A DNA stretch of 64,000 nucleotides from a candidate division WWE3 bacterium (GTDB taxonomy: Bacteria > Patescibacteriota > WWE3 > UBA101185 > UBA10185). The notes below the pieces were generated by a model. It ran no database searches. It was not told the origin of the DNA and saw nothing but the letters and a program-made list of their open reading frames with translations. The DNA is taken from contig JBPOHV010000001.1 of assembly GCA_052035175.1 (NCBI GenBank), positions 703,771 through 767,770 of the forward strand. Reading direction: 5' to 3'. The first letter of the stretch is position 1; every line of letters begins with the position of its first letter. This document shows positions 1 through 64,000 of the stretch, piece by piece. The translations under genes and the position numbers were made by a program.

Positions 1-179
1 TTGGAATAAGCTTTGGATACAAATACTTACCATTAGGCGTTTTGGCTACAGTATTATCCTCTGAAACCTTTATCTCACTGTGGATTTCACATAAAAAGTA
101 TAATGAAAAGGATCTTGGCATAAAGATATTTGCCTCAATAGTAGCTTTCATAGGCTTGTTAATACTTTTCATTTTCTAA
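1..179 (+). CDS. 3' fragment of a membrane protein gene (runs off the window start)
   Basis: Open frame from position 3 to a TAA at 177-179. The translation ends ...IKIFASIVAFIGLLILFIF, which is hydrophobic. Confidence 0.3.
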   Translation, partial: GISFGYKYLPLGVLATVLSSETFISLWISHKKYNEKDLGIKIFASIVAFIGLLILFIF

Positions 180-344
180 ACAGTAATTTGCAAATGTATT
201 GACAAAGTATTTTATGTATGTAATTAATGCATGTAATGAACGCAGAATTATTCGCACAAGTTAATACCTTCCATTGGGCACACTCTATTGAGCTGGGTAT
301 TTGACTTTGCGTGTTCATTTTTTAAACTTTTAAACTAAATAAAC

Positions 345-372
345 GCTCGGAGTCAGATTCCGAGCTTTTTTT
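345..372 (+). terminator. Rho-independent terminator
   Basis: GCTCGGA-gtcagat-TCCGAGC stem-loop followed by seven T. Confidence 0.65.
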
Positions 373-484
373 ATTTTTATTGGAAATTTTTTTCACAAGA
401 AAATCTAAAAAGTTAATAAGGGAATCAATCCAAACTGGAGACCAATTTGGACCTATTTGGATTTCTAAAAAAAGGAGCCAAACC

Positions 485-577
485 ATGTACGCCAAAGATA
501 CGTCTTGGAAAGATGAATGGCACGGCAAATCTGCTGATGACACTCATCGTCGGACTGCAGACGACACACACCGCTAA
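485..577 (+). CDS. Candidate 30-codon leader peptide (MYAKDTSWKDEWHGKSADDTHRRTADDTHR)
   Basis: AAAGGAG RBS at 471-477, seven nt before the ATG at 485. The TAA stop sits inside a small hairpin at 571-587. The peptide contains a tandem ADDTHR repeat. Confidence 0.3.
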   Translation: MYAKDTSWKDEWHGKSADDTHRRTADDTHR

Positions 578-596
578 ATTTTAGCGGAAAACTATG

Positions 597-646
597 GTTG
601 AGCGAGAAGCTTGTTTAGCTTGTCACCAGACAGCTTCTCGCTCAAC
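597..646 (+). promoter_or_regulatory. Perfect 15-bp inverted repeat (GTTGAGCGAGAAGCT...AGCTTCTCGCTCAAC) with a 20-nt loop, followed by a weak T tract; attenuator- or terminator-like
   Basis: Seen directly. It lies 22 nt upstream of the carboxypeptidase start codon. Confidence 0.4.
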
Positions 647-668
647 ACCATTTTATCAAATTGGAGAT

Positions 669-2204
669 ATGAAAATGTTTAGTAAAAATATAAAAATACA
701 AAAGCTTCTTGAATATGCTAAAGAAATCAAATCATTAGACGGTATTTCTAGTTTACTTAGTTGGGATCAAAACACAGGTATGCCAGCAAATGCATCAAAT
801 GCTCGTGGATATCAGCGTGGCTTAATGGCTAGTATAGAACATGAAAAGCTTACAAACAAAGCGTTTGGTAAAGTTGTGCAGGATTTAGAAACAGAAATAT
901 ACAACACGCCTGAAAAATTTACACTTTATGATAAAGCGCTAATACGCGAGTCAAAAAGATTGTACGATGAAGCAACTAAACTGTCAGAAAAGTTTGTTAG
1001 GAAATATGAAGAAATCACATCCAAAGCATTTGGTTCTTGGAAAGACGCAAAAACAGCTGGCAATTTTCAACTATTTGCCAACGACTTAGCCAATGTTGTA
1101 GATCTTAAATTGGAAGAAACTGAATATATAGGGTACGAAAGTTCACCGTATGACGCACTATTAAATCAATATGAACCTGGACTAACCGAAAAGTTGGTTG
1201 CCGAAATATTTGACCCACTCAAAAGCTTTAGTCTAGATTTTTTGAAAAAGATTCAATTATCAAAAATTACGATTGATACTTCGATACTTAATCGAGAATA
1301 CGATAGTCAAAAACAATTAGAAGTCAGCAAAGAGATTGCGCAAGGTATAGGATTTAATTTTGACAGTGGGCGTCTAGATCAAGCACCACACCCATTTACG
1401 ACTTATATAGGCACGTCTGATGACGTAAGAATCACTACACGTGTAATTAAAGATTATATCCCCTACTCTATCCTGGCAGCAATACACGAATGCGGCCACG
1501 GCATGTACGAACAAAACATAGATAAACAGCTTGCACTGACGTATCTGTCGAGGGGAATATCTTATGGAATTCACGAATCACAATCACGCATGTGGGAAAA
1601 TATGATTGGAAGAAGTCCAGAGTTCTGGGAATTTTGGTTCACAAAGTTACAAGTCAAGTTTCCAACAATACTAAAAATGGATGAGAAAGATGTGTTTATC
1701 AAAGCTTTGAATAAAGTTACACCAGACCTCATACGCGTAGATGCAAACGAAGTGACATATAACTTACACATAATCTTGCGATTCGAAATCGAAAAAGCTC
1801 TTTTGACTAAACAAATAAGTGTGCGCGATTTGCCTGAAATATGGAATTCGAAAACTAAAGAGTACTTTGGACTTATTCCAAAGAATGACGCTGAAGGAGT
1901 TTTGCAAGATATTCACTGGTCAAAGGGGTCATTTGGTTACTTTCCTACATATACACTGGGAAATATATATGCTGCACAATTTTGGAATACAATACGTGAA
2001 AAGTTGCCAGCTTTAAAAAGTGATCTTCAAGCCGGTAACTTTTCAAACCTGAATACTTGGTTAAAAGAAAACATTCAAAAGTATGGTAAAGCCTATACGG
2101 CTGATGAAATATGTATAAAAGTAACTGGAGAAAAACTCAATAGTAAATATTTGATAGAGTATATTGGCAATAAATTTAGTAGAATCTATACAGACATAAA
2201 ATGA
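669..2204 (+). CDS. M32 family metallocarboxypeptidase (carboxypeptidase Taq-like)
   Basis: HECGH zinc motif, HESQSR and DIHWS, and the GYFPTYTLG signature of the M32 family. The start is probably the ATG at 669 or 675, not 594. Confidence 0.8.
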   Translation: MKMFSKNIKIQKLLEYAKEIKSLDGISSLLSWDQNTGMPANASNARGYQRGLMASIEHEKLTNKAFGKVVQDLETEIYNTPEKFTLYDKALIRESKRLYDEATKLSEKFVRKYEEITSKAFGSWKDAKTAGNFQLFANDLANVVDLKLEETEYIGYESSPYDALLNQYEPGLTEKLVAEIFDPLKSFSLDFLKKIQLSKITIDTSILNREYDSQKQLEVSKEIAQGIGFNFDSGRLDQAPHPFTTYIGTSDDVRITTRVIKDYIPYSILAAIHECGHGMYEQNIDKQLALTYLSRGISYGIHESQSRMWENMIGRSPEFWEFWFTKLQVKFPTILKMDEKDVFIKALNKVTPDLIRVDANEVTYNLHIILRFEIEKALLTKQISVRDLPEIWNSKTKEYFGLIPKNDAEGVLQDIHWSKGSFGYFPTYTLGNIYAAQFWNTIREKLPALKSDLQAGNFSNLNTWLKENIQKYGKAYTADEICIKVTGEKLNSKYLIEYIGNKFSRIYTDIK

Positions 2205-3469
2205 AAAACACAATATCAACACAACCATATAAAGGATCGCGTGACTTCTTCCCTGAAGATATGCGCGTCAGAAATTATATTTTTGATACTTGGCGCAAAG
2301 TTTGTCGCAGCTTTGGTTATGAAGAGTACGACGGGCCATTCCTAGAAACATACGAACTTTATGCAGCCAAATCAGGTGAAGAACTAGTAAACACACAACT
2401 GTACACATTTACAGATAAAGGTGAGCGCAAGGTTGCTATAAGACCAGAAATGACCCCCACTCTAGCACGCATGGTTGCTCAAAAATCTGGTAGTTTAACA
2501 AAACCCATTAGATGGTTTAGTATTCCAAATTTATGGCGATACGAAAAACCACAAAGAGGTCGCCTAAGAGAGTTTTTTCAATTAAATGTAGACATATTTG
2601 GCGTGGATACAATGGAAGCTGATTTTGAAATAATATACCTAATTACACAAATAATGGAAAAGCTAGGTGCAACAAACAAAATGTTTGAAATCAGGCTTAA
2701 CAACCGTTATTTGACAAATGAAATATACGAAAAGTTAGGCTTTAAAACAACTCAATTTACACCAGTGAGTAAGATATTGGACCGCAAGAACAAAATAACA
2801 CAATCAGAATTTGAAACAGCGCTTAAAGATGAAGCTGGGTTAGATCAAACACAAATTAAAGCTTTTTCTCTATTTTTGGAAGATCCATACAAACTTTTGA
2901 CAAACACACGCGGAGCTACAGAGTTAAACACTTTGCTTCAATACGCTGAAAATGCAGGCATTGCGAAATATCTGAAATATGACCCAACTATTATCCGTGG
3001 GCTAGATTACTATACAGGTAATGTCTTTGAGCAATTTGACCTAAACCCCGAAAACAATCGAGCTATGTTTGGTGGAGGCAGGTACGATGACTTAATAGAA
3101 ATTTTTGATAAGCCCAAGCTCCCAGCAGTTGGATTTGGCATGGGAGATGTACCCATGGAGTTGTTTTTAAAATCTTGGGATTTGTTGCCAAATATGGATC
3201 AAACTGAAACAGATTATCTTGTAACTTTGTGGCCAAGTGATGACGCGCAATTTTTTGCTGCATCGCTAGCGGCAGCCAAAAAATTGCGCCAAACAAGTTA
3301 TAATTGCGAGACCTGGCTAACACCGAATACACCAATATCAAAACAAATTAGTTATGCCAATAAAAAGAATATCAAAAACGTGGTAATAATTGGCGAAGAA
3401 GAACTAAAACAAAATAAAGTAACAATCAAAGATTTATCAACAGGTCAACAGCAAATAATAAGTTTATAA
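2201..3469 (+). CDS. hisS: Histidine--tRNA ligase
   Basis: Class II aaRS motifs RPEMTP and RYEKPQRGRLREFFQLNVDIFG. The start overlaps the upstream stop (ATGA). Confidence 0.9.
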   Translation: MKNTISTQPYKGSRDFFPEDMRVRNYIFDTWRKVCRSFGYEEYDGPFLETYELYAAKSGEELVNTQLYTFTDKGERKVAIRPEMTPTLARMVAQKSGSLTKPIRWFSIPNLWRYEKPQRGRLREFFQLNVDIFGVDTMEADFEIIYLITQIMEKLGATNKMFEIRLNNRYLTNEIYEKLGFKTTQFTPVSKILDRKNKITQSEFETALKDEAGLDQTQIKAFSLFLEDPYKLLTNTRGATELNTLLQYAENAGIAKYLKYDPTIIRGLDYYTGNVFEQFDLNPENNRAMFGGGRYDDLIEIFDKPKLPAVGFGMGDVPMELFLKSWDLLPNMDQTETDYLVTLWPSDDAQFFAASLAAAKKLRQTSYNCETWLTPNTPISKQISYANKKNIKNVVIIGEEELKQNKVTIKDLSTGQQQIISL

Positions 3470-3496
3470 TAGCTTTTCATTTGGTATCATACATAC

Positions 3497-4471
3497 ATGA
3501 CTCCTGCCAGACGTAACGCAATTATTCAAGTTTTCTTAGCAAACCTTATTTGGGCAGGTGCAGCTTCTATAATAAAGCTAACGTTGCAAGATATACCTCC
3601 ATTCAGCTTTTTATTTATCAGACTTTTAGTAGTGTGCTTGATATTACTCCCCTACGCGCTTTTCCTCATAAGACAAGAAAATGTAAATAAAAAAGATTAT
3701 TTCAATATTATATTAATAGGTATATGTTCACAAAGCGCATTGGCTTTTGTCTTTTTAGGTCTGAAATACACCACATCGATCGATATGACAATAATCGGCC
3801 TTATAGCCCCAGTACTATCTGTAGCCTTAGGCCATTATTTTTACAAAGAAGAAATCGGACCTAATATTAAAGTGGGATTACTACTTGTAACAGTAGGCTC
3901 GCTGATAATATTAACCGGGCCTACAATTCATAGTACAACTGGTATAACTATTGGGCAAAAGATGTTTGGAAACTTCTTGATCATTTTAAATAGCTTAGCA
4001 TTAGTACTTTATATATTTGCAACGAAAATAAGCCTGGGACAAACAAGTCCTAATATTAAACGCAACATCAAATTACTCAAACTCAAACCTATGACAAAGC
4101 AATACACACCTGAATTACTCACTACAGTCTCATTTTACATAGGTCTATTAACAACAACACCACTTGCTTTTATAGAAGGCTTGGGAGGTTTTGGCTTAGA
4201 ATCCACCTTTTCATTTTCAGAATTCACACCTCAATCAATAGCCGGGCTAGCTTACATGATCTTTTTATCCTCGATTGTGGCTTACTTTTGCTTTGGAAAA
4301 GGCGTTAAAGACGCTACAGTAACAGATACTGCGATAATAGGCTATTTAGGGCCTTTGATGGCTTTACCCTTCGCATACCTGCTCCTTAGAGAAGTACCTA
4401 CGGTAAACGATATTATTGCAGGAGGCTTAATTGCGGCTGGCGTACTAATTGCTGAATTCCACAAAAACTGA
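3497..4471 (+). CDS. EamA/DMT-like multi-pass membrane transporter
   Basis: About ten hydrophobic segments in a two-repeat architecture. Confidence 0.45.
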   Translation: MTPARRNAIIQVFLANLIWAGAASIIKLTLQDIPPFSFLFIRLLVVCLILLPYALFLIRQENVNKKDYFNIILIGICSQSALAFVFLGLKYTTSIDMTIIGLIAPVLSVALGHYFYKEEIGPNIKVGLLLVTVGSLIILTGPTIHSTTGITIGQKMFGNFLIILNSLALVLYIFATKISLGQTSPNIKRNIKLLKLKPMTKQYTPELLTTVSFYIGLLTTTPLAFIEGLGGFGLESTFSFSEFTPQSIAGLAYMIFLSSIVAYFCFGKGVKDATVTDTAIIGYLGPLMALPFAYLLLREVPTVNDIIAGGLIAAGVLIAEFHKN

Positions 4472-4499
4472 TAGAATGCCATAGCTTTAGGAGTCAATT

Positions 4500-4733
4500 A
4501 TGAAAAAAGAGATACATCCAAAACTTAATAAAAACTGTGTAGTATCATGTGCTTGTGGCAATAAATTTACTACTATATCTACAAAAGAAGCCATTTCTGT
4601 GGACGTTTGTAGCAAATGTCACCCACTATTTACCAACTCTCAAAGATTGGTAGATACTGAAGGTAGAGTTGAGAAGTTTAATCGCCGTTTAGAAGTCATT
4701 AAACAAAAGCAACAAGCATCCAAGAAAAAATAG
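4500..4733 (+). CDS. rpmE: 50S ribosomal protein L31
   Basis: MKKEIHPK...CxC...CSKCHP zinc-ribbon L31 signature. Confidence 0.85.
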   Translation: MKKEIHPKLNKNCVVSCACGNKFTTISTKEAISVDVCSKCHPLFTNSQRLVDTEGRVEKFNRRLEVIKQKQQASKKK

Positions 4734-5720
4734 ATGCAAGATACCTCTAAATATATAGAAGAATCTATACTCCAAACTCAACAAAAAGCAGCAGAGTTGC
4801 AGAAGTTACTCGAAGAGGCAAAAGCAAAAACTGACCATGACCTAGAAGTTATGGTACAAACCGAACTAGAAACAATAAATCAAGAAATAAAAGAATTACA
4901 AGAATCCCTAGAAACCATTGCGCACTCGGCACAAACCGACTTGAAAAAAACAGAAGTTGGTATAGACATTAACCCAAATATAGCTACTCTAGAAATTAGA
5001 GCAGGTACAGGTGGCCTAGAAGCAGGTTTATTTGCCTCAGATTTATTTAATATGTACTTACGCTTTGCAATTCTACAAAACTGGAAAACTGAAGAGATAT
5101 TCATGTCTGAAAGCGAGATGGGAGCTATAAAAACCGTTGCTTTACAAATAAAAGGTAAAAATTGCTATGAACTTTTGAAAAATGAATCTGGCGTACACAG
5201 GGTACAACGCATACCTTCAACTGAAAGCGGTGGAAGAATACACACATCAACTGCAACCGTAGCTGTTTTACCAGAAGTAAAAATGACATCCATTGAAATA
5301 AAACCCGATGACTTAAAATGGGATTTTTTTAGATCTGGCGGCAAAGGCGGACAAAACGTTAATAAAGTTTCTACAGCAGTAAGACTTACACATATACCAA
5401 CAGGGTTAATAGTCGAATGCCAAGAAGAACGCTATCAAGGAAAAAACCGTGAAAAAGCTTTGCAAATGCTAGAGTCAAAAATATATACCGCCATGCAAGA
5501 ACAACAAGTAAAAAGCATAACGGAAATTAGAACCGGACAAGTAGGAACCGGTGAACGCAGTGAAAAAATACGCACTTACAACTTTCCACAAGATCGTATT
5601 ACCGATCATAGAATTAATCAAAATTTTCATAATATACCAAGTATACTCAACGGCAATATTTCTGACGTATTAGAAGCCATGAAACAGTTGAATAAAGTAG
5701 AAACATCATCAAGCCAATAA
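4734..5720 (+). CDS. prfA: Peptide chain release factor 1
   Basis: GGQ motif; PST tripeptide in ...RIPSTESGGRIHTSTATVAVLPE, which matches the RF1-type PxT. Confidence 0.85.
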   Translation: MQDTSKYIEESILQTQQKAAELQKLLEEAKAKTDHDLEVMVQTELETINQEIKELQESLETIAHSAQTDLKKTEVGIDINPNIATLEIRAGTGGLEAGLFASDLFNMYLRFAILQNWKTEEIFMSESEMGAIKTVALQIKGKNCYELLKNESGVHRVQRIPSTESGGRIHTSTATVAVLPEVKMTSIEIKPDDLKWDFFRSGGKGGQNVNKVSTAVRLTHIPTGLIVECQEERYQGKNREKALQMLESKIYTAMQEQQVKSITEIRTGQVGTGERSEKIRTYNFPQDRITDHRINQNFHNIPSILNGNISDVLEAMKQLNKVETSSSQ

Positions 5721-5790
5721 ATTTAAACACTATCTTCAATTAAATTGGTTTGAATTCACTAGACCCAAATAGATTAGATACGCTAATTAA

Positions 5791-7017
5791 CTAAAGTTTT
5801 TTTGCTAACTCCAAAGCTTTGTCCAGTTGTAAATCTTGAGTATTATCTTTTGAACCCTCGGGATAAAGGTCAACTTCTACATCTGGTTGTAAGCCTTTAC
5901 CATGCACCCATTCCTTTTTTGGTGTAAGCCATTTTTCTATAGTCAAATGCAGTGAAGACCCATCACTAAACTCCTTGGATTCTTGGATTGTACCTTTACC
6001 GTAAGACTTCTTTCCTATCAATGTAGCGCTCTTATTATCTTTCAAAGCAGCTGCCAAAATTTCTGATGCCGAAGCACTACCTTCATCAATTAATACATAA
6101 ATTGCAGGAACTTTAGTCAAAGTACCTGTTCTTGTTGCTTTTATGGGTATGTCTTCACCTAGCGCAGTATGTCTAAACAAAACTGGAACGTCACTCATAA
6201 ATTCTTCTGCTAAATACACTGCAGAATTTAGATAACCGCCCGGATTACTCCTTACGTCGACAATAACTGCATCTAGTTGATCCATTTTAAGATTTATTTC
6301 TGATACAGACTTGGCCCAGTCTGCATTTGTTGAGTCTCCAAATCTACTAACTCTAATATATGCGGTACCATCGCCTTTATCTTCCCACGATACACTGGGC
6401 ACGGTGATAGCGCCACGCAAAATAGACACATCACGAGGCGCATCTGTACCTGTTTGAATTGTTAAAGTTACACTACTCCCCTGCTTACCTCTTATTTTGG
6501 CAACGGCATCAGTCAATGTACCGCTGCTCGTAGGCTGACCATCGATAGCCAAAATTCTATCTCGTGGTCTCAGCCCAGCAGCTTTTGCGGGAGAACCATC
6601 AAAAGGAGAAATGACTATGATTGCACCTTCTTCAAGTCCTAATTGTGCACCAATACCCTCATACTCGCCGTTGAGACTTTCACCAAACTCATCGTTGAGC
6701 TGCGGAGTTAAAAATGCAGTATGAGGATCACCCAATGCTCTAACCATACCCTCAACCGCGCCGTACAACATTTTTTTTGGATCAACAGGACGTTCTAAAT
6801 ATTCAGAATTAATAAGTTTCCATACATCCCAAAAAAGTCCGAAATCTATAGACTGATCATTAGGATTTTGATTAACAATCTTTACTTCAATCGGATGGCT
6901 AAGTATTTCAAATAAATACCCACGCTTCCCCATATAATAGCCACCATAAAAAAATGAAATAGCACACAGTAAAGTTATTAATAATCTCTGAAATTTTTCA
7001 AAAGTCATAGTTTTCAA
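5791..7017 (-). CDS. ctpA: Carboxy-terminal processing (S41) peptidase with PDZ domain
   Basis: GSASASEILAAAL S41 serine motif, a PDZ region and an N-terminal membrane anchor. Confidence 0.8.
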   Translation of the reverse strand: MKTMTFEKFQRLLITLLCAISFFYGGYYMGKRGYLFEILSHPIEVKIVNQNPNDQSIDFGLFWDVWKLINSEYLERPVDPKKMLYGAVEGMVRALGDPHTAFLTPQLNDEFGESLNGEYEGIGAQLGLEEGAIIVISPFDGSPAKAAGLRPRDRILAIDGQPTSSGTLTDAVAKIRGKQGSSVTLTIQTGTDAPRDVSILRGAITVPSVSWEDKGDGTAYIRVSRFGDSTNADWAKSVSEINLKMDQLDAVIVDVRSNPGGYLNSAVYLAEEFMSDVPVLFRHTALGEDIPIKATRTGTLTKVPAIYVLIDEGSASASEILAAALKDNKSATLIGKKSYGKGTIQESKEFSDGSSLHLTIEKWLTPKKEWVHGKGLQPDVEVDLYPEGSKDNTQDLQLDKALELAKKL

Positions 7018-7823
7018 CTCAATAAAAAGATGTTTGGAATATGTATCTCCAATGGTTCATCATTTTTTTCGACTTTAACAAATATACTCGCATCACGAAC
7101 GCTGTCAACCACACAAATTTCTCCAAAGTAAGGTTTTTGGAATATTAGAGCAGCTTGACCCTTGCGTACTAGCTTAAAAACAGGCGTTTTCAATTCCAAA
7201 GCCTTAAATTGAGTCTCTACTGGAATTCTTATTCTTTTTGTCTCACCTTGAAAAAATACGAATCTATTTGAAACGACATTTAAATAGTCATAAACTTGCA
7301 TAGGCGTTCTACGATTACCAAATGACGTAATTACGCCTATTTCTAAACCCACGCTTAATGCGTACAAATAATCTTCGTACAACATACTTCCTACCAAAAG
7401 CGCACCGATTTTTAAATTGCTCGCTTTTTTAACGATATCTTTGTCTATATACTCGCCTGCATAAATTATTTTACCTTCAGACTTTTTTGAATAGTTTTCT
7501 AGATAATGCGGTATTAGCTTCATGTCAGGATTTGGAAAAGTAACGAGCTCACCAGATACAACTCCTCGCGAGCTAGCAAAAAAGTTTACATCTACTACTT
7601 GGGTCTTGAGAAGTATCGATGAGTTATCTACCACGTCGACAACCTCACCCCATAAACCAGCTAGTAAGGTGTATATTTGATTATTTGACGTACACTCACC
7701 CATTTCATCATACGGTTTTACGTATGACTTTTTTTTAACACTCAAAGTACCTTGAGAGGGCAAATTTCTCTCGATAAGAACACCATTTCTCTTTATAAGT
7801 TTATACAAAACAGGTAAATGCAC
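7014..7823 (-). CDS. Hypothetical protein (no TM helices)
   Basis: Long ORF, translationally coupled to its neighbours. No recognisable motif. Confidence 0.4.
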   Translation of the reverse strand: MHLPVLYKLIKRNGVLIERNLPSQGTLSVKKKSYVKPYDEMGECTSNNQIYTLLAGLWGEVVDVVDNSSILLKTQVVDVNFFASSRGVVSGELVTFPNPDMKLIPHYLENYSKKSEGKIIYAGEYIDKDIVKKASNLKIGALLVGSMLYEDYLYALSVGLEIGVITSFGNRRTPMQVYDYLNVVSNRFVFFQGETKRIRIPVETQFKALELKTPVFKLVRKGQAALIFQKPYFGEICVVDSVRDASIFVKVEKNDEPLEIHIPNIFLLS

Positions 7824-8795
7824 TCAAAAAGCTCCTTTCAGCACTTCAAGCTTATCTACATATTTTTTGACCATATCAGATGACGCGTGCTCTTTCTTGT
7901 TCCGGCAATCCAAAACGATATAGTTTGGCGTTTCATCGCGTTTTAATGCATACTCGCGTAAACCTAGCAATTTACCTTTCACCGATATTTTTTGAAGTGC
8001 AAAATTACCTAGTGGAATTATAAATATATCGTTTGCCAAAACATCAACTAATTGCTTAGAGCCATCTTCAAAATCAAGTAGACACTCGATTCCGGTTGGA
8101 TCATTTAACAAAGCAATTAAGTGATATGGCTTTGTTTTGACGCGTAGAGAAGATACACAAAATGTATCATACAGATCTATAAAGATATTATAGTAGCCTG
8201 GACTACTAACTAAACTGGTCAGTAAGTGTAATCTATACGCTTCTTTATCTTTTTGTAAAAGTCTACCGCCGGTAAATAAAATCTTGGAATTATCAGGAAA
8301 CTCTATATCAACAGAAGCATAAAACTCATCTCTAAGAACTTGATCTTCAACATCATTCAAAACGATATTCGGTAAAACCGATTGTGTAAAAACATATGAT
8401 TTGTTCAAAAACTCAGTTGGAACATAACTTATAACTTTTTGAGAAACACCTACTGTAAAGAGTCCAAGATAACAAGCAATATAAGTATCATCACTCAAAC
8501 TGCTTTGCAAAGTACTATGATCCTTCAAGTCTACAATCACTGTATTTATTAGCTTTGTCGAAATCCCAATATAATCTTTTGTAATTATATGCATTGCTTC
8601 AGCCAAGAAGTCTTTTTCTGATATGTAGGATGTAAAAAAATCTAAATAAGGATAACGGAAAACACCGCTAGTCTTGGCCGCTGAACCCAAATCTAAGTTT
8701 GGTGTGTCTAAAATATAAGAAATCCCCTCGTAATGATTTATGAGATATAAAGTGTTGGTAGATAGACTGCGAGAAGCAGAAAGAGTTTTGGGCAT
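7824..8795 (-). CDS. Hypothetical protein
   Basis: Long ORF between rpsR and ctpA. No recognisable motif. Confidence 0.4.
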   Translation of the reverse strand: MPKTLSASRSLSTNTLYLINHYEGISYILDTPNLDLGSAAKTSGVFRYPYLDFFTSYISEKDFLAEAMHIITKDYIGISTKLINTVIVDLKDHSTLQSSLSDDTYIACYLGLFTVGVSQKVISYVPTEFLNKSYVFTQSVLPNIVLNDVEDQVLRDEFYASVDIEFPDNSKILFTGGRLLQKDKEAYRLHLLTSLVSSPGYYNIFIDLYDTFCVSSLRVKTKPYHLIALLNDPTGIECLLDFEDGSKQLVDVLANDIFIIPLGNFALQKISVKGKLLGLREYALKRDETPNYIVLDCRNKKEHASSDMVKKYVDKLEVLKGAF

Positions 8796-8807
8796 GGGAA
8801 AATCATA

Positions 8808-9086
8808 TCAGATAGCGTGTTTATCTGTATATGGTATCAATGCCATAAAACGTGCTTTTTTTACTTCTCTTGTCAAAAGTCTTTGATTCTTTGATGTCAA
8901 CCCATTGTATTTTTGTGGGATTACTTTACTTCTATCTGTTATAAATCTGCGTAGAACCAAGACATTCTTATAGTCTGGTTTTGTACCAGTTTCTGTAAAA
9001 TAACATTCTTTAGTTCTATTATCTTGTCTATTATTACTTGTATTATCGTGATTAGTGTCTTTTATCATATGTTTAATTAGAATCAC
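8808..9086 (-). CDS. rpsR: 30S ribosomal protein S18
   Basis: ...VLRRFITDRSKVIPQKYNGLTSKNQRLLTREVKKARFMALIPYT is the S18 signature. Confidence 0.85.
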   Translation of the reverse strand: MILIKHMIKDTNHDNTSNNRQDNRTKECYFTETGTKPDYKNVLVLRRFITDRSKVIPQKYNGLTSKNQRLLTREVKKARFMALIPYTDKHAI

Positions 9087-9546
9087 CAGCTAAATCGTCT
9101 AGATTTAGATCATCCAAATTTATTTCTTCATGAGTTGTATCCATTGAATCAGGTTGTACATGTGAAGATTCTTCTACATCACCTTCACCACCATAACTAC
9201 CAGATTGTTTGAGAACTATCATGTCTTCTATTACTACTTCTGTTTTGTACTTCTTTACACCAGTGTTATCAACCCAATCTCGTGTTTGTAAACGACCCTC
9301 TACGTATACTTTTGTACCTTTTTTGAGTAATTGGCCACAGATTTCTGCTAATTTATTCCAAGCCACTACGCTATGAAAATCAGCAACTTGCTTTGTTTCA
9401 GAATCTGTTTTCCATTCACGATTTGTAGCTACAACAAAACTTGCAACTGCAGTACCTTGTGGAGTGTACCTCACCTCAGGATCTCTTGTTAAATTACCAA
9501 CTAATATAACTTTATTTACACTTCTTGAAGCCATATTTGCCTCCAA
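9073..9546 (-). CDS. ssb: Single-stranded DNA-binding protein
   Basis: OB fold (VNKVILVGNLTRDPEVRYT...) with an acidic C-terminal tail. Confidence 0.85.
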   Translation of the reverse strand: MEANMASRSVNKVILVGNLTRDPEVRYTPQGTAVASFVVATNREWKTDSETKQVADFHSVVAWNKLAEICGQLLKKGTKVYVEGRLQTRDWVDNTGVKKYKTEVVIEDMIVLKQSGSYGGEGDVEESSHVQPDSMDTTHEEINLDDLNLDDLAGDSN

Positions 9547-9834
9547 TCAGCTTTGCGCTGTAACCAAATACCTTATTAAACCATTTAAATAGTTCATCTT
9601 TGTTTTGAAATCTTGAAGTTTTAATGAGTCTAATTCAAATAAGATTACTTCATAAAACCCTTCAGATTTAGTACCTATTTGATAAGAAAATTTCCTTTTA
9701 CCCCAAGAATCATGTTTTGTAACAGTACCGCCCAAATCAGAGATCAAGGCTTTGATTTTTTCTACTAGTTGAGCAGCACCCTCTTGGCCCAAAACAGAAT
9801 CTTCTATTGTCATTACTTCATATTTTTTTAACAT
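9547..9834 (-). CDS. rpsF: 30S ribosomal protein S6
   Basis: MLKKYEVMTI... is the S6 signature. The rpsF-ssb-rpsR order is conserved. Confidence 0.85.
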   Translation of the reverse strand: MLKKYEVMTIEDSVLGQEGAAQLVEKIKALISDLGGTVTKHDSWGKRKFSYQIGTKSEGFYEVILFELDSLKLQDFKTKMNYLNGLIRYLVTAQS

Positions 9835-9955
9835 AGTCGATTATTGAGAGATTATACAAACAACCCCTACAAATTGCTATTCCCCAAATTCTAATAATAC
9901 TGGACAAAGCATTGAGAATACTACATCAAAAATGCCGGTTTTGCAATAAAAACCT

Positions 9956-11026
9956 CTATACATTAAATCTGAACTCTACTACATCTCCGTCTTGCATAAT
10001 GTAGGTTTTTCCCTCTGTTCTAACCACGCCGGCGTCTCTAGCAGCTTTCCAGGTTTTATAGAATATGAAATCTTTATACGCCAAAACGTTTGCACATATG
10101 AATCCACGCTGGAAATCTGTATGTATTTTACCTGCCGCATCATAAGCTGTATCCCCAATATTAATAGTCCATGCCCGAGTTTCTTGCTCACCTGCAGTCA
10201 AAAATACCTGTAAACCCAACAAAGAAAAGCCTTGTTTTATTACTTTATCTAACCCGGTGTACTCTTGCCCCATATCGCTAAGATAGTTGTGTCTTTCTTG
10301 ATCAGAGAATTCTATAAGCTCTTCTTCTAATTTTGCGCTTATAACAACATATGCGTCGCTTGGTAATAAAAAGTCTGGTGCATAATCTAATTTGATTTCA
10401 TCAACATTTAACACATATAAGACTGGTTTTGCAGTTAAAAGGTCAATATCTTTTATTCTTTCTTTTTCTTCATGTGTTAAAGAAACACTACTTGCTAACT
10501 CGCCAGTTTCTAAAGCGGCATATAACTGTTTCAAAACAGCTAGTTTAGCAGGAATCTCTTTATCTGGAGTTCTGAGTAATTTTTCTAATCGTTGTATATG
10601 TTTTAATAGTACATCTAAATCGGCTAATATGAGTTCTGTATTAATAGTTTGTATATCGTCTTTTGGTGAGACTGCACCAGCACGTATTACATTCTCATCA
10701 TTAAAGGCACGTACTACATGCAAAATAGCATCTACTTTACGTATATGATCTAAAAACTTGTTACCCAAGCCTTCTCCTTCATGCGCACCTTTAACCAAAC
10801 CTGCGATATCGTAAAAAGTTATAAGCGCAGGAACAATCTTTTTAGTCTTTACTAAATCACCCAAAACTTGAAGACGGCTGTCTGGTACGTCAACTACACC
10901 TACATTTGGCTCTATAGTGGCAAACGGATAATTCGCTGCCAAAGCCTCGTGTTTTTTTATAAGCGCATTAAATAAAGTTGATTTACCGACATTGGGTAAG
11001 CCTACTATTCCTACAGATAAACTCAT
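9956..11026 (-). CDS. ychF: Ribosome-binding ATPase YchF
   Basis: GIVGLPNVGKSTLFNAL P-loop and a C-terminal TGS domain. Confidence 0.9.
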   Translation of the reverse strand: MSLSVGIVGLPNVGKSTLFNALIKKHEALAANYPFATIEPNVGVVDVPDSRLQVLGDLVKTKKIVPALITFYDIAGLVKGAHEGEGLGNKFLDHIRKVDAILHVVRAFNDENVIRAGAVSPKDDIQTINTELILADLDVLLKHIQRLEKLLRTPDKEIPAKLAVLKQLYAALETGELASSVSLTHEEKERIKDIDLLTAKPVLYVLNVDEIKLDYAPDFLLPSDAYVVISAKLEEELIEFSDQERHNYLSDMGQEYTGLDKVIKQGFSLLGLQVFLTAGEQETRAWTINIGDTAYDAAGKIHTDFQRGFICANVLAYKDFIFYKTWKAARDAGVVRTEGKTYIMQDGDVVEFRFNV

Positions 11027-11052
11027 GCTGAGAGTATACCAGAAGTAAAAAA

Positions 11053-11094
11053 AGGACTGTCCTTTAAGAGGTCAGTCCTCTATGAGGACTGATC
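11053..11094. repeat. REP-like palindromic element (GAGGTCAGTCCTC tat GAGGACTGATC)
   Basis: Inverted repeat in the ychF divergent intergenic region. Same core as the elements at 21175, 23514, 28578 and 29239. Confidence 0.6.
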
Positions 11095-11116
11095 TTGTAT
11101 ATGTATAATTTCTTTA

Positions 11117-13063
11117 ATGCCAAAGAAATGTATTTTGTTTTTATTTTTGTTTGTTTTATCTGTACGACTATCACCTATTGGATTTGCAGAAACAGACATC
11201 ACCCCTCCAACAACAACAAAAGCTGTCACCCCAGTATCTCCAGACGGTAATAACGGATGGTATAAACAACCAGTAACTGTGCAACTTACAGCTACAGATT
11301 TGGGAAGTGGTGTTAAAGAAATAAATTACAAAGTGAATACTGGCAGCTGGCAAAAAGCGTCGTTTCCAAATTCTCTAAATTTAATACCAAATCCTTCTTT
11401 TGAAACTACAGATAATCTTTCAGACACGCTGATTCAAGATTGGGACATAACAACACCAGGACAACCGCAAACAAGCTATACACAAGACACCACAGTATAT
11501 CTACCAGAATACAACACTTCCTCAGCCAAAATTGAATCACAAGATTTGGGATGGCATGGTATTAACCATGCAACAACGTTTGCACCGGCACAGTCATATT
11601 CAAATATGAGCGCATCTGTGTGGATAAAAACTAGTAATCTAAACGAAACAGCATACTTCAAGATATATGCAATATATCTTGATCAAAATAATGTACAACA
11701 AACAGCACTAATAACACAAAGCCAAACTCTAACTGCCACTCACGATTGGACTTATTTGAGTACAAGCTTTATTGTCAATGTCGACAATGCATTAGGTGTA
11801 TATATGGATGTAGGGTTTGACGGTACTGGTACTACATGGGTAGATGCTGCCTCTATTACCCAATCTGTCACATCAGCCCAAACATCTGTAACACTACCAA
11901 CTGATGGAACTTACCAAGTCGAATACTTTAGCGTAGATCAAGCAGGAAATATAGGCGTTAAACCGTGCGTATACCCAAATTGCCCAAAGATTAAGATAGA
12001 TCAAACAAAACCCGGCGATTGGCAAAACGCTGGTGCCTTTAGAGGTTTAACTGGACCGGCACATTATTTGTGGGTATACACAAATGTTAATGACACTACC
12101 TCAGGATTATCTACATTCACAGATAAGTATCAATACAAAACCGACCAAAATACTACATTTGGAAGCTATAACGATTTGAGTTCATGCAATGGTACCTGGC
12201 AAACAGATATGTGGAGAAACTTATTCTCAATCCCCTTTTTTCCAGGTGCAACTAGTGGCTACCTTCTTACACAGAGAACCAATTTTTGTAACAATAATTG
12301 GAGCTCTTGCAAATACGTAAAATTTTATGCCGAAGATATGGCAGGAAATTCTGCTACTAAAGACTATTGCATAAACGGTCCCTGGGTCAAAGTGCAAGGC
12401 GGAGGCATCTCTCGTGCAAATGCAGGAATAAACATGATTGCCGAAGCTACCACTCGAAACACAGACGGACTTATAGAGTCGGGTAATATAGACATAAACT
12501 TTTTTGACAGTTCTAAAAGATACGAAGTCAAAAACTCACCTACACCAACATCAACTAAGTACGACGAGTTATACGCGATAACAACCAATAAGACTACAAT
12601 AACCTCATCACTTCCAGCGTCTTCAGGTGTATATGAAATTAATGGCAACTTTACATTAAAACAATCTAACTTGGGACAAAATTATGAAACACAAAAAATA
12701 AACCAAATAGTATTTATAACAGGTGATTTAACCATAGAAAAAGATATGGATATAAATAACGAAAGTTCAATATTATTTATAGTGAAAGGAAATATCCTAA
12801 TAGCTAAAAACATAAATAATATTGAGCTCGGGCTAATTTCCGACAACAATGTCCAAACAGCATATAACGCAAACGATGAAAATACGCAACCTCTCAATAT
12901 AACTGGGTTGTTAGTAGCGAATACAATTAGTTTCCAAAGGACACTGCAAGGTACAAACAATACCGAAGAACCTTCTGAAATAATAACGTATCAACCTAGC
13001 CTCTTAATAAATCTGACTGGATATTTCAAAAATAACAATGTGATTTGGAGAACAACACAATAA
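11117..13063 (+). CDS. Secreted protein with OmpL47/chitobiase-type Ig-like domains and a CBM4/9-like carbohydrate-binding module
   Basis: Signal peptide. A PDGNNGWYKQPVTVQLTATDLGSGVKEINY motif occurs twice, and NLIPNPSFETTDN looks like a CBM start. Confidence 0.45.
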   Translation: MPKKCILFLFLFVLSVRLSPIGFAETDITPPTTTKAVTPVSPDGNNGWYKQPVTVQLTATDLGSGVKEINYKVNTGSWQKASFPNSLNLIPNPSFETTDNLSDTLIQDWDITTPGQPQTSYTQDTTVYLPEYNTSSAKIESQDLGWHGINHATTFAPAQSYSNMSASVWIKTSNLNETAYFKIYAIYLDQNNVQQTALITQSQTLTATHDWTYLSTSFIVNVDNALGVYMDVGFDGTGTTWVDAASITQSVTSAQTSVTLPTDGTYQVEYFSVDQAGNIGVKPCVYPNCPKIKIDQTKPGDWQNAGAFRGLTGPAHYLWVYTNVNDTTSGLSTFTDKYQYKTDQNTTFGSYNDLSSCNGTWQTDMWRNLFSIPFFPGATSGYLLTQRTNFCNNNWSSCKYVKFYAEDMAGNSATKDYCINGPWVKVQGGGISRANAGINMIAEATTRNTDGLIESGNIDINFFDSSKRYEVKNSPTPTSTKYDELYAITTNKTTITSSLPASSGVYEINGNFTLKQSNLGQNYETQKINQIVFITGDLTIEKDMDINNESSILFIVKGNILIAKNINNIELGLISDNNVQTAYNANDENTQPLNITGLLVANTISFQRTLQGTNNTEEPSEIITYQPSLLINLTGYFKNNNVIWRTTQ

Positions 13064-13068
13064 TCAAG

Positions 13069-14460
13069 CTAACTGCGTCTCTTTATTCTAAATCTGCCAT
13101 CATCCAAATCTTCTACAGTATAACCAAGGTCCAAAATTTGTCTGCGAATCAAGTCGGCTTTATCAAAAATACCTGACTTTCGATACTCGTTACGCGTTTT
13201 CACCAAATCCAAAATGGTTTTTGGTACATCAAAGCCAATATAATTGACCAACTTTAAGCCCAATACCTCATCAATTTTTAAGATAGTTGCAACTTTGTCT
13301 TCTTCGGCAATATCACTTTTTATAATTTCCCAAACAACGGCTAATGCTTTGGGCATATTTAAATTGTCGTAAATAGCGTCTTCAAACTGAGAAATAAAGT
13401 TTTTATTCACATGCGCGTCTGGATTTTCTTTATACCCTGACAACACATCACATAATTTTTTGTATGCATTTTGAGCAGCCTGCAATGACGCCCATGAAAA
13501 GTTTATCGGGCCATCATATATTGCTGTCATATAAAAATATCTAAGGCTCAACGGATCGAATCCTCTATCTTCAATATCAGAAATCGTATAAGCATTATTC
13601 AAACTCTTGCCCATACGGCCACCATCTACTTGTAAAAATGCACCATGCACCCAATAGTTACAAAATGTCTCTCCTGTAGCGCATTCTGCCTGTGCAATTT
13701 CATTTTGATGGTGTAACTTGAGGTCCTCGCCACCAACATGTATATCAATATGATTTCCAAGTTCTGCCATAATCATTGCTGAACACTCAATATGCCATCC
13801 AGGAAACCCTACGCCCCATGGAGATTCCCACTCTTGCCAACGCTTTTCATTAGTAGGAGATAATTTCCATAAAGCAAAATCCATCGGGTGCTTTTTCTCT
13901 GGGTTTGGTTCTATACGCGCACCTTCAGAAAATGAAGCGTCTGATAAGCCCGTTAGTGCCCCATATTTTTGAAATTTCTGAGTATCAAAGTAAATACCGT
14001 CGGTAATTCTATATGTAAAACCAGTACGCTCCAGTGTACGAACCAAAGCTATTTGTTCTTGTATATAATCTGTAGCTTTGGTGAATTTACGAGGTTTAAG
14101 ATAATTTAACTTTTCATAATCAGAAAAAAACGATTTAATATAAAAATCTGCGATTTCTCGAGCGCTTTTACCTTCTTTAGAAGCAGCTTTTTCCAACCTA
14201 TCTTCGCCTTCGCTCGCATTACCTTTGTTATCACCCGTTAAATGACCAACGTCTGTTAAATTCATTATAAAATCAACACTATTGCCTTGGAATAATAATG
14301 TGCGATGTATAAGGTCACTCAAAAAGAACGTACGATAGTTCCCAATTGAAGGATAGTCATAAACTGTTGGGCCGCATGTATACATTTTGACCTCACCGGT
14401 TTTCATAGGCGAAAATACTTCTATTTTTTTGGTTAAAGAGTTGTGTATCTTAAAACTCAT
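13069..14460 (-). CDS. cysS: Cysteine--tRNA ligase
   Basis: YTCGPTVYDYPSIGN (HIGH region) and RMGKSLNN (KMSKS). Confidence 0.9.
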   Translation of the reverse strand: MSFKIHNSLTKKIEVFSPMKTGEVKMYTCGPTVYDYPSIGNYRTFFLSDLIHRTLLFQGNSVDFIMNLTDVGHLTGDNKGNASEGEDRLEKAASKEGKSAREIADFYIKSFFSDYEKLNYLKPRKFTKATDYIQEQIALVRTLERTGFTYRITDGIYFDTQKFQKYGALTGLSDASFSEGARIEPNPEKKHPMDFALWKLSPTNEKRWQEWESPWGVGFPGWHIECSAMIMAELGNHIDIHVGGEDLKLHHQNEIAQAECATGETFCNYWVHGAFLQVDGGRMGKSLNNAYTISDIEDRGFDPLSLRYFYMTAIYDGPINFSWASLQAAQNAYKKLCDVLSGYKENPDAHVNKNFISQFEDAIYDNLNMPKALAVVWEIIKSDIAEEDKVATILKIDEVLGLKLVNYIGFDVPKTILDLVKTRNEYRKSGIFDKADLIRRQILDLGYTVEDLDDGRFRIKRRS

Positions 14461-14522
14461 ATTGCAAAGATTGTATCAGATCGTGTCAAAAGTGTATTTG
14501 AAAAATGCTTATATAGAGTGTT

Positions 14523-15149
14523 TTAGAAATTTGATCTACCCTCTAGTGCTCTTGATAAGGTTATGTTATCAGCATACTCTATATCACCACCTACTGGAAT
14601 TCCTCGTGCTATACGGGTAATGCGAAGTCTAGTACCGTTTGTATCCAATTGCCTTAATAATCTTGATATATAAATAGCAGTCGATTCTCCTTCCATATTA
14701 GTTCCATTAGAAAGTATGATTTCGATAACTGTAGTTTCATCAGCAACCAAAAGACTCTCAACTCGTGCTATCAACTCATTTACAAAAATATCTTCGGGTC
14801 CAACGTTATTTAGAGGGTCGATTACACCGTGTAATACATGGTATCGGCCGTCATAACTAGTTTTCCCATATGCCAAAACGTCTAAAGGAGTAGTTACAAC
14901 TAGAATAGAGTGCTTGTTTCTAGCCGAATCGTCGCATATTGAACACAAATTATTCTCAGAGATATTTTTACATTCCTGGCATAAAGAAATACTTTTTTTA
15001 AGATCAACTAACGCCGAAGCAAAGTTTTCTATTTCGTAATCTGGAAAGTGCAACAAATGAAAAACTAGTCTTTGAGCGGTTTTGGGACCAATTCCTGGTA
15101 ATCTTTCAAAAGCTTCTGATAATCTTGAGATTGCACGAGGTATTTTCAT
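14523..15149 (-). CDS. recR: Recombination protein RecR
   Basis: RLPGIGPKTAQRL HhH, a C4 zinc finger and a Toprim domain. Confidence 0.9.
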   Translation of the reverse strand: MKIPRAISRLSEAFERLPGIGPKTAQRLVFHLLHFPDYEIENFASALVDLKKSISLCQECKNISENNLCSICDDSARNKHSILVVTTPLDVLAYGKTSYDGRYHVLHGVIDPLNNVGPEDIFVNELIARVESLLVADETTVIEIILSNGTNMEGESTAIYISRLLRQLDTNGTRLRITRIARGIPVGGDIEYADNITLSRALEGRSNF

Positions 15150-15158
15150 ATACAGCCA

Positions 15159-16802
15159 TTATAAAGGTAATCCACCATCTAACATGTTTATAAGTTGTGA
15201 ACTATCTAGTTTTTCGCTTTGTACACCTGGCATAACAATATTTAAATCTGTTAAATTACCTACCTCCCTACTATCTGACTTCTTCCGAATATCTTGGTTT
15301 ACTATGCATGAAATACGCAATTTATTACCGTATATTTGAGAAAGAACTTCTTCTACAACAAGTCTATTGCGCACTACTTCTAGTCTTTCTTTGTGAAATG
15401 GGTAAGCCACTTCCAAATTTAGTATAGATTGATTTATAGAAATTGGCGTAGCATTTTTTATCAAAGTACATATAGATACATTTATACCAAATAAATTCTC
15501 GACAACTGTGGGCCAAAACTCTTTTATAGTCTCCAAACTTATTGTTTGTGCTATTTCTGCTGCCAAGTCTTGGTCTGATTTGGTCTGAGTAATCTCTGTT
15601 TCAGCTTGGCTTGCACCTGTCTCATCATTTGGCATTTGCTTCTCTATCTGAGGTTCACTATCTATAGAAATAGGACTAGCCTTCTTTTGTTGTGGTGCAG
15701 ACGGCGGTGCTTTTGGAGTAAAAGTAGCATTTAGAGTTTGTATATTGTTACCTCGGGAACAAACCTCACACAAAGCAATCTCTAAAGAAATCTGAGGAAT
15801 GTAGCTGTCTTTAATACCTGCTTGTGCAGATGAAAACAATTGCAAATAGAGTCCCAACATCTCTACTGTCAGATCAGTACTCACTGTTTTAAACGTATCT
15901 AAATCAAAACCATTAGAAATCAAATAGTCATGTGCGCCTGATTTATAAAACAAGAGATTACGAAGATAGTTTAAAAAGCCACCTGTCCAATAAAACAAAT
16001 CTGTACCAGATTTAGCAACATCACTAATATAAATCAAAGCGTTAGATAAGTCTTTTTCGATTAAAAAGTTTACAAAAACATCATAATCACTGTATTTTGA
16101 AGCTTCTATCAAAGAATCTGCATCTACACCACCCTCTATTACTTGTTGTAACAAAGTCTCTGCGTCTCTAAAACCACCAGCCGCACTGCGAGCTATCTTG
16201 ATCAAGTCAGACTTAGATACTTTTGCTTTTTCTTGTTGAGCTATAGAACCCAATTTGGTTACCAACTGATCCATGCTAGCAGACTTAAATTTGAAAACCT
16301 GGCAACGAGATTTTATAGTATCAGGAACTTTGTGCAATTCCGTTGTGCATAAAATAAAATGCACATGAGCAGGAGGTTCTTCTAACGTCTTGAGCAAAGC
16401 ATTAAATGCCTCTGTTGTTAACATGTGGACCTCATCTATAATGTATATTTTATTTGTACCTGTAGATGGAGCTAGATTAGCTTTCTCGCGCATACTTCTA
16501 ATATCGTCAATGCCTCTATGACTGGCAGCATCTATTTCTATAAGATCAATGTACGAACCATCGTTTATAGAGACACAAGCTGAACATGCATTACAAGGAT
16601 CTCCATTGGCTTGTAGATCTGTGCAATTGAGCGCTTTTGATAATAACCTTGCCGTGGTAGTTTTACCCACGCCACGAGGACCTACAAATAAATATGCGTG
16701 TGCAACTTTATGATCTAGTAACTGTTTTACCAACGCATCAGCTATTTGATTTGGTTTAGAAATTTCGCTAAAAGTTTGTGGTCTGTATTTGGTATAAAAC
16801 AT
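15159..16802 (-). CDS. dnaX: DNA polymerase III subunit gamma/tau
   Basis: FVGPRGVGKTTTARLLSKALNC, a zinc module and clamp-loader AAA+ motifs. Confidence 0.85.
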   Translation of the reverse strand: MFYTKYRPQTFSEISKPNQIADALVKQLLDHKVAHAYLFVGPRGVGKTTTARLLSKALNCTDLQANGDPCNACSACVSINDGSYIDLIEIDAASHRGIDDIRSMREKANLAPSTGTNKIYIIDEVHMLTTEAFNALLKTLEEPPAHVHFILCTTELHKVPDTIKSRCQVFKFKSASMDQLVTKLGSIAQQEKAKVSKSDLIKIARSAAGGFRDAETLLQQVIEGGVDADSLIEASKYSDYDVFVNFLIEKDLSNALIYISDVAKSGTDLFYWTGGFLNYLRNLLFYKSGAHDYLISNGFDLDTFKTVSTDLTVEMLGLYLQLFSSAQAGIKDSYIPQISLEIALCEVCSRGNNIQTLNATFTPKAPPSAPQQKKASPISIDSEPQIEKQMPNDETGASQAETEITQTKSDQDLAAEIAQTISLETIKEFWPTVVENLFGINVSICTLIKNATPISINQSILNLEVAYPFHKERLEVVRNRLVVEEVLSQIYGNKLRISCIVNQDIRKKSDSREVGNLTDLNIVMPGVQSEKLDSSQLINMLDGGLPL

Positions 16803-16831
16803 CTATCTTAGGATATGAGAAACCAGACGAC

Positions 16832-17347
16832 TTATCCACCAATAATTGTTTGAAGTTCGATGCTTTTTATCGTATGGGTCAGGGTATTAAGCTCATCTGC
16901 AGTAAATTTTTGTAAAACCCAATCTTCTACAGCAAACGAATTTGTTAACGGCCTCCCTATGCCATACCTAAGCCTCCAAAAACCGTTTGTCCCCAAACTA
17001 GTTATGATATCTTCTACCCCATGATGCCCACCACTATTTTTTGCAAAATGTTTTTTATAAACACAAAAAGGTAAATCAACATCGTCATGAAAAACTATAA
17101 GATCTTCATGTTTTATGTGATAAAAGCTTAATGCCTTAGAAACCGAAGGTCCAACGTTATTCATAAATGAATTTGATTTGAAAAATACAAAATTATCATA
17201 AACAGCGACCGAACCGCCTATTTTAGTATTTTGAGAAAAGTTTACACGCGCGTCAGAAATTAGTTTATCGACTATCATATAGCCCACATTATGGCGTGTT
17301 TGAGTATATTTTGATCCAGGATTACCCAGACCTACAAGTAATTTCAT
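16832..17347 (-). CDS. pth: Peptidyl-tRNA hydrolase
   Basis: LLVGLGNPGSKYTQTRHNVGYM. Confidence 0.85.
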   Translation of the reverse strand: MKLLVGLGNPGSKYTQTRHNVGYMIVDKLISDARVNFSQNTKIGGSVAVYDNFVFFKSNSFMNNVGPSVSKALSFYHIKHEDLIVFHDDVDLPFCVYKKHFAKNSGGHHGVEDIITSLGTNGFWRLRYGIGRPLTNSFAVEDWVLQKFTADELNTLTHTIKSIELQTIIGG

Positions 17348-17349
17348 AA

Positions 17350-17805
17350 CTAGCTTTTACCTACTGATATACCATGAACACTATGTTCGTCGTCATCATC
17401 ATGATGAACTCCTAATAAATGGAGTACACCATGACCTACCAAATCGGAAAGTTCTTCTTGAAGAGTATTATTATAGTCAGGAGCTTGTCTAACGGCTTGA
17501 TCAACATTTACAACAATATCCCCCAAATAAAAAGTGTCATTGTCGACTATTTGATCAACGCTAAAAGATAAAACATCGGTAGGATAATCTCTTTGCAAAT
17601 ATTTACCATTGAGGCTTTTTATATCCTTGTCGTGAACTAGAGATACATTAACAATTATATTGCGATTCTTGGCTAATATATCACTATAAGAATTTTTATC
17701 ATTAATAGCTAAAATATCAGCTTTAGGTGGATTGGCAGTTTTACTTGTCTTTTTCAAACTCAATCTTCCTTTCAAGGTCTTTTTTGGCTTGTCTTTTGAT
17801 CTCAC
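17350..17805 (-). CDS. ybeY: Endoribonuclease YbeY (rRNA maturation factor)
   Basis: HGVLHLLGVHH metal-binding motif and DYPTDVLSF. The ORF-track start is a GTG at 17805 that overlaps the rpsU 3' end; the true start is probably downstream of 17741. Confidence 0.75.
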   Translation of the reverse strand: MRSKDKPKKTLKGRLSLKKTSKTANPPKADILAINDKNSYSDILAKNRNIIVNVSLVHDKDIKSLNGKYLQRDYPTDVLSFSVDQIVDNDTFYLGDIVVNVDQAVRQAPDYNNTLQEELSDLVGHGVLHLLGVHHDDDDEHSVHGISVGKS

Positions 17806-17929
17806 TTTTCTTTGTAAATCGGCTTTTAGTTCTGAATTCCTTCAAAATACCCGATTTAATAACCATCCTATTAAACCTTCTCAAGGCCTGTTCAAATGTT
17901 TCATTTTTTCTAATCTTAATCTTTGGCAT
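17741..17929 (-). CDS. rpsU: 30S ribosomal protein S21
   Basis: MPKIKIRKNETFEQALRRFNRMVIKSGILKEFRTK... The start is the internal ATG of the longer ORF. Confidence 0.8.
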   Translation of the reverse strand: MPKIKIRKNETFEQALRRFNRMVIKSGILKEFRTKSRFTKKSEIKRQAKKDLERKIEFEKDK

Positions 17930-18102
17930 TATAAATAACCAACCGCTATCATATACGATAGCAGTTTGATAAGCACCCCCATCCAAAAAAACAACTTTTA
18001 TGCAACAGCGAAGATTGTATCAAAAACCACACGATTTATCTACGCTTAATGGAATGAGTATATAATTTGATTGATAAATTTTCAATTAGAAGTTTATAAG
18101 TT

Positions 18103-19245
18103 CTAGAAAATGTTGAGTATATCCTTTACTGACACCAAAACCAGCAAAGTCAGTAGTAGCAACATACCCACTTTATGTATAGCAATCTCGTATTTTGGAT
18201 TAATCCTACGACGAATAATAAGCTCTAAAAGTACGAAAAATACACGTCCGCCATCCAAAGCTGGGAACGGTAAAACATTCATAACTGCTAAACTCAAAGA
18301 CATAAGCGCAGTATAATCGAGAATGCTTAGCACCGCTCTTGTACCTGTAGTATTTTCGAGTATCGATTTTATTATCGAATAAATACCAACTGGTCCAGCA
18401 ACACTAGATGAAACCGGCTCTGTACTATGGGTCTCGAATGATTGTTTAACAACATTAGAAATCGCAAATAAAGAATAAGCAGACATATTATAAGCATGCA
18501 AAGGGCCAGATAAAATTCTTTCTAGAGTAGAATCGTAAGACACATGAGTCGCAGAAGTCAGTAAAACACCCAAGATTGGCTTGCCAGTCTCGTCAAACTT
18601 TGGAGATAAAGTAATCGTTCTCTCAGGAGAATCAGATATTATATCTTGCACAACTATATTTACAGGTTGATTTGCCTTATCAGCTAATAAAGCTCTGATC
18701 TCATCTACATTTGATACAGCTACACCATCTACAGATAAAACTGCTTCCCCAACCTTTATACCTGCAGCCGCTGCTGCTGTATCTGGTTTTATATCAGCCA
18801 CTACTGTTGTGATATTGTGCTGTGTTCCAAATCTGAACTGATAATCAAACAACAAAGGTATTCTAAAAGAAGCAAATGAATGGAAAGCAAATAAAACATA
18901 ATATAGTAAAAACGCTAAAAGCATATTCATTACTACACCAGCCAAAAGTATCTGTAGCTTTTGAAATGGGGTTTTTGAAATAAAGTTTTTTGGATCATGC
19001 TCGGCAACTGTTAATTTATCTGCATATTCTTGCGTATCTTCACCCCGCATAGAAACAAATCCACCAAAGGGTAATAAATTGATTGAGTATAATGTACCTT
19101 TAAACCGCTTACCAAAAAGGCGTGGCGGTAAACCAAATCCAAATTCCTCTACTTCTACCCCATTCCATTTAGCCAATGCGAAATGTCCCAGCTCATGTAC
19201 CAAAACTAGTACAGATAAAATAATAAAGAAAATTAAAATTGCCAT
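18103..19245 (-). CDS. rseP: RIP zinc metalloprotease RseP (site-2 protease, M50)
   Basis: HELGHF HExxH, PDZ domain and LPFPALDGG. Confidence 0.8.
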   Translation of the reverse strand: MAILIFFIILSVLVLVHELGHFALAKWNGVEVEEFGFGLPPRLFGKRFKGTLYSINLLPFGGFVSMRGEDTQEYADKLTVAEHDPKNFISKTPFQKLQILLAGVVMNMLLAFLLYYVLFAFHSFASFRIPLLFDYQFRFGTQHNITTVVADIKPDTAAAAAGIKVGEAVLSVDGVAVSNVDEIRALLADKANQPVNIVVQDIISDSPERTITLSPKFDETGKPILGVLLTSATHVSYDSTLERILSGPLHAYNMSAYSLFAISNVVKQSFETHSTEPVSSSVAGPVGIYSIIKSILENTTGTRAVLSILDYTALMSLSLAVMNVLPFPALDGGRVFFVLLELIIRRRINPKYEIAIHKVGMLLLLTLLVLVSVKDILNIF

Positions 19246-19247
19246 AA

Positions 19248-19796
19248 CTAAATTGTCATCAAATCTTTCTTTTTTGCTTCCAAAAGGTCATCAATCTTAT
19301 TTGCAAATTCTTTGACTGTGTCTTCAACTTCTTCTTTTAAAGTAAATTTTTCGTCTTCACCAAGTTTCTTGTCTGTAAAATCTTTATCAATCTCTTTCAT
19401 AGCATCTTGCCTAATACCTCGAATTGTTTGCTTTGTATCTTCGGCTTTTTTGGCTGCCAGTTTAGTCAACTCAACACGGCGCTCTTCTGTCAAAGCAGGA
19501 ATAGGCACTCTTACAACATTGCCGTCATCCGTAGGATTCAAATTTAAATCAGACTCGCGTATCGCTTTTACGATTGATTGAACTAGCCCTTTATCCCATG
19601 GAGAAATAACCAAATTCTGAGAATCTAAAACAGTAATAGATCCCAATTCTTTCATAGTCATCATGGCACCATATGCACTAACAGATAAATTTTCTAAAAT
19701 GGAAGTGTTTGCCCTACCGGCGCGAATAGATACTAGTTCTGATTGTAGGAATTCTAATGCTTTATTGAGACGAGACTTTAATTCTGTTTGAGTCAT
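19248..19796 (-). CDS. frr: Ribosome recycling factor
   Basis: Full-length RRF similarity. Confidence 0.9.
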   Translation of the reverse strand: MTQTELKSRLNKALEFLQSELVSIRAGRANTSILENLSVSAYGAMMTMKELGSITVLDSQNLVISPWDKGLVQSIVKAIRESDLNLNPTDDGNVVRVPIPALTEERRVELTKLAAKKAEDTKQTIRGIRQDAMKEIDKDFTDKKLGEDEKFTLKEEVEDTVKEFANKIDDLLEAKKKDLMTI

Positions 19797-20248
19797 TAAC
19801 GTACAGTATACTTAATGAATTTCTTTATCTCAACCTTTTCTCCGACTTTAGCTACAAGTTCATTCTGCAAGTCGCTTACTTTTTTGGATGGATCTCGTAA
19901 ATATTCATCATCCAACAATGCTTCTACTGTTTCGTAATCACCTACGCATACTTGCATTGCGACTTCTGATACGAATTTTTTGAAATCTTCTGTTTTTGCT
20001 ACAAAATCTGTTTCACATCCAACGTGTACCAAAGTTCCAACTTTACCACCCAAGTGTATGTATGAACCAACCAAACCATCGCCTGCAGTTCTATCCATTT
20101 TTTTGGCTGCTTTGCCCAACGCGGTTTTCATCAAAGCTTCTTTTGCTTTATCATAGTCTCCGCCGTTATCTTCCAAAAATTTCTTGGCTTCTACAATACC
20201 GGCACCAGTTTCATCACGCAATTTTTTTATTAAATCGATATTAATCAT
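19796..20248 (-). CDS. tsf: Elongation factor Ts (short 150-aa form)
   Basis: N-terminal LRDETGAGIVEAKKFL UBA-like motif. Confidence 0.8.
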   Translation of the reverse strand: MINIDLIKKLRDETGAGIVEAKKFLEDNGGDYDKAKEALMKTALGKAAKKMDRTAGDGLVGSYIHLGGKVGTLVHVGCETDFVAKTEDFKKFVSEVAMQVCVGDYETVEALLDDEYLRDPSKKVSDLQNELVAKVGEKVEIKKFIKYTVR

Positions 20249-21012
20249 GCTTTATCCTCCTTAACTTCTTCTTTTACTACTGTTGGTTCAATTTTACTCT
20301 TTTGTAAATTCTTTTCATACTCTGTATAACCACTCAAAATTGCATCTGCAATAGGTCTAACCATAGTAGCTATAGACATTATCGCGTCATCATTTCCAGG
20401 AATAGCGTAAGTAATATCGCGTGGGTCAGAGTTTGTATCTATAATAGCAACAACAGGTAAACCAAACACCAAAGCCTCACGAATTGCAGTACGTTCTCTT
20501 TTGGCATCAATTACAAATAAGACCTGAGGTTTATCGTCTAGACCTACAAGACCGCCGATTACATCATCAAGCTTTGCAATTTCTTTATCTAGCAATAATT
20601 TTTCTTTTTTAGTGTAATGAGAAAATTCACCAGTTTCTCTGTCTTTAACAAAACGTAAATATTTGTTTATATTATTTTTGATTTCACCAAAATTGGTAAT
20701 AGTTCCACCAAGCCATCTTTCTTTTACAAATTTGGCTCCGCAACGAAGGGCTTCAGATTTAACAACGTCTTTTGCTTGTTTCTTTGTACCTACAAAAACT
20801 ATTTTCTTGCCTTCTTTTGCTGCTTCGTATAAGAACTCACAAGCTACTTCCAAAGAATCTCTTGTTGTTTCCAAATCGATGATATGAATATCCTTTTTGA
20901 CTGTGTAAATGTACTTTTCCATGGCTGGATGCCATTTACGCACTTGATGCCCAAAATGAACACCTGCATCAAATAATTCTTGTATTGTTGGTAATGTATA
21001 TTTTTTTGACAT
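20245..21012 (-). CDS. rpsB: 30S ribosomal protein S2
   Basis: LFDAGVHFGHQVRKWHP. Confidence 0.9.
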   Translation of the reverse strand: MSKKYTLPTIQELFDAGVHFGHQVRKWHPAMEKYIYTVKKDIHIIDLETTRDSLEVACEFLYEAAKEGKKIVFVGTKKQAKDVVKSEALRCGAKFVKERWLGGTITNFGEIKNNINKYLRFVKDRETGEFSHYTKKEKLLLDKEIAKLDDVIGGLVGLDDKPQVLFVIDAKRERTAIREALVFGLPVVAIIDTNSDPRDITYAIPGNDDAIMSIATMVRPIADAILSGYTEYEKNLQKSKIEPTVVKEEVKEDKA

Positions 21013-21174
21013 ATAAACTAGTTAATCTTTTATTATTGGGTTCGGCTTCTATTCTAAATCTAAAAACATGAGCTATGAACCCTCACTTGCACCCCAAACG
21101 GGAGATTATTGCAAGACACTGTGTAAATTAACATAGAGAAAGCTATATGTCTAGAGAGTTATGGGAGTTATGGA

Positions 21175-21384
21175 GGGTCAGTCCCACCCAAGGACTGACC
21201 TTTATAGCATCTGTGCCAAAATGAAAGTTGTAAAACCAAGATAAAATAGACATTCTAATCGATTTTACAAAGATCGCATACTAAATTTTATAGAAATAAC
21301 GTGTAAAGTTACAGTAAATGTTGTTAGTATAGGTAATTGTAAGTACAGATGTTAGATAGGTACAGTACTTTTGAAGGACAGATC
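21175..21384. repeat. Composite repeat unit: REP-like hairpin (GGGTCAGTCC-n6-GGACTGACC, 21175-21201) plus the AAGTACAGTACTT-TGAAGGACAGATC motif (21359-21384)
   Basis: A homologous unit of about 210 bp lies at 23514-23729 in the same orientation. Confidence 0.6.
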
Positions 21385-21385
21385 T

Positions 21386-23488
21386 TTATTCGTCAACCAC
21401 TACAGGAAGCGGATTCTTCCAAGAAGAATAATCGCAATCTGGATATTTGCTGCACCCATAAAACACTCGCCCCTTGGCTTTTTTGATAATGACATCACCT
21501 TCACTGCATTTTGGACACTTCATACCGATTTTTTCTAAATACGGCTTTGTAGTTTTGCATTTTGGATAATTGCTACAAGCCAAAAACTTTCCAAATCTGC
21601 CAGCTTTCAATACAAAAATACCGTCTGCACATTGATCACACTTACCAAAGTCTTCTTTTTCTTCCTCGGCTGTTTGATCTATAGGCCTTGCATAGTTACA
21701 AGCAGGATAATTTGAACAACTAATAAATTTACCAAACTTACCCAGCTTGAATATAAGATCGCTTCCGCAGTCTGGACATTTTTCTCCAACTGGGCCCAAA
21801 TTTGTAACGTCTCGTTTTGATAGCTTAGACTCCCCTTCTTCAACTTCTTTTTCAAAAGGAAGATAAAAATCTCTAATCATTGGTACCCATTCGGCTTTAC
21901 CTTCGGCTATATCATCGAGCTTTTCTTCCATTTCTGCAGTGAATGTATAATCTACAATGCCCGGAAAATGCTCTACCAACAAGTCTATAACTACATAAGC
22001 CACATCTGCAGGAAAGTAATAACGGCCTTCTTTTATTATGTAGCCTCTATTTTTTATATTAGAAATAGTAGGTGCATATGTAGAAGGTCTTCCAATACCA
22101 AGTTCTTCTAGCTTTTTGATCAAAGACGCGTCTGAATATCTGGCTGGTGGCTGTGTAAAATGTTGATCCTTTTGAGTAGACAACAAATCTAATACATCGC
22201 CTTCGTTCAAATCTGCCGGTAATTCTTTGTCTGAAGATTCATTTTCCAATCCCAAGTCTCTCTTTACTTTCAACCAACCATCAAATTGCATGATTGAACC
22301 ACTTGTTTTGAGTTGGTAGCCTTTTTTTGAAGCTACTATAATAATCGTTTGCTCGTATTGTGACGACGTCATTTGGCTAGATAATGCTTGTGAATATATC
22401 AATGCATAAACATTTTCTTCTTCTTGAGTCTTCAACATAGTTGGAACAAAAGTAAGGTCTGTAGGTCTTATAGCTTCGTGAGCTTCTTGTGCATTCTTTG
22501 ACTTTGTTTCATATGCGATTGCTTGTGCTGGTAAATATTTATCGCCATATGACTTTTTGATAAATTTTCGAGCTTGATCTATAAATTGAGGAGATAAATT
22601 TGAAGAATCTGTTCTGTGATATGTAATATGGCCTTTTTCAAATAACTTTTGAGCTGCGCTCATAGTTTTTTGAGCCGGGTATCCAAATATATTCGCAGCT
22701 GCTTGTTGCAATGTAGATGTACGATAAGGAGCAGATGGGTTGCGTTCTCTACTAGATTTTTTAATCTCTAAAATAGCAAATTCGTCTGATTTCAGATCAT
22801 TTTCTATTTTCAAAGCTTGCTTATCGCTTTGTATTTCTAAGGGTTTACCTTCAAATTTATCTAAGTCTGAAGTAAATTGTGCTTTTTTGTTATTTTTAAA
22901 GTCTGCAGTTATGCTCCAATACTCATCTGCTTTAAATGCATTGCGTTCGCGTTCTCTTTCTACTATCAATCGCACAGCTACGCTTTGAACCCTTCCTGCA
23001 GAAAGGCCGTATCGCACCTTTTTCCAAAGTAATGGGGACAATTTATATCCTACTAATCTATCTAATATACGCCTAGCCTGCTGAGCATCTACTAATGCAG
23101 TGTTTAAAGTGCTTGGATGAGCAAATGCTTCTTCTACTGCTGTTTGAGTAAGTTCATGAAATACTACTCTGGAAAATTCGTGTTTATCCTTCTTATGAGT
23201 AAGTAAATGCTTCAGATGCCACGCTATGGCTTCCCCCTCGCGATCTGGATCAGTCGCTAATATTATGTTGTCAGCTGTTTTGGCTTCTTTTTTCAAAAGG
23301 TTAATAGTTTTTGTGGCTTTTTCGGGCACTACATACTCTGGTGTGAAATCTTTTTCTATATCTACACCCAAACCACTTTTTGGCAAATCTCTAATATGCC
23401 CCATCGAGGCTTCTATTTTATATTTTTTGCCTAAGATTTTGGTAAGTGTCTTGGCTTTTGTTGGCGATTCGACTATGACTAAGTCCAT
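21386..23488 (-). CDS. topA: DNA topoisomerase I
   Basis: Toprim domain (LVIVESPTKAKT), topo IA core and three C-terminal C4 zinc ribbons. The start is set at the ATG at 23488; the upstream 55 ORF-track codons cover a REP hairpin. Confidence 0.9.
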   Translation of the reverse strand: MDLVIVESPTKAKTLTKILGKKYKIEASMGHIRDLPKSGLGVDIEKDFTPEYVVPEKATKTINLLKKEAKTADNIILATDPDREGEAIAWHLKHLLTHKKDKHEFSRVVFHELTQTAVEEAFAHPSTLNTALVDAQQARRILDRLVGYKLSPLLWKKVRYGLSAGRVQSVAVRLIVERERERNAFKADEYWSITADFKNNKKAQFTSDLDKFEGKPLEIQSDKQALKIENDLKSDEFAILEIKKSSRERNPSAPYRTSTLQQAAANIFGYPAQKTMSAAQKLFEKGHITYHRTDSSNLSPQFIDQARKFIKKSYGDKYLPAQAIAYETKSKNAQEAHEAIRPTDLTFVPTMLKTQEEENVYALIYSQALSSQMTSSQYEQTIIIVASKKGYQLKTSGSIMQFDGWLKVKRDLGLENESSDKELPADLNEGDVLDLLSTQKDQHFTQPPARYSDASLIKKLEELGIGRPSTYAPTISNIKNRGYIIKEGRYYFPADVAYVVIDLLVEHFPGIVDYTFTAEMEEKLDDIAEGKAEWVPMIRDFYLPFEKEVEEGESKLSKRDVTNLGPVGEKCPDCGSDLIFKLGKFGKFISCSNYPACNYARPIDQTAEEEKEDFGKCDQCADGIFVLKAGRFGKFLACSNYPKCKTTKPYLEKIGMKCPKCSEGDVIIKKAKGRVFYGCSKYPDCDYSSWKNPLPVVVDE

Positions 23489-23513
23489 GATTGCAAGGAT
23501 ACCACACAGAGAC

Positions 23514-23729
23514 AGGGTCAGTCCCCTTCGGGGACAGACCCTACCCAGATGTGTACCAAAACAAACCTTATAAATACAACCAAAAATGACTAGAAGGTGC
23601 ATATCCACCAAAGATCGCACCGCAAATCCGGAAAACTTTTCAACATAAAACAACGCATATCCGTATAGCTATAATAAAGCCACGGTACAGGAGTTAACCA
23701 AGTACAGTACTTCTGAAGGACAGATCCTC
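23514..23729. repeat. Second copy of the composite repeat unit: hairpin AGGGTCAGTCCCC-ttc-GGGGACAGACCCT (23514-23542) plus the AAGTACAGTACTTCTGAAGGACAGATCCTC motif (23700-23729)
   Basis: Direct-repeat partner of 21175-21384. Confidence 0.6.
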
Positions 23730-23781
23730 ACTTAGTCCCGTACCTACAACTTAGAATGGCGGTCGCGTATGTATAAAACTA

Positions 23782-23810
23782 TTGACAAAACCTATGATAC
23801 CTGATATATT
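23782..23810 (+). promoter_or_regulatory. Sigma70-like promoter (TTGACA, 17-nt spacer, TATATT)
   Basis: Read directly from the sequence; it lies upstream of the lipoprotein gene. Confidence 0.5.
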
Positions 23811-23893
23811 ATCTATCGTTAATACCCAAACATCGGCATATCTCCCATACCGGGAAAAACAAAAATATGCCTAACAATTCAAGGAGAAATCTC

Positions 23894-24280
23894 ATGTTCA
23901 AAAAAATTGCCCCCTACCTCGCCTTACTGTTACTGGTCCTCGCAAGCCTGGCTTGCGGACTGGGCAACCCCCAAAAGATTGGGGGGACGACCGACGGACT
24001 TTCGGGGCAATCCCCCACGGCGGAAGCCGTAGAGGCACCAACTGAAAGCCAGACGGGCACTATGCCCGCGATGGTCATCGGTACTCAACCAAAAACCTTG
24101 GCTGAATTCCGAAGCTGCAACAAAACACTTGTCGATTGGCAAGCCCTCAAAAACACCTCAACCCTAACCGACATGGCTACCCCATGCCGAGTTGCCGCCT
24201 GGCAGGGCATTGAGGTTGATGGGGTCGTCTACGATCCCACCACTGAAGAGGGCTTTAATGCCCTCTCGGCGATGCCCTAA
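23894..24280 (+). CDS. Small secreted protein or lipoprotein, GC-rich and codon-atypical
   Basis: AAGGAG RBS, signal peptide MFKKIAPYLALLLLVLASLAC. High GC3 (CTG, GGC, CCC and ACG codons). Confidence 0.5.
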   Translation: MFKKIAPYLALLLLVLASLACGLGNPQKIGGTTDGLSGQSPTAEAVEAPTESQTGTMPAMVIGTQPKTLAEFRSCNKTLVDWQALKNTSTLTDMATPCRVAAWQGIEVDGVVYDPTTEEGFNALSAMP

Positions 24281-24397
24281 GGGCATCACAAAGCCGCCAT
24301 CTGGCGAAAAGGAAAAGTCTATCGAGCTTCGGCTTGATAATCAACTTTATCTTTTCCCACTGGCGGCTTTTGTCGTTCTATAGGTAGTTTCTAGTAA

Positions 24398-26242
24398 CTA
24401 ATACCCCTGTTTCTCAAACCACAAGTCCATCAACTTCCTCGCTATTGGAGCAGCGTCGTCAGCTCCTCCACCACCACCTTCTATAAAAACAGTCAAAACT
24501 ATTGGTTTAACATTGTCTTTTACTTCTAAAGGACCAAAAACAGTAAATAACGCGTGTGTACCGTATTCGCCATTTGGCTTGTAATACTCAGATGTACCAG
24601 TTTTCCCAGCTATCTCTAAACCTTTATGCTTATCAGCAAAATCAAAAAAAGGATACCCTGTACCTCCGGGGCTGACAGCTAGCTTTAAACCATCCCTTAC
24701 AATAGCAAGCGTCTGATCATCGACAAAGCCTTGCGACTGAATTTGTGAAGTATGCTCAGGCTCGCCTTCAATTTCATTTACGACTCGAGGTACAAAAATC
24801 TTACCTTGAGATGCAAAAAGGCTTGTAGCCTGGTTTACCTGCAAAATAGTGCCCAAGACGTCACCTTGCCCTATCGAAGTAATATAAGTATCTCCCAAAT
24901 ACCAAGCTCGTGATTTACCATCAGGAAAATAGCCTGCAACCTCACCATTGAGGTCTATCCCAGTTTTTTGACCAAAGCCAAACAATGTTGCCCATTTGTT
25001 TATTTTATTTATTCCTAAGCCACCAACACCGTTGTATCCCCCACCCATTGTATAAAAATAAGTATCATTGCTTACTTGCAAGGCTTTGAATAAATCTACA
25101 TCGCCATGACCATCTAATTTCCAATTTTTAAAAGTCGACCCACCTATACTTATAAAACCTGGATCAAATATTTGATATTTTTCTGAAACTAATTTTTCCA
25201 TCAAAATTGCACTTGCCATAACCATTTTAAAAGTTGAACCAGGTGGATACACAGCAGCTATTACACGATTAAAAAATGGAAATCGTTCATCAGTATTTAA
25301 CTTTGATAACTCTTCTGGAGAAATATTGTTAGACATTTTGGTTGGGTCGAATGAAGGATAGCTAACCATAGCCAAAACACCGCCAGTTGTCGGATCTTGC
25401 GCAATAATCGCACCTCCTGTTGATTTTGCTTCTGGGTCGTCTAATTTGGTTTTTAATAAATCGTACGCTAAAACTTGAAGATCTTTGTCTAAATAAGTTT
25501 TGAGATTGCGACCAGCAAATGCATCGCGCTTGTCTATTTGCTTAAAGTGACCACCCAAAGAATCTGATTCGACAATTTGCGAACCTGGAATACCAGATAA
25601 ATACTTATTATAAAATTGTTCTACTCCAGTTTTACCTACAATTACAGGAGATAAACTGTCAGACAAGCCCACATACCCTAATACGTGCGCAAAAGCTTCA
25701 CCATAAGGGTATTCGCGAACTGGAAAAGAGCTTATAGAAATACTAGAAAACTTATCGATATTTGAATCGATAGGCAAGATTTGCTCTTTTGACAAACCAG
25801 AGAGTATCAAAATATTTGTGTTATTTTTGTTTATTTCTTCTATTATTTTTGTATCGTCAAAAGGAATTAGTTTTTTTAATGTCTCTACTTCAACAAAACA
25901 TTTATCAAATTTTCCAGCAGCATCGACGCATAATCTTGTATTCATTTGTATACTAAAGGCTGGCTTGTTTCTGGCCAAAATCTCGCCATTTCTATCAAAA
26001 ATAGCACCGCGTTCTGCAGGAATAACAAATTCTAGAAATCTATTGTCATCAGACAAATTCTTGTATTTATAATAATCTACAACTTGCAACTGGACACTTC
26101 TAAAAATAAAAAGACAAATGAAAGCAACAACAGATACCGATAAAAACACCAAGAGTCGTTTTTTAGATATTTCATCTACACTAAACTTTTTGTCTTTGGG
26201 AGTATAAAAAGGTACAAAGTCAAAAACCTGATCCTCATTCAT
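24398..26242 (-). CDS. mrdA: Penicillin-binding protein 2 (peptidoglycan D,D-transpeptidase)
   Basis: GSTFKMV (SxxK), SNDTYF (SxN) and GKTGTSE (KTG), plus an N-terminal TM helix. Confidence 0.85.
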   Translation of the reverse strand: MNEDQVFDFVPFYTPKDKKFSVDEISKKRLLVFLSVSVVAFICLFIFRSVQLQVVDYYKYKNLSDDNRFLEFVIPAERGAIFDRNGEILARNKPAFSIQMNTRLCVDAAGKFDKCFVEVETLKKLIPFDDTKIIEEINKNNTNILILSGLSKEQILPIDSNIDKFSSISISSFPVREYPYGEAFAHVLGYVGLSDSLSPVIVGKTGVEQFYNKYLSGIPGSQIVESDSLGGHFKQIDKRDAFAGRNLKTYLDKDLQVLAYDLLKTKLDDPEAKSTGGAIIAQDPTTGGVLAMVSYPSFDPTKMSNNISPEELSKLNTDERFPFFNRVIAAVYPPGSTFKMVMASAILMEKLVSEKYQIFDPGFISIGGSTFKNWKLDGHGDVDLFKALQVSNDTYFYTMGGGYNGVGGLGINKINKWATLFGFGQKTGIDLNGEVAGYFPDGKSRAWYLGDTYITSIGQGDVLGTILQVNQATSLFASQGKIFVPRVVNEIEGEPEHTSQIQSQGFVDDQTLAIVRDGLKLAVSPGGTGYPFFDFADKHKGLEIAGKTGTSEYYKPNGEYGTHALFTVFGPLEVKDNVKPIVLTVFIEGGGGGADDAAPIARKLMDLWFEKQGY

Positions 26243-26693
26243 ATGCAGTATACCTTTTTAAACCTCGGCGTAATGCCAAATAGCACACCGATGCATATAC
26301 CACGCTCAGTATTGACCCAATTAGAATATATATATTCCAAAAACTATAGTTATAAATAAGCGATTTCATCAGTATTAAAAGTAAACAAAAAATAACTAGC
26401 ATTGTCGGAATATTCTTGATAAATCTCATGTACAAAAAACTCAAAATAAAGATTAATAGGACATAAATAAACGCTGTGAAACCTATAATACGCATGTCAA
26501 AAAAATCGATAAATAAACCACCACAAAAAGCTGAAAAAAACGCTAACCTGATATTTCCAAGTAATAAAAATGCAAAAGCGAGACTCAATGTAATAGTAGG
26601 ATTACCTGCTACACCAAAAAGCTCATAAAAAAATGATTTTTCCAAAACACTCGATATTAATAAAACAAAGAAAACTGTAATATATTTTTTCAT
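26235..26693 (-). CDS. mreD: Rod shape-determining protein MreD
   Basis: Small multi-TM protein between mreC and mrdA. Confidence 0.6.
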   Translation of the reverse strand: MKKYITVFFVLLISSVLEKSFFYELFGVAGNPTITLSLAFAFLLLGNIRLAFFSAFCGGLFIDFFDMRIIGFTAFIYVLLIFILSFLYMRFIKNIPTMLVIFCLLLILMKSLIYNYSFWNIYILIGSILSVVYASVCYLALRRGLKRYTAYE

Positions 26694-27469
26694 AATGACT
26701 TTAATACGAAAACTTTTGTAATTTCTGAAATATTGTAATCCAACTTTAAAATAGCTGATTTCAAAGTGTCTGAAGGAGAAGATTCGATAGAAACAACAGT
26801 GCCCAAAATCAATCCGGGAATAAACTTACCATCGCGACCAGACGTAACGATTACATCTGAGATATTTAACACTTCACTTTGTAATATCTTTTCTAAAGCC
26901 AACGATGTGCCATATTTTCCTTTTACAATGCCTTCTACATGGAAATCAGAACTTTGACTAAATGCTGTAGCACTAAAATCTGGAGAAGTTACCAAACGAA
27001 CTTTTGATCTAAATTGTGTTGCTTCTATTACATCACCCACCAAATACTTCTGTATCACAACACTATCCCCTACTGTTACAGCATCGGCTAGACCTTTATT
27101 TATAAAAATTGTACCGCCAGAAATATCTTCTGGGTTACCCAATACATCTGCCAGTATAAACATAGGAGTATTTACACTTTCTATTTTGATATTTAACTGA
27201 CTCTTAAGAAATTCATTTTCTTGCTTATATTGTAAATACTGAGAGATACGAGAATTTAGAACAAGTATCTCTTGCTTATTAGCCTCGTAATCTTTATAAA
27301 TCGATTTTAAATGAAAATAAAAGCTTACAGAATCCTTGAGATTCTTGGCTGAAGACGACAAGCCATATTGCACAGGCGACATGATATACAAAAAACCATC
27401 TCTAACTCCATTTAACAAGCCAAAAAAACCTAACAAAAAGACTATAAATGCAAATAAAAGTACCTTCAC
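26690..27469 (-). CDS. mreC: Rod shape-determining protein MreC
   Basis: Signal anchor, coiled coil and the beta-domain motif FIPGLILGTV. Confidence 0.75.
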   Translation of the reverse strand: MKVLLFAFIVFLLGFFGLLNGVRDGFLYIMSPVQYGLSSSAKNLKDSVSFYFHLKSIYKDYEANKQEILVLNSRISQYLQYKQENEFLKSQLNIKIESVNTPMFILADVLGNPEDISGGTIFINKGLADAVTVGDSVVIQKYLVGDVIEATQFRSKVRLVTSPDFSATAFSQSSDFHVEGIVKGKYGTSLALEKILQSEVLNISDVIVTSGRDGKFIPGLILGTVVSIESSPSDTLKSAILKLDYNISEITKVFVLKSL

Positions 27470-27509
27470 AATCAGATTTTACAATTAGATGTACAACAAA
27501 CCAAATAAA

Positions 27510-28547
27510 TCAAATTTTTACTGTATTCAAAAGCTTTTGATCGTCTAGTACTTTGCCACAACCGCGCACTACACAAGTTATCGGATCTTTTGAAATATTG
27601 ACTGGAACACGCAATTCTTCTGATAACAATTTATCAAGGCCGCGCAACAAAGAAGTGCCCCCAGCAAGAACTATGCCATCACGAACTATGTCAGTCATCA
27701 AATCTGCCGGAGTTTCTTCTATTGCATCTTTTATACCATCGATAATTATATTTAAAGGTTGACGTAATGCTGCTCTGATTTCAGCAGATGAAACTTCTAC
27801 TGCACGCGGTAAACCAGACTTCAAATCACGCCCTCTTAAAGTGGCGGTATGCTTATCTTCGTTTGGAAATGGATAAACGTTGCCGATTAAAAATTTTATT
27901 TCTTCCGCAGTACGTTCACCCAATAATAAGTTGTGTTGATTCTTGGCAAAATTAACTATTTCCACATCAAACTCATCCCCTGCTACGCGTATTGATTTAT
28001 TTACTACTAAACCTCCAAGTGAAATAACGGCTATTTCACTTGTACCTCCTCCCATATCTACGATCATGGCTCCATTTGGTTGTGTAACATCGATACCCGA
28101 GCCAATGGCGGCAGCCATTGGCTCGTACAATAGATGCACTTCACGTGCACCTGCATTCTTCGCAGCATCAACAACTGCCTTACGTTCAACCGAAGTAGCC
28201 CCAGAAGGAATACCTATTACAACACGTGGCTTTGGGATACGTGGGAATTTTGTTGGCGTGTCGTGTATTTGCTTTATAAAATAAGAAATCATCTTTTGAG
28301 CCGCATTAAAGTCTGAAATAACTCCATCGCGCAAAGGTCTAATTGCCTCGATGTTCGCAGGAGTTTTACCAAGCATTTTTTTTGCCTCATATCCTACTGC
28401 CAATACCTCACGCGACTTTTTCATCACTGCAACAACGCTAGGTTCACGTATTATTATCCCTTTTCCTTTGACGTACACCAATGTATTGGCTGTACCCAAA
28501 TCTATGCCTATATCATATGAAAAATATTGCAGCAATGAGCTAAACAT
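27510..28547 (-). CDS. mreB: Rod shape-determining protein MreB
   Basis: DIGIDLGTANTLVYVKGKGIIIREPSVVAV actin-fold motifs. Confidence 0.9.
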   Translation of the reverse strand: MFSSLLQYFSYDIGIDLGTANTLVYVKGKGIIIREPSVVAVMKKSREVLAVGYEAKKMLGKTPANIEAIRPLRDGVISDFNAAQKMISYFIKQIHDTPTKFPRIPKPRVVIGIPSGATSVERKAVVDAAKNAGAREVHLLYEPMAAAIGSGIDVTQPNGAMIVDMGGGTSEIAVISLGGLVVNKSIRVAGDEFDVEIVNFAKNQHNLLLGERTAEEIKFLIGNVYPFPNEDKHTATLRGRDLKSGLPRAVEVSSAEIRAALRQPLNIIIDGIKDAIEETPADLMTDIVRDGIVLAGGTSLLRGLDKLLSEELRVPVNISKDPITCVVRGCGKVLDDQKLLNTVKI

Positions 28548-28577
28548 ATCAGGATGATATTACCACAGAGACTATGC

Positions 28578-28607
28578 AAGATCTGTCCTTCATAAGTACA
28601 GTACTTT
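28578..28607. repeat. REP-like element, reverse orientation (GATCTGTCCTTCATAAGTACAGTACTT)
   Basis: Reverse complement of the 21359 and 23700 motifs; 60 nt upstream of the RAYT gene. Confidence 0.6.
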
Positions 28608-28666
28608 CTAATATCGTTAGAATATACTCCCTTACTTTTTGTACATAAAAAGTTTATTTTTACGGT

Positions 28667-29272
28667 GTGCCTGAGAGAAACTCAATCAAACAATACATAT
28701 CAAATGGTACATATCATGTTTATAATCGCGGCAATGATAAACAAACAATATTTAATGATGATGAAGACTATAGATATTTCTTGCACTTACTGGCGGCATA
28801 TTTAACTAAACCAAATCATTTCCAAGAAATCAAAACAAGGTCCTTTTATAAAAAAATAAAACTTCATGCCTACTGCTTAATGCCAAACCATTTTCACTTA
28901 CTGCTAACTCAAAAAAGACGCATGGACATGGCAAAGTTTATAAAGTGTTTATCAACCAGATATACGCTATACGTAAATAAGAAATACAAAAAGACTGGAC
29001 ATCTGTATCAAGGAAGGTATAAAGCGCGCCTAATTACTTCTGATGCGGACTTTATGAACACAAGCAAATATATACATCGCAATCCGACAGATATTCCAGC
29101 AAAACTAGAATCTTATCAATATTCTAGTTTAGGGACATATCTCAGTAAACATCGTACACATAGTTTTCTCTACCACAAAGATATTTACAAGTATTTCAAT
29201 AACAATACACATGAATATAAAGCGTACATATTTCTAGAGGATCAGATCTTGGAAAGGACTGATCTGCTATAA
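28667..29272 (+). CDS. REP-associated tyrosine transposase (RAYT; IS200/IS605-like HUH Y1 transposase)
   Basis: YHVYNRGN, the HUH motif HFHLLL and the catalytic-Tyr motif GHLYQGRYKARLI. GTG start. Confidence 0.7.
   Translation: MPERNSIKQYISNGTYHVYNRGNDKQTIFNDDEDYRYFLHLLAAYLTKPNHFQEIKTRSFYKKIKLHAYCLMPNHFHLLLTQKRRMDMAKFIKCLSTRYTLYVNKKYKKTGHLYQGRYKARLITSDADFMNTSKYIHRNPTDIPAKLESYQYSSLGTYLSKHRTHSFLYHKDIYKYFNNNTHEYKAYIFLEDQILERTDLL
29239..29267. repeat. REP-like element, forward orientation (GAGGATCAGATCTTGGAAAGGACTGATCTG), overlapping the last RAYT codons
   Basis: Core GGACTGATC; inverted relative to the copy at 28578. Confidence 0.5.
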
Positions 29273-29279
29273 TCTCCAC

Positions 29280-29804
29280 ATGGCCGTTGTACCTATAGTC
29301 AAATACCCACATAGAAAGCTTACTCAAAAGTGTGTTCCAGCGGTTGGATTTGGAGAAGAAACAAAAGAAATTATAAAAGACTTAATAGATACATTAGAAG
29401 CCGCGAAAAATCCTGAAGGGGCTGGCCTGAGTGCACCTCAAATAGGTGCCCTCAAAAGAATCTGTGTAGTCAAAAAATTTCTTAGCAAAAAAGAAAACGG
29501 CGATAAAGAATATAAAAACATAGTATTAGTCAACCCTGTTATTACTAAAGTCTCTAAACAAACGAGCATAGATTGGGAAGGCTGTTTGAGTATTGATGAT
29601 ACATATGGACAAGTTGAAAGACCTCAAAAAGTACGTCTAACTTCATACGACGACAAAGGAAATATAATAAAAGTTGACGCATCGGGCTTTCTTGCACGAG
29701 TTATTCAACACGAGATCGACCATTTAAATGGCGTACTCTTTACTAGCAAAGTAATTGGGAAAACGTTAACTGAAAAAGAACTAGATAGTATGTATAGTAA
29801 ATAA
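29280..29804 (+). CDS. def: Peptide deformylase
   Basis: GAGLSAPQIG, EGCLSI and HEIDHLNG. Confidence 0.9.
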   Translation: MAVVPIVKYPHRKLTQKCVPAVGFGEETKEIIKDLIDTLEAAKNPEGAGLSAPQIGALKRICVVKKFLSKKENGDKEYKNIVLVNPVITKVSKQTSIDWEGCLSIDDTYGQVERPQKVRLTSYDDKGNIIKVDASGFLARVIQHEIDHLNGVLFTSKVIGKTLTEKELDSMYSK

Positions 29805-29806
29805 AC

Positions 29807-30736
29807 ATGAATATTGCTTTTTTTAGTACATCAGATAAATCTATTCCAGTCTTAGAAACTCTTTATAAAAATTTCAAAGTTGTAATGTGTGTAACAAAGC
29901 CAGACGTGGCAGTTGGGAGAAAAAGAGTACTCAGAGAAAATGCTACAAAGACTTTTTGTAAAAGAAATAATATCCCCTATCTCGAAGTAGAAAACCTGAA
30001 AAATGAATCAGCCACTGGTGTATTGAATGCTTTGGATAAGTATAATGTACAAATTGGCATTGTGGCTGATTTTGCCTTTATTATTCCAGAAAGTGTTTTT
30101 AAGAAACCACAATTTGGGCTAATTAATATTCATTTTTCAAAATTACCTCAATACCGTGGAGCTTCTCCTGTGCAATTTACTGTAAAAGACAGATGCCAAT
30201 CTGCTGGGATAACACTCCACTTGATAGATAAAGGCATGGATACAGGCGATATAGTGTATCAAACCCAAATAAAACTAGAAGGTAATGAGAACTCTGAGAC
30301 TTTATATAACACACTCTTTGAACATACGGCTACATGGATTACTCAAATCTTAAATAATTACACTAGCGGAATATTAAAACCTATCAAGCAAGTCGACGAG
30401 GAAGCTACATATACGAGATCTTTGAGCAATCCAAAAGTTACATTTATTCAAAAAGAAGACGCCGAAATTAATTGGACAAATGATATCCAAAGTATAGAAG
30501 CCTGCATAAGAGCCTATTATCCATGGCCTATCGCCTGGACATACCTAAAAAACATCGAACACAACGATAAACTTATGTACGACTTAAGCCTAAAATTAGA
30601 GATTAATAAAGATATAAAAATTAAAATTTATACAGCCAAAATTGTTGAAAATAAAATATTACCAATAGAAATACAACTCGAAAACAAAAATAAAATGACG
30701 TGGAATGACTTCTTAAATGGCTATACTGCAAACTAA
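29807..30736 (+). CDS. fmt: Methionyl-tRNA formyltransferase
   Basis: Formyltransferase N-domain (INIHFSKLPQYRGASP) and C-terminal domain. Confidence 0.85.
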   Translation: MNIAFFSTSDKSIPVLETLYKNFKVVMCVTKPDVAVGRKRVLRENATKTFCKRNNIPYLEVENLKNESATGVLNALDKYNVQIGIVADFAFIIPESVFKKPQFGLINIHFSKLPQYRGASPVQFTVKDRCQSAGITLHLIDKGMDTGDIVYQTQIKLEGNENSETLYNTLFEHTATWITQILNNYTSGILKPIKQVDEEATYTRSLSNPKVTFIQKEDAEINWTNDIQSIEACIRAYYPWPIAWTYLKNIEHNDKLMYDLSLKLEINKDIKIKIYTAKIVENKILPIEIQLENKNKMTWNDFLNGYTAN

Positions 30737-30746
30737 AAGCTGCTTG

Positions 30747-30995
30747 TTAGGCTGTTACTTTAACTTTTTCTGCAGTTAAAGCTTTTTCTAATTTCGCTGT
30801 TTCAAATTTGATGCGTTTGATGCAAGAGCTGCAAATAGTATATCTTTTGGCTGTACCATCGATAACAATACGCTTACTAAACAAATTTGGTAATTTGCGA
30901 ACTGTAGTACGGCGAGTTACACGCTTACCAATACCACGGGGCACTAAATTGCCTTTTTGATAGCCTTTATTACAAATTTCACAAACCTTTGACAT
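30747..30995 (-). CDS. rpmB: 50S ribosomal protein L28
   Basis: MSKVCEICNKG...RKLPNL matches the L28 family. Confidence 0.75.
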   Translation of the reverse strand: MSKVCEICNKGYQKGNLVPRGIGKRVTRRTTVRKLPNLFSKRIVIDGTAKRYTICSSCIKRIKFETAKLEKALTAEKVKVTA

Positions 30996-31101
30996 AGCGA
31001 AGTTGATTTAACCACGATAATCTATTTTTTTCAATACTGTACAATAGAGATGCTTATGCTAGAATTTTGAAGCCTGCTTAGCATAAGACACTAACTTATG
31101 T

Positions 31102-31178
31102 GCCTGAGTAGCTCAGATGGTTAGAGCGGCGGTTTTGTAAACCGCAGGTAGTGGGTTCGATCCCCACCTCAGGCTCCA
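31102..31178 (+). tRNA. tRNA-Thr (anticodon TGT)
   Basis: Cloverleaf folded by eye: 7-bp acceptor stem GCCTGAG/CTCAGGC, anticodon stem GCGGT/ACCGC with loop TTTGTAA, T-loop GGTTCGATCC and a CCA end. Confidence 0.85.
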
Positions 31179-31188
31179 GAAAACACGT

Positions 31189-31274
31189 GCCGGGTTACCG
31201 AAGCGGTCAAACGGGACTGACTGTAAATCAGTTGGCTTATGCCTACGGGGGTCCAAATCCCTCACCCGGCACCA
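31189..31274 (+). tRNA. tRNA-Tyr (anticodon GTA), long variable arm
   Basis: Acceptor GCCGGGT/ACCCGGC, anticodon stem ACTGA/TCAGT with loop CTGTAAA, and a CCA end. Confidence 0.85.
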
Positions 31275-31301
31275 TTAATAAAAAATTTACATGTATCTTC
31301 A

Positions 31302-31376
31302 GCCTGGGTAGTTCAGTGGTAGAACGCTTCCATGGTAAGGAAGAAGTCGCGAGTCCGATTCTCGCCCCAGGCTCCA
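31302..31376 (+). tRNA. tRNA-Thr (anticodon GGT)
   Basis: Acceptor GCCTGGG/CCCAGGC, anticodon stem CTTCC/GGAAG with loop ATGGTAA, T-loop GAGTCCGATTCTCGC and a CCA end. Confidence 0.8.
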
Positions 31377-31623
31377 GTAAAACCATACCATGGGGCTAGG
31401 CCCGGCTTAACCCTTTTTAAAAATATACAGCTTCACCATAAGTTAATTTCACAACTACACAAATAAAGTATTAGGGATTGGTATTAAAGTGATTAAATGC
31501 GTTCGAGTAAAAGAATAGAACGAAGGCTTAGCCCGGCTAGGCCCTTAATAGAACCGCACCGGCGAGGAAGAAAAAGGAAGGCATGGCCTAAGGCCTTTCT
31601 CCCTCACCGGGCACACGGCAACT

Positions 31624-32106
31624 TTAAGGAGTTGCCAGTTTAAAGTAATATATCGGGTATGTTATCTCCCCCCCGGAGACGCCAGTACCTGTTAACGTGA
31701 GGATAGGTACCTCACGATAAATTTTCTCTAATGGCCCGGAGAAAGGGCCATCAGTGTAGTACGGTACTGTAAGGCTTGGAAAATCGTACCAAAGACGACC
31801 TTCCACATTACGCGGGGCATAAGCTGTCAGGACGACCCGATCGTCCAACAAGCCCCGCTTACCACCAGCAGTAACATGGAGACGTAAATTCTCCACGAAA
31901 CCGTTTTCGAATTTTAAGACGAGAGTGAATTCACTCCCATCAAAAAATTCGGCAGTACCATCCTGCTTAAATTCAGCGCTCGTAATAGATATGAGCGCGC
32001 TGTCTTCAGGACCAGTTGGTCCTGAGGGCGTTGGCGAGGAACAACTTACCAACCAACAAAAAACCCCTAATAATAATAGGGGCATCAACCATTTTGCGCG
32101 TTTCAT
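31624..32106 (-). CDS. Lipoprotein, codon-atypical and GC-rich (lipobox LVSC)
   Basis: MKRAKWLMPLLLLGVFCWLVSC|SS signal and lipobox. Arg is encoded by CGC/CGG/CGT, unlike the AGA used in neighbouring genes. Confidence 0.5.
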   Translation of the reverse strand: MKRAKWLMPLLLLGVFCWLVSCSSPTPSGPTGPEDSALISITSAEFKQDGTAEFFDGSEFTLVLKFENGFVENLRLHVTAGGKRGLLDDRVVLTAYAPRNVEGRLWYDFPSLTVPYYTDGPFSGPLEKIYREVPILTLTGTGVSGGEITYPIYYFKLATP

Positions 32107-32276
32107 CGCGACCTCCAATGAAAAAAAGATTCTACTCTATCTCCAGCAGCTTGGTTGATAGAATTAGTATCAGATATACTACCCTATAGTTGTGTTTTTG
32201 GCAAATTAAAACTAGACCTGGTCTGACCAGGTCCTATATGTTAATCCCCCACTTTATGTGTATAATCATGTAGCCT

Positions 32277-32350
32277 AGGGGCGTCGTATAGTGGTAGTAC
32301 AGCGGTCTCCAAAACCGCTTGCGGGGGTTCAATTCCCTCCGCCCCTGCCA
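32277..32350 (+). tRNA. tRNA-Trp (anticodon CCA)
   Basis: Acceptor AGGGGCG/CGCCCCT, anticodon stem GCGGT/ACCGC with loop CTCCAAA, T-loop GGTTCAATTCC and a CCA end. Confidence 0.85.
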
Positions 32351-32356
32351 ATAATA

Positions 32357-32623
32357 TCAATCTACTAGCGTGTCATACGGAGAGCATTGATAAGGCATAC
32401 CATAGCATTTTGCTTGTAATAGTATTTTTTCTTTATACCCTTTACCCATGTCTTCATAGCCTACTAAGGGAGTTCTATATCCCATACACTTACAAATCCT
32501 GCCACTACTACTAAATAACCAACCTCCATCAGGAAATGAAACAACAGATTTCGGATAAAAAAATAAAGTCAAAAGAATAAGTAACACAATGAATACTATC
32601 CAAGTTTGTATTTTATTAAACAT
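32357..32623 (-). CDS. Small membrane-anchored hypothetical protein (88 aa)
   Basis: ORF with an N-terminal TM helix and a Cys-rich tail. Confidence 0.3.
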   Translation of the reverse strand: MFNKIQTWIVFIVLLILLTLFFYPKSVVSFPDGGWLFSSSGRICKCMGYRTPLVGYEDMGKGYKEKILLQAKCYGMPYQCSPYDTLVD

Positions 32624-32886
32624 ACAGATTTATTATAGAAATTTATCATACGATTAGCCAGTACATTCCAATTATAATCACATAATATACACAGCACACT
32701 ATCAAGTAGCTCAGGTGGTCTGCCAGCGCCCGGACAACCGTAGTGCCAGTTATCACTCGGTGGATATAAAAGTGAAGTTGGAAATAAGGCTGTATTTAAA
32801 CTAGTAGAAGATCAGCGCTGTACTAAGCTGAAACGTGCACACATGAATTAAGGGGAATATTGTATAAGATAACAAGTTATTATTAA

Positions 32887-33189
32887 TTATTCAGAGAAAG
32901 AAGGCGTACAATCGGTGCTTAGGCTTTCTATAAGATCCCAAACACTATCTTTGGAAGGTTGCTGGACCATATAAGTTTCTCCAGACTTAGCTCGCAAAAC
33001 TAGCACTTTACTTGTCTCAGAAGAAGTTAATGATTTCACTTTACAAGATAAAATCATGTCTTCTGCGACTGTCCACTCGATATAACTGTGCTTCTTAGAC
33101 TTTTGCAATACAAAATTATATAAAAACAAAGTCAGTACAAAAAGGATGCCTAGCAATATATATGATTTTTTACTTAATGCTAACTTCAT
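32887..33189 (-). CDS. Small membrane-anchored hypothetical protein (100 aa)
   Basis: ORF with an N-terminal TM helix. Confidence 0.3.
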   Translation of the reverse strand: MKLALSKKSYILLGILFVLTLFLYNFVLQKSKKHSYIEWTVAEDMILSCKVKSLTSSETSKVLVLRAKSGETYMVQQPSKDSVWDLIESLSTDCTPSFSE

Positions 33190-33207
33190 TTTATTTCTAG
33201 TAATATT

Positions 33208-35655
33208 CTATGCCAATTGTCTTCTAAAAATCCACTTAGAAATTTCTATCAATATTAATGTTAACACCGATGCACCAAAAATATATATCCAATATACACT
33301 TGGCCAAACTATTTGGAAAAACTGCCTAGTTTCTACAAACAAAAATGGAAACACTTGTAATATTAAACCCGCAAGAACAGCGATTTGCAAATATTTATTG
33401 TCAAAAAGACGTTTACCTATAATAGAATTCTTGAGATGCCTTATAGAATAAACATATAACAATGAATTAACACCCATTGTGGCAAATGCAACTGATCTTG
33501 CAAGTATGAGATTGCCGGTATCATTATAAACGATCGCAAACAGTATGAATGCAAAAAAACCTGAGGCCAAAGAAACTATACCCATCAAGTATTTCATCCA
33601 AGGGGCTATCAACTGTGACGAAGTATCGCGCGGCGGGTCTTGCATTATATCTTTTGACTTTGTATCTATTGTTAGAGCAAGGCTAGGAAACCCATCGGAA
33701 ACTAAATTGATCCACAGTAATTGCGACGCAGTTGCCGGCGAAGGGAAACCAGTTATCAAAGCCAATAATATAGTACTTATTTCTTGAAAAGCGCCACTCA
33801 TTAAATAAAGAATAACTTTACGTATATTTTCGAATATACCCCTACCCTCTTCAACAGCATCAACAACCGTTGTAAAGCTAGAATTCAATAAGATTAAGTC
33901 TGCAGTTTCTTTTGCTACATCAGTAGCCTCATTTACAACGACACCAATATCAGATCTGGCTAATGCAGGTGCATCATTTACACCATCACCCAACATTGCT
34001 ACTACCTCGCCGTTTGCCTTTAGTGCATTAATTATTTGTAATTTTTGCGCAGGAGAAGTACGAGCAAATAATTTAACATCTGTTGTTGACTTCAAAAGCT
34101 TTTCTAAATGCTTTTGCGTCATATTGGTCAAATCAGTTCCCAAATATATCTGAGAAACATTTATATCTAGTTGTGCCAAAACCGCTTTGGCGGTATCAGC
34201 ATAGTCCCCAGTTATAATGACAAGTTTTATACCAGCTAACATTGCACGCTTTAAAGATTGTGAAACATCTGGCCTCACAGGGTCTGAAAATGCCAAGAAA
34301 CCTACCCATGTGTAATCTACACCCAAGTTATCTGCATCAATAGATGTAATAGCTTTATTCACTGGCTTTTGGATATAACCTATCAACCGCATTCCTTTTT
34401 GAGATAACTCTTTTATTTGTAATCGGATTTTGGACTTTTCAGAAGAAGAAAGGGCCGTCATTTCTAAAACTACTTCTGGCGCGCCGTTTATAAATAAAAT
34501 ATTGTTGTGTGTATGCTTTGCAAGCACAGCAAAATACTTGGTCTCAGATGAAAATGGAATACTATCGAGACGGGCATATTTTGCAAAAAGCTCTTTACCA
34601 TCCAAGACCAAGGTCTTCGACCAATTACTTGCTGCAATCTCTAACGGATCTGCCATATCGTTTGCTATGGTTACTTGGAAGGCTAACTTATCTATATCGC
34701 CTTGAGTTTCTTGTACAGCCATTTTTCCATATGTAAGTGTTCCAGTTTTATCAGTACAAATCGTAGTAACGCCACCCAAAGTTTCTGCCGATGCCAAATT
34801 GCGCACCAAACCTTGCTTTAACAAAATCCTTTGCATACCCAAAGCTAAAACCGCAGTAAACGATACTAGCAAGCCTTCTGGTATAGCTGATACTGCCAAA
34901 GCTACAGATGTAATAAAAATTTCAACAGGATTATTTCCCAACAAAAGGCCAATAAAAAAAACTAGAACTGTAAGAACCAAAATAAAAACTGAAAGCTTTC
35001 TACTAAATAAATTGAGCTGTTTCGCAAGTGGAGTTGGCTCTTTACTTTCTTGTATAGAACTTGCAATCTTACCAATTTCGGTATTGCTACCAGTATGTTC
35101 GACCTGTAGCAGCCCTTGACCAGATATAATTACTGTTCCCATAAATACCTTATCAGACCGTATTCTCGACACAGCGTCTGATTCACCTGTTATAGCCGCT
35201 TCTGAAACAAATAACCGGTTTGCTTCCAACATGACACCATCAGCTGGTATTTTGTCTCCGGCGTTTAAAATCACTAAATCGCCAGGAACTAAGTGAGATG
35301 TATGTATTTTTTGTTCGCGCGCATCTCTTATCACAAGTGCGTAAGTTTGAACTAGTGACTTGAGTGCCGTAAGAGAATCATTTGCTTTCTTTTCTTGGAT
35401 AAAGCCCAAAATTGTATTTATGAATACTGAAAGTAATATGATCAGCGTGTCTGACCAATGGTTTAGAAACATAGTAATTATGGCGGCAAAAAGCAACACA
35501 TATACCAATGGATTTTTTAATTGTGAAATAAATAACAATAAGCTCGAAACTTGAGGCTTTTCAGGCAAAACATTTTTACCATGTTTCTTTAGCAAATCGT
35601 TGCTTTGAATTGTCGTCAAACCTGGGTACTGAATAATATAAAAAGACATATACAA
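33208..35655 (-). CDS. P2-type cation-transporting ATPase (Ca2+/Mg2+-type)
   Basis: DKTGTLT phosphorylation motif, TGDYADTA, GDGVNDAPAL, and 10 TM helices. Confidence 0.85.
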   Translation of the reverse strand: MYMSFYIIQYPGLTTIQSNDLLKKHGKNVLPEKPQVSSLLLFISQLKNPLVYVLLFAAIITMFLNHWSDTLIILLSVFINTILGFIQEKKANDSLTALKSLVQTYALVIRDAREQKIHTSHLVPGDLVILNAGDKIPADGVMLEANRLFVSEAAITGESDAVSRIRSDKVFMGTVIISGQGLLQVEHTGSNTEIGKIASSIQESKEPTPLAKQLNLFSRKLSVFILVLTVLVFFIGLLLGNNPVEIFITSVALAVSAIPEGLLVSFTAVLALGMQRILLKQGLVRNLASAETLGGVTTICTDKTGTLTYGKMAVQETQGDIDKLAFQVTIANDMADPLEIAASNWSKTLVLDGKELFAKYARLDSIPFSSETKYFAVLAKHTHNNILFINGAPEVVLEMTALSSSEKSKIRLQIKELSQKGMRLIGYIQKPVNKAITSIDADNLGVDYTWVGFLAFSDPVRPDVSQSLKRAMLAGIKLVIITGDYADTAKAVLAQLDINVSQIYLGTDLTNMTQKHLEKLLKSTTDVKLFARTSPAQKLQIINALKANGEVVAMLGDGVNDAPALARSDIGVVVNEATDVAKETADLILLNSSFTTVVDAVEEGRGIFENIRKVILYLMSGAFQEISTILLALITGFPSPATASQLLWINLVSDGFPSLALTIDTKSKDIMQDPPRDTSSQLIAPWMKYLMGIVSLASGFFAFILFAIVYNDTGNLILARSVAFATMGVNSLLYVYSIRHLKNSIIGKRLFDNKYLQIAVLAGLILQVFPFLFVETRQFFQIVWPSVYWIYIFGASVLTLILIEISKWIFRRQLA

Positions 35656-35681
35656 AAAGTATATCAGTAACTAGTTGTGCT

Positions 35682-35733
35682 TGGTGCACCGGATTGAAAG
35701 TGTGCCTCATGGCAAGTTATCAACCCAGTGCAC
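35682..35733. repeat. 52-nt GC-rich hairpin element, copy 1 (GGTGCACCGG...CCAGTGCACC)
   Basis: Near-identical to 36076-36127; an imperfect hairpin of about 22 bp. Confidence 0.6.
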
Positions 35734-35739
35734 CTGTGG

Positions 35740-35949
35740 TCATTTACGAGTTACTAATCTGTAAATGACCACTACTATAAGAAAAATGAACAGCAGCCCC
35801 GGGATGGGGCTTTCGGCGGCTTCAGCAGCCGCCATTTGCTCTGCGGATACCGAAGTACCCTGCAGAGCTGATTGATAGCATATCGGCCCTAAAAGGAGCG
35901 ATATGAGTAGAAGAAAAACAATTACCTGACTTTTAAATGTCCTAAGCAT
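35740..35949 (-). CDS. Small two-TM membrane protein (69 aa: MLRTFKSQVIV...IYRLVTRK), codon-atypical
   Basis: AAGGAGTG RBS before the ATG at 35949; TTGCAA-15-TATAAT promoter at 36023-36049. The longer ORF-track start at 36126 covers the hairpin and the promoter. Confidence 0.5.
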   Translation of the reverse strand: MLRTFKSQVIVFLLLISLLLGPICYQSALQGTSVSAEQMAAAEAAESPIPGLLFIFLIVVVIYRLVTRK

Positions 35950-36075
35950 AGGACACTCCTTTCCAAGATTCCAATCTATGATAGGAAATAGAACCTTGGG
36001 TAGTTTGTATGGATAAGTAGAAATTATACCTAAATAGACGTCTTTGCAAATTTTAAAATTGTATTTTTTGAGTGT

Positions 36076-36127
36076 ATTACCCGATGGTGCACCGGATTGA
36101 AAGTGTGCCTCACGGCAAGTTATCAAC
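36076..36127. repeat. 52-nt GC-rich hairpin element, copy 2
   Basis: Lies 15 nt after the stop of the 36142-36525 gene. Confidence 0.6.
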
Positions 36128-36141
36128 CCGGTGCACCGTAT

Positions 36142-36525
36142 TCATGGCTTGTAACGCCAAACCATGAATGCGAACACAAATATCGCCAGAGCCGTCATTA
36201 CGGCGATGGCCACGATGGTTTGGCCAGTGGTACCAGGGGTACCAGTGGTAATCTCAGCAGCGGTGAGTTCTGGACGCTGTTGAGCGGCCCCCCCACCCCC
36301 ACTAACCAGAGGCAAGAAAACTGCTTCTGCAGCACCAGCTGCAGAGGTTGCTTCTTGCTGAGGTGTTTGGCCTGAGAAGTAGCCAAACACCGTTGTGTGG
36401 CTCGGGCCTAACCAAAAAATGGCAGCCCCTACCACCGCGATAAGAAGCACTGCGGCGCCAATAAGTAGTTTGGTGACATCATACTTTGCTATGACGCCGT
36501 CGGCGCTAAGTTTCGTTTTCATCAT
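36142..36525 (-). CDS. Small two-TM membrane protein (127 aa) with an Ala/Gly/Thr/Pro-rich linker, GC-rich and codon-atypical
   Basis: AAAGGAGTGA RBS; N- and C-terminal TM helices; basic tail RYKP. Confidence 0.5.
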   Translation of the reverse strand: MMKTKLSADGVIAKYDVTKLLIGAAVLLIAVVGAAIFWLGPSHTTVFGYFSGQTPQQEATSAAGAAEAVFLPLVSGGGGAAQQRPELTAAEITTGTPGTTGQTIVAIAVMTALAIFVFAFMVWRYKP

Positions 36526-36682
36526 TCACTCCTTTTCCAATTCCAAAGTTACAACCACACGGCTGAATAACTTTGGAACATTAGTAAGATAGAAAATATA
36601 CCTAAATAAGATTTTTTGCAAACCTATAGTTGCTAGAAGTTCTCCTGGTGACTCATAAAGTCTCCTTGATATAATTCCACAC

Positions 36683-37387
36683 ATGAACAAAAGCTTAATT
36701 TACAAAACCACACTGGTAACTTTTATCACCATCGCATTAGTTGTTTTTTCATTAGTAATGAGAAACGACACTACAATAATAGAACACCGCATTACAAGAT
36801 CATTTGCAGACACAAGTTTTACTTTGCTATGTATAACATTAGCAATCGGACCACTTTCAAAATTACGCACATACTTCACAAAATTTATCCAGTTCCGCAG
36901 GCAATTTGGGATATCTACATTTGTAACAGCAGCATTTCATGGAATATCAGCGTCATATTTATTTGCAAACTTTAATTTATTGACAATGCTTGGCGTAGAA
37001 TATTCATCCCAGGCAAATACATTTATAAGAATCATGCCAAGTGGTTTTGGAATCGCAAATCTTATGGCTATAGTTGCATTTATAGTATTACTTGTACTCT
37101 GTCTAACATCCACCGACTTTGCAATTAATAAATTAGGTAGTGCAAGTTGGAAATGGTTGCACAGAATGGTATATGTGGCCTTCTATTTGACCTTCTTACA
37201 CGCTTTTTACTACATTTTTATGCATTACATGCCGTCAAGTGTTAAACAGGCTCAAGCAGATATAGAAGCTAACTGGTTTGGCACACTATTTTTGATATCA
37301 GGATTTGGAGTAATCTTGCTACAAATATTTGCGTTTATTAAAACTGTAAAGCTCATGCAAATGAATAAACCCACAATTAATCAATAG
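36683..37387 (+). CDS. Ferric-reductase-like transmembrane protein (MsrQ/YedZ-like heme-binding subunit)
   Basis: Six TM helices with conserved His positions. WKWLHRMVYVAF and FRRQFGISTFVTAAFHG resemble MsrQ WQTLHRLVY and RRLLGLWCFAWATLH. Confidence 0.45.
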   Translation: MNKSLIYKTTLVTFITIALVVFSLVMRNDTTIIEHRITRSFADTSFTLLCITLAIGPLSKLRTYFTKFIQFRRQFGISTFVTAAFHGISASYLFANFNLLTMLGVEYSSQANTFIRIMPSGFGIANLMAIVAFIVLLVLCLTSTDFAINKLGSASWKWLHRMVYVAFYLTFLHAFYYIFMHYMPSSVKQAQADIEANWFGTLFLISGFGVILLQIFAFIKTVKLMQMNKPTINQ

Positions 37388-37946
37388 CTGGTTTTTTGCA
37401 CAAAACCACATGAAATGTACCATTATCATCGGTGTAGTGTGACTTTTCTGGTATTACGACAGCTGTGTCTTCTAACACAATGTTAAACCCAGAATTTATT
37501 AAATATTCATGAGTATGTTCAGCTGTATGTACAGCAATATCGGTGCTTGTCGGAAAATAATTATCGCATAAAAATAAAATACCCCCAGGTCTAAGCTTAT
37601 TAAAAATTTGGCTAAGAATTGCTGCTCGCGACTCTTCATTACTAGCGAAAATATATGTATTTGCAAACCATACAGCATCTAACGAGTTGGCAGAAATTGG
37701 TAAAGATAGCATATCAGCAGCAATTTTATCTGCTGGATTTGATATAGACCTCTTCAATGTAGGTATTTTTATGTCTGCACTAATAACTTTATGCTTATGG
37801 TCATGAAAATACGCAGAATCGGCACCACTATTGGCTCCCAAATCAAGAATAAGTGAGTTTCTAGGCACCAATGATAAGAATTTATCACGATATTTTGACC
37901 AGCTAACTTCATTTTTTGGAGTTTCAAGTGGTATGACTTCTAACAT
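37377..37946 (-). CDS. Class I SAM-dependent methyltransferase
   Basis: Motif I LDLGANSGADS. Confidence 0.6.
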   Translation of the reverse strand: MLEVIPLETPKNEVSWSKYRDKFLSLVPRNSLILDLGANSGADSAYFHDHKHKVISADIKIPTLKRSISNPADKIAADMLSLPISANSLDAVWFANTYIFASNEESRAAILSQIFNKLRPGGILFLCDNYFPTSTDIAVHTAEHTHEYLINSGFNIVLEDTAVVIPEKSHYTDDNGTFHVVLCKKPAID

Positions 37947-38031
37947 GCGATTAATATATCAAATATAAATTTGCATTCCTACACAATGAGGGCCGCGACC
38001 TAATGACTGAGTCTACCCTTCCTCGCTAGCT

Positions 38032-38064
38032 CAAAATAAAAAAACCCCTCGTTTTCACTCGAGG
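38032..38064 (-). terminator. Rho-independent terminator (CCCCTCG-ttttcact-CGAGGGG), with a T7 run on the minus strand
   Basis: Perfect 7-bp GC stem flanked by A7 and TTTA, so it is bidirectional-capable. Confidence 0.7.
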
Positions 38065-38402
38065 GGTTTATGCGCCATAAATCATATATATATAATTACG
38101 CCCCGCGCTAGCGGGACAAAGCTACACAATCATGCTAAAAAATGATTGCAGTCCCAATGTGTCGAGCCGCTGAACCCAGTCCTCCCTAGGCAAGGTGGGC
38201 ATAATCTGTTAACCATCTCCTCAGAGACAGCTTTCAAATGCCCGGCATAGGAATAAATGCAGAGCGACTTTTGTCAACTTAAACGAACACACCAGGAAAA
38301 GAAACCTAACTCTAAAAACTTAATATAAAATTAAATTTCTTTCTATATTTAGGATAACAAATGTAATACACGAGTCAACGTAATATAAAAGATATCAGAT
38401 TG

Positions 38403-39014
38403 CTAGAAACCTAGCAGTGAAAGGGAAAATTGGATAGCTGGATTTAGTATATGACCTGTTGTGCCCGTCAGTACAAGAACTAAAAGAATCACAATTCCAT
38501 ACTTTTCTACTTCAAGCCACTGATAATACAAATCGCCTTTTAGAAAAGCAAAAACAACTTTATACCCATCTAGTGGGTGTATAGGAATAAGATTAAAAAA
38601 AGCTAAAACCAGGTTGTAATAGATTGTTACGTATAAAAAAGTACCTATACTCAAAGGTAAAATCGGGCCAAAGACACGAAAAATTATTGCAAGTACAATC
38701 GCCAATAAAATATTTGATAAAGGCCCAGCAAACGCTATAAGGGCTGTATCACGCTTGGGATCTTTCAAATAACTCGGATCAAATGAAACAGGCTTACCCC
38801 AACCAAATCCAGCAAATATTAACAAAAGCATACCCATAGGATCTATGTGAGCCACAGGATTTATTGTCAACCTACCTAAAAACCTGGGTGTAGGGTCACC
38901 TAATTTATCTGCAACAAATGCATGTGCAAACTCATGAACAGACAAACAAATAATTAATGACAAAGTAACCAACACAAAAAGTACAGGGTCTTTGTATAAA
39001 AGCTCAAAAAGCAT
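38403..39014 (-). CDS. Site-2 protease family (M50) membrane metalloprotease
   Basis: HEFAHAF HExxH motif and NLIPIHPLDG. Confidence 0.7.
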   Translation of the reverse strand: MLFELLYKDPVLFVLVTLSLIICLSVHEFAHAFVADKLGDPTPRFLGRLTINPVAHIDPMGMLLLIFAGFGWGKPVSFDPSYLKDPKRDTALIAFAGPLSNILLAIVLAIIFRVFGPILPLSIGTFLYVTIYYNLVLAFFNLIPIHPLDGYKVVFAFLKGDLYYQWLEVEKYGIVILLVLVLTGTTGHILNPAIQFSLSLLGF

Positions 39015-39057
39015 GAAAACATTTTAACACTGCTAGATAGTGTGGTAAAATCTCCAC

Positions 39058-39246
39058 GTGAAATCAGCCTGGAATTTCTTTAGAGAATCAATAGACGAAT
39101 TTAAGAAAGTGCAGTGGCCAACGAAAAAAGAAGCATTTAAGTTAACTATGGTCGTGGTCGCTACAAGTTTATTGTCTGGAGTTTTTATTGAATCTTTAGA
39201 CTTCATATTTAGAGAAGCCCTTGCCAAATTCATATCTTTAAGCTAA
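39058..39246 (+). CDS. secE: Preprotein translocase subunit SecE
   Basis: KKVQWPTKKEA followed by a single TM helix. Confidence 0.8.
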   Translation: MKSAWNFFRESIDEFKKVQWPTKKEAFKLTMVVVATSLLSGVFIESLDFIFREALAKFISLS

Positions 39247-39267
39247 AAAAGATAGGTTAGTAAATAT

Positions 39268-39834
39268 ATGGAAAACGACGGAATAATAACAATTAATAAT
39301 AATGTAGCCGAAAACGCCAAATGGTATGTTGTACATACTTATTCTGGGCACGAAAATAAGGTCGCTATAACACTTAAACAACGCGCCGAAGTTGCCGGAT
39401 TCACTGATAGAATTTTCAAAATCTTTATACCTCACAAACAAACAATAAAGGTCGATGGTGGCAAAAAACGATCTGTAGACGAAAGATTATTCCCTGGATA
39501 CGTTATAGTAATGATGATTATGGACGACGACGCATGGCATATAGTAAGATCTACTCCTGGGGTTACTGGTTTTGTAGGAATGGGTTCTACACCTACTCCA
39601 GTTTCTGATACAGAAGTAAAGAATCTTATCAGAACAGCAAATATAGAAGCACCTAAATTTGAAGCCAAGTTTTCGATCGGAGACAGCATAAAAATCGGTG
39701 AAGGTCCTTTTAAAGACTTCATGGGACAAGTAAGCGATGTAAATACCGATCAAGGTAAAGTCAAAGTACTAGTTTCTGTATTTGGTAGAGAAACTCCTGT
39801 AGAGTTGGACTTTGCACAAGTAAAAAGGTTATAA
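39268..39834 (+). CDS. nusG: Transcription termination/antitermination factor NusG
   Basis: NGN domain (WYVVHTYSGHENKV) and KOW domain (GDSIKIGEGPFKDFMGQV). Confidence 0.9.
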   Translation: MENDGIITINNNVAENAKWYVVHTYSGHENKVAITLKQRAEVAGFTDRIFKIFIPHKQTIKVDGGKKRSVDERLFPGYVIVMMIMDDDAWHIVRSTPGVTGFVGMGSTPTPVSDTEVKNLIRTANIEAPKFEAKFSIGDSIKIGEGPFKDFMGQVSDVNTDQGKVKVLVSVFGRETPVELDFAQVKRL

Positions 39835-39856
39835 AACTTTATAAAAAAGAGGATAT

Positions 39857-40288
39857 ATGGCAGTTAAACAAAAAAAGATAAAAGCAAAAATTAAATTACA
39901 AATACATGCAGGTAAAGCTACACCAGCACCACCAGTAGGTCCTGCTTTGGGTCAATATGGTGTACCGCTCATGGATTTTTGTAAAGAGTTTAATGCACGC
40001 ACAGCTAAAATGGGAGATGATTTAATTCCAGTAGAATTGGTAGTATTTGAAGACAAGTCGTTCACATTTATAACAAAAACACCTGTAACTTCTGAATTGA
40101 TCAAAAAAGTACTAGGCCTTAAAAAAGGTTCCAGTGTACCAAATAAAGATAAAGTTGGTGCAATGACAAGAGAACAAGCCGAAGAAGTCGCCAAGATTAA
40201 AATGCCAGACTTGAGTGCAAATGATATGGATCAAGCAGTAAAAGTAATTGCTGGTACAGCAAGATCTATGGGAGTAGAAATGAAATGA
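39857..40288 (+). CDS. rplK: 50S ribosomal protein L11
   Basis: [16 protein letters not shown]. Confidence 0.9.
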
Positions 40289-40899
40289 CAATAGATAACG
40301 CAATAAAACAAGTTAAATCGGCTGCCAAAGAAAAATTTGATGCTTCTGTCGAAGTACACATAAATCTCGAGCTTGATACAAAGAAAAATGACCAACAAGT
40401 TAGATATACAACAACTCTCCCCCATGGAACAGGTAAAGAGTTAAAAGTTGCAGTATTCGCTTCTACAAAGATAAATAATGCTGACCTAGAATTGCAAGAA
40501 AGCGACTTGGCCAAAATAGAAAACGGTCAAATTAGACCAAGAGTTGATTTTGATGTATTAATATCAGAACCAAGAATGATGCCAAAGCTTGCCAAAGTAG
40601 CGAAAATCTTGGGACCAGCTGGCGTAATGCCAAACCCAAAAAGCGGTACAGTAGCTGAAGATATAGCAAAAGCAGTTGAATCAGTAAAAAAAGGTAAAAT
40701 CGAAATTAAGAATGAACAAGCACCAATAATACATACCATAATGGGTAAAGTCAGTTTTACAGAAGATAAATTAAAAGCCAATTTTGAGGAAATTTTGAAC
40801 TCACTTAGACAAAATAGACCAGCAAAGGCCAAACCAAACTGGATAAAGTCTATATTCATTAAGAGTTCAATGGGCAAAGCTGTTAGCGTAGATTTGTAA
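40285..40899 (+). CDS. rplA: 50S ribosomal protein L1
   Basis: Full-length L1 similarity. Confidence 0.9.
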
Positions 40900-40902
40900 T
40901 AT

Positions 40903-42514
<1,612 letters not shown>

Positions 42515-43390
42515 TTACTTCCAACTTATTACTGTAGACAATAAATTTTGCTGACGAGAATTGAAATCTTTAGATTTTAAACGTCTACGCGCAAAACTCA
42601 GTTTCTTAACATAATCGTTTATCTGCGAATATGAATTCTCTAACGTTATCATACGAGATGCATATTTACCAAGGTCTGATTCGACCATAGTCTGATCAAA
42701 CAAAACTGATAATATTTGTGACTCAAAAAAGTCAATCACATCACCAATTGAAGGTTCATAAATACAATACTCAAAAGATTTTTTAGTAGTCTCAGCGTCT
42801 GAAATAAAATCCGCAGCTTCACCTGACAAGATAGTACGTGTAGGCTTTTGATTCGAAACACTCTCAAAGAAACCATGATAAACAGCGACATTCTTATACG
42901 ATGAGATTAGATTTAACAGTCTTTGTATAACAATTTCATTCTTACCGTAATCATTGATCTCGTAGTATTTGTATGCTCGACTTTGATCAGAGTCATCAAA
43001 CCAACGTTTACCCAGCCTACCCAGTATTACTATGTCATAAGACTCTTTTGGTAAACTTTTCAGATCTTTTATAAACAATGAGAAGGTGTTATGTAAAACA
43101 GGACCATATAAACCAGTATTCGAAGAGATTAAGATAAGTAAAGATTTTTCCACCTTTGCATCTTTAATAACATTTTTTGTACCCTTAGTACGTTTAAGTG
43201 TATAGTTTCTATAAAAAGACAGACTCTCATTATATAAATCTCGCAAGTCCCCCAAATAATCACGAGAGTCTAAAACTGATTTCTTCAGCTTTCTCATCCT
43301 AATGGCAGATATTTCCTGATAGGCACTGACAAGGTTTTTGAGAGAATTTGAAAAACCTATCTCAGCGTTAATTTTTATCTTATTCAACAT
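42515..43390 (-). CDS. atpG: ATP synthase F1 gamma subunit
   Basis: NLVSAYQEISAIRMRK N-terminal helix. Confidence 0.8.
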   Translation of the reverse strand: MLNKIKINAEIGFSNSLKNLVSAYQEISAIRMRKLKKSVLDSRDYLGDLRDLYNESLSFYRNYTLKRTKGTKNVIKDAKVEKSLLILISSNTGLYGPVLHNTFSLFIKDLKSLPKESYDIVILGRLGKRWFDDSDQSRAYKYYEINDYGKNEIVIQRLLNLISSYKNVAVYHGFFESVSNQKPTRTILSGEAADFISDAETTKKSFEYCIYEPSIGDVIDFFESQILSVLFDQTMVESDLGKYASRMITLENSYSQINDYVKKLSFARRRLKSKDFNSRQQNLLSTVISWK

Positions 43391-44903
43391 ATTTCAGTAT
43401 CTTTCCGCTATTTGAAGTTACTTTTGACAATAATGCATTTAAGTCAACAGAATCTGAAACGTAACCATCTAGTAGAGACTTAAAAGTATCATCGGTTTTG
43501 TATATGACATCAAATTTCTCAAGTAAATCAACGATACTTCCATGCGTAGACTCAGAGAATATCCCAGACCATATAAGGCAGAATATGACAAGCTGTGTGT
43601 TTAATATACGAGTCGTACCCAGGCGCTGATTTAAAAAGTCTAGAATACGCTCTCCCATTTTTAAGGTAGCTTTAATACCTTCGTTTATTTCTGCACCAAA
43701 ATGTACAAATTCTTCAGTTCTATCTAACAGAGACAAAAAACTAGTTAATTCTCTATTTACACTCCACATCAAACTATCTTGAGTTTGACGACCTACCCTT
43801 GTAACAGATAAAAAGTAATTTATTGCAGGTCTTCTTCCTTTTTCAAATAACTCATTGTCAAAAAACAAATGGCCATCTGTAATAGACATTAAATTAGTTT
43901 GTATATAGCCTGTAATATCTCCTGCAGGACTATCTACAACAGGAAAGCACGTTATAGATGAAATTGTTCCGTCAAGATTAAAACTACCAGCGCGCTCAAG
44001 TAAACGTGAATGCACATAAAAGATGTCTCCTGGATAAGAACTTCTACCAGGGAATCTTCCTATGAGTAACGATAGCTCTCTATAAAATTTAGCATGAGTT
44101 GTAAGATCATCCATAATAACAACTACGTCTTTGCCTAAATCTCTGAAATGTTCAGCTATTGTCATAGCACTATATGGAGTGATAAAAATGTCACCAAGAG
44201 TATCAGAAGATGACGCAGATAAAATAATAATATTTTTCAAAGAACGCTCTTTCACAAAAGATAAAAGTCTGTTAATGTCATCCATCCTCTTACCAATACA
44301 TGCATATACACAAATAACATTGTTGTTGGCTTGTTCTTGAATCATTTGCAATAAAAATTCTGTTTTACCTGTCTTTTTATCTCCTAGTACAAGTTGTCTC
44401 TGACCTTTACCCAAAGGTAACATAAGGTCTACAACAGACACACCTGTATAGAATCTGTCTTTTATAACTGACCTCTTAGATACGGGTAAAACAGTACCAT
44501 AAATACTTCTTGAGGCATTGCTGCTTTCAACCGGAGAAGAAGTAGACACCGCTGATTTATCAGAAGACATATCGGATAACTGCAACAATTTGTCACCATA
44601 CGGCGTAATCAGCGAGCCTAGTAACTCTTCTGATACGTCTAGATTTAACCCATGACCTGTACTAACTACTTTTGTACCTATGTTAACTGAGACAGTATCT
44701 AACACCAATATATCTACATAGTCGTGTGAAATAGAAATAACAAGACCTGCAGAACCATTTTCAAAGATTACTAAAGACTCTGGTTTAATACTAGGCAAGC
44801 CTTCGGCGCGAATAATAGGATAATTTATAAACCTAACAAAACCTACTTCACCAGTAGTTTCCAAAAGAGATGTGAATTTGGCCGAATCAAATTTTAAACT
44901 CAT
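43380..44903 (-). CDS. atpA: ATP synthase F1 alpha subunit
   Basis: GDKKTGKTEF Walker A and FYRELSLLIGRFPGRSSYPGDIFYVHSRLLERA. Confidence 0.9.
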   Translation of the reverse strand: MSLKFDSAKFTSLLETTGEVGFVRFINYPIIRAEGLPSIKPESLVIFENGSAGLVISISHDYVDILVLDTVSVNIGTKVVSTGHGLNLDVSEELLGSLITPYGDKLLQLSDMSSDKSAVSTSSPVESSNASRSIYGTVLPVSKRSVIKDRFYTGVSVVDLMLPLGKGQRQLVLGDKKTGKTEFLLQMIQEQANNNVICVYACIGKRMDDINRLLSFVKERSLKNIIILSASSSDTLGDIFITPYSAMTIAEHFRDLGKDVVVIMDDLTTHAKFYRELSLLIGRFPGRSSYPGDIFYVHSRLLERAGSFNLDGTISSITCFPVVDSPAGDITGYIQTNLMSITDGHLFFDNELFEKGRRPAINYFLSVTRVGRQTQDSLMWSVNRELTSFLSLLDRTEEFVHFGAEINEGIKATLKMGERILDFLNQRLGTTRILNTQLVIFCLIWSGIFSESTHGSIVDLLEKFDVIYKTDDTFKSLLDGYVSDSVDLNALLSKVTSNSGKILKYVE

Positions 44904-45329
44904 AATTTTTCTTTACTAGATACAAGTTGCTTACTGATCAATGTAATAAGGGATTGATCAAAATATCGACCAGCAAATATAACTTTGAATCCCCCATAGA
45001 TTGATTTATCTATATTAATGTCAAAATATATATGATTATCTGAGAAAGTCTGTGAAATCTTTTGCTTTAAAACTAGAAGAAAATCATGATCTGGCATCTC
45101 TGCTAAAACAAGGTCAACACGATGAAGTGTATCTAAGAAACTGCTCACCTCTTTCAAAGAATCAAGTAAGCTATTTTTATCTAAAATACTCAACAAAATA
45201 GAATCAAAATGTGAATTCATAAATTTATCGTCGATTGTAGAAGTTTTGTATATATCGCTTATGGCTACAGAAACCATATCTTTATAATAAGCAATGTCGT
45301 AAGAAGTGACTAAATAGTCTAAAAAATTA

Positions 45330-45352
<23 letters not shown>
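44900..45352 (-). CDS. atpH: ATP synthase delta (OSCP) subunit
   Basis: C-terminal IYGGFKVIFAGRYFDQS. Confidence 0.65.
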
Positions 45353-46879
<1,527 letters not shown>

Positions 46880-46900
46880 TTAAAAAATAATGAAAAGTTA

Positions 46901-46929
46901 TTGACCTAAAACAAACCTTACCATACAAT
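46901..46929 (+). promoter_or_regulatory. Sigma70-like promoter (TTGACC, 17-nt spacer, TACAAT) for the giant gene
   Basis: Read directly from the sequence; an AAGGA RBS lies 6 nt before the ATG at 46981. Confidence 0.5.
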
Positions 46930-46980
46930 AAATTAAACTTTACTAAATGTTGTTATTACAATATTTAACAAGGATTAAAA

Positions 46981-49900
46981 ATGCCTATATCTGCCCAAGA
47001 TAAAACATCGAAATACGATTTCACAAATTCATTACATTTAACTGTTTCAGAGGCAGCGAGTTTATTAAAAGTATCCCCTACTACACTGAGAAGATTTGAG
47101 AACGAACACAAAATTTCTTCGACAAGGTTACCAAATGGCTATAGAGTTTTTGACATTAAAGATATAAACAATCTTAAGAATTCTTTGGAAACTCAAAAGT
47201 TAAGTAAAGAAAAAAATAAAGGAAAAAAAGTATTAAAAACTATAAACAGAAACATTGATGCATTAAATAAATACACTGTACAAACACAAACTCAAAAAAA
47301 ACCAATCAATAAGTCTATAAGAAATAAATATCTTTTATCCAACGCAATAGTTTTGGTGATGGGTGTTTATGCAATTTTAACTTTCAGCATTAATAAAAAT
47401 ATACCAACAACTGGATTGACATCCCTCGTTATATCTACAAGCAATAAAGCTTTAAGTACAACAAATGACAACCTTATAACAAACAAAATAACAGATACAC
47501 AAGTAAGTAATGTATTAGCTTTGGGAGACCAAAGACCTGACTATTCTTTTAATACTAGCGTAAATGCCAATTTTGAAAAGCTACTCAATGTTACCGGCAT
47601 ATCCAATTTGAATGGTGGAATAACAACACCGACAATTACTTTTACAGAAACAGGCACAATTAATCAATTGGATGCTATTGATGATACAACTGAGACCACT
47701 TTAGAAAATGCATTAGATATAAATGGTGATGTTGTAGGAACTGGATTAAATAATACACAAATAGCAGACAGTGTCATAGAAGGAACAAATCTTGTAGAAG
47801 ACTTTGAGTATACTGGTAATTTCAATTTTGCAGGTACATGGTTGATCGATGGTAGTGAAGTTACCGCAACAGCTGAGCAAATTAATTTGTTTGCAGATAT
47901 CAGTGCAACATCTGACGAAATTAATTATCTGTCTGGCGCAACTGTTGATAATGGCGGTTTAGTATTTGGTAACGGCTCAAGCTTTGCACAAGATCCGATA
48001 AATCTGTTCTGGGATGATACAAATAACAGACTTGGAATAGGAAATACTACTCCGGCTTATACATTGGATGTTACAGGTGATATTCGTGTAAGTTCAGCGT
48101 CTGACATATATGTAGGTGCAAAAGGTCTGAACGATACTGGTGCTACTGCTGCAGATTCTGGAGCTACATTAGTAGGTGTATTTGATGAATTTAACAATTC
48201 TAACAGTACTACAGTTCAAGCAGTACTAAATGACCTGGATGCTGCAGTTAGTGCTGGTGGATCTGAATGGACGCAAGACACCGGTTTCATTTACCTGACA
48301 AACACTTCTGACGAAGTAGTAATAGGAGGAAATGCATCGCTTTCGAGTAAATTTGCGATAAACGGTGATGCTGATGAAACACAACTCTTAGTACAAGGTC
48401 ATTCTACACAAACAAACAATTTGGCAGTATTTGAAAATTCATTAGGTACTGATGTCTTTACAATAAATAATAGCGGAAATGTAACTTTGTCAGGAACATT
48501 AACTTTAAATAGCGAAACAATATCAGATTTTACAGGTGATGGTTTGTCACTATCTGGCGGTGCTTTGACTATAGATTTAACATCTCCAACCGATGCATTG
48601 TCTTCCACTACATCCAGCGGATCTGGGTTGGAGGTTATCACAACTGGACTTACGCTATTACAAGGGTGCAACAATGGCGAAATATTAAAGTGGAACGAAA
48701 CTAACGATTCTTGGGAATGCGGAACTGATACAGGAGCTTCATTTGCAATTGTAGATGTTCAAAACAATGATGTATCAGTTGGATCAAATGTAGATACAAT
48801 TGATTTTTCTACTGATTTTAGTGTAACCGCATCCCCTTCTAATGAAGCAAACGTTGCAATAGCAGATGATGTTTTGAACTTCACAGAGATTGCAGACGCA
48901 CTTTCACTTGACGCTGCAACAACTATCACAAACGCACTAGCTGGAAACTTAACAATAGATCTAACTTCTACTGGTGATTTTGTAATAGCTGATGGAGGGT
49001 CTGCTGTTTATACATTTACTGATGCAGGCGGTCTTACACAAGCAGGTACAGGACAAAACACGTTTACTGGTAACATCGACGCCACATTAGGAATAGATGT
49101 GACAAATGCCAATCTCACTGTCGGTGGATCAAACTTCAGTGTAGATTTTTCAAACGGAAATACAACAACTGCTGGCACCTTAGCAGTGAATGGTGATTCC
49201 ATTACATCTGATGGAACAACCTTAGCTATTAATGCAGCCGGAAATGTAGACATACAAGATATTTTAAATGTAGATTCTTTGACTACAGATACTGGTGGTA
49301 TCACAATTACTAGCGGACAAGATCTAACTATCGGGGCAATAGGATTGAATGATTTGGGTACAAATAATGCTACATCTGGAGCATCCCTAGTTGGAACATA
49401 CGATGAATTCAATAATTCAAATAGCACTACTGTACAAGATGTTTTGGATGATTTAGACGCAGCAATTGGTGCAGGAGCTTCTAAGTGGACACAAGACACT
49501 GGATTTGCATATTTAACAAATACTACAGACTCTATCACAATTGGTGGAAATACTGAGCTTGGTAAGTTAGCTGTCGACGGTAATGCTGATGAAGTTCAAT
49601 TGCTAATCCAAGGTAATGGCACACAAACAAACAATTTGGCAGTATTTGAGAACTCTGCTGGTGTTGATCAGTTTACTGTAACAAACACAGGAGACTTAAC
49701 TATTGCAGGTGACCTTGCTATATCTGGAGGAAATATAACCACAGCAGTAACGTTTGACTCTACAGCAACATCGACAGGTACTTTAACAGCAAATGGTACG
49801 TTTGATGCGAATGGTGTTGTAACTCTAGGAGACGGAAGCGACAATATAGCAATCGATGGCAATATATGGGACATAACATCAGCAGGTGTAGGAACAGGCT

Positions 49901-52900
49901 TTACTTCTTTTACTATAGACAATGTTATTGTTGATGGCACAACCATTGGACATACTTCAGATACAGACTTGCTCTCTCTTGCAAATGGAGCGCTAACGGT
50001 AAATGGTACTGGTACATTTACCGGTGTATTAGCAACTAATGCAACAACATTAGGTTTGGATGCTGATGCTGACACAGATAATTATTTTACAGTAGGTGCA
50101 AGTGGTACAGCTGGTGATGCTTCTAACGATTTGTTCTGGGGTCAAGATTTGTTGTGCGATGTCAGTGCTACAAATTGCGGTTGGGCTACTGCTGCTAGTG
50201 CATTTAGTTCATGGACAATCGCCGACAATGATGGCAGTTCGTACGCAATAGTCGATTCAAACACAATCAGATTTACTACAAGTGATGGAAATGTCATAAC
50301 TAATTTAACAAATGGCGATGATGCCGATGAGAATTTGGATTTAACTGTAAGGCTACTTGGAGACATAGTAGCTGGTGCGGGTCTAACCGGTGGAGCTGAC
50401 AATATATTAGTTGGTGCAGACGCAGATACCACAATTACAATCGGTGCAGGAAACGGCATCACTGTAAATGCAGATGATGTTGCAGTAAATCAAGACTACG
50501 ATTTTACATTTACAGGGAATAATACATTTACTCCAGCAGGAACTGATGATCTTACAATAAACCTTGATGACGATTCTCTACTTTCTATAAATCAAACTTT
50601 CTCTGGAACAACAACAGCAAATGGTTTAACACAAACAATCACAAACTCATCAACATCAGGTACACAAAATGCATTTTATTTAGATAATGCAGCTTCAACA
50701 GGTGTAACAGATTCACTATTTGTCATAGATAACAGCGATACTGACACTGCAGTGACAAATGCAATTCAATTTGTAGATGCAGGCGGCGGATTCACAAATC
50801 TTTTCAATGTTGCTGGAACATTAATATCACCTGCTGAATTTACAATACTCGATGGCGGAATTAACTTAGCGTCTTCTTCGGAAGTTACAGGTATATTACC
50901 TCTTGCAAATGGCGGAACTGGAGCAAATCTCGTTGATCCAAATGCTGACAGAATATTTTTCTGGGATGATACTGCTGGTGCATCTACATGGTTAGCTGCA
51001 GATGGTACAAGCATTGAGATAGCAGGAACAACACTGCAACATGTCGACACTTCTACACAAGCGAGTGTAAATAACTCAACGACAACTGTGATTCAAGATA
51101 TAACGCTTGATACATATGGGCATCTTACAGGAATTACATCTGTTGATCTTGCTTCAAGTTTTGATAATTATGGTCAGTGGTATTATGCTTTGGACTTTAC
51201 TAGCCCCTTACCTATAACAAGCGGTCAGACTTTGACATATATGTCTGGTAACGATATAGACATAACAAACAGTGGAACCAGGCAGATTACAGTAGCACTT
51301 GAGTCGACACTTGACATAGTTTCAACCATCAATCTAGCAGGAACAGGCACATTAAACGGACTTGATGCTGTCGATGCTACAACAGAAAATACGATAGAGG
51401 GATTAATTTTTGATAACGATGCAGAAAATATTACAGGCGTATGGGAAGTTCAAGACGACACAAACTTTGTATTCGGTAACGATGCCAATGTAAGGTTTGC
51501 ATATAATGAGATTTACGATTTATTCGAGATTAGTACCCCCAGCATTGCGGCACAAAATACAGATTATGCACTTTATACACTTTCAACCGACAATACTAAT
51601 GCCGGAATGACAGCCGATCAAGAAGTATTTGAAATAGGAAAAGGTGGAAGCTTCAACGCTGACATGAACTATGTAGAATTGTTAGCACTAGATGAAGATG
51701 GAGATTTGTCTGTAACTGGCACTGGTACTTTTAATGGTGTATTAGCAACTAATGCAACAACATTAGGATTGGATGCAGATGCTGATACAGATAACTACTT
51801 TACAATTGGTGCAACAGGTACAGCCGGTGATGCATCAAATGACTTATTCTTTGGCCAAGACTTGCTATGCGATGTTTCAGCAACTAACTGCGGTTGGGCA
51901 ACAGCTGCATCTTCATTTACATCATTCACATTAGCAGGAGATGCTGGTGGAGGACAAACTATATCAAGTACTGACACTTTGAGCGTGCTTGGAGGTACAA
52001 ACGGAATAGACACTATAGACTCTGCTACAGATACAGTAACACTCAACCTTGATACTACTGAAATAGGTACTACAACTTTTGGTAGCGGTTCTGCATTTGC
52101 GTGGACATTTAATGCAGGAACAACTGATCCTGTCATAGGCTTTGGCGATGATCAATTAGATTTAGGCTCGGCTACAACTGGACTCAGATTAACTACAGAT
52201 GGCATACTTTCTGATATTGATGATGCAAATGTTTCAATAAATGATGGCTTACAATTTGTAGGCGCACAAACTATATCTACATCTTCTGGAAACTTAACAA
52301 TTGATACTGCTGGTACATTTATCATATCTGACGCTGTAGATTTAAATAATACACTAGACTTAGATATCTCTTCTGCATCAGCATTTACAGTTGGCGATGG
52401 CTCTATAAATACATTTAGTATAGACACAGCAAACGATTTAATCGCTTCAACAGGAAATTATGTAGCTACATTTACATCTCTGGTTACAAACACACTAGCA
52501 AATGGTGCTGGATCAAGCTCAACAAGTCTAACTGTGGACGACTCCACAGGATTTGATGTTGGAAATTATGTGAGAATAGATTCGGCGTCAAACTGTGACT
52601 CAGGCATAACAACTTGTTATTCTAAGATAAGACAAATTGTAGGTAATGTTATAACACTTAGAAATGCACTCACTTGGACAGATAACTCAACAATAACCGA
52701 ATATCATATTCCAGAAATTGGCGGTACAAATACTGCAGAAGCATTAACAGATAGATTTGGTCGCGGTTACTTTATATCTGGAACTGTCGCTGGTAATGCA
52801 TCAACATACTATGACGATAGAAGAATATATACGACAGATACTACGAGTTCTAACTCTCCATCTTTTACGATAAGCACTGGAACAACAACCACATCAGGAA

Positions 52901-55900
52901 ATTCTGGAGATATAACTATAGACACTGGTGTAGCAGCAGGGACTGAAGGACAGATATATCTTGGTAACACAAACGCCAGTGCAATAACTATTGGTCATGC
53001 AGGTGTTACAACAACAATCGGTGGATCGATAATAATTAATAGCCAAGAATTTGCTAATCTTACTGGACAAGGTTTGGCTCTCGATGGCAGCAACGTACTA
53101 AACTTTGATTGCTCAGAAGTAGAAGGAACTGATATCGATTGTTCTGGTGAGAATATAACTTTGGAATCAACTATTGACTCAATTTCTACGTTGAATTTGG
53201 CAGGTACAGGTACTTTGAACGGACTTGATGCTGTCGATGCAACATCAGAAAATACTATTGAAGCATTGATATTCGATAATGACGCTGAAACTATTACAGG
53301 TGTGTGGGAAGTCCAAGACGATGTAAACTTCGCATTTGGAACTGCTGCAAATATCAATTTTGTATACAATCAAACAGACGATTTATTTAATATAAATGCA
53401 ACATCAACTGCATCACAAAACACTGACTACGGGCTTTATACACTTTCAACCGACAATGCTAATGCCGGAATGACAGCCGATCAAGAAGTATTTGAAATAG
53501 GAAAAGGTGGAAACGACGACTCTGACACAAACTATATAGAATTGTTAGCACTAGATGAAGATGGAGATTTGTCGGTAACTGGCACTGGTACATTTACCGG
53601 ATCACTTGCAACCAACGCAACTGCTATCGGGCTTAACAATGATGCAGACACTGACAACGTACTATCATTTGGTGCAGGGTCTGCTGGTGCCGCATCGGGT
53701 AATTTATACTGGGGAAATGTTTTGGTATGCGATGCCTCACAAGCCAATTGCGGTTGGGTAACTTCTAGCGGTTCTGGTGCTTCTAAATGGACTGATGGTG
53801 GAGATCATATTTACCCAACTGGCGGAGAATTTTTGGGTGATGACACATCAAATGGAGCAAATAAACTAGCTGGCGCATATTTCTTGGATGGCGCTCCCCT
53901 AGTATTGGGAACAACAAATGATATTCAATTTGCTTATGATGAAACAACTGACGATCAATTAGAAATAAGCGATGGTACAAATGATTTCTTAACTATCAAA
54001 GATAATGGCACTACAGCAACATTTACTTTTGACAACATCGTACAAATTGGATCAGATGGTCAAGACGGACAATTTGTTTTATACAATGAATTAGGTGCTA
54101 CTGATTACACAAACACTTTTGCTTTGAGTGGAACACAATCTCAAGATATAACGTATACATTACCAGCAAATGACGGCGGAGCTAGCCAAGTCTTATCTAC
54201 AAACGGGTCAGGAGTTTTGACATGGATTGACGTATCTGGTGGTGCTGGCGGATATACTGGTTGGGCGATTGCAGATGATGACAATGATACATATACAATT
54301 TCTTCTGGTGATCAAATAAAGCTTTATTCGTCTAGCAATGTTATTACAACAAACTTGATAAATGGGGACGATACTCTCGATGAAATAGATTTGGATATAG
54401 CAGATGATTCTTTGAATTTCACAGAATTTGCAGATTCTCTATCTGTCGATGCAACAACTGATATAAATCTTGGTACATCTAATTTAACTGTTGATTTAGA
54501 CTCCACTGGGATATTTGACATAAGAGATGGTGCAACAACTTACTGGAGTTTTGACGATGACTCAACTGTAGATGTTACCTTCCCTGCTGCAGGATCTTTA
54601 ACAATAGACTCAGCTACTACAGATTCTACTTTAACAACAGGTATATTTGATCTTAATGTCGATACCATAACTACAGGAAATATTGGTTTTAATATCGATC
54701 ACATTATTAGAGACTCAGCAGGCATCACTGCTTATGGTCAAAGAATTAATACAACTATAGATACTGACGCTGCTGAAAGCTCAACCGGATATGGACTTTA
54801 CATTAGTGGAACAAACAATGATGCCTCCTCTACCCTGACTGGTCTTTATGTAGATGCAGGAACTGGTGCTGGTACTGAATATGCTGCTGCGTTTATGAAT
54901 GGGAATGTGGGTATTGGAATAGCCACACCAGAATCAAAACTCCATATTAACAACGCTGATACTGCAGCAAATGGCCTTAGACTATCTTATAGTGAAGCTA
55001 GTTACGACGACCAATACTCTCTTGATTTATACTCAGCAGGTGGATCAGGTGCATTTATAGATGCTGCAACAACAACTAATGGATTAACAATAAGAACTTC
55101 ATCTAATGCAACTAGAACAAATTTAGCCGCCAGAATGGTAATCCTAGGAGGCGCTAATGCAGGTAACGTAGGTTTATCTACTACTGCACCTGATGCAAGA
55201 CTTGAAATTAACCATGCTACCGGAGATAACTTAAGACTTACTTATAATGACGCTGATGGCACAGCATCTAACTACACCGACTTCTCGCTTGCTTCAGATG
55301 GAGATTTGACAATTGATTCAGCTGGTGGCGCTATCAACTTAGCATCGGGCGATGATTTAAATATCACAGCATCAACCGACTTGATATTTGGAACAACAAC
55401 ATCACTCGGAGAATCAACAGGAGCTACAGACTCTGGTGCATATCTGGTGGGAGTTTTTGATGAATTCAATAGCTCAAACGGAACTAATGTACAAGATGTA
55501 CTCGATGACCTCGATGCAGCTGTAGGTGCTGGTGCTTCTAAGTGGACACAAGATACAGGATTTATTTATTTAACTGGTTCAACAGATAGCGTAACAATTG
55601 GCGGAACTACAGAACTTGGAAAACTCGCTGTAGATGGCGATGCTGATCAAATACAATTATTAATCCAAGGTAATGCTACACAAACATCTAACTTAGCTGT
55701 ATTTGAAAATTCTGCAGGAGCTGATCAACTTGTTGTAACAAACACAGGAGACTTAACTATTGCAGGAGATGCAACAATTACTGGTAATTTATTAACTTTT
55801 GGTAATGGAGAAACAATTGATAACAATGCTGACGGAACAATCGCACTAAATCCAACAGTATTAACACTAACAGGAACAACAACACTTAATGGTACATCTT

Positions 55901-58900
55901 TAACAGCAATCAATGGTGGTGCAACAGCAATAGACTTTACAGAATTTGATGTAGCAGCTGCAACTGGATCTGTGACAATAAATGACGGTGGAGATCTAGG
56001 AAGCCTTACAGTAGAAGGAACTGTACTGGATATAAACTCACTTGATTTTGTTGGAACAGGTGCAATTAATACTACAGACTGGGATATCTCATCAACAGGA
56101 GATTTAACTGGAATTGGCGGAATTACAGCAGATGGCGCAATCAGCTTCACCCCATCATCTACAAACGACATAACATTTGGCGTAGATACAGATTCATTGT
56201 TTACCTTAGATTCAAGCGTTGCTAATGCAGATAACTTTACCTTCTCACCAAATAATGCTGGAACGGGTGCTACGTTTACAGGAACTCTGACTTCAGCAAA
56301 CTTAACTGCTGATAGAACATGGACTTTGAAAGATGCTGATGGAACAATCGCCTTCTTAACTGATATCCCAACATCTGATAATTATCAATATTGGACATTA
56401 GATGGTGATGATGCTGACACCGAGCAAATTGGCAGTACTAATACCCTACTCGTAGCCGGTGGTACAAATGGAATAGATACAGATGTTTCTGCAACTGACA
56501 CAATTACTTTAAATCTTGATACTACTGAAATAGGTACAACAACTTTTGGTTCAGGATCAGGAATAACCTGGACATTTGATGCCTCAGCTGGAACAGACAC
56601 AGCAGTTGCTTTTGGAGATAATTTGCAAACATTAACTACAGCAACGTTAACTCTTTCTGGAACAACAACATTGAACGGCACTTCCTTAACTGCAATAAAC
56701 GGTGGTGCAACTGCAATAGACTTTACTGAATTTGATGTAGCAGCTGCAACTGGATCTGTGACAATAAATGACGGTGGCGATTTGGGAAGTCTTACTGTAG
56801 AAGGCACTGCATTAGATATAAATTCTCTTGATTTTGCAGGTGTTGGTTCAATAACTACAGGTGGATCTACAGATTTAACACTAAACCCATCTGGGGGCAA
56901 TGTAATAGTAACTGATGGCGATGTTTTGGATGTATACGGAACAACAATTGGTTTGAACAACGATGCAGATACAGATAATGTATTTGGACTCTCAGCATCA
57001 GCAGGATCAGCAGGGTCTGATATCTACTGGGGTGATGACTTACTTTGCGATGTTAGCGAGGCAAATTGCGGATGGACTACTGCAGCTTCATCATTCACAG
57101 GATTTAGTATTAGCGATGGATCAACTACAGAAGGTATAGCTTCTGCTGACACAATCACATTCGCAGATTCTTCTACTATTAATGCTGCAGTATCTGCAAC
57201 TGATACTGTGACAATGAATGTCATAGCAAACTCACTAGACTTTGCACACCTTGAAGATACTTTAGACCTCGATGCAACTACTGAGATTAATCTCGGGGCA
57301 AATAATTTAGTAATAGATCTTGATTCGACTGGTGATTTCGTAATTAATGATGGCGGAATAACATTCGCAACCTTTATGGATAATGGCCGTTTGGGTTTGG
57401 GAACAAGTCAAGACTTACAACTCTATCATGATGGTTCAGATGGTTATATTTCAGGTTCAACCGGAGGTATAATCGTCAACTCTTCTGCAGGCAATGTAAT
57501 CCTTGGTAGCAACAGTGGAAGCTGGGTTGGAGTTGGGGATGTATCACCAGATGCACAATTTGATGTCGACTATATATCAACAAACACTACCGCAGGAACA
57601 GAGTTAGGCAGTTACTTTACAATGGCAGATACAGGTATAGTTACGACAGGTTCTGATATTACAATCGGTATAGAAAATGATGTTACAAGAACTGGCGCAA
57701 CCGGTGGAGCTTTGGTTACATATGGAATACAAAACAATATAACAGCTGATAATGCTGGGAGTGGCTCATCTACAGCATACGCATATTATGCATCATTTGG
57801 TGGACTTGCAGATTTCTCATATGCATTTTTTGCAGACGATGGAGATATAGAACTTCAAGAAGATGGTACAGGTGTAGTTGGTGCTGGTGGCAATTTACTA
57901 CTTGGTGCTAGTGAAGATTTCAAACTATATCACAATGGCAGTGATTCATTTATGCTCGGTACAGAAAATGACCTTTATATCGGAGCTGATTCAGGAACTG
58001 CAAATTCTCAGATTAAGTTTGGAAACGAAGGAGCATCAACTGTATATGGATACTTTATAACTGGATCGTCAAATACAGGAGACTTTGTAGTTGACACAAA
58101 TACACTCTATCTAGATGCATCTGCCGATAGCTTGGGAATAGGAACTACTGCCCCCGACGCAAGACTAGAAATCAACCACGCAACTGGAGATAACTTAAGA
58201 CTTACTTACAACGATGCAGATGGCAGTGCAACTAGCTATACAGACTTCTCTCTCGCTTCTGATGGTGACCTAACAATAGACAGTGCTGGAAATAACATTG
58301 CATTTGGTGCTGCAGATATAATTACTGCATTAGCAAATATAAATGCCGATGGTGGATTGGATATTGATGATGCATTCGTAATTGCTGATGGTGGCGTACT
58401 AACAACTTCTCAAACTGCAAATTTTGACGGTGCTGCTGATTTTGATGGCAATGTACTTATCTCTGATACCGACATAGCATTTGATGGTGCTTCTACAACT
58501 TTTACCACAACAGGGGCATTTACATTAACACCAGGTGGTGCAGTACTTCTTGGCGATGGTGGAGATACATTGCAAATCAACACGTCAGATTGGGACATAT
58601 CAACTACTGGTGACTTAACAGGAATTGGCGGAATAACTGCGGATGGCGCAATCAGCTTTACCCCATCATCTACAAACGATATAACATTTAATGTAGACAC
58701 AGATTCATTGTTCACACTTGATTCATCAGTGACAAATGGCGACAACTTGGTATTCTCTCCAAATAATGCTGGAACTGGGTCAACATTTACCGGAACTCTG
58801 ACTTCTGCAAACTTAACTGCTGACAGAACATGGACATTGCAAGATGGCGATGGAACTATTGCCTTCTTAACTGATATTCCAACATCTGATAACTATCAAT

Positions 58901-61900
58901 ATTGGACATTAGATGGCGACGACGCTGACACCGAACAAATTGGTAGCACCAATACCCTACTCGTAGCCGGTGGTACAAATGGAATAGATACAGATGTTTC
59001 TGCAACTGACACAATTACTTTAAATCTTGATACTACTGAAATAGGTACAACAACTTTTGGTTCAGGTTCATCTATTGCTTGGACATTTAATGCTGGCACA
59101 ACTGATCCTGTTTTAACATTTGGTGATAACAGCTTAACGATAGGTTCAGCTGCAACTGTTACTGCTACTGATGTAACAACATTTAATTGTACTGATTGTT
59201 TGAATTTTGATGATTTATCTGATGCATTAACACTAGATGCAGCAACAACAATTACAAATTCAACAGCTGGTGATTTATCTTTTGATTTAACATCAACTGG
59301 TGTACTCAATATAAAAGATAGCACTGTCACCTACTGGTCATTTGACGACGACTCAACTGTTGATGTCACCTTCCCAGCAGCCGGTCAACTTGCAATAGAT
59401 GCAGCAACAACTGATTCTACTTTAACTACAGGCATATTTGATCTTAATGTAGACACAGTAACTTCAGGAAATATCGGACTTAATATCGATCATATAATAA
59501 GAGACTCCACAGGCATTACTGCATATGGACAAAGAATTAATACAACTATAGATACGGACGCTGCAGAAAGTTCAACTGGATATGGTTTGTACATAAACGG
59601 AACTAATAACGATGCCTCCTCTACTTTAACAGGCTTGTATGTAGATGCAGGAACTGGTGCTGGTACTGAATACGCTGCTGCGTTTATGAATGGGAATGTG
59701 GGTATTGGAACGACTACACCCGCAACTAAACTAAGTATAGATTCAAATTCAAACACACAAAATCTTCGTCTATATGGCGCCACTGAAGCATCCCAAATTG
59801 CCGATATATACATAGGCACTCAGGGAAATTTAGTCTTAAGTACCATTGCAGGCTCTGATTCTGCCGGCTACCTTGATCTCCAATCTGAAAGCAACAACTA
59901 TGGCCTTATCCTCCGCGAATCTGACGGTACTGGCGGTTCGGCATTTGCTAATTTCTTTGTTGTTGATCATGCTACTGACCCTGACTATTTAAGCATTGTA
60001 CTCAACACTACCACTAACACCAATGCTCTAAACGTCACTGTCGGCAACAATGTCGGTATAGGTACCGCAAATCCCGCCGGGCCACTGGAAGTAGATACGA
60101 GTACTACTTCTGGGGTGGCAGTTACCATCGACCAGGACGACGTCGACCAAACTGCACTCGATTTTGATATCAATAATACCGCTGCAGATATCTTAAATAT
60201 TGACTGGGGTGGAGCTACTTCTCAGACAGCAGCTTTGACTGGTATTGATCTTGATTTTACAAATTTAACAAGTGTAGCAGGTTCCACCACCTATGGCCTC
60301 CATATAAATGATCTTTCTGCTCAAACAACCTCCACTGAATACGCTATTTACCAAGAAGGAACCAATTGGGACTATGGACTCTATATAGAAGATGCAGCCT
60401 TATTTAATACAAGTTTGGTAGTGAATGGTACAACAATAGGCTTGGATTATGATGCTAGCGCTAATAATGTTGTTTCTCTCGGTACTGGGCCTGGTCAGGC
60501 TTCGGGAGACCTTTACTGGGGCGATGACCTAGTCTGTGATGTTTCTGAAGCCAACTGCGGTTGGGCAACAGCTGCCTCTTTATTCACAGGCTTTAGTATT
60601 AGTGATGGATCTACAACTGAAGGTATAGCTTCTGCTGACACCATCACATTCGCAGATTCATCTACTATTAATGCTGCAGTATCTGCAACCGATACTGTGA
60701 CAATGAATGTCATTGCAAACTCTTTAGACTTTGCACACCTTGAAGATACTTTAGATCTTGATGCGACAACTGAGATCAATTTTGGTGCATCCAGTCTTTC
60801 TTATGATCTAAACTCAACAGGAACATTCGATATTTTAGACAACAATCAAAAATTCTGGAGTTTTGATGATGACTCAACTGTAGATGTCACCTTCCCTGCT
60901 GCAGGTGAACTTAATATTGATTCCGCAACCACAGATTCAACTGTAACGACAGGTGTACTTGATCTTAATGTCGATACAGTAACTACAGGAAATATTGGTT
61001 TGAATATTGACCATATAATTAGAGACTCTGCTGGGATCACAGCTTATGGTCAAAGAATTAATACAACTATAGATACCGATGCAGCACAATCCTCTACTGG
61101 ATATGGACTTTACATTAGTGGAACAAACAATGATGCCACTTCTACGCTAACTGGTTTGTATGTTGATGCAGGAACAGGTGCAGGTACTGAATATGCAGCT
61201 GCGTTTATGAATGGAAATGTGGGTATCGGCACTGCTACACCACTTTCAACAGCAAGATTAGATGTTATGGGTGGAGATTTCAGAGTACAAGCAGCTGAAG
61301 GTACAAATAGATTATTACTTACTGGTACAGGTGATACGAGCGGTGCAGAATTGTACATATATAACAGTACCGGAGCACTAACAAGTAGAGTTAGCGGTGA
61401 TGGTGGAGGCATAACATACTTTAACAATGGCCTTGGTGTAGGTATAGGAACCACAGCTCCAGATGCAAAACTTGAAATCAACCATGCAACTGGTGATAAC
61501 TTAAGACTTACTTACAACGATGCTGATGGTAGTGCAACTAGCTATACAGACTTCTCTCTTGCATCAGACGGTGACCTAACAATAGACAGTGCTGGAAATA
61601 ACATTGCATTTGGCGCTGCAGATATAATCACTGCATTCGCAAATATAAATGCCGATGGTGGATTAGATATTGATGATGCATTCGTGATTGCTGATGGTGG
61701 CGTACTAACAACATCTCAAACTGCAAACTTCGATGGTGCTGCTGATTTTGATGGCAATGTATTAATTTCAGATACTGACATAGCATTTGATGGTGCTTCT
61801 ACTACTTTCACAACCACAGGTGCATTTACCCTTACCCCAGGTGGTGCGGTACTTCTTGGCGATGGTGGAGATACATTGCAAATCAACACATCCGATTGGG

Positions 61901-64000
61901 ACATATCAACTACGGGTGACTTAACAGGAATAGGCGCAATAACTGCAAATGGTACTTATACAACATCAACCGGAACATCAACAGCAATAGATTTAACAAG
62001 ATCATCTGCTGGACAATGGATGGGATTCAATGATGGTACTGATGTATGGGGTCTATACAATACAGCAGGATCTCCCGAAGGTGTACTTGCTGCAAACACC
62101 GGAGCCTTGGCAATGGATACCACAAACGGCACACTTTATGTGAAAACTGATGACACAGATAATACAAGCTGGGTCAATTTAGCTACAGGATTATCAAGCC
62201 CATGGACTGATGGTACAGGTATATCCTACCTTACAGATACAGCCGAAGATGTGGTTGTTGGCAGTGATGATGCTGATCTGGTAGCTCCTCTTTCTTTTGA
62301 TACATCTGCAAACTTACTCAGACTGGGAGATGGCGTTAGTGATACCAACGATCCAAGCATAGCTTTTTATGCTTCAGATGCCACAAATAGCGGTACATTG
62401 TCATTTACAGACAGTGATGCTTTCTTATTTACCGGCGCCGACATCAATTTGGCAGCAGGAGAGGTTTATCAAATTGGCGGAACTCAAGTTATAAACTTAA
62501 GCAGCACTGCTACTGGTTCAATATTCTTTGGAAATGGTGGTACAAGTGTAGGCGCAAATGATGATTACAATACCGGCGTTGGCATAGGAACATTGTCAGG
62601 ATTAAATAACTCTACTGGCTTAAGAAATACAGGACTTGGTTACAACGCACTTAATATAACCACATTTGGTGATGATAATGTTGCAATCGGATATGCAGTT
62701 TTAGACCATAACACCTATGGATCAGCAAATATAGGTATAGGTTATAACGCACTTACAACTAATACAGACGGAAACGACAATGTAGCCATAGGCTATGCTG
62801 CTTTAGATGCCCTAGGAGCAGGACAATCAGGTAACATCGCAATAGGTAGAGATGCTTTGGGTACTACATCGTTAATAAGTGGATGGAATGTGGCAATTGG
62901 ATACGGCGCATTGGATTCTCATACAAATGGTATTAGCGCGAGTGGTTACAACACTGCAGTAGGTACTGGTGCTGGTGATAAAGTCACTGGCGGCGTTGAT
63001 AACACCTTAATTGGAAGCTATGCAGGCGCAGGCGTTACAACCGGCGGCCAAAACGTCTTTATTGGTCGTACTGCTGGAGGATACTCAGCCTCAGGTGAGA
63101 TCACTGGAAGTGCCAATATTGGAATCGGCTATGAGGTAGGTCGAACAGGATTTGCATTTAGCGGATCTAACAACCTGATGATTGGAAACAGTACCGGTGG
63201 AACAATTACTTCTGGATTTGACAATATATTACTAGGGTATGGTCCAGGAGGTAACATAACAACAGGTGCTTGGAATATTATTCTGGGATCAGGCGCAGGC
63301 GGCGCAATTACTTCGGCAAGTGATGGCAATATCATAATTGGACGTGATGCGGGCGATAGTTTAACATCTGATGATGATTTCAGTGTCATGATCGGTTATC
63401 AAGCAGGTGGACAAGAAACAACAGGTGGAAAACTTTATATAGAAAATACTAATTCCACTACCCCACTCATCTATGGTGACTTTACAACAGATGAATTAGT
63501 GTTCAACGGCTTACCAGCAGGAACCGTAACAGCATCTGAGACTGTAACTATAGCACCAGTCTTTGGTGTCAACGCTGCGGACCAAGTTCTTATGGGTCTT
63601 AATATTGCAGCTAATACAAACTCCAACACTGATAGCGGCGATACACTACGCGGTTTAAATATAGCTAACATCACTGGTACCGCAGCATCAGAAACTGCAT
63701 TTACGATCGGTACTGGATGGGATACAGATTTAGTATTTAGCGACACATCAGCAGTATTATCTTTTGGTAACACTGGAACTCTTACCTTTAATGATGGTAC
63801 TAATGCACTAATGAGCTTAACAGATGATGGTGCAACGGCGACACTTGCTGTAACCGGCGATCTAGATATTTCTTCGGCAGGTAGCAGCGCAGTAAACCTA
63901 ACCAGAACATCTGCAGGACAGTGGATGAACTTCAGTGACGGCACTGACATTTGGGGTCTTTATAACACCGCCGGGTCACCAGAAGGTGTACTTGCTGCTA
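46981..64000 (+). CDS. Giant surface protein (at least 5673 aa, 3' end beyond the window): N-terminal MerR/excisionase-type HTH, one TM helix, then a huge Thr/Gly/Asp/Asn-rich repeat domain
   Basis: The frame (positions congruent to 1 mod 3) is open where checked by hand: at 46981-48130, 48601, 50101, 55141, 58141, 62041 and 63961. N-terminus LTVSEAASLLKVSPTTLRRFENEHKISSTRLPNGYRVFDIKDINNL. TM helix LLSNAIVLVMGVYAILTFSI. Recurring modules include NLFWDDTNNRLGIGNTTPAYTLDVTGDIRV, DLLCDVSATNCGWATAAS and LEINHATGDNLRLTYNDADG. Confidence 0.8.
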   Translation, partial: MPISAQDKTSKYDFTNSLHLTVSEAASLLKVSPTTLRRFENEHKISSTRLPNGYRVFDIKDINNLKNSLETQKLSKEKNKGKKVLKTINRNIDALNKYTVQTQTQKKPINKSIRNKYLLSNAIVLVMGVYAILTFSINKNIPTTGLTSLVISTSNKALSTTNDNLITNKITDTQVSNVLALGDQRPDYSFNTSVNANFEKLLNVTGISNLNGGITTPTITFTETGTINQLDAIDDTTETTLENALDINGDVVGTGLNNTQIADSVIEGTNLVEDFEYTGNFNFAGTWLIDGSEVTATAEQINLFADISATSDEINYLSGATVDNGGLVFGNGSSFAQDPINLFWDDTNNRLGIGNTTPAYTLDVTGDIRVSSASDIYVGAKGLNDTGATAADSGATLVGVFDEFNNSNSTTVQAVLNDLDAAVSAGGSEWTQDTGFIYLTNTSDEVVIGGNASLSSKFAINGDADETQLLVQGHSTQTNNLAVFENSLGTDVFTINNSGNVTLSGTLTLNSETISDFTGDGLSLSGGALTIDLTSPTDALSSTTSSGSGLEVITTGLTLLQGCNNGEILKWNETNDSWECGTDTGASFAIVDVQNNDVSVGSNVDTIDFSTDFSVTASPSNEANVAIADDVLNFTEIADALSLDAATTITNALAGNLTIDLTSTGDFVIADGGSAVYTFTDAGGLTQAGTGQNTFTGNIDATLGIDVTNANLTVGGSNFSVDFSNGNTTTAGTLAVNGDSITSDGTTLAINAAGNVDIQDILNVDSLTTDTGGITITSGQDLTIGAIGLNDLGTNNATSGASLVGTYDEFNNSNSTTVQDVLDDLDAAIGAGASKWTQDTGFAYLTNTTDSITIGGNTELGKLAVDGNADEVQLLIQGNGTQTNNLAVFENSAGVDQFTVTNTGDLTIAGDLAISGGNITTAVTFDSTATSTGTLTANGTFDANGVVTLGDGSDNIAIDGNIWDITSAGVGTGFTSFTIDNVIVDGTTIGHTSDTDLLSLANGALTVNGTGTFTGVLATNATTLGLDADADTDNYFTVGASGTAGDASNDLFWGQDLLCDVSATNCGWATAASAFSSWTIADNDGSSYAIVDSNTIRFTTSDGNVITNLTNGDDADENLDLTVRLLGDIVAGAGLTGGADNILVGADADTTITIGAGNGITVNADDVAVNQDYDFTFTGNNTFTPAGTDDLTINLDDDSLLSINQTFSGTTTANGLTQTITNSSTSGTQNAFYLDNAASTGVTDSLFVIDNSDTDTAVTNAIQFVDAGGGFTNLFNVAGTLISPAEFTILDGGINLASSSEVTGILPLANGGTGANLVDPNADRIFFWDDTAGASTWLAADGTSIEIAGTTLQHVDTSTQASVNNSTTTVIQDITLDTYGHLTGITSVDLASSFDNYGQWYYALDFTSPLPITSGQTLTYMSGNDIDITNSGTRQITVALESTLDIVSTINLAGTGTLNGLDAVDATTENTIEGLIFDNDAENITGVWEVQDDTNFVFGNDANVRFAYNEIYDLFEISTPSIAAQNTDYALYTLSTDNTNAGMTADQEVFEIGKGGSFNADMNYVELLALDEDGDLSVTGTGTFNGVLATNATTLGLDADADTDNYFTIGATGTAGDASNDLFFGQDLLCDVSATNCGWATAASSFTSFTLAGDAGGGQTISSTDTLSVLGGTNGIDTIDSATDTVTLNLDTTEIGTTTFGSGSAFAWTFNAGTTDPVIGFGDDQLDLGSATTGLRLTTDGILSDIDDANVSINDGLQFVGAQTISTSSGNLTIDTAGTFIISDAVDLNNTLDLDISSASAFTVGDGSINTFSIDTANDLIASTGNYVATFTSLVTNTLANGAGSSSTSLTVDDSTGFDVGNYVRIDSASNCDSGITTCYSKIRQIVGNVITLRNALTWTDNSTITEYHIPEIGGTNTAEALTDRFGRGYFISGTVAGNASTYYDDRRIYTTDTTSSNSPSFTISTGTTTTSGNSGDITIDTGVAAGTEGQIYLGNTNASAITIGHAGVTTTIGGSIIINSQEFANLTGQGLALDGSNVLNFDCSEVEGTDIDCSGENITLESTIDSISTLNLAGTGTLNGLDAVDATSENTIEALIFDNDAETITGVWEVQDDVNFAFGTAANINFVYNQTDDLFNINATSTASQNTDYGLYTLSTDNANAGMTADQEVFEIGKGGNDDSDTNYIELLALDEDGDLSVTGTGTFTGSLATNATAIGLNNDADTDNVLSFGAGSAGAASGNLYWGNVLVCDASQANCGWVTSSGSGASKWTDGGDHIYPTGGEFLGDDTSNGANKLAGAYFLDGAPLVLGTTNDIQFAYDETTDDQLEISDGTNDFLTIKDNGTTATFTFDNIVQIGSDGQDGQFVLYNELGATDYTNTFALSGTQSQDITYTLPANDGGASQVLSTNGSGVLTWIDVSGGAGGYTGWAIADDDNDTYTISSGDQIKLYSSSNVITTNLINGDDTLDEIDLDIADDSLNFTEFADSLSVDATTDINLGTSNLTVDLDSTGIFDIRDGATTYWSFDDDSTVDVTFPAAGSLTIDSATTDSTLTTGIFDLNVDTITTGNIGFNIDHIIRDSAGITAYGQRINTTIDTDAAESSTGYGLYISGTNNDASSTLTGLYVDAGTGAGTEYAAAFMNGNVGIGIATPESKLHINNADTAANGLRLSYSEASYDDQYSLDLYSAGGSGAFIDAATTTNGLTIRTSSNATRTNLAARMVILGGANAGNVGLSTTAPDARLEINHATGDNLRLTYNDADGTASNYTDFSLASDGDLTIDSAGGAINLASGDDLNITASTDLIFGTTTSLGESTGATDSGAYLVGVFDEFNSSNGTNVQDVLDDLDAAVGAGASKWTQDTGFIYLTGSTDSVTIGGTTELGKLAVDGDADQIQLLIQGNATQTSNLAVFENSAGADQLVVTNTGDLTIAGDATITGNLLTFGNGETIDNNADGTIALNPTVLTLTGTTTLNGTSLTAINGGATAIDFTEFDVAAATGSVTINDGGDLGSLTVEGTVLDINSLDFVGTGAINTTDWDISSTGDLTGIGGITADGAISFTPSSTNDITFGVDTDSLFTLDSSVANADNFTFSPNNAGTGATFTGTLTSANLTADRTWTLKDADGTIAFLTDIPTSDNYQYWTLDGDDADTEQIGSTNTLLVAGGTNGIDTDVSATDTITLNLDTTEIGTTTFGSGSGITWTFDASAGTDTAVAFGDNLQTLTTATLTLSGTTTLNGTSLTAINGGATAIDFTEFDVAAATGSVTINDGGDLGSLTVEGTALDINSLDFAGVGSITTGGSTDLTLNPSGGNVIVTDGDVLDVYGTTIGLNNDADTDNVFGLSASAGSAGSDIYWGDDLLCDVSEANCGWTTAASSFTGFSISDGSTTEGIASADTITFADSSTINAAVSATDTVTMNVIANSLDFAHLEDTLDLDATTEINLGANNLVIDLDSTGDFVINDGGITFATFMDNGRLGLGTSQDLQLYHDGSDGYISGSTGGIIVNSSAGNVILGSNSGSWVGVGDVSPDAQFDVDYISTNTTAGTELGSYFTMADTGIVTTGSDITIGIENDVTRTGATGGALVTYGIQNNITADNAGSGSSTAYAYYASFGGLADFSYAFFADDGDIELQEDGTGVVGAGGNLLLGASEDFKLYHNGSDSFMLGTENDLYIGADSGTANSQIKFGNEGASTVYGYFITGSSNTGDFVVDTNTLYLDASADSLGIGTTAPDARLEINHATGDNLRLTYNDADGSATSYTDFSLASDGDLTIDSAGNNIAFGAADIITALANINADGGLDIDDAFVIADGGVLTTSQTANFDGAADFDGNVLISDTDIAFDGASTTFTTTGAFTLTPGGAVLLGDGGDTLQINTSDWDISTTGDLTGIGGITADGAISFTPSSTNDITFNVDTDSLFTLDSSVTNGDNLVFSPNNAGTGSTFTGTLTSANLTADRTWTLQDGDGTIAFLTDIPTSDNYQYWTLDGDDADTEQIGSTNTLLVAGGTNGIDTDVSATDTITLNLDTTEIGTTTFGSGSSIAWTFNAGTTDPVLTFGDNSLTIGSAATVTATDVTTFNCTDCLNFDDLSDALTLDAATTITNSTAGDLSFDLTSTGVLNIKDSTVTYWSFDDDSTVDVTFPAAGQLAIDAATTDSTLTTGIFDLNVDTVTSGNIGLNIDHIIRDSTGITAYGQRINTTIDTDAAESSTGYGLYINGTNNDASSTLTGLYVDAGTGAGTEYAAAFMNGNVGIGTTTPATKLSIDSNSNTQNLRLYGATEASQIADIYIGTQGNLVLSTIAGSDSAGYLDLQSESNNYGLILRESDGTGGSAFANFFVVDHATDPDYLSIVLNTTTNTNALNVTVGNNVGIGTANPAGPLEVDTSTTSGVAVTIDQDDVDQTALDFDINNTAADILNIDWGGATSQTAALTGIDLDFTNLTSVAGSTTYGLHINDLSAQTTSTEYAIYQEGTNWDYGLYIEDAALFNTSLVVNGTTIGLDYDASANNVVSLGTGPGQASGDLYWGDDLVCDVSEANCGWATAASLFTGFSISDGSTTEGIASADTITFADSSTINAAVSATDTVTMNVIANSLDFAHLEDTLDLDATTEINFGASSLSYDLNSTGTFDILDNNQKFWSFDDDSTVDVTFPAAGELNIDSATTDSTVTTGVLDLNVDTVTTGNIGLNIDHIIRDSAGITAYGQRINTTIDTDAAQSSTGYGLYISGTNNDATSTLTGLYVDAGTGAGTEYAAAFMNGNVGIGTATPLSTARLDVMGGDFRVQAAEGTNRLLLTGTGDTSGAELYIYNSTGALTSRVSGDGGGITYFNNGLGVGIGTTAPDAKLEINHATGDNLRLTYNDADGSATSYTDFSLASDGDLTIDSAGNNIAFGAADIITAFANINADGGLDIDDAFVIADGGVLTTSQTANFDGAADFDGNVLISDTDIAFDGASTTFTTTGAFTLTPGGAVLLGDGGDTLQINTSDWDISTTGDLTGIGAITANGTYTTSTGTSTAIDLTRSSAGQWMGFNDGTDVWGLYNTAGSPEGVLAANTGALAMDTTNGTLYVKTDDTDNTSWVNLATGLSSPWTDGTGISYLTDTAEDVVVGSDDADLVAPLSFDTSANLLRLGDGVSDTNDPSIAFYASDATNSGTLSFTDSDAFLFTGADINLAAGEVYQIGGTQVINLSSTATGSIFFGNGGTSVGANDDYNTGVGIGTLSGLNNSTGLRNTGLGYNALNITTFGDDNVAIGYAVLDHNTYGSANIGIGYNALTTNTDGNDNVAIGYAALDALGAGQSGNIAIGRDALGTTSLISGWNVAIGYGALDSHTNGISASGYNTAVGTGAGDKVTGGVDNTLIGSYAGAGVTTGGQNVFIGRTAGGYSASGEITGSANIGIGYEVGRTGFAFSGSNNLMIGNSTGGTITSGFDNILLGYGPGGNITTGAWNIILGSGAGGAITSASDGNIIIGRDAGDSLTSDDDFSVMIGYQAGGQETTGGKLYIENTNSTTPLIYGDFTTDELVFNGLPAGTVTASETVTIAPVFGVNAADQVLMGLNIAANTNSNTDSGDTLRGLNIANITGTAASETAFTIGTGWDTDLVFSDTSAVLSFGNTGTLTFNDGTNALMSLTDDGATATLAVTGDLDISSAGSSAVNLTRTSAGQWMNFSDGTDIWGLYNTAGSPEGVLAA
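58150..59080 (+). repeat. Long intragenic repeat block (about 0.9 kb) whose parts recur at about 61450-61930 and 56040-56540
   Basis: Stretches more than 90% identical by eye, e.g. GAAATCAACCA(C/T)GCAACTGG(A/T)GATAACTTAAGACTTACTTACAACGATGC... Confidence 0.6.

Follow-up and report, generated by a model that had tools for sequence, protein, structure and literature searches.

The topA gene of this candidate-phylum WWE3 bacterium lies between two copies of a gene-less sequence in direct orientation, which raises the question of what these repeats are and whether they act on the gene that they enclose. topA occupies positions 21386..23488 on the minus strand and encodes a protein of 700 amino acids with the Pfam domains Toprim, Topoisom_bac and three copies of Zn_ribbon_Top1. 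The gene starts at the ATG at 23488; the TTG-started open reading frame that reaches 23653 is an over-extension through the upstream repeat, and we corrected the start and flagged the 55-codon N-terminal extension as spurious. The first repeat unit, U1 (21175..21384, minus strand), has the topA stop codon (21386) on one side and the leader of rpsB on the other. In the second, U2 (23514..23726, minus strand), the hairpin stops 26 nt short of the topA ATG, on its upstream side. An earlier note on this DNA had described direct repeats of approximately 210 bp around topA with the same orientation and internal order, and we confirm that these are real. Read on the minus strand, U1 begins with a degenerate terminal repeat, continues through approximately 150 nt and closes with a hairpin, and U2 is built in the same way.

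The hairpin of U1 (21174..21202) has the form AGGGTCAGTCC-cacccaa-GGACTGACCTT and that of U2 (23514..23542) the form AGGGTCAGTCCCC-ttcg-GGGACAGACCCT, with one A.A mismatch; at a fine level the orientation of the hairpins is ambiguous because their arms are palindromic. The opposite end of each unit is formed by a 25-nt motif, GTACAGTACTT(T/C)TGAAGGACAGATC, which occurs at 21360-21384 and 23702-23726 against a chance expectation of 0.00, with a third copy carrying two mismatches at 28580-28604 on the minus strand. Written on the minus strand, this terminal repeat reads GATCTGTCC-ttcaaaa-GTACTGTAC in U1 (21360..21384), where it adjoins the topA stop codon, and GATCTGTCC-ttcagaa-GTACTGTAC in U2 (23702..23726). 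Aligned over their whole length the two units are identical in 134 of 219 columns (61%), with values of 70, 63, 47, 53, 53, 53, 77 and 100% in successive 30-column blocks; the ends are 77-100% identical compared with 47-53% in the interior blocks, and the longest near-identical stretch is approximately 25-27 nt. The interiors alone (153 and 156 nt) match in 91 of 164 columns (55%). Their global alignment score of 2 compares with -28.4 ± 5.7 in shuffles (reached by 0 of 1000) and with -27 ± 7 and -34 ± 7 for real random 156-nt segments of the window, the whole 64-kb stretch of DNA analysed here (reached by 0 of 1481). The proposal in the earlier note that the sequence between the motifs is also similar therefore holds when the units are aligned: the interior lies above both shuffled and genomic background, and more than the short motifs is shared. 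Despite their heavy divergence, the two interiors are homologous on sequence grounds.

A conserved interior block, CAAAGATCGCA, occurs in the window only at U1 and U2, which is uninformative on its own. GATC has the expected frequency across the window. We also considered a GC-rich island beside U2 as part of the unit; it has no repeat arms and is a separate neighbour. In predicted single-stranded DNA and RNA folds the two ends of a unit do not pair with each other, and appear as modules of 25-29 nt approximately 150 nt apart. The Logan assembly of run SRR34217543 equals the window over 19,762 bp, including the whole region, which argues against a mis-assembly, with the caveat that both assemblies may share reads.

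The third copy of the motif lies in front of a gene for a Y1/HUH tyrosine transposase of the RAYT/TIRYT type (28667..29272, plus strand; 201 amino acids), which is 5 kb from the topA-flanking units and is presumed to be a trans-acting enzyme. The protein matches Pfam Y1_Tnp (PF01797) with 45.8 bits against a cut-off of 23, and the NCBIfam model REP_Tyr_transpos with 52.8 bits, below the equivalog cut-off of 80. The HuH motif (H75, H77), the tyrosine of YIHRNP (Y135) and an SS motif are invariant in 21 Y1 homologs; at the FQ motif most homologs have FQ, whereas this protein reads YQ. A sequence search against the PDB returned no match. In a fold search with the AF2 model (pLDDT 87.5) the best PDB match was 4ER8 (E 7e-6, TM 0.70), the E. 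coli REP-associated transposase (TnpA-REP) bound to a REP hairpin, and 2A6O and 2XQC were also matched. By its Pfam domain, motifs and fold the protein is a member of the Y1 (HuH) tyrosine transposase superfamily, and the fold of the model is RAYT-like. The C-terminus is modelled as short helices over residues 155-200, where Pfam reported no domain, Y1_Tnp being the only one in the protein. The nearest other database protein, from another genome, is 46% identical. There appears to be one copy of the gene, and two WWE3 genomes have it in the same slot between def and mreB, in opposite orientations.

Together with its flanks the gene forms a cassette (28578-29266) made of a terminal repeat (GATCTGTCC-7 nt-GTACWGTAC), the gene and a hairpin (GGWCWGWYC-7 nt-GGACWGAYC). 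The degenerate terminal repeat on the 5' side (28580..28604, plus strand; GATCTGTCC-ttcataa-GTACAGTAC) precedes the Y1 start codon by 62 nt and the ATG of mreB, on the other strand, by 33 nt. The degenerate hairpin on the 3' side (29240..29264; GATCAGATC-ttggaaa-GGACTGATC) overlaps the last Y1 codons and is followed by TGCTATAAT, 6 nt and the def ATG. The right (motif) end of U1 aligns with the Y1 5' flank at 87% identity over 39 nt (score 56, against 22.9 ± 3.6 in shuffles), and its hairpin end gives a 75-column alignment with the Y1 3' end (score 35; shuffles 17.2 ± 3.2). The homology at the hairpin end is the weaker of the two, with the observed score exceeded by 1 of 300 and 1 of 200 shuffles. 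The 9-mer GGACWGAYC is found ten times in the window, compared with 0.83 expected, and only at U1, U2, both Y1 flanks and a solo three-arm hairpin cluster at 11054..11094 (GGACTGTCC, GGTCAGTCC and GGACTGATC at 16-nt spacing), which lies in a 90-bp divergent intergenic region.

The 25-nt motif shares the geometry of the hairpin family, two 9-mers at 16-nt spacing, and aligns without gaps to 13 hairpins from four genomes, apart from a single loop gap in one of the two 32-nt hairpins of locus L010; eight columns are invariant in all 16 sequences. What had been taken for a second motif is, judged from these alignments, a degenerate hairpin repeat. It pairs at 6 of 9 positions only, which rules out recognition of this end of the unit as a good hairpin. 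Across the aligned hairpins 86.5% of stem cells pair, compared with 35-50% in slid controls, and 7 of 13 pairs are altered on both sides, giving a covariation score reached by 0 of 500 shuffles; this pattern argues that the hairpin stem is under selection. In three other Patescibacteria genomes, Y1 homologs with 42-47% identity at the loci L009, L010/L011 and L012 have GGACWGTCC hairpins on both sides, with compensatory changes, and the homolog at L013 has another palindrome in the same two-sided arrangement. The feet of the 13 aligned hairpins are AGGG, AAGG or AAAA. The suggestion in the earlier note that the hairpins are REP-like and the units part of a REP-type system is thus well founded, as both ends recur around a Y1 gene in the same region and the same core is present at its Patescibacteria homologs. 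The 20-nt core of the motif, GTACTTNTGAAGGACAGATC, has one match in genome contigs and two in metagenome contigs, all in unrelated coding sequences (for example ...GTFEGQI...) and attributable to chance; no true relatives of the motif were found in these collections.

What, then, is the relation of the units to topA? The gene order pbp2-topA-rpsB is kept in related WWE3 genomes without the units, with topA synteny at L005, L006 and L009; the best TopA found for comparison had 65% identity. In L005 and L006 the spacer between pbp2 and topA is only 66-90 bp long and contains no unit, and the Y1 gene is also absent; in L006 it holds a topA promoter of the form TTGACA-16-TATCCT-7-ATG. A 97-aa open reading frame of L006, at the slot taken here by the Y1 gene, is not a Y1 relic. 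Because these relatives keep the order without the units, topA is ancestral at its position and not mobile, and the units were inserted around it, rather than topA being imported as a cassette. The odd direct repeats around an essential gene would then be explained by a small repeat element that inserted twice, probably into two intergenic spacers of the conserved WWE3 block mreBCD-pbp2-topA-rpsB-tsf-frr that happen to flank topA. No target-site signature common to the three insertion points was seen (flanks TAAA, TGAG and GCAA). A 12-nt similarity upstream of topA and mreB, GTCTCTGTG(TG)GTA, is not significant, as 20 of 100 shuffles give at least two matches, and a blastn search of a phage database returned a single 131-nt match, internal to topA and to Listeria phage records, which is irrelevant here.

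The direct orientation of the repeats, with exactly one gene between them, had led to the proposal that they could mediate duplication or excision of topA. We found no evidence for this, and consider it scarcely credible that U1 and U2 serve as recombination substrates for excision, amplification or cassette-like exchange of the gene. topA is ancestral at the site in the WWE3 relatives, and the Logan assembly shows the same single-copy arrangement. With near-identity over approximately 25-27 nt within 61% overall, the repeats are poorly suited to homologous recombination, and excision of topA, a gene that is normally essential, would be expected to be lethal.

We think it probable instead that U1 and U2 are diverged, gene-less miniature copies of the Y1 cassette at 28578-29266, similar to MITEs or REP doublets, within a system of the RAYT/TIRYT type. 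Both ends of the cassette would have been kept in the same order while approximately 150 nt of non-coding filler took the place of the gene, so that the cassette would be to the units what the parent element is to a MITE or REP doublet. If it works as E. coli TnpA-REP (4ER8) and IS608 do, the Y1 enzyme would recognise the repeat as a hairpin folded from single-stranded DNA, cleave nearby through its HuH/Tyr centre and copy or move the unit in trans, and U1 and U2 were probably copied in this way. Selection for recognition could hold the ends near-identical while the interior drifts. There is precedent in REPtrons and TIRtrons, Y1 genes with REPs or TIRs on their flanks that are found again as dimers and clusters (PMC3733652; PMC6006769). 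A tblastn search of the U1 and U2 interiors found no Y1 coding remnant, the sole match being the hairpin region itself, so internal deletion of the cassette is only a putative origin of the units. Within the 64 kb read of this genome of approximately 925 kb, no full unit is more than 8 kb from the Y1 gene, and a local duplication would also fit this distribution.

Could the units be there for the genes beside them? The palindromes could be operator or promoter-proximal sites, or RNA stem-loops, selected for the expression of the neighbouring essential genes, in which case U1 and U2 would be duplicated upstream control regions, the promoter and leader of the Y1 cassette, that drive or insulate topA and the rpsB operon. 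All three copies of the motif lie upstream of a gene on that gene's own strand (the Y1 gene, topA and rpsB), the ends are strongly conserved around a diverged interior, and the U2 hairpin takes the place of the topA -35 box of relatives (L006). Read from the sequence, the hairpins are directly upstream of extended -10 boxes 6-10 nt before the ATG, in this genome at def (TGCTATAAT), topA (TGGTATCCT), ORF 11117 (TGTATAAT) and ORF 9956-11026 (TGGTATACT), and in relatives at L009 mreB (TGCTAAACT), L009 def (TGGTAAAAT) and the L012 Y1 gene (TGCTATGAT). Because of this placement a promoter or operator role of the hairpins is possible. The spacers are so short, however, that nearly any tolerated insertion would adjoin a promoter, and the proximity may be a by-product; a promoter scan gave 9 sites compared with 10.0 ± 3.1 in shuffles, and the hairpins show no intrinsic-terminator pattern. 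The U1 hairpin is 160 nt from rpsB, with rpsB's own conserved leader between them, relatives express these genes although they lack the units, and the same repeats around Y1 genes in unrelated genomic contexts would be left unexplained. We regard host regulation as unlikely to be what the units are for. In a more far-reaching reading, the Y1 enzyme and the GGACWGTCC hairpins could be a vertically kept, domesticated system of Patescibacteria. Its modules would stand where the -35 box belongs, in promoters of the extended -10, near-leaderless type in front of essential genes, namely def, mreB, topA and the rpsB operon, and U1 and U2 would be portable operator or promoter modules and not junk. 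An old age of the hairpin-Y1 system is hinted at by the same core in four genomes with Y1 proteins 42-47% identical, and by the def|mreB slot, which two WWE3 genomes fill with the cassette in opposite orientations. We hold this reading to be improbable; if it were true, topA expression might respond to DNA supercoiling or to single-strandedness during replication, through flanking palindromes able to extrude as hairpins.

The units might otherwise be remnants that were never mobilised as mini-units, either full Y1 cassettes that once flanked topA and lost their genes by deletion or decay, or products of a local duplication without a transposase. Such a history would account for the order of the ends, which is that of the intact cassette, for the clustering near the Y1 gene and for the deep interior divergence, which implies old copies. 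It would also suit the second-highest duplication rate of the six RAYT groups reported for Bertels Group 1 (PMC5581495), in which our protein is placed by sequence motifs only. Against this, neither interior retains a Y1 coding trace by tblastn, and near-perfect ends are hard to explain under neutral decay. The homology between the two interiors extends from end to end, which two independent decays of a 600-bp gene would not yield, and the 150-nt filler therefore predates the second copy. We consider such an origin doubtful at best. That U1 and U2 are instead two copies of a small non-coding RNA gene, or a cis-regulatory RNA, is very improbable. Both fold better than shuffles as single-stranded DNA and as RNA (z -2.6 to -3.5), but the signal comes mostly from the single GC hairpin, the predicted interiors of U1 and U2 differ, and at 47-53% identity no conserved structure is visible in them. 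Rfam 15 reported only tRNAs at the gathering score across the whole window, and at E up to 10 the segments 20900-24000 and 23690-24420 gave only noise, with no match for the units and nothing better than E ~1 in 20900-24000.

REP/TIR-Y1 systems, known mainly from Proteobacteria, Cyanobacteria and Bacteroidetes, extend to the streamlined genomes of Patescibacteria, in WWE3 and other lineages, where the hairpin core is unusually conserved. Should the Y1 enzyme mobilise two-ended mini-cassettes, these would be a simple substrate from which to learn what an enzyme of the RAYT/TIRYT type recognises. The hairpins may also affect the expression of core genes in very small genomes, because they sit right beside promoters in spacers of approximately 90 bp.

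Among known systems, IS200/IS605 elements and their MITE-like derivatives share with this locus a Y1 HuH transposase, sub-terminal secondary structures at both ends and gene-less derivatives that keep both ends, and the cassette of approximately 690 bp is near the size of IS200. In contrast, the tyrosine motif here is Y---NP (class 2; YIHRNP) and not Y---Q (class 1.1), and the Y1 model has a TM of 0.70 to TnpA-REP, compared with 0.47-0.60 to the IS608 and ISDra2 transposases; no identical multi-copy gene and no conserved target sequence were seen in this genome stretch. In the comparison with the REP/RAYT systems of Proteobacteria (REPtrons and REPINs; E. coli TnpA-REP, 4ER8; Bertels & Rainey 2011), the enzyme fold is alike, hairpin repeats lie beside the gene and scattered in intergenic DNA in the window and on both sides of the genes at L009, L010/L011 and L012, the non-autonomous unit is presumed to be mobilised in trans, and the apparently single-copy gene keeps its def|mreB slot. 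However, the GT[AG]G tetranucleotide at the hairpin foot (PMC6006769) is absent in all 13 hairpins aligned, and the REP_Tyr_transpos score of 52.8 is below the cut-off of 80. In a REPIN a short spacer separates two inverted REPs, and pairing of the ends produces one long hairpin (PMC3337134), whereas U1 and U2 are not inverted doublets of this kind and their ends, 150 nt apart, are unpaired. The parts of the literature available to us do not bring RAYTs or REPINs together with Patescibacteria.

The remaining comparison is with the TIRtrons and their TIRYTs (Di Nocera et al. 2013, PMC3733652); their equivalents in other classifications are TnpA-Y1 subclass 2.1 (Quentin et al. 2018, PMC6006769) and Bertels RAYT Group 1 (PMC5581495). 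The published signature of subclass 2.1 is NH[YF]H, FQ, Y[IV]HLNP and SS (PMC6006769, Table 1), and the protein here has NHFH, YQ, YIHRNP and YSS; comparing these motifs by eye rather than with the authors' HMMs, we count it as carrying the signature. The C-terminal HTH-like domain of TIRYTs (Bac_DnaA_C, HTH_23 or HTH_28) was not detected here by Pfam. The host, a WWE3 member of the Patescibacteria, is also different, and in this genome the two gene flanks have diverged into two forms. Quentin et al. list no REP-like sequences for subclass 2.1 (PMC6006769), but the genes studied here have clear hairpins on their flanks, with compensatory changes, showing that a Y1 subclass reported without REPs can carry clear hairpin repeats. 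Gene-less two-ended mini-cassettes with a 150-nt filler are likewise not described in the accessible parts of the literature on TIRtrons and subclass 2.1. The published TIR motif GGGGWSAS (PMC3733652) is fitted by GGGGACAG in the 3' arm of the U2 hairpin and in both L009 flanks, while the flanks of the Y1 gene of this genome have GATCTGTCC and GGATCAGATC, and L010 and L012 have AAGGAC. As in TIRtrons, a single Y1/HuH gene is flanked by partly self-complementary short repeats that recur as singles, dimers and clusters, and the repeat system around topA is REP-like and of a kind already known, found here in a WWE3 bacterium of a candidate phylum.

Along the plus strand, the start of rpsB (21012, minus strand) is followed by unit U1 (21175-21384), topA (21386-23488, minus strand), unit U2 (23514-23726), a GC-rich island (23727-24397) and the pbp2 stop codon (24398). 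The first element of each unit is a GC-rich hairpin, AGGGTCAGTCC-cacccaa-GGACTGACCTT in U1 (21174-21202) and AGGGTCAGTCCCC-ttcg-GGGACAGACCCT in U2 (23514-23542), and both units terminate in a 25-nt second motif, GTACAGTACTT(T/C)TGAAGGACAGATC, for which 0.00 matches are expected by chance. An earlier note had described similar direct repeats around topA, and pairwise alignment bears this out, with 134 of 219 columns identical over the whole units (61%), 70-100% identity at the ends and 47-53% in the interior. Aligned alone, the interiors score 2, compared with -28.4 +/- 5.7 for shuffled sequences (0/1000 as high) and -27 to -34 +/- 7 for real random 156-nt segments of the window (0/1481 as high). 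As the interior outscores both backgrounds, the similarity is not confined to the short motifs, and U1 and U2 are true, diverged homologues over their full length. The Logan assembly of run SRR34217543 shows no difference from the window across 19.8 kb. A TTG-started 'topA' reading frame running to 23653 was rejected as an over-extension through U2; orthologues begin at an ATG of the MDLVIVESP type, at 23488 here.

TopA homologues assign the window to candidate division WWE3 (Patescibacteria), with the closest relative only 65% identical. We compared three related loci. Two of these, L005 and L006, retain fmt-def <> mreB-mreC-mreD-pbp2-topA-...-rpsB-tsf-frr-rseP, and the third, L009, retains fmt-def through mreBCD-pbp2-topA with a different gene after topA. 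The pbp2-topA spacer of L005 and L006 is 66-90 bp long and contains just a promoter (TTGACA-16-TATCCT-7-ATG in L006, for example) and no unit, and their def-mreB interval holds no gene except an unrelated 97-aa ORF in L006. Given this conserved backbone and the spacers without a unit, U1, U2, the 670-bp GC-rich island and a gene between mreB and def are four additions in our genome. Judged from gene order, topA is not the mobile part of the region.

The gene added between mreB and def (28667-29272, plus strand) encodes a 201-aa Y1/HuH tyrosine transposase, which matches Pfam Y1_Tnp at 45.8 bits (cut-off 23). Across an alignment of 21 homologues the HuH histidines (CLMPNHFHL), FQGRYKA, the tyrosine motif YIHRNP and YSS are invariant or nearly so. 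The top structural match of the AlphaFold model (pLDDT 87.5) is 4ER8, the E. coli REP-associated transposase with a bound REP hairpin (E 7e-6, TM 0.70), followed by the IS608, ISDra2 and IS200 transposases. The def|mreB slot also holds a Y1 gene in L009 (9876-10702, compared with 28547-29280 here) in the opposite orientation, our gene being co-directional with def, 7 nt from stop codon to def ATG, and that of L009 with mreB. The inverted gene suggests either long residence and inversion or a common insertion hot spot, and the two orientations could have come from separate insertions or from an inversion between the repeats on either side.

A third copy of the second motif lies 62 nt upstream of the Y1 gene, in the orientation opposite to the copies of U1 and U2, and a degenerate hairpin, GATCAGATC-ttggaaa-GGACTGATC, overlaps the final Y1 codons. 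Within the cassette (28578-29266), 62 nt separate the motif end from the Y1 gene, and the hairpin comes last; the units, read in the direction of the genes next to them, begin with the motif end and have about 150 nt between it and the hairpin. The window contains ten copies of the 9-mer GGACWGAYC where 0.83 would be expected, and all ten lie in the hairpins and motif ends of U1 and U2, at both flanks of the Y1 gene or in a solo three-arm cluster (11054-11094). U1 aligns with the cassette at the motif end over 39 nt at 87%, and weakly to about 97 nt (score 56 versus 22.9 +/- 3.6), and in the hairpin region over 75 columns, reaching about 20 nt past the stem (35 versus 17.2 +/- 3.2). No remnant of Y1 coding sequence was found in the interiors of U1 or U2. 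On the gene strand the second motif reads GATCTGTCC-ttcaNaa-GTACWGTAC, two 9-mers with starts 16 nt apart, the same geometry as the hairpins, and can pair at 6 of 9 positions. Because it aligns without gaps in a set of 16 sequences, 13 of them hairpins from four genomes, and has all eight invariant columns, it is a degenerate form of the hairpin repeat. In this genome it is the 5' terminal repeat of the Y1 cassette, and its odd degenerate form is kept in all three copies.

Y1 homologues 42-47% identical to ours have the same hairpin core on both flanks of the gene, GGGACAGTCC-tttaaga-GGACTGTCCC in L009, another WWE3 genome, and AAGGACTGTCCT-yGC-AAGGACAGTCCTT (L010/L011) and AAAAGGACAGTCCTT-aaa-AAGGACTGTCCTTTT (L012) in other Patescibacteria, with more copies inside and after the gene of L012. 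A locus from Gottesmanbacteria, L013, is arranged likewise but with another palindrome, TGTCAGGGTGWCACCCTGACA. In the hairpin alignment 86.5% of cells are paired and both sides change in 7 of 13 pairs, as at the third stem position, where A-T becomes T-A in the hairpins of our genome. This covariation lies above all 500 shuffles, with slid controls just 35-50% paired, although the arms are nearly palindromic themselves and central-pair flips may only mirror strand choice. Within the pbp2 coding sequence of L009 (GCA_014729135.1, 13904-13976) there are five GGACWGTCC arms at 16-nt spacing, a repeat insertion inside a gene. REPs, too, are reported to insert within genes. In L012 (10457-10475) and L013 (10164-10186) the flanking palindrome recurs within the Y1 genes themselves, as outlined for TnpA-Y1 subclass 2.4 (PMC6006769).

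We think it probable that U1 and U2, in the two spacers on either side of topA, represent inserted mini-cassettes of this repeat/Y1 system that carry no gene, comparable to MITEs or REP doublets. On the model of TnpA-REP and IS608, known from published structures and reviews, the Y1 enzyme would recognise single-stranded DNA in which the repeats are folded into hairpins, and would cut and join the DNA near them; selection for recognition would explain the near-perfect unit ends around a drifting interior. The homologies, insertion status, family association and fold are observed, and mobilisation of U1 and U2 by the enzyme is inferred. The units and hairpins might instead be regulatory modules, which we consider unlikely. 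Hairpins directly precede the extended -10 boxes that lie 6-10 nt ahead of the start codons of def, topA, ORF 11117, ORF 9956-11026, mreB and def of L009 and the Y1 gene of L012, and the U2 hairpin takes the place of the topA -35 region. In spacers of 90 bp, however, an insertion that is tolerated would always adjoin a promoter, and a promoter/terminator pattern scan revealed no excess.

It is also rather improbable that the units are relics of full-length cassettes or arose by local duplication, a reading weakened because their interiors match one another but not the Y1 gene. A non-coding RNA is very doubtful, with no Rfam match and no common fold in the U1 and U2 interiors. The REP-type system proposed in the earlier note holds up, but recombination between the direct repeats acting on topA is scarcely credible, given that topA is ancestral at its position and that the identical stretches are just about 25 nt. 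Loss of topA is, moreover, expected to be lethal.

The window contains several other features. The island between the pbp2 stop and U2 (23727-24397) has 54-58% GC, compared with 35% for the genome, and is missing in the relatives. A plus-strand ORF within it (23867 or 23894 to 24280) has a lipoprotein-type signal (MFKKIAPYLALLLLVLASLAC), an AAGGAG ribosome-binding site and a near-consensus promoter, TTGACA-17-TATATT; its protein returned only a self-match among 5.8 billion proteins. Positions 23900-24290 fold unusually well (z -4.9 and -6.6), and the island, which has no Rfam match, may be either a gene of foreign origin or a structured RNA. Two further GC-rich islands show no resemblance to it. 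One, between tRNA-Thr and tRNA-Trp (31376-32277), carries a minus-strand ORF for a lipoprotein-like protein of 164 aa without a Pfam family; the other (35656-36682) has two ORFs without a Pfam family and an internal 53-nt direct repeat of 96% identity. In the stretches 11027-11116, 21012-21130, 23489-23513, 28548-28579 and 29265-29279, extended -10 boxes (TGnTAnnnT) stand only 6-10 nt before the ATG of a gene and Shine-Dalgarno sequences are missing, which points to mRNAs with no leader or almost none in this WWE3 genome and its relatives. The sequence upstream of rpsB (...GTGCAAGTGAGGG...CCCAATAATAAAAG) is also conserved in L006 and is a possible S2 leader. From 47000 to 64000, and past the window end, runs a very long plus-strand coding region with many internal repeat families (150-300 nt, 60-92% identity), probably encoding a giant surface protein.

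The hairpins lack the GT[AG]G foot of canonical REPs and so are not canonical REPs, and U1 and U2 are not REPINs, as their ends do not pair together. The Y1 protein scores 52.8 bits with the NCBIfam REP-associated tyrosine transposase (RAYT) model, under its cut-off of 80. A literature search on Patescibacteria found no RAYT or REPIN report, and the Patescibacterial host differs from those of the described systems. The closest kind, as outlined by Di Nocera et al. (PMC3733652), is TIRtron/TIRYT, which corresponds to TnpA-Y1 subclass 2.1 in the scheme of Quentin et al. (PMC6006769) and to RAYT Group 1 of Bertels, in which the flanking 16-mers are found about 12 times per replicon (PMC5581495). 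Our protein fits the motifs of the subclass (NH[YF]H, FQ, Y[IV]HLNP and SS), and GGGGACAG, in the 3' arm of the U2 hairpin and the L009 flanks, fits the repeat motif GGGGWSAS; the flanks of our own Y1 gene carry other sequences, and those of L010 and L012 read AAGGAC. Unlike TIRYT, the protein has no detectable C-terminal HTH domain, and whereas subclass 2.1 is reported to have no REP-like structures (PMC6006769), the hairpins here are clear. The feature is a further member of an already described type of repeat/Y1 system, one in which the hairpin core is unusually conserved across distant Patescibacteria and the hairpins systematically adjoin promoters of essential genes.

Follow-up and report, generated by a model that had tools for sequence, protein, structure and literature searches.

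Compositional islets are routinely taken as horizontal transfer. Several described systems bear on such loci. The phage 'morons' of the Hendrix/Juhala concept are autonomous transcription units of deviant GC content, situated between conserved genes. Palindromic or GC-rich selfish elements include the Rickettsia palindromic elements, the GC clusters of yeast mitochondria, and the REP/BIME elements with their RAYT transposases. In AT-rich genomes, genes for structured non-coding RNAs typically stand out by high GC content, and the lpp gene of E. coli is an example of a hairpin-rich, stable mRNA of an abundant envelope protein. The coding palindromes in the mitochondrial DNA of hairworms (Nematomorpha) are long (up to 284 bp) and perfect, and they lie in conserved respiratory genes (PMC6649704; Mikhailov et al. 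2019); a survey of REP elements is also available (PMC12306157).

Here, three GC-rich islets with four genes (I1, I2, I3a, and I3b; Table 1) were analyzed in a 64,000-nt stretch of the AT-rich genome of an ultra-small (CPR) bacterium, referred to as the window. Like morons, the islet cassettes each carry one small gene, provided with a promoter and a terminator of its own and deviating in composition from the conserved neighbours, the product often being a lipoprotein or small membrane protein; unlike morons, they lie outside any recognisable prophage, match no phage family, and are tiled with hairpins, a feature undescribed for morons. Islet 2 resembles the integrase-mediated genomic islands at tRNA 3′ ends in being adjacent to a tRNA and absent from relatives, but it measures only 0.9 kb, has a tRNA of the same operon on either side, and no integrase, duplicated tRNA end, or direct repeats were found with it. 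With the hairworm palindromes, the islets share hairpins in translated sequence accommodated by codon degeneracy and the same pairing-phase trend, and both may be maintained by template switching or arm conversion; they differ in having many short unrelated stems (5–12 bp), in belonging to lineage-specific bacterial ORFans, and in the coinciding GC enrichment. Selfish palindromic elements are likewise GC-richer palindromes in AT-rich genomes, sometimes inside ORFs, and a Y1/RAYT-like gene and short REP-like repeats are found near the islets; however, such elements form repeat families, whereas nearly all islet hairpins are unique in sequence, with repetition limited to a 52-nt element in two copies. 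Finally, lpp shares with the islets a small lipoprotein product, a structured transcript, and a strong end hairpin. As a comparator, lpp gave z-scores of −1.9 for the CDS, −4.2 for the mRNA, and −1.1 under synonymous permutation, far weaker than the islets (−4 to −8.5 in folding and −3 to −8 under permutation); an lpp-like explanation was therefore rejected, and the analogy is qualitative only.

Table 1. Coordinates of the islet features, the tRNA boundaries, and the mreB palindromes in the window
Feature	Position	Strand	Description
Islet 1 promoter-like site	23782–23810	+	TTGACA-17-TATATT with upstream TG, 11/12 match
I1 gene	23894–24280	+	128 aa; ORFan, lipoprotein-like; GC3 0.62; hairpin-tiled coding region
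Islet 1 3′ UTR	24281–24378	+	long extended hairpin, UUCG tip then U-tract; folding z −6.5
mreB palindromes	28016–28125	−	perfect, 11 and 12 bp, at 28016–28042 and 28098–28125
tRNA-Thr(GGU)	31302–31376	+	left boundary of islet 2 insertion
Islet 2 insertion	31377–32276		whole 900-nt segment between tRNA-Thr(GGU) and tRNA-Trp
Islet 2 3′ extended hairpin	31556–31612	−	~19 bp; folding z −4.4
I2 gene	31624–32106	−	160 aa; ORFan, lipoprotein-like; GC3 0.43; GGAGG upstream
Islet 2 promoter-like site	32176–32204	−	TTGCCA-17-TAGTAT, downstream of insulator hairpin
Islet 2 upstream insulator hairpin (putative)	32214–32234	−	GGACCTGGT.CAG.ACCAGGTC plus T-rich tail
tRNA-Trp(CCA)	32277–32350	+	right boundary of islet 2 insertion
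52-nt hairpin element, second copy	35683–35734	−	end of cassette 3b
I3b gene	35740–35949	−	69 aa; GC3 0.41
Islet 3b promoter-like site	36023–36050	−	TTTGCA-16-TATAAT
52-nt hairpin element	36086–36137	−	end of cassette 3a; 15+4 bp, −36 kcal/mol
I3a gene	36142–36525	−	127 aa; ORFan; GC3 0.50; AAGGAG upstream
Islet 3a promoter-like site	36595–36622	−	TTTGCA-16-TATATT

Composition of the islets

In 300-nt windows, GC content peaks at 0.57 (23900–24199), 0.51 (31550–31849), and 0.56 (36200–36499) against a window mean of 0.371, bearing out the three regions of raised GC from which the analysis started. The third of these was correctly described as a GC-rich islet, but it holds two genes rather than one; a 128-aa TTG-started ORF considered as the lower islet 3 gene was rejected, the gene starting at 35949. 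The GC3 of the four genes (Table 1) compares with 0.15–0.33 in other ORFs and with 0.26–0.29 predicted from their amino acids and the codon preferences of the window. The resulting deviations (z = 9.0 for I1, 4.6 for I2, 6.2 for I3a, and 3.0 for I3b) make them the most extreme compositional outliers within the window, and their composition is aberrant beyond amino-acid demand, that for Ala, Gly, and Pro included. The atypical codons of the original prediction were also recovered: CTG and CTC together account for 0.40 of Leu codons versus 0.10 in native genes, with CCC at 0.29 versus 0.09, GCC at 0.33 versus 0.15, and AGA at 0.07 versus 0.41. The usage is nevertheless intermediate, since TTA, CTT, ACT, and GCT are still frequent. 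Dinucleotide distances (delta*), which have low power at ~500 nt, were 0.144, 0.143, and 0.072 for the islets; host segments averaged 0.106 (95th percentile, 0.170), and islet 3 was the closest to the host.

Cassette architecture and encoded proteins

Each islet cassette has, in order, a promoter, a leader of 60–77 nt, a strong SD, and the ORF, and is closed by a long 3′ hairpin; the promoters are native-looking. As predicted, each islet has a strong ribosome-binding site of its own, with AAGGAG or GGAGG before all four ATGs (in I1, AAGGAG lies 7 nt upstream). A strong SD was found in 4/4 islet genes versus 3/40 native genes (p = 2.6e-4), while a −10 box ends 5–12 nt before the ATG in 16 of the 40 native genes, the background being 5.8%. 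Native genes thus look largely leaderless and SD-less, and these start-site signals show an apparent mode of translation initiation in the islet genes that differs from theirs. ORF length compared with shuffles (p = 0.016 for I1 and 0.0015, 0.0045, and 0.003 for the other three) indicates that the islet genes look coding.

The predicted lipoproteins or small two-TM proteins were likewise recovered, with hydrophobic N-termini in all four products, lipobox-like motifs in I1 and I2, and two TM segments in I3a and I3b. Read from the sequence rather than with a dedicated predictor, the signal and lipobox are MFKKIAPYLALLLLVLASLAC followed by G (LASLAC before the G) in I1 and MKRAKWLMPLLLLGVFCWLVSC followed by S (LVSC before the S) in I2. 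The I1 structure model is of moderate quality (pLDDT 64) and showed no matching fold in the PDB; the I2 model (pLDDT 43) was unusable. The I1 stop codon is located in a hairpin loop (GATGCCC.TAA.GGGCATC), and the 3′ hairpin of islet 1 probably serves as a terminator towards the PBP2 gene, which is convergent.

In islet 3, the two cassettes have the promoter, the leader end, and the 52-nt hairpin in common, with flanks 82–96% identical and promoters 82% identical over 33 nt. I3a has an N-terminal TM and a C-terminal TM with a basic tail, and I3b repeats this layout (N-terminal TM, Ala/Glu-rich part, C-terminal TM with basic tail), but the two proteins are unalignable, with no detectable sequence similarity. 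A perfect hairpin encloses the SD and AUG of I3b, where the pairing probability is 0.76. The 52-nt copies differ by a C-to-U substitution that the sense strand, but not the antisense strand, accommodates as a G.U pair: the sense fold is identical in both copies, and the antisense fold is weakened (z −2.9). This sense-strand retention is a hint of an RNA-level role. The element had no match among viral contigs.

Hairpin tiling of the coding regions

The most unusual feature of the islets, missed in the original prediction, is the tiling of their coding regions with hairpins. Dinucleotide-shuffle folding z-scores of the islet coding regions range from −4.1 to −8.5 on both strands, which fold about equally well, compared with +1.1 to −2.7 for controls. 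A block-shuffle control (z −4.2 to −9.4 for the islets) excluded patchy GC as their source. Synonymous permutation gave z-scores of −3.0, −8.0, −7.7, and −5.6 for the four genes versus +0.1, +0.6, and −1.6 for controls, which excludes the amino-acid sequence as the cause; the local stem-loops depend on how synonymous codons are arranged. In the islet genes, paired positions have a higher GC3 than unpaired ones, and the excess of GC and GC3 goes into hairpin stems. Since stems largely explain the atypical GC3, deviant codon usage can report nucleic-acid structure instead of horizontal transfer.

Pairing is local and forms a string of unrelated hairpins spanning UTRs and coding regions alike, with mostly perfect Watson–Crick stems of 5–12 bp; among the four coding regions, I2 has the highest hairpin density. 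Clusters of perfect hairpins occur in the islets only (3–4 observed versus ~0.2 expected) and were not found in relatives. Across the whole window, 54 perfect hairpins were counted versus 48 by chance, with no excess outside the islets, and all windows with a folding z under −5 lie in the islets or in mreB. As in the hairworm case, translated inverted repeats are present above chance and depend on codon choice, although the stems are much shorter than those of PMC6649704. The use of G.U pairs tracks base composition, and the codon-phase bias, with pos1–pos3 pairing favoured and pos3–pos3 disfavoured, is non-significant at the helix level. Translation-optimised open initiation regions were not found in the islet genes, the pairing probabilities there being 0.28 to 0.76, and an RNA role tuned to translation is not apparent.

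The perfect palindromes of the conserved mreB gene, which encode conserved motifs, are the sole other strongly structured spot within the window. In relatives with the same or near-identical peptides, the corresponding motifs reach 3–5 bp for one and 4–9 bp for the other. A Y1/RAYT-like gene is located at 28667–29272; it matched the Y1_Tnp domain (8e-12) and scored 52.8 against NCBIfam REP_Tyr_transpos, for which the cutoff is 80. A 27-nt REP-like repeat element is present in three copies, and the 52-nt hairpin of islet 3 in two.

Homologues, relatives, and genomic context

Queries with I1, I2, and I3a against 5.8 billion clusters returned self-matches only, and an exhaustive HMMER search with I1 over 1.84 billion representatives yielded no credible homologue. 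The sole extra I1 match, P0006, is a tandem-repeat protein aligned through eight weak repeats and was rejected as spurious. Pfam, PHROGs, and NCBIfam produced sub-threshold noise only for all four proteins. Thus, no donor lineage was found by protein search for I1, I2, or I3a.

The relatives available for comparison are WWE3-like and distant (~49% PBP2 identity); scans of genomes and metagenomes with PBP2 revealed no relative above 50% identity. None of their genomes encodes I1, I2, or I3. Synteny identified islets 1 and 2 as additions at otherwise collinear junctions, whereas synteny is lost at islet 3. Islet 1 occupies the position of dprA in five relatives (order PBP2–dprA–topA); in that position, L007 has a GGDEF gene. 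No dprA remnant was detected within the window. Islet 2 lies, as predicted, between tRNA-Thr and tRNA-Trp of one tRNA operon, whose gap measures 900 nt here versus 6 nt in L004 and 71 nt in L002. At the gene-order level, the islets therefore appear lineage-specific, being absent from the matching junctions of the available distant relatives. At only ~49% PBP2 identity, the lack of the inserts in these relatives is silent on how recent the inserts are, and the comparison does not strictly establish when the change took place or whether it was a gain in this lineage or a loss in the others.

The proposal that this tRNA locus is a classic integration hotspot found no support, as no integrase, duplicated tRNA end, or flanking direct repeat was found. 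No direct repeats of at least 9 nt flank the islets, no tRNA 10-mers occur inside the islet 2 insertion, and no integrase or att repeat was found at any islet. The sole mobility-type gene observed is the Y1 transposase, which lies outside the islets.

Origin of the islets and of their hairpins

The evidence base is one genome and four genes. Our best explanation, held tentatively and with somewhat less than even confidence, is that the islets are lineage-specific, self-contained expression cassettes for ORFan envelope proteins in an AT-rich CPR genome. In each cassette, a sigma-70-type promoter would drive a transcript running from the short leader through a strong SD and a small envelope-protein gene to the 3′ hairpin. 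The source would be an unsampled SD-using gene pool (phage, mobile element, or another bacterium); an origin in a high-GC host is not demonstrable. Tiling and the terminal hairpin would yield unusually structured, likely long-lived transcripts, that of I3b being gated at translation initiation, and these would supply variable surface or envelope proteins. Cassettes 3a and 3b would be old tandem duplicates that kept their control elements, whereas their coding parts either diverged or gave way to others. The hairpins themselves could derive from RNA-level selection, from inheritance from the source, or from in-place accretion by template switching.

An unlikely alternative is a DNA-level, in-place origin of the hairpins, with quasi-palindromes being perfected by arm conversion or by template switching during replication and building up where the protein is weakly constrained and the GC content stabilises hairpins; the ORFan coding sequences would then be largely shaped, even born, by palindrome accretion. 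The mreB palindromes, longer here than in relatives, point in this direction, as do three stems of at least 11 bp in coding regions, where we estimate ~0.25 by chance, and the prevalence of perfect Watson–Crick stems folding equally on both strands. Hairpin cover extending over UTRs and the full divergence of the I3a and I3b coding regions between well-conserved flanks agree with it as well, and precedents exist in Nematomorpha mitochondrial DNA and in proteobacterial inverted repeats (PMC6649704, PMC5941160, PMC8604942). However, perfect hairpins occur at the chance rate across the window, with no excess outside the islets, and two small ORFs without family matches (32357–32623 and 32887–33189) are not hairpin-rich. 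Template switching also leaves the GC enrichment and the SD-led architecture unexplained, and the well-formed signal peptides and lipoboxes point to evolved proteins.

The original prediction of a recent transfer from a high-GC donor, possibly the host of an epibiont, with donor codon usage and the tRNA locus as a hotspot, stands in part but is rather improbable as a whole. Its observational basis was upheld: the islets are inserted relative to relatives, their GC and GC3 excess goes beyond amino-acid content, their SD-led initiation appears foreign to the genome, and their proteins are ORFans. What was not recovered is a donor, signs of mobility, or high-GC codon usage. Homologues of I1, I2, and I3a were found in no lineage, high-GC ones included; GC3 reaches only 0.41–0.62, with AT-ending codons still common; the dinucleotide signature is indistinguishable from that of the host, with low power at this length; and integrase, att repeat, and tRNA duplication were not found. 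Donor codon usage would not yield a tiling that synonymous permutation destroys, so simple import from a high-GC donor leaves the hairpin series unexplained. Moreover, islet 3 looks like an in-place duplication whose two coding regions have lost all recognisable similarity, which speaks against a recent date for this islet.

For islet 3 alone, type I toxin–antitoxin-like loci, in which hydrophobic proteins are encoded by stable mRNAs with a sequestered ribosome-binding site, were also considered, and we regard this as improbable. The small two-TM proteins, the sequestered I3b start, the tandem copies with conserved UTR elements, and the highly structured predicted mRNA are all toxin-like. Yet type I toxins are typically smaller than 69 or 127 aa, islet 3 yielded neither an antisense RNA gene nor a convincing promoter or terminator for one, and the same dense hairpins are seen in the two cassettes for lipoproteins, which do not resemble toxin loci.

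It is very improbable that the islets are structured non-coding RNA genes whose ORFs arose by chance because GC-rich sequence has few stop codons, even though the folding z-scores are very strongly negative, several frames are open within the islets, and the ORF-length significance of I1 reaches only p = 0.016. Rfam 15 at gathering thresholds reported tRNAs only, and at E ≤ 1 the three islets gave sub-threshold hits with best E ≥ 0.11 to implausible families. All four ORFs start with an ATG behind a correctly spaced SD and encode a signal or TM at the N-terminus, two of them with canonical lipoboxes followed by linker-like sequence, and the unrelated local hairpins, folding equally on both strands, do not form an organised multi-helix architecture. 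An assembly artefact or chimera joining foreign reads into the contig, suggested by the abrupt change of composition over a few hundred bases, is hardly credible, given that native sequence is continuous on both flanks, promoters and terminators frame the cassettes precisely, the identical I2 protein with its neighbouring genes is present in the independent Logan assembly of run SRR34217543, and I3a and MreB are listed from both NCBI and Logan.

Beyond the cassette reading, we consider it conceivable, though on present evidence doubtful, that the islets represent an undescribed gene class: small, insulated, SD-led cassettes for orphan surface proteins in which the whole transcript, with its coding part, is a GC-rich hairpin chain, reflecting either functional design or the footprint of a gene-generating or mobilising process. 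As functional design, the chain may, for instance, make the mRNA extremely stable or gate its translation through structure, in an otherwise leaderless, AU-rich transcriptome. As a footprint, it may record palindrome accretion by template switching or hairpin-dependent mobilisation of single-stranded DNA.

A functional tiling would represent an extreme bacterial case of mRNA structure overriding codon preference and would offer a handle on how CPR bacteria, largely leaderless and SD-less as they look here, express a special class of surface proteins, possibly mediators of host contact. If it is mutational, it would be a bacterial counterpart of the hairworm 'coding palindromes' and might be a way in which envelope genes evolve fast or emerge de novo. 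Either reading, if true, would describe a mechanism by which the structure of nucleic acids is tied to how envelope proteins are born or rapidly turned over.

Composition and coding status of the islets

The three islets reach GC peaks of 0.57, 0.51 and 0.56 (300-nt windows) in a window of 37.1% GC and carry four genes, I1 and I2 in islets 1 and 2 and I3a and I3b in islet 3. Their GC content at third codon positions (GC3) is 0.41–0.62, compared with 0.15–0.33 in the remaining ORFs of the window, confirming the compositional anomaly of the original prediction. With the protein sequence fixed and codons drawn from the window's own usage, the expected GC3 was only 0.26–0.29; amino-acid demand, including that for Ala, Gly and Pro, therefore does not explain the enrichment. 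The codons listed as atypical were correctly named, though islet usage is intermediate (TTA 0.21, CTT 0.21, ACT 0.33, GCT 0.31) and unlike that of a truly high-GC gene. Normalised for composition, the dinucleotide usage of the islets lies inside the host range.

The islet ORFs look like genes, each autonomous with its own promoter-like site and a long hairpin at the 3' end, and all four exceed the length expected at the same composition. AAGGAG or GGAGG stands at proper spacing upstream of all four ATGs, in agreement with the predicted strong ribosome-binding sites. The products are likewise of the expected kind: I1 and I2 have textbook N-terminal signal peptides that close with the lipoboxes LASLAC|G and LVSC|S and lead into Pro/Thr/Gly/Ser-rich linkers, while I3a and I3b combine a hydrophobic N-terminal segment with a C-terminal TM segment and basic tail. 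Intrinsic-terminator-like hairpins with U-tracts were also observed within the signal-peptide codons of I2 (GCCCCTA..TAGGGGT TTTTTTG) and the 5' coding part of I3a; these could attenuate transcription if translation were uncoupled.

Properties of the four islet genes (folding z from dinucleotide shuffles of the coding region)
Gene	Length (aa)	GC3	GC3 excess, z	ORF length, p	Promoter-like site	Folding z, sense	Folding z, antisense	Synonymous permutation, z	GC3 paired/unpaired
I1	128	0.62	9.0	0.016	TTGACA-17-TATATT with TG, 11/12 match	-4.1	-5.3	-3.0	0.74/0.46
I2	160	0.43	4.6	0.0015	TTGCCA-17-TAGTAT, directly after terminator-like hairpin	-8.2	-8.5	-8.0	0.49/0.35
I3a	127	0.50	6.2	0.0045	TTTGCA-16-TATATT	-8.2	-4.1	-7.7	0.61/0.33
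I3b	69	0.41	3.0	0.003	TTTGCA-16-TATAAT	-6.2	-5.1	-5.6	0.56/0.16

None of the four proteins gave a match above noise in Pfam, PHROGs or NCBIfam, and no Rfam family matched any islet, even at E <= 1. Searched against 5.8 billion protein clusters, I1, I2 and I3a retrieved only themselves, and thus no high-GC donor lineage. An exhaustive HMMER scan with I1 (1.84 billion representatives) added one match, a 638-aa tandem-repeat protein, which was rejected as a homologue, its score being the sum of eight low-complexity matches of ~30% identity. Single-sequence AlphaFold modeling gave a poor result for I2, with a pLDDT of 43, and a moderate one for I1, with 64 overall and 72–87 in an alpha/beta C-terminal domain; I1 has no fold match in the PDB. 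The islet proteins are recorded in both the NCBI contig of 925,229 bp and Logan assemblies; identical I2 with the same neighbouring genes occurs in an independent Logan contig (run SRR34217543), so the sequence is not one assembler's artefact.

Hairpin tiling of the coding regions

In the four genes of this one genome, the GC3 anomaly goes together with hairpins packed into translated sequence at an exceptional density that is specific to the islets. Relative to dinucleotide shuffles, the two strands of islet 1 as a whole fold at z = -8.7 and -7.4, while seven control gene segments ranged from +1.1 to -2.7. Pairing is local (median span ~20 nt) and formed by consecutive short stems, many perfect and unrelated in sequence, such as TCAGGACCA.AC.TGGTCCTGA and CGTGAGG.TACCTAT.CCTCACG; one spans the I1 stop codon (GATGCCC.TAA.GGGCATC) and another encodes the I1 lipobox (GCAAGCC.T.GGCTTGC). 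Perfect hairpins, defined by a stem of at least 7 bp and a loop of 3–10 nt, occur window-wide at the chance rate (54 found, 48 expected), and significant clusters were confined to the three islets, with 3–4 per 400 nt versus ~0.2 expected. All windows with z < -5 fell in the islets or in one mreB segment, and the relatives' loci held no comparable hairpin clusters.

The signal persisted when local GC patchiness was preserved by shuffling blocks of 8 or 16 nt (islet z -4.2 to -9.4) and when synonymous codons were permuted within the same protein and codon set, a test in which native genes scored +0.1, +0.6 and -1.6. GC3 is higher at paired than at unpaired positions in all four genes. The lpp gene of E. 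coli, a classic hairpin-rich lipoprotein mRNA, is weaker in the same tests (CDS -1.9, mRNA -4.2, synonymous permutation -1.1); among described systems, hairworm mitochondria with their coding palindromes (PMC6649704) are the closest parallel that we found.

The hairpins may have been made in situ by a DNA-level process, and the mreB segment, the sole non-islet window with z < -5, is consistent with this. Here GTSEIAVISLGG is encoded by a perfect palindrome of 11 bp and EPMAAAIGSG by one of 12 bp, at the conserved MreB motifs TSEIAVISL and EPMAAAIGS; at the first, relatives with an identical peptide reach just 3–5 bp, and at the second, where the peptide of the relatives is the near-identical EPMAAAIGAG, the stems measure 9, 9 and 4 bp. 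Perfection of quasi-palindromes by template switching is documented (PMC5941160, PMC8604942), yet outside the islets there is no hairpin excess. Alternatively, the hairpins may serve an RNA-level role. On the sense strand, the two copies of the 52-nt element that closes each islet 3 cassette take the same fold (z -7.0 and -6.4); of the two substitutions in this element, one is compatible with G.U pairing on that strand only, so that the antisense fold falls to z -2.9. Pair-phase counts (152, 125, 84) also lean as coding constraint predicts (PMC6649704), but helix by helix this bias is not significant. Against an RNA-level role, the two islet strands fold about equally well, pairing is equal in UTRs and coding regions, and the initiation regions are not uniformly open (pairing probabilities 0.28, 0.55, 0.57 and 0.76), with the Shine-Dalgarno (SD) sequence and AUG of I3b buried in pairing.

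Initiation mode of islet and native genes

A strong SD sequence precedes 3 of the 40 native genes in the window, even with alternative starts allowed. In 16 of the 40, a TATAAT-like box ends 5–12 nt upstream of the start codon (background 5.8%), which suggests a genome whose mRNAs are normally leaderless. The islet genes have predicted leaders of 60–77 nt and a strong SD in 4/4 cases (Fisher p = 2.6e-4 versus native genes). The SD-led start is therefore a second foreign-looking trait of the islet genes.

Features of the window
Feature	Position	Strand	Remarks
I1	23894-24280	+
I2	31624-32106	-
I3a	36142-36525	-
I3b	35740-35949	-
PBP2–topA junction	23654-24397		I1 on opposite strand, in place of dprA/smf
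Terminator-like hairpin in I2	32063-32083	-
Terminator-like hairpin in I3a	36418-36436	-
mreB palindrome, 11 bp	28016-28042	-
mreB palindrome, 12 bp	28098-28125	-
Putative leaderless-type starts	29280 (def), 28547 (mreB), 36683, 11117, 46828		Example native genes
TATAAT box	32240-32276	+	Just upstream of tRNA-Trp
Possible larger variable region	32351-39267
nusG	39268-39834		6.9 kb downstream of tRNA-Trp
Y1 transposase gene	28667-29272	+	Between def and mreB
REP-like repeat, three copies	21358-21384; 23700-23726; 28580-28606	+; +; -
Candidate small RNA gene	~38040-38300	-
Predicted giant gene	46969-64000	+	Runs off window end

Other features of the window

A Y1 (IS200-like/RAYT-type) HUH transposase gene, absent from this position in the relatives, has 'REP-associated tyrosine transposase' as its best NCBIfam match, below cutoff. 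Two copies of a short REP-like repeat, whose core AAGTACAGTACTTNTGAAGGACAGATC includes the small palindrome AAGTAC.A.GTACTT, flank topA and a third adjoins the transposase gene; one of the three precedes the I1 promoter by ~55 nt. Within the 456-nt ORF-free gap from the methyltransferase gene to the M50 peptidase gene, a GC-richer structured stretch is closed by a strong intrinsic terminator (AAACCCCTCG..CGAGGGGTTTTTTT). The stretch, a candidate small RNA gene, has as its sole match a weak, sub-threshold one to 6S RNA (16 bits, E = 0.48). The last feature, a single reading frame with no stop in at least 5,677 codons, reads as a giant, internally repetitive gene; it appears as fragmented antisense ORFs because ORF listings omit the long frame.

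Insertion sites and origin of the islets

By gene content and nearest relatives the window belongs to the CPR/Patescibacteria, and its closest matches are WWE3/Katanobacteria-type MAGs (PBP2 ~49% identical, MreB ~72%). Two loci of such relatives, L002 and L004, share with it the gene order tRNA Thr(UGU)-Tyr-Thr(GGU)-Trp, L28, fmt, def, mreBCD, PBP2, dprA, topA and rpsB, and islets 1 and 2 fall at junctions within this order. Between tRNA-Thr(GGU) and tRNA-Trp, L004 has 6 nt and L002 71 nt; the window has 900 nt, with I2 on the opposite strand. The TATAAT box just upstream of tRNA-Trp, cut off from its operon by islet 2, suggests that this tRNA is now transcribed on its own. The PBP2–topA junction holds dprA in five relatives and a GGDEF-type gene in another (L007), and no dprA/smf remnant was found anywhere in the window; judged from gene order in the window and L001–L007, the junction is a variable spot across the lineage. 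Synteny is not conserved around islet 3. After tRNA-Trp many bacteria have secE-nusG; here the interval up to nusG holds two small family-less ORFs, a P-type ATPase, islet 3, a ferric-reductase-like membrane protein, a methyltransferase and an M50 peptidase, and may be a larger variable region.

No counterpart of I1, I2, I3a or I3b is encoded in any of the eight loci compared. With relatives this distant, the absence speaks for lineage specificity rather than for recency. Islet 3 appears to consist of a cassette and its duplicate. The promoter (82% over 33 nt), the leader end with SD (TTGGAAT..GGAAAGGAGTG) and the 52-nt 3' hairpin (96%) are common to I3a and I3b, while the two proteins have no detectable similarity. 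The control elements have thus been kept and the coding parts have diverged or been replaced, which argues against a very recent acquisition.

Integration at a tRNA hotspot, as originally proposed, finds no support, since direct repeats of at least 9 nt flanking the islets, tRNA fragments in the insertion and an integrase were all absent. The proposal of horizontal acquisition is partly supported, in that the islets are lineage-specific insertions, foreign-looking in composition and translation start; a high-GC host as the donor finds no support.

Follow-up and report, generated by a model that had tools for sequence, protein, structure and literature searches.

The window analysed here, a 64-kb stretch (64,000 nucleotides) of the ~925-kb genome of a WWE3 bacterium, contains a gene for a putative tyrosine transposase flanked by palindromes, and similar palindromes lie between other genes. 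The question it raises is whether such a gene and the surrounding repeats form a REP/RAYT pair. To our knowledge, work on RAYT/REP systems has been confined almost entirely to Proteobacteria. Canonical REP populations comprise tens to hundreds of intergenic copies per genome. We find that the locus is probably a RAYT-like cassette of the REPtron/TIRtron type, in which an HUH/Y1 gene that is catalytically intact by sequence has its cognate repeats on both sides.

The ORF had been described as carrying the motifs YHVYNRGN, HFHLLL and GHLYQGRY. All three are present, and Pfam PF01797 (Y1_Tnp) matched the protein with 45.8 bits (E 8e-12) against a cut-off of 23. The HUH motif is formed by H75-F-H77, and the catalytic tyrosine is Y135 within YIHRNP (residues 135–140), which represents the class-2 tyrosine motif Y---NP (PMC6006769); the tail motif is YSS (residues 152–154). 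The HUH residues, Y135 and YSS were invariant across an alignment of 33 homologues, as were the asparagine and proline of Y---NP. Compared with the solved enzymes, H75 and H77 line up with the catalytic residues of ISDra2 TnpA and E. coli TnpA-REP, and Y135 is in register with Y132 of ISDra2 TnpA and Y115 of TnpA-REP (4ER8).

The AF2 model of the protein (pLDDT 87), whose C-terminus consists of short helices, returned exclusively Y1 transposases as the top Foldseek matches. Its best match in the PDB was 4ER8, TnpA-REP in complex with a REP hairpin (E 2e-5, TM 0.67; rmsd 3.8 A, 161 columns), ahead of every IS200/IS608 structure. Because a single-sequence phmmer search of the PDB gave only spurious actin-related matches, a profile was used for the PDB comparison, and this profile also matched ISDra2 TnpA (E 4e-4). 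The alignment to E. coli TnpA-REP proposed in the original prediction came out positive, with matching catalytic residues and TnpA-REP as the closest known structure. The window ORF is an intact HUH/Y1 protein, and by analogy with its characterised relatives it would be expected to bind and cleave DNA.

Table 1. Gene, repeat modules and composite elements in the window (positions are those of the window).
Feature	Position	Strand	Composition and remarks
Solo three-unit array, two hairpins	11054..11094	+	GGACTGTCC-TTTAAGA-GGTCAGTCC-TCTATGA-GGACTGATC; z -5.7
Composite element A, ~210 nt, topA stop to rpsB start	21176..21384	+	Hairpin module 21176-21200; degenerate third unit 21208-21216; GTACAGTAC-TTTTGAA-GGACAGATC at 21360-21384
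Composite element B, ~210 nt, between topA start and 137-aa ORF	23516..23726	+	Orientation as A; hairpin module 23516-23540; third unit 23548-23556; GTACAGTAC-TTCTGAA-GGACAGATC at 23702-23726
Upstream (left-end) module	28580..28606	-	GTACTGTAC-TTATGAA-GGACAGATC, including palindrome AAGTACAGTACTT
Y1/HUH gene (RAYT-like, TnpA-Y1 class 2)	28667..29272	+	201 aa, GTG start, stop 29270-29272
Downstream (right-end) hairpin module	29240..29264	+	GATCAGATC-TTGGAAA-GGACTGATC
Candidate distant relative	32216..32234	.	Perfect odd palindrome ACCTGGTCTGACCAGGT(CC), core GGTCTGACC; z -4.7; membership uncertain

The repeat unit in the window is a 9-mer, GKWCWGWYC, which occurs in groups of two or three with 7 nt between units and thus with a 16-nt period; the 9-mers have dyad symmetry (GGWCWGWCC and local variants). 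Within the 64 kb, GKWCWGWYC-N7-GKWCWGWYC with at most one mismatch had 13 strand-hits, distributed over 8 positions, compared with an expectation of 0.02. The core GGACWGAYC is found 10 times where 0.83 are expected, a count reached in 0/100 shuffles, and all of these matches lie at the sites previously listed as sharing a core. The window has five dispersed repeat loci. The earlier division of these sites into hairpins and a distinct AAGTACAGTACTT-TGAAGGACAGATC motif is replaced by one 9-7-9 architecture, and the scattered palindromes now have a single explanation as one repeat family.

Read on the plus strand, the upstream module consists of GATCTGTCC (28580–28588) followed by AAGTACAGTACTT (28594–28606). 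It is located 61–87 nt before the RAYT start and 33–59 nt before the start of the divergent mreB, in agreement with the usual upstream palindrome of the homologues, and confirms the predicted element ending 60 nt before the GTG codon. On the other side, the copy of GGACTGATC at 29256–29264 falls within the last 11 codons of the Y1 gene, and the module ends 15 nt ahead of the def start codon. This element had been described as the reverse complement of the upstream one; it is present but not an exact complement, since the reverse complement of GATCTGTCC is GGACAGATC, from which GGACTGATC differs at the central base (8/9). All repeat sites are intergenic, as predicted, save for this module in the last codons of the RAYT gene. 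A crude ORF map, in which ~91% of the window was coding, had scored 29/29 bases of 23514–23542 as coding because its topA ORF was extended too far, to a TTG; both homology and the Logan gene call place the start of the 700-aa TopA at 23488, and with this correction the site is intergenic.

Neighbouring 9-mers are often complementary and would therefore form 9-bp hairpins with 7-nt loops on ssDNA. The hairpin-type modules are stable in this form (z -3.6 to -5.7), less so the one in the RAYT 3' end (dG -5.4, z -2.1). The three GTACWGTAC-N7-GGACAGATC modules, which are the best conserved, are unstable as ssDNA hairpins (z about -1), so that double-strand or operator-type recognition fits them equally well as ssDNA recognition. 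The three-unit array at 11 kb occupies a divergent intergenic region, and the candidate distant relative lies 43 nt upstream of tRNA-Trp.

The four sites reported separately at 21.2–21.4 and 23.5–23.7 kb proved to be the ends of two composite elements, A and B. These are of equal length, with ends 75–89% identical and interiors 49% identical; the divergence of the interiors points to old copies, and nothing indicates recent activity. The left ~100 nt of both aligns with the RAYT upstream region, and their ends are arranged like those of the RAYT cassette. RAYT coding remnants in A and B were not detected above shuffled controls. GC skew gave no origin or terminus signal usable for orienting the elements.

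The homologue search returned 4554 matches, among which all named members are Patescibacteria, together with at least 589 metagenome loci, most of them with bracketing palindromes. The expectation that such a gene would be unusual in CPR bacteria is thus overturned. GGACWGTCC was rejected as a universal flank motif, since just 5 of some 80 homologue loci contain an exact match, and flank repeats were found instead by unbiased searches for repeats and palindromes. In 60 of 75 metagenomic homologue loci a repeat is common to the upstream and downstream flanks, well above shuffled controls; the window locus itself fails this ungapped test, its two gene flanks being too diverged. Across 66 homologue loci, the best palindrome fits RGG-N5-CCY in 52/66 upstream and 53/66 downstream flanks, and the centres have median positions of -38 nt relative to the start codon and +16 nt relative to the stop. 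About 80% of the CPR genes of this clade have a hairpin-forming palindrome on each side. Direct flank copies occur in 22 loci, inverted ones in 16. The core class of the palindromes tracks protein relatedness: the nearest protein neighbour had the same class in 21/67 cases against 5.6 expected, a value reached in 0/1000 permutations. Dispersed copies of the flank cores are rare elsewhere and hardly exceed chance, with 6 in 269 kb (34 other CPR loci) against about 3 expected. Mobilisation would therefore be rare at best.

One Logan locus (L086) is identical to window positions 8103–29245. The closest non-self homologue of the Y1 protein among 5.8 billion proteins is 46% identical, its own cluster has one member, and the gene is present in one copy in the 64-kb window. 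The sequence GTACNGTACTTNNGAAGGACNGANC gave one chance match (Macrococcus) in genome contigs and none in metagenome contigs, two sets that exclude the source genome and its close relatives. In a second WWE3 genome (L003), a 42% identical orthologue occupies the same def/mreB locus in inverted orientation, even though TopA identity between the two genomes is only about 61%. The L003 gene is flanked by GGGACAGTCC-TTTAAGA-GGACTGTCCC, which is almost the unit and spacer of the window array at 11054; the first 9-mer and spacer of that array are those of L003 save the central base of the 9-mer. L003 also has an in-frame five-unit array inside PBP2. At two WWE3 loci without the Y1 gene, no 9-7-9 modules were found in 44 kb, and mreB lies within 6 kb of a Y1 homologue in four further loci. 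The gene is associated with palindromes across CPR and shares its def/mreB synteny with the L003 orthologue, and it behaves as a resident, vertically inherited gene, not as an insertion sequence.

Among characterised systems, the E. coli TnpA-REP (RAYT, YafM) REPtron (PDB 4ER8; Nunvar 2010; Messing 2012, PMC3479197) shares the HUH/Y1 fold with the window protein, and the HUH motif, the Q-x-R segment, Y---NP and the aromatic-S-S/T tail all align. The layout is also alike, a single-copy gene bracketed by palindromes recurring at other intergenic sites, as read here in one window, and the alternating orientation of units in short arrays recalls BIMEs. However, the two proteins are only about 16% identical, the tryptophan of the WQ motif is Y/F in the clade, and copy number appears low in the 64-kb window. 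The repeats differ as well, the unit here being a dyad 9-mer with a 16-nt period in place of a REP with its typical GT[AG]G guide. Such a guide was found at the foot of one hairpin in the window (GTAG, minus strand of the 23514–23542 hairpin) and of just 3/105 flank palindromes of the homologues. Together with a score of 52.8 bits for NCBIfam NF047646 (REP_Tyr_transpos, equivalog), under the cut-off of 80, this confines the original prediction of a REP/RAYT pair to a RAYT-like gene bracketed by a recurring repeat family; a canonical pair it is not.

Judging from its motifs, the Y1 gene fits TnpA-Y1 class 2 and appears most like subclass 2.1 (TIRYT; Bertels group 1 RAYTs). The second variant signature of this subclass (PMC6006769 Table 1) comprises NH[YF]H, FQ and Y[IV]HLNP together with SS in the proximal tail. 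The clade consensus has NHFH, lFQGRY, YIHRNP or in several members YIHLNP, and YSS, a likeness that refers to motifs rather than to an HMM. The window protein itself has YQ where the signature has FQ, is 201 aa long against a median of 238, and matched no Pfam domain besides Y1_Tnp at E ≤ 1, including the C-terminal HTH-like domain of the subclass (Bac_DnaA_C, HTH_23 or HTH_28). The TIRtrons (PMC3733652) resemble the present case in that the gene-flanking repeats are unrelated to GTAG REPs and the dispersed families at most moderately abundant. The published TIRtron motif, GGGGWSAS, fits GGGGACAG, which occurs at window position 23530 and also in the L003 palindrome downstream of the gene. When flank cores were compared with GG-W-S-A-S, many fitted (GGACAG, GGTCAG, GGAGAC) and others did not (GGTCCG, GGTTCA, GGCCAG). 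Quentin et al. 2018 did not find REP-like structures adjoining 2.1 genes (PMC6006769), in contrast to the ~80% of the CPR clade with a palindrome on each side, and Di Nocera et al. 2013 (PMC3733652) report heterogeneous inverted repeats only. CPR genomes were outside the scope of these two surveys.

If the protein acts as E. coli TnpA-REP and the TnpA of IS608 and ISDra2 do, it would bind the module hairpins when the DNA is single-stranded, for instance on the lagging-strand template. Y135 would then cut next to the hairpins and form a 5'-phosphotyrosine link before the ends are rejoined. The modules at the cassette ends may occasionally have been copied to other intergenic sites, and such copying would have given rise to the 11-kb solo array and to the ~210-nt miniature elements A and B. 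In A and B, a "left end" (GATCTGTCC-N5-AAGTACWGTACTT) and a "right end" (the hairpin) keep the relative order that they have in the gene cassette. We infer both the ssDNA mechanism and the past mobilisation of modules from these parallels.

The same palindromes could instead be cis-regulatory sites, namely operators or 5'-leader or mRNA-end hairpins for the Y1 gene and the neighbouring essential genes mreB, topA and rpsB, bound by the Y1 protein or another factor and involving no present mobilisation. We regard this as rather unlikely. The fixed distances of the palindromes in dozens of lineages (median -38 and +16) do resemble promoter/operator and transcript-end positions, and in the window the -10-like boxes (TGG-TAnnnT) that precede mreB, topA and a ychF-like gene have a 9-mer 14–17 nt upstream. 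Element A also has a promoter-like CTAACA-18-TATACT toward rpsB. Regulation would further suit the absence of a hairpin fold in the best-conserved modules, the scarcity of dispersed copies in the other CPR loci and the retention of the A and B ends around decayed interiors. Yet promoter-like matches are no more frequent in the region than by chance (18 against 29.5 expected), no palindrome in the window is terminator-like, and the in-frame five-unit array in the PBP2 of L003 resembles an insertion event. The invariance of all catalytic residues (HUH and Tyr) across the clade would also be unexplained if the protein merely bound DNA. A regulatory role is, moreover, compatible with a RAYT-like cassette and does not exclude it. 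A different account of A and B takes them for genes of small structured RNAs, or for the leaders (5') of rpsB and topA, with their similarity to the RAYT flanks incidental or secondary. It would draw on the three islands at fixed positions in the diverged interior (TGTRCCAAAA, AAAGATCGCA and GTACAG..GTTA), the minus-strand RNA fold of A (z -4.5) and the location of both elements directly upstream of essential minus-strand genes. We consider it highly improbable: there is no Rfam match over the whole window at the gathering threshold or over 20.9–24 kb at E ≤ 1, B folds with just z -1.8, and two copies are too few for covariation. A and B also terminate in the very 9-7-9 modules found on both sides of the Y1 gene in the window and in L003.

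Comparison with IS200/IS605 elements raises the further alternative of an autonomous IS200-type insertion sequence, a ~690-bp hairpin-tnpA-hairpin unit inserted between mreB and def, of which A and B would be non-autonomous, MITE-like deletion derivatives. The protein belongs to the same superfamily as the TnpA of IS608 and ISDra2 and, by alignment, would share their catalytic chemistry, in line with the profile match to ISDra2 TnpA. The compact unit with its unlike left and right ends is arranged as in IS200/IS605, and A, B and the unit have a common left-end/right-end order. However, the window protein has the class 2 Y---NP, whereas IS200 transposases have Y---Q (PMC6006769), and its model fits the IS608 and ISDra2 structures more poorly (TM about 0.5–0.59, high rmsd) than TnpA-REP. 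The genomic context likewise differs from that of an IS, since tnpB was not found in the neighbourhood and neither a second copy nor a close paralogue is known, the nearest match other than the protein itself being the 46% homologue. The single copy is syntenic across distant genomes, with the L003 orthologue at the same locus and linkage to mreB in other CPR lineages, and A and B carry no RAYT coding remnant. Based on this, we judge an autonomous IS to be very unlikely here.

The RAYT-like cassette bears on subclass 2.1, the largest RAYT-like subclass, which in PMC6006769 and PMC3733652 is without a known DNA partner. A 2.1-like clade abundant in ultra-small CPR genomes now has a candidate substrate that is simple, conserved and open to testing, namely the hairpin to either side of the gene, whose core co-varies with the protein lineage; this provides a concrete set of oligonucleotides for biochemistry. 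The gene-plus-palindrome cassette is common across tiny-genome CPR bacteria, and the window locus is a new example of the known REPtron/TIRtron kind. Even genomes of ~1 Mb retain such pairs of enzyme and repeat at a conserved locus across long evolutionary distances, in favour of the view of a "domesticated transposase". Annotating the CPR genes of this clade uniformly as "transposase" is probably misleading. A bolder proposal, which we hold to be speculative and unlikely, is that the CPR-wide subclass-2.1-like clade is a long-domesticated host system tied to a fixed hairpin and to a cell-shape/topoisomerase neighbourhood, in which the pair rearranges, inverts or regulates essential-gene blocks rather than merely spreading junk repeats. 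The hairpin design in such a system would be a stem closed by RGG/CCY with a 5-nt top, often in arrays with a 16-nt period.

In this genome the modules bracket topA. The end modules also fall precisely at the borders of the Y1-mreBCD-PBP2 block. Other WWE3 genomes lack this block between def and topA.

The ORF at 28667–29272 (+) encodes 201 residues and contains YHVYNRGN, HFHLLL and GHLYQGRY, as originally predicted; the proposed PF01797 match was borne out by a Pfam Y1_Tnp score of 45.8 bits (cut-off 23). The NCBIfam RAYT equivalog model gave 52.8 bits, under its cut-off of 80. Across an alignment of 33 homologues, H75/H77 of the HUH motif, Q82, Y135-I-H-x-N-P and S153-S154 were invariant. 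The profile built from this alignment matched ISDra2 TnpA (E 4e-4) and E. coli TnpA-REP (4ER8; E 0.01), with Y135 in register with the catalytic tyrosines of both. The AlphaFold model (pLDDT 87) had 4ER8 as its top structural match (E 2e-5, TM 0.67 on target, rmsd 3.8 Å), and the IS200, IS608 and ISDra2 structures were all poorer matches. The Y---NP motif characterises class 2, the RAYT-like proteins, in the scheme of Quentin et al, 2018 (PMC6006769), and by this sequence motif places the protein there. By motif comparison rather than an HMM, the protein agrees with the second subclass 2.1 variant, typified by NH[YF]H, FQ, Y[IV]HLNP and an SS tail (PMC6006769); this subclass equals Bertels' group 1 and largely matches the TIRYTs of Di Nocera et al, 2013 (PMC3733652). 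The protein differs from typical subclass 2.1 in its C-terminus, where Pfam detected no trace of the distal HTH-like domain found in many members.

The repeats noted in the original prediction around the ORF and at other sites are real: the core GGACWGAYC has 10 copies in 64 kb, exactly where they had been placed, versus 0.83 expected, and no shuffle attains 10. What had been described as two separate motif types is a single design, in which 9-mers of the form GKWCWGWYC (seen as GGACTGTCC, GGTCAGTCC, GGACTGACC, GGACAGATC, GATCAGATC and GTACAGTAC) occur in pairs or triplets with spacers of exactly 7 nt. Allowing at most one mismatch, this 9-N7-9 pattern gave 13 strand-hits at 8 positions (0.02 expected). 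Upstream of the ORF, GATCTGTCC lies at 28580–28588 and the palindrome AAGTACAGTACTT at 28594–28606, the element ending 60 nt from the start codon. The downstream copy, GGACTGATC at 29256–29264, falls within the last codons of the ORF and is the predicted reverse complement of GATCTGTCC in all but its central base. The coding density of the window is ~91%, and the claim that every site is intergenic held, with the topA start corrected to 23488, for all but this 3'-terminal module of the ORF. A crude ORF map scores 23514–23542 as coding because it uses an over-extended TTG ORF. Complementary neighbouring units give stable ssDNA hairpins (z −3.6 to −5.7), and the module at the 3' end of the gene a weaker fold (z −2.1). 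None of the three GTACWGTAC-N7-GGACAGATC modules forms a stable hairpin, and none of the modules resembles an intrinsic terminator.

Repeat modules of the 9-N7-9 design in the window
Position	Units	Strand
11054–11094	three (array)	
21176–21216	three, third degenerate	
21360–21384	two	
23516–23556	three	
23702–23726	two	
28580–28604	two	minus
29240–29264	two	

Four of these modules delimit two copies of one composite element of ~210 nt, A (21176–21384) and B (23516–23726), which lie in the same orientation on either side of topA. In both, a hairpin array forms one end and a GTACAGTAC-N7-GGACAGATC module the other. Their ends are 75–89% identical, and the interiors, equal in length, 49% identical with three conserved islands. 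On the minus strand both follow the order of the gene cassette (GATCTGTCC-N5-AAGTACWGTACTT, interior, hairpin), and their first ~100 nt can be aligned to the DNA preceding the ORF. Neither element retains detectable coding remnants of the ORF itself. Between B and PBP2 lies a 137-aa ORF (23867–24280) without a Pfam hit and without a counterpart at that place in L003, the WWE3 genome GCA_014729135.1; it could be lineage-specific cargo.

Similar repeats accompany homologues elsewhere. Among 80 metagenomic loci encoding them, 75 were evaluable for flank repeats, and in 60 a repeat was common to the upstream and downstream flanks, well above shuffled controls. Odd palindromes with arms of at least 6 nt were five times denser in flanks than elsewhere (2.59 versus 0.53 per kb). 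The best flank palindrome matched RGG-N5-CCY in 52/66 upstream and 53/66 downstream flanks, its median centre lying 38 nt ahead of the start codon and 16 nt past the stop codon, and the flank copies were direct repeats in 22 loci and inverted repeats in 16. The GT[AG]G guide was found at only 3 of 105 flank palindromes. The central pentamer varies by lineage (CCAGG, TCCGA, TTCAA, AGACT, ACGGA, ACAGT and others), and the core class tracks protein relatedness, being shared with the nearest protein neighbour in 21/67 cases versus 5.6 expected (the observed value was attained in 0/1000 permutations). Outside cassettes, dispersed exact cores were rare, numbering 6 in 269 kb versus ~3 expected; a few are clearly genuine long palindromes.

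TopA places the organism in candidate division WWE3; the nearest TopA is only 65% identical, so that no close relative is available for comparison. Such a system had been thought unusual for CPR, which proved wrong: homologues of the Y1 protein number in the thousands, every named one from Patescibacteria, with 22,295 proteins at E ≤ 1e-3 and 124 at E ≤ 1e-30 in a 50%-identity representative library. Its top non-self match is 46% identical and its own cluster has a single member, which argues against multiple copies. L003 encodes a 42%-identical orthologue at the same locus (def-fmt-L28 / mreB-mreC-PBP2-topA), inverted with respect to neighbouring genes and flanked by 35–65-nt inverted repeats with GGGACAGTCC-TTTAAGA-GGACTGTCCC; this unit has nearly the same 9-mer as, and a spacer identical to, window site 11054. 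The cassettes (window 28548–29279, L003:9877–10701) occupy the same def/mreB intergenic locus in opposite orientation with neighbours unchanged, a pattern suggestive of inversion in place, for instance through recombination of the inverted palindromes on either side. Within PBP2 of L003 (13899–13976), five GGACWGTCC 9-mers recur in frame every 16 nt in alternating orientation; the array makes a variable region ~20 residues longer than in the PBP2 of the window and looks like an intragenic REP-type insertion. The gene at L004, from another organism, has AAGGACTGTCCT-(C/T)GC-AAGGACAGTCCTT on either side. At four further loci mreB lies no more than 6 kb from the Y1 gene. In two loci from other WWE3 genomes, L087 (9429–10001) and L088 (9380–10001), def directly adjoins topA and the Y1-mreB-mreC-mreD-PBP2 block is missing; no 9-7-9 module was found in the 44 kb of these two loci. 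The ends of the window block 23489–29279 coincide with the hairpin modules 23516–23540 and 29240–29264.

The locus is best explained as a RAYT-like cassette of REPtron/TIRtron type, which accounts, as predicted, for the scattered palindromes in the window. On this reading a resident, catalytically intact class-2 Y1 endonuclease is bracketed by its cognate hairpin-forming repeats, with a small derivative family in the same genome: one solo array and two miniature elements derived from the left and right ends of the cassette. By analogy with the solved homologues 4ER8, IS608 and ISDra2, the protein would bind and cleave hairpins on single-stranded DNA, and end modules would occasionally be copied. 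The Y---NP motif, the single copy, the conserved synteny and the lack of tnpB make an autonomous IS200-type element unlikely. That A and B are RNA genes is not supported, with only two copies to judge by; the elements match no Rfam family.

There is real room for a regulatory, domesticated role, the main rival and one compatible with the cassette reading, since copies are few, A and B are old, the best-conserved module is not hairpin-forming, and the palindromes keep fixed positions relative to start and stop codons. TGG-TAATAT, TGG-TATCCT and TGG-TATACT lie 10–13 nt before the start codons of mreB, topA and a ychF-like gene, respectively (28548–28575, 23489–23513 and 11027–11050, minus strand); these extended −10-like boxes imply very short leaders, and each is itself preceded, 14–17 nt further upstream, by a repeat-family 9-mer.

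As a RAYT-like cassette, the system would work like a RAYT/REP or TIRYT/TIR system, differing from canonical RAYT/REP in its score under the NCBIfam cut-off and in the absence of a GTAG guide. CPR genes of this type are routinely auto-annotated "transposase", and the 2.1-like clade now has a clear candidate DNA partner. Our literature search found no paper on RAYT-like cassettes in CPR, the sole co-mention being incidental.

The segment 31490–32120, inside a cluster of tRNA genes (Thr, Tyr, Thr ... Trp), has 48.5% GC versus ~35% around it and may be of foreign origin. Its minus strand encodes a 164-aa ORF that begins like a lipoprotein and lacks any Pfam match; the segment also includes AGTACGGTACT (31758–31768), similar to AAGTACAGTACTT. 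A single ORF of >5,677 codons (46969–64000) runs past the window end and is internally highly repetitive, with many 150–300-nt repeats of 61–92% identity; its N-terminus is HTH-like (SEAASLLKVSPTTLRRFENEHKI), and it probably encodes a giant protein of the surface or adhesin type. L003 (5115–5264 and 15497–15534) also has a different repeat, the 28-nt ...CATGGAGTATCATACT carrying the palindrome GAGTATSATACTC, with three copies upstream of genes, topA among them; it resembles a promoter or operator common to these genes and unrelated to the palindromes of the Y1 cassette.

What the first reader, a model, noticed from the sequence alone, without database searches (positions are those of the whole stretch)
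46981..64000. Open frame of at least 17 kb encoding a giant protein that begins with a MerR/excisionase-type HTH and a single TM helix
The N-terminus (LTVSEAASLLKVSPTTLRRFENEHKISSTRLPNGYRVFDIKDINNL) fits the MerR/HTH_17 recognition-helix pattern. It is followed by a Lys-rich linker, one TM helix, and more than 5400 residues of extracytoplasmic repeats. A cytoplasmic DNA-binding domain tethered to a giant surface fibre resembles ToxR/CadC-type membrane-bound one-component regulators at extreme scale. Two site-2 protease genes (18103-19245 and 38403-39014) are present in the window; any link to them is speculation. The extracellular part contains five or more copies of a two-Cys module, DLLCDVS(A/E)xNCGW(A/T)TAAS. 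Modules similar to RLGIGNTTPAYTLDVTGDIRV may suggest a phage tail-fibre-like fold.
Basis: partly seen in the sequence, partly recalled or inferred. Interest (0 to 1): 0.8.

Follow-up and report, generated by a model that had tools for sequence, protein, structure and literature searches.

The report
Giant surface fibre with DNA-binding head
This gene encodes a giant cell-surface fibre of an ultra-small (Patescibacteria-type) bacterium whose first 70 residues form a DNA-binding domain inside the cell; in dozens of related species that domain's predicted binding site sits on the gene's own promoter, which suggests the fibre controls its own production.

Summary
An ORF starts at ATG 46981, stays open for 5,673 codons and runs off the window. 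It encodes a MerR-type winged HTH (Pfam above cut-off; AF2 pLDDT 92-96), a Lys-rich linker, one TM helix and a very acidic, T/G/D-rich mosaic body with nine Cys pairs.

It is not a one-off. About 57 of 82 fetched loci, mostly titled Patescibacteria, show the same architecture, and family proteins reach 7,954 aa. The gene sits at a conserved position, divergent from a 263-aa membrane-protein gene next to the ATP synthase operon (52 of 82 loci).

The head is closest to BldC, a minimal MerR-like protein (profile E=4.6e-13; TM 0.75-0.82). A blind 7-mer screen found TTGGACA/TGTCCAA upstream of 40 of 49 relatives (3.3 expected), placed at the predicted transcription start. It resembles BldC's crystallised site AATTCGGACA. 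Loci where BldC's guanine-contacting Lys is Thr, including this window, lack it.

Best reading: a membrane-anchored fibre with a self-regulating DNA-binding head. Binding is inferred, not shown, and the window's own operator is only a candidate. The suggested site-2 protease link is unsupported. Tail-fibre likeness is weak and partial.

The parts
46981..64000 (+). Giant ORF, 5' part only: 5,673 codons with no stop; continues beyond the window
   Evidence: The family's conserved C-terminal block (NGRVPVKV... / ...WWIVD) is absent from the window part, so the gene continues.
47038..47178 (+). BldC-like / MerR-type winged helix-turn-helix (aa 20-66), cytoplasmic
   Evidence: Pfam MerR and MerR_1 above cut-off. 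Family profile vs PDB: BldC E=4.6e-13. AF2 pLDDT 92-96. Foldseek: BldC TM 0.75-0.82, rmsd 1.3-1.5 A.
47179..47328 (+). Lys-rich cytoplasmic linker (aa 67-116); length and sequence vary across the family
   Evidence: Net charge of the pre-TM part is +14 here and +6 to +19 in 12 relatives. Modelled as a long helix with falling confidence.
47329..47403 (+). The only transmembrane helix (aa about 117-141), a signal-anchor
   Evidence: Hydropathy scan of the whole product. AF2 helix 112-138. One TM at the same relative position in about 57 related loci.
47512..47574 (+). Conserved post-TM motif VLA...F.(V/T)(N/S)V...F (aa 178-198); function unknown
   Evidence: V178 and L179 invariant and A180 nearly invariant in alignment A1; motif listing.
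50155..50178 (+). Two-Cys module CDVSATNCGW, copy 1. Further copies at 51868-51891, 53728-53751, 57046-57069 and 60535-60558.
   Evidence: The same module is present in relatives (for example P0009 and the L046 product).
62758..63111 (+). N.(A/G)IGY.AL-type repeat region (aa about 5260-5377) resembling phage tail-spike beta-structure
   Evidence: phrog_4636 'tail spike protein', E=3.7e-12. Repeat positions. No Pfam hit.
46901..46929 (+). Promoter-like site TTGACC-17-TACAAT for the giant gene
   Evidence: 10 of 12 consensus matches. The closest N-terminal relative has TTGACA-17-TACAAT at the equivalent place (L085).
46829..46971 (.). Candidate operator half-sites [AT]TAACAA x4: 46829-46835, 46865-46871 and 46965-46971 on +; 46950-46956 on -. 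The last two form TTGTTAT-N8-TTAACAA just before the start codon.
   Evidence: 4 copies in 152 nt against 0.29 in shuffles; the pattern was chosen post hoc. TAACAA is the most repeated 6-mer in an unbiased count. Candidate only.
46037..46828 (-). Divergent 263-aa partner gene: signal peptide, an ectodomain of about 150 aa, and a C-terminal two-TM hairpin that resembles ATP synthase subunit c but lacks the carboxylate
   Evidence: Orthologue divergently upstream of the HTH-giant gene in 52 of 82 loci. Its ectodomain is homologous to a domain near the C-terminus of complete giants. The hairpin matches c subunits in the PDB, best E=0.0026.
41120..46088 (-). F-type ATP synthase genes (b-like, delta, alpha, gamma, beta) downstream of the partner gene; conserved neighbourhood
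   Evidence: Pfam; NCBIfam weak subunit b. An alpha-subunit orthologue lies beyond the partner gene in 44 of 82 loci.

Best explanation
The gene encodes a member of a widespread, previously undescribed family of giant surface fibres found in Patescibacteria-type bacteria. Members range from about 1,000 to at least 7,954 aa. They are single-pass, N-in/C-out membrane-anchored, very acidic and rich in Thr/Gly/Asp, with disulfide-type Cys pairs and some phage tail-fibre-like segments.

The cytoplasmic N-terminus is a minimal MerR-type winged HTH of the BldC kind. It has no dimerisation or effector domain. It is tethered to the membrane by a basic linker and the single TM helix.

The most likely function of this head is to bind short repeated sites at the promoter of its own gene and at the promoter of the divergently transcribed 263-aa membrane-protein gene. 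In Lys-type relatives the site is (A/T)(A/T)TTGGACA, as inverted or direct repeats overlapping the predicted transcription start. The amount or state of fibre anchored in the membrane would then feed back on transcription of a very costly gene. The position over the start site suggests repression.

Shown here: the architecture, the topology signals, homology and fold of the head, recurrence of the family, synteny, enrichment and placement of the DNA motif, its resemblance to BldC's solved DNA site, and co-variation between a base-contacting residue and the motif.

Inferred: that this head, rather than another protein, binds the motif; that binding represses; and that the fibre mediates attachment to a host cell.

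In this window the head belongs to the Lys-to-Thr variant (it also has Trp31-to-Phe, His46-to-Tyr and Arg48-to-Val in BldC numbering). Its operator must therefore differ, and only a candidate ([AT]TAACAA x4) is seen.
For: Architecture and topology.

Recurrence: 13 body homologues carry the same three HTH Pfam families. About 57 of 82 loci have HTH + one TM + an acidic TGDSNA-rich body, and 14 ORFs are still open after at least 3,370 codons. The exhaustive profile search gives 170 cluster representatives at E<=1e-30, of which 19 among the best 150 exceed 3,000 aa with the module at their own N-terminus.

Head identity: BldC is the top hit by profile (E=4.6e-13) and by fold. The wing sequence GGHRRY is identical to BldC's in most relatives.

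Operator:
- An unbiased 7-mer screen of 49 upstream regions ranks TTGGACA/TGTCCAA first (40 of 49 against 3.3 expected). TTAGACA is in 19 of 49 against 1.1 expected. Density is 25-fold over the rest of 752 kb.
- In 23 loci the first half-site starts 33-34 nt after the start of the TTGACA -35 box, which places it at the transcription start. Inverted pairs are 17-21 nt apart in 17 loci, and direct repeats also occur.
- Of 12 further site pairs in 752 kb, 10 lie in the same divergent intergenic region, nearer the partner gene.

BldC precedent (PMC5859096): the crystallised site is CAATTCGGACAATTCGGACA. The wing reads the AT-rich minor groove, Arg30 reads the C-G pair, and Lys26 contacts the guanines.

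Co-variation: 44 of 46 Lys-type syntenic loci have a site within 250 nt, against 1 of 6 Thr-type loci (Fisher p=4.7e-5). Nine more Thr-type HTH-TM genes elsewhere have none. Lys-type L041 is as close to Thr-type L039/L069/L064 (77-78% ATP synthase alpha identity) as those are to each other (76-77% for the non-sister pairs), and keeps the site while they have TT[GA]AGCA.

Synteny.
Against: - No binding data exist. Another DNA-binding protein, for example a free BldC-like protein encoded elsewhere, could be what recognises TTGGACA.
- The inverted repeat lies in the first 27 or so transcribed nucleotides, so it could act as a 5' RNA stem-loop. The arm co-variation test did not discriminate (GC 15, GT 3, AC 3, AT 4; p=0.066).
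- The loci are phylogenetically related, so the Fisher test overstates independence.
- Only about 20 kb per genome was searched, so a wider regulon cannot be excluded.
- The window itself has no TTGGACA site. Its head lacks four of the BldC DNA-contact residues, its NCBIfam BldC score (23.7) is far below the 77-bit cut-off, and its candidate element was picked post hoc in a 20%-GC spacer.
- Spacing between half-sites is variable (spacer 9-27 nt), which is unusual for a rigid dimer.
- The body's fibre nature rests on composition, weak fold hits and one PHROG match.
Confidence: 0.6

Rival explanations
1. Signal-transducing or secretion-coupled membrane regulator. The fibre reports host contact, tension, damage or export. 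Proteolysis then releases the HTH head into the cytoplasm to act as a soluble regulator. The cut could come from signal peptidase or a site-1 protease at or after the TM (possibly at the conserved VLA motif), followed by RseP-type site-2 cleavage. This is a Notch-, RsiV- or signal-peptide-remnant-like logic. It is compatible with the same operator, and differs only in how and when the head acts.
For: An RseP-type M50+PDZ protease (18103-19245) and a CtpB-like S41+PDZ protease (5791-7017) are encoded in the window. An invariant V-L-A motif lies 35-60 aa after the TM in all relatives. Transmembrane regulators activated by cleavage are known, for example CadC (title and abstract of PMC11484849 as listed; the paper itself was not read). 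That RseP degrades signal-peptide remnants is from my own knowledge and was not checked here.
Against: There is no conserved adjacency to any protease: an M50 homologue lies within 10 kb in only 3 of 82 loci, none of them a syntenic giant locus. RseP is a near-universal housekeeping gene. No recognisable sensor domain was found. The VLA motif is too far from the membrane for canonical signal peptidase I. No evidence of cleavage exists.
Confidence: 0.2
2. Locus-to-membrane tether. The head is the first part translated, and it binds its own promoter region in cis. This physically anchors the gene at the membrane and Sec translocon, so that a transcript of 17 kb or more can be translated and exported co-transcriptionally. 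The role would be structural, like RacA, rather than regulatory.
For: RacA, a MerR-type wHTH that anchors the chromosome to the cell pole, is among the best sequence and fold matches (E=3.1e-7; TM 0.66). The site is at the gene's own 5' end. The head is at the extreme N-terminus, before the signal-anchor, in every member.
Against: A tether does not need to sit exactly on the transcription start, where it would block RNA polymerase. A second site cluster lies at the divergent partner's promoter, which suits regulation better. There is no direct evidence either way.
Confidence: 0.12
3. The inverted repeat works at the RNA level, as a 5'-terminal stem-loop that stabilises or controls translation of a very long mRNA. 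The HTH head has an unrelated role: another target, protein-protein contacts, or simply a bulky cytoplasmic anchor.
For: The repeat begins at the predicted +1, so it would be the 5' end of the transcript. Loop length varies from 9 to 27 nt, which a hairpin tolerates. Four loci show changes on both arms (TTAGACA...TGTCTAA).
Against: The arm sequence is conserved across loci whose ATP synthase alpha identity to the window is only about 38-47%, whereas a purely structural stem should drift. Three pairs are A-C mismatches. Direct repeats and lone half-sites occur, some upstream of the -35 box. The site resembles BldC's DNA site. Its presence tracks the Lys/Thr state of the head.
Confidence: 0.08

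Closest known systems
BldC of Streptomyces (PDB 6AMK/6AMA; PMC5859096)
   Same: A minimal MerR-type wHTH without the coiled-coil dimerisation helix or an effector domain. It is the best match by profile (E=4.6e-13) and by fold (TM 0.75-0.82). Most family members share the GGHRRY wing and the K..RW recognition-helix residues. The family's upstream motif (A/T)(A/T)TTGGACA resembles BldC's AATTCGGACA site, and direct repeats occur as they do for BldC.
   Different: BldC is a free 68-residue cytoplasmic protein that controls a developmental regulon. Here the domain is the N-terminus of a membrane-anchored protein of thousands of residues. Sites are often inverted repeats, and were seen only at the gene's own divergent promoter region. 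The window's copy lacks Lys26, Trp31, His46 and Arg48 and scores far below the NCBIfam BldC cut-off.
Transmembrane transcription regulators (ToxR, TcpP, CadC and the wider TTR class; PMC10269533)
   Same: A cytoplasmic N-terminal DNA-binding domain, a single TM helix and an extracytoplasmic C-terminal part. The DNA-binding domain must reach the chromosome from the membrane.
   Different: ToxR-like receptors use an OmpR-type wHTH and a small periplasmic sensor domain of about 100-250 aa, and they activate other genes. Here the head is BldC/MerR-like, the outside part is a fibre of 1,000 to nearly 8,000 aa or more with no recognisable sensor, and the predicted target is the gene's own promoter.
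RacA of Bacillus subtilis (PDB 5I41/5I44)
   Same: A MerR-type wHTH used to link specific chromosomal sites to a membrane-associated structure. It is a good sequence and fold match.
   Different: RacA is soluble, uses a coiled coil and DivIVA for polar attachment, and binds GC-rich sites spread around the origin region (own knowledge). It has no TM helix and no extracellular part.
Phage tail fibres/tail spikes and Bdellovibrio prey-recognition fibres (for example Bd2439 and Bd2133, PDB 8OL4/8OND)
   Same: Long, repetitive, beta-rich extended chains. One window segment matches a tail-spike PHROG. The modelled segment's hit lists are dominated by tail fibres, S74 intramolecular-chaperone proteins and these predator fibres.
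   Different: The matches are weak (PDB best E=0.26; TM <=0.24). No Peptidase_S74 or other tail-fibre Pfam domain is found in the window part. None of those proteins has a cytoplasmic DNA-binding head or an N-terminal signal-anchor.
Giant proteins of Omnitrophota and other uncultured bacteria (bioRxiv 10.1101/2023.11.21.568195)
   Same: Multi-thousand-residue, mostly extracellular proteins of ultra-small, probably host-dependent bacteria, with an N-terminal membrane or secretion signal.
   Different: That study describes signal peptides and C39/S8 peptidase N-termini. It does not mention MerR, HTH or DNA-binding heads. This is a different lineage and a different body.
'Tail fibre-like protein' next to ATP synthase genes in the pam pilus neighbourhood of CPR bacteria (bioRxiv 10.64898/2026.03.03.709456)
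   Same: The same lineages (Microgenomatia, Saccharimonadia) and the same striking co-localisation of a tail-fibre-like gene with ATP synthase genes.
   Different: The preprint's main text gives no accession, size, domain or HTH information for that protein, so identity could not be verified. No pam-type operon was recognisable in the window or directly downstream of complete giants.

Membership tests
MerR family transcription regulators (classical) | N-terminal MerR-type winged HTH (Pfam PF00376/PF13411) | tested here: met
   31.4 bits against a 28.2 cut-off, and 29.1 against 21.6. The family profile hits CueR, SoxR, BrlR, CarH, TipA and MtaN in the PDB.
MerR family transcription regulators (classical) | Long C-terminal coiled-coil dimerisation helix followed by an effector-binding domain | tested here: not met
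   After the HTH come a Lys-rich linker of variable length and sequence (Pro-rich in some relatives) and the TM helix. The long helix 59-100 in the model has falling confidence and is not conserved.
MerR family transcription regulators (classical) | Dyad operator inside an over-long (19-20 bp) -35/-10 spacer of a divergent promoter | tested here: not met
   The window's promoter-like site has a 17-nt spacer. In relatives the site starts 33-34 nt after the -35 start, at +1 rather than in the spacer. Divergent gene organisation is present.
BldC family (minimal MerR-like regulators) | wHTH fold alone, without dimerisation or effector domains; closest homology to BldC | tested here: met
   Profile E=4.6e-13 to 6AMK/6AMA. 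Foldseek TM 0.75-0.82, rmsd 1.3-1.5 A.
BldC family (minimal MerR-like regulators) | Curated family score (NCBIfam NF033787 HTH_BldC, cut-off 77 bits) | tested here: not met
   The window's head scores 23.7 bits. Relatives were not scored.
BldC family (minimal MerR-like regulators) | DNA-contact residues Lys26, Arg30, Trp31, His46, Arg47 and Arg48 | tested here: inconclusive
   Most relatives keep all of them (S.KTLRRWE ... GGHRRY). The window keeps only Arg30 and Arg47 (SPTTLRRFE ... NGYRVF).
BldC family (minimal MerR-like regulators) | Small free-standing cytoplasmic protein of about 70 aa | tested here: not met
   The domain is fused to a TM helix and to at least 5,500 further residues.
BldC family (minimal MerR-like regulators) | Binds AT-rich + (G)GAC-type repeats as multimers | not testable with these tools
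   Only in silico: the (A/T)(A/T)TTGGACA motif is enriched at relatives' promoters, compared with BldC's site AATTCGGACA.
Transmembrane transcription regulators (TTR; broad class of PMC10269533) | A recognised DNA-binding domain and at least one TM region in one polypeptide | tested here: met
   class definition.
ToxR-like receptor family (ToxR/TcpP/CadC) | OmpR/PhoB-type winged HTH (Trans_reg_C) | tested here: not met
   No Trans_reg_C hit; the head is MerR/BldC-type.
ToxR-like receptor family (ToxR/TcpP/CadC) | Compact periplasmic sensor domain that responds to a signal | tested here: not met
   The extracytoplasmic part is a repetitive fibre of at least 5,500 aa with no Pfam, NCBIfam or PHROG sensor domain.
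Regulated-intramembrane-proteolysis substrates of site-2 proteases | Genetic or physical link to an S2P; demonstrated cleavage | tested here: not met
   For the genetic link: an M50 homologue lies within 10 kb in only 3 of 82 loci, none a syntenic giant. Cleavage itself is not testable here.
Phage tail fibre / tail spike-like proteins with intramolecular chaperone (Peptidase_S74, PF13884) | C-terminal S74 chaperone domain; trimeric beta-helix or fibre modules | tested here: inconclusive
   No PF13884 in the window part, and the C-terminus is missing. PF13884 occurs only in the weakest body homologues, P0034-36. phrog_4636 tail spike, E=3.7e-12, over aa about 5260-5377. BFVD hits at E 2e-5 to 1e-3 with TM <=0.24. 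PDB not significant. Complete relatives end in a different conserved block, with only a faint K1-lyase_C match.
Trimeric autotransporter adhesins (YadA-like) | Hep_Hag/YadA head repeats and a C-terminal outer-membrane anchor | tested here: not met
   No Pfam hit to Hep_Hag or YadA domains, despite N.AIGY.AL-like repeats. The anchor here is an N-terminal inner-membrane helix.

The most novel reading that the evidence does not exclude
The fibre, its DNA-binding head, the divergent partner protein and the adjacent ATP synthase operon form one functional unit. The partner has a fibre-related ectodomain on an ATP-synthase-c-like hairpin. This unit would be conserved across a large part of the Patescibacteria. 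Export, loss, or host-contact state of each giant fibre would be reported stoichiometrically to the chromosome by its own head. The head would act either in place at the membrane, or after release of the HTH-plus-signal-anchor stub by signal peptidase and RseP. This would adjust transcription of the fibre gene and of the partner/energy operon. That amounts to a self-counting or contact-sensing surface organelle in an ultra-small episymbiont, a bacterial analogue of Notch/MYRF-type logic built from a BldC head and a phage-like fibre.
Probability: 0.12. Interest if true: 0.92.

Novelty: new variant of a known kind. Interest (0 to 1): 0.78.

Why it matters
Patescibacteria (CPR) make up a large share of bacterial diversity, live attached to host cells, and have very few recognisable regulators or characterised surface structures. 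This family is one of their largest genes. It sits at a fixed, conserved chromosomal position next to the ATP synthase operon in dozens of species, yet the public records seen here label its fragments "MerR family DNA-binding transcriptional regulator" or "hypothetical protein".

The work here shows that a giant surface fibre carries a BldC-type DNA-binding head. It also predicts that head's operator, with a specific and testable residue-to-base correspondence (Lys26 to GG). This turns an uncharacterised giant ORF into an experiment that needs only a 75-residue peptide and a 40-bp oligonucleotide.

If confirmed, it would be the first case I know of in which a structural surface fibre directly controls its own gene from the membrane. 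It would extend the BldC family and the transmembrane-regulator class to an extreme architecture. It would also give a handle on how ultra-small cells budget a protein that costs a large fraction of their translation capacity. The conserved link to a c-subunit-like partner and to ATP synthase, independently noted around the Pam pilus operon in a 2026 preprint, is an additional unexplained lead.

Tried and rejected
1. A word-indexed search with the N-terminal 220 aa found nothing. The family was reached through the body instead.
2. Exact-sequence look-ups of two window neighbours, meant to find the source contig and full gene length, failed. The genome scan's pattern (...TLRRWE) cannot match the window's TLRRFE, so the window's genome may have been missed.
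3. A metagenome scan with window+P0067 for closer relatives returned two loci. L083, the one examined, is an ordinary high-GC MerR regulator; L084 could not be read because its file was missing. The window's own subgroup therefore could not be footprinted beyond L085/L086.
4. The site-2 protease link was tested by synteny and rejected.
5. RNA hairpin against DNA operator: the arm co-variation count did not discriminate (p=0.066).
6. Body annotation: there was no significant match in Pfam (only K1-lyase_Rider at E=0.016, below its cut-off) and none in NCBIfam; PHROGs gave only one region. The AF2 model of aa 336-690 was only moderate (pLDDT 70), with no significant PDB match.
7. C-terminal block and partner ectodomain: no Pfam family above cut-off, only a faint K1-lyase_C match and PHROG 'head scaffolding' hits.
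8. A link to the pam pilus operon was considered. No recognisable pilus genes are in the window, and downstream neighbours of complete giants are heterogeneous. This is unresolved rather than refuted.
9. A gene-fusion artefact (frameshift or mis-assembly joining an HTH gene to a fibre gene) was rejected, because the fusion recurs in about 57 independent loci and in 19 proteins over 3,000 aa.
10. TTGGACA as a generic promoter element (it is one base longer than TTGACA) was rejected. A separate TTGACA -35 box lies upstream of it. Outside the immediate upstream zones only 12 further site pairs occur in 752 kb of the 49 loci, 10 of them in the same intergenic region.


Full report
**1. The observation**

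Translating 46981-64000 on the + strand gives 5,673 codons without a stop. The ORF begins at an ATG preceded by AAGGA and by a promoter-like TTGACC-17-TACAAT at 46901-46929. It runs off the end of the window.

Residues 20-66 match Pfam MerR (31.4 bits, cut-off 28.2) and MerR_1 (29.1, cut-off 21.6). HTH_17 falls just below its cut-off at 26.5 against 27.

The whole product has one hydrophobic segment, residues about 117-141. The part before it has net charge +14 and the remainder -637, so the positive-inside rule places the HTH in the cytoplasm and the body outside.

The body is 15% Thr, 12% Gly, 11% Asp and 10% Ala, with almost no Lys or Arg. Its 18 Cys form 9 closely spaced pairs. The CDVSxxNCGW module occurs five times and the VGIGTTxP-type motif eight times. 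A self-comparison shows dispersed modules of 60-200 aa reused 2-5 times at 40-97% identity.

The description is therefore accurate.

**2. Genomic setting**

The window is core chromosome of a low-GC bacterium (about 36%). It carries aminoacyl-tRNA synthetases, RF, RecR, DnaX, Pth, YbeY, RseP, RRF, EF-Ts, S2, TopA, PBP2, MreBC, Def/Fmt, four tRNAs, NusG-L11-L1 and an F-type ATP synthase operon.

Immediately upstream of the giant gene, and divergent from it, lies a 263-aa gene (46037-46828, minus strand). It overlaps the start of the ATP synthase b-like gene and heads that operon.

**3. It is a family, not a curiosity**

A search with body residues 301-1300 returned 36 proteins. Thirteen of them carry the same three HTH Pfam families. 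Where named, the sources call them Patescibacteria, Amesbacteria, Woesebacteria or Microgenomates, as "MerR family DNA-binding transcriptional regulator, partial" or "hypothetical protein".

All twelve HTH-bearing homologues I inspected share one plan:
- LTIxEAAKxLxVSxKTLRRWE...RTxGGHRRY at residues about 20-60;
- a basic linker;
- a hydrophobic TM-like segment 50-150 residues later (eleven pass the hydropathy threshold; P0009 falls just below it);
- a conserved VLA...F.VNV motif;
- an acidic body.

A profile of this N-terminal module pulled 80 loci from species-representative genomes. About 57 of the 82 loci held have HTH + one TM + an acidic TGDSNA-rich body. In 14 of them the ORF is still open after at least 3,370 codons, where the fetched flank ends. 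Complete genes range from 1,083 to 3,365 aa.

Record titles span Woese-, Ames-, Levy-, Shapiro- and Chisholmbacteria, WWE3 and Saccharibacteria. Many co-assembly MAGs titled "uncultured Gammaproteobacteria/Pseudomonadales" carry the same locus, and I regard those labels as doubtful.

An exhaustive HMMER search of 1.84 billion representatives gave 170 proteins at E<=1e-30. Among the best 150, 19 exceed 3,000 aa with the whole module at their own N-terminus; the largest are 7,954, 6,179, 6,172, 5,623 and 5,587 aa. In long-read assemblies the gene is often split by frameshifts. In L001, for example, overlapping ORFs of 1,456 + 1,199 + 6,632 aa follow one another.

A fusion artefact is excluded.

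**4. Conserved position**

An orthologue of the 263-aa gene (30-44% identity) lies divergently upstream of the HTH-giant gene in 52 of 82 loci. ATP synthase alpha lies beyond it in 44. The alpha subunits are only about 38-47% identical to the window's, so this arrangement has survived deep divergence.

M50 proteases are nearby in only 3 loci, none of them syntenic giants.

**5. What the head is**

A 16-sequence profile of the head matches BldC of Streptomyces best (6AMK/6AMA, E=4.6e-13). Next come BrlR, CueR, RacA (3.1e-7), CarH, GlnR/TnrA and SoxR.

The AF2 model of residues 1-247 has pLDDT 92-96 over residues 20-70. A long helix and the TM helix (112-138) follow. Foldseek ranks BldC chains first (TM 0.75-0.82 normalised to the target, rmsd 1.3-1.5 A), then RacA and a mycobacteriophage Xis.

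There is no conserved dimerisation helix or effector domain. The head is therefore a BldC-like minimal MerR-type wHTH. It is a member of the MerR HTH superfamily but not a classical MerR regulator. The window's copy is far below NCBIfam's BldC cut-off.

**6. A predicted operator**

MerR-type genes are typically divergent from their targets, and the recognition residues here are almost invariant. I therefore compared the 250 nt upstream of 49 syntenic relatives.
- **Enrichment.** A blind 7-mer screen ranked TTGGACA/TGTCCAA first, in 40 of 49 regions against 3.3 expected. TTAGACA was in 19 against 1.1 expected. Density is 25-fold over the remaining 752 kb.
- **Position.** In 23 loci the first half-site starts 33-34 nt after the start of a TTGACA -35 box, which is on the predicted transcription start. 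Seventeen loci have inverted pairs 17-21 nt apart (mode 20), and direct repeats also occur.
- **Localisation.** Outside the immediate upstream zone there are only 12 further site pairs. Ten lie in the same intergenic region, nearer the partner gene's start. Lys-type giants at other, non-syntenic loci also carry the site.

**7. Why the head is the likely binder**

The BldC paper (PMC5859096) reports the crystallised site 5'-CAATTCGGACAATTCGGACA-3'. The GGHRRY wing lies in the AT-rich minor groove, Arg30 reads the C-G pair, and Lys26 contacts the guanines. The family motif (A/T)(A/T)TTGGACA, found de novo, has the same layout.

The loci that lack it are those whose head reads VSPTTLRR.E, that is, Lys26 replaced by Thr.
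- 44 of 46 Lys-type syntenic loci have a site within 250 nt, against 1 of 6 Thr-type loci (p=4.7e-5; the loci are not phylogenetically independent). Nine further Thr-type HTH-TM genes elsewhere have none.
- Lys-type L041 is as close to Thr-type L039/L069/L064 (77-78% alpha identity) as those are to each other (76-77% for the non-sister pairs).
- Where L041 has TTGGACAAA, the Thr-type loci have TTGAGCAAAC or TTAAGCAAAC, and L086 has TTGTACAAAC. The change falls on the GG.

**8. The window's own case**

The window's head is Thr-type and also has Phe for Trp31, Tyr for His46 and Val for Arg48. Its 152-nt intergenic region has no TTGGACA.

Instead, [AT]TAACAA occurs four times (shuffle mean 0.29). 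Two copies form an inverted pair, TTGTTAT-N8-TTAACAA, at 46950-46971. TAACAA is the most repeated 6-mer in an unbiased count. The closest N-terminal relative (P0067, on L085) has TTAGCAAAT-N14-ATTTGCCAA downstream of TTGACA-17-TACAAT.

These elements share the (A/G)CAA core with the Lys-type site. For the window this is a post-hoc candidate in very AT-rich DNA, not a result.

**9. The body and the C-terminus**

No Pfam match is significant (only K1-lyase_Rider at E=0.016, below its cut-off) and no NCBIfam family matches the body. One region, aa about 5260-5377 with N.AIGY.AL-type repeats, matches a tail-spike PHROG at E=3.7e-12.

An AF2 model of aa 336-690, built on a 23-sequence alignment, is moderate (pLDDT 70). 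The PDB search gives nothing significant (best E=0.26), although the list is dominated by phage tail fibres and Bdellovibrio prey-recognition fibres. The viral library gives 12 hits at E<=1e-3 to tail-fibre, S74-chaperone and YadA-like proteins, all with low TM-scores. "Tail-fibre-like" is therefore plausible but weakly supported.

Complete relatives end in a conserved block of about 330 aa that the window has not yet reached, so this gene is longer than 5,673 aa. The first part of that block is homologous to the ectodomain of the divergent 263-aa partner (E 2e-5 to 7e-9).

**10. Mechanism**

The best-supported reading is a membrane-anchored giant surface fibre whose cytoplasmic BldC-like head binds repeated sites on its own promoter and on the partner's promoter. 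This would give feedback on a very costly gene. The site's position over the transcription start suggests repression.

Rivals:
- a contact- or secretion-coupled regulator released by proteolysis, which is compatible with the operator but has no genetic support;
- a RacA-like tether that holds the locus at the membrane for co-transcriptional export;
- an RNA 5' stem-loop. The arm co-variation test was not discriminating, but direct repeats, strict sequence conservation, the BldC site resemblance and the Lys/Thr co-variation argue against a purely RNA role.

No binding has been demonstrated.

**11. Comparison with what is known**

Transmembrane transcription regulators are a recognised and widespread class (50,302 proteins, more than 100 DNA-binding domain types; PMC10269533). 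That survey's main text does not mention Patescibacteria (0 occurrences), and the parts I read do not mention giant proteins or this architecture. The giant-gene preprint does not mention HTH heads. Full-text searches found no description of this family.

[quoted passage not shown] This is probably the same neighbourhood, but it could not be verified.

I therefore rate the finding a new variant of a known kind: a transmembrane regulator of unprecedented size and architecture, built on a BldC-type head.

**12. Unexplained**

The partner's C-terminal hairpin matches ATP synthase c subunits. Seven of nine PDB hits are c subunits (best E=0.0026), including one with an identical AIGRNPE loop. The ion-binding Glu is replaced by Val or Phe. 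The gene sits where atpE normally precedes atpF, and no canonical a or c subunit is encoded in the window.

It is not understood why a fibre-related ectodomain is fused to such a hairpin, or why this gene, the fibre gene and the ATP synthase operon stay together.

Noticed in passing
window 46037-46828 (-): The divergent 263-aa partner has a C-terminal two-TM hairpin that matches ATP synthase subunit c in the PDB (7 of 9 hits, best E=0.0026, identical AIGRNPE loop in 9ITJ). It lacks the ion-binding Glu (Val/Phe instead). It occupies the atpE position ahead of the b-delta-alpha-gamma-beta genes and overlaps the b-like gene by 52 nt. Its ectodomain is homologous to a domain near the C-terminus of complete giant family members.
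   Followed up: partly
window 41120-46088 (-) and whole window: The ATP synthase cluster has b-like (252 aa, only a weak NCBIfam hit), delta, alpha, gamma and beta genes. No recognisable a or c subunit gene lies anywhere in the 64 kb, and no clear epsilon gene follows beta.
   Followed up: partly
P0043-P0065; L063 2743-3798: A second family of proteins of about 340 aa has two tandem HTH_17/MerR heads, a Pro-rich linker, one TM helix and an ectodomain of about 150 aa. The 'MerR-type HTH + single TM' N-terminus is therefore a reusable module in these bacteria, not specific to giants.
   Followed up: no
L001 1-6605 (-): The 506-kb contig that carries relative P0001 has a second MerR-headed gene string (426 + 1,092 + at least 652 aa) on the opposite strand a few kb away. 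Its two heads are of a different type (VSIDTLRRWD, ISASTLRRYG), and no TTGGACA site lies upstream.
   Followed up: partly
L001 10001-24371; L002 10001-23675: In long-read-type assemblies the giant gene is broken into overlapping same-strand ORFs with out-of-frame-looking tails. Database entries of 1,200-1,700 aa for this family are therefore often fragments of much larger genes.
   Followed up: partly
L004, L005, L012, L020, L023, L024, L033-L040 and others: Many co-assembly MAG records titled 'uncultured Gammaproteobacteria' or 'Pseudomonadales' carry the same Patescibacteria-type locus (partner gene, ATP synthase synteny, HTH-giant). They include chromosomes of 0.81 and 1.61 Mb. The taxonomic labels look wrong.
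   Followed up: no
giant protein aa 178-198 (window 47512-47574) and all relatives: An invariant V-L-A followed by F.VNV...F lies 35-60 residues after the TM helix. It looks like an AXA-type processing motif or the nucleation point of the fibre. Its role is unknown.
   Followed up: no
L011, L013, L016, L018: Unicellular cyanobacteria (Cyanothece, Crocosphaera) encode proteins of about 205 aa with the same Lys-type head plus one TM helix, sometimes in tandem pairs. They have no fibre and no TTGGACA enrichment upstream.
   Followed up: no
P0071-P0078, P0082, P0085: The head's nearest non-membrane relatives include proteins of about 200 aa with a resolvase domain (PF00239). These are IS607-type serine recombinases, which hints at a mobile-element or excisionase origin for the head.
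   Followed up: no
window 28667-29272 (+): An IS200-like Y1 transposase gene sits between the mreB cluster and def/fmt, the only mobile-element signature seen in the window.
   Followed up: no
window 5791-7017 (-): A CtpB-like S41 protease with PDZ and CtpB_N domains. This is the kind of signalling protease that performs site-1-type cuts in Bacillus. It is 40 kb from the giant gene, and no link was found.
   Followed up: no
window 7014-8795 (-), 11117-13063 (+): Three sizeable ORFs (269, 323 and 648 aa) have no Pfam family at E<=0.01. I did not examine whether they encode pilin- or chaperone-like proteins of the Pam type.
   Followed up: no
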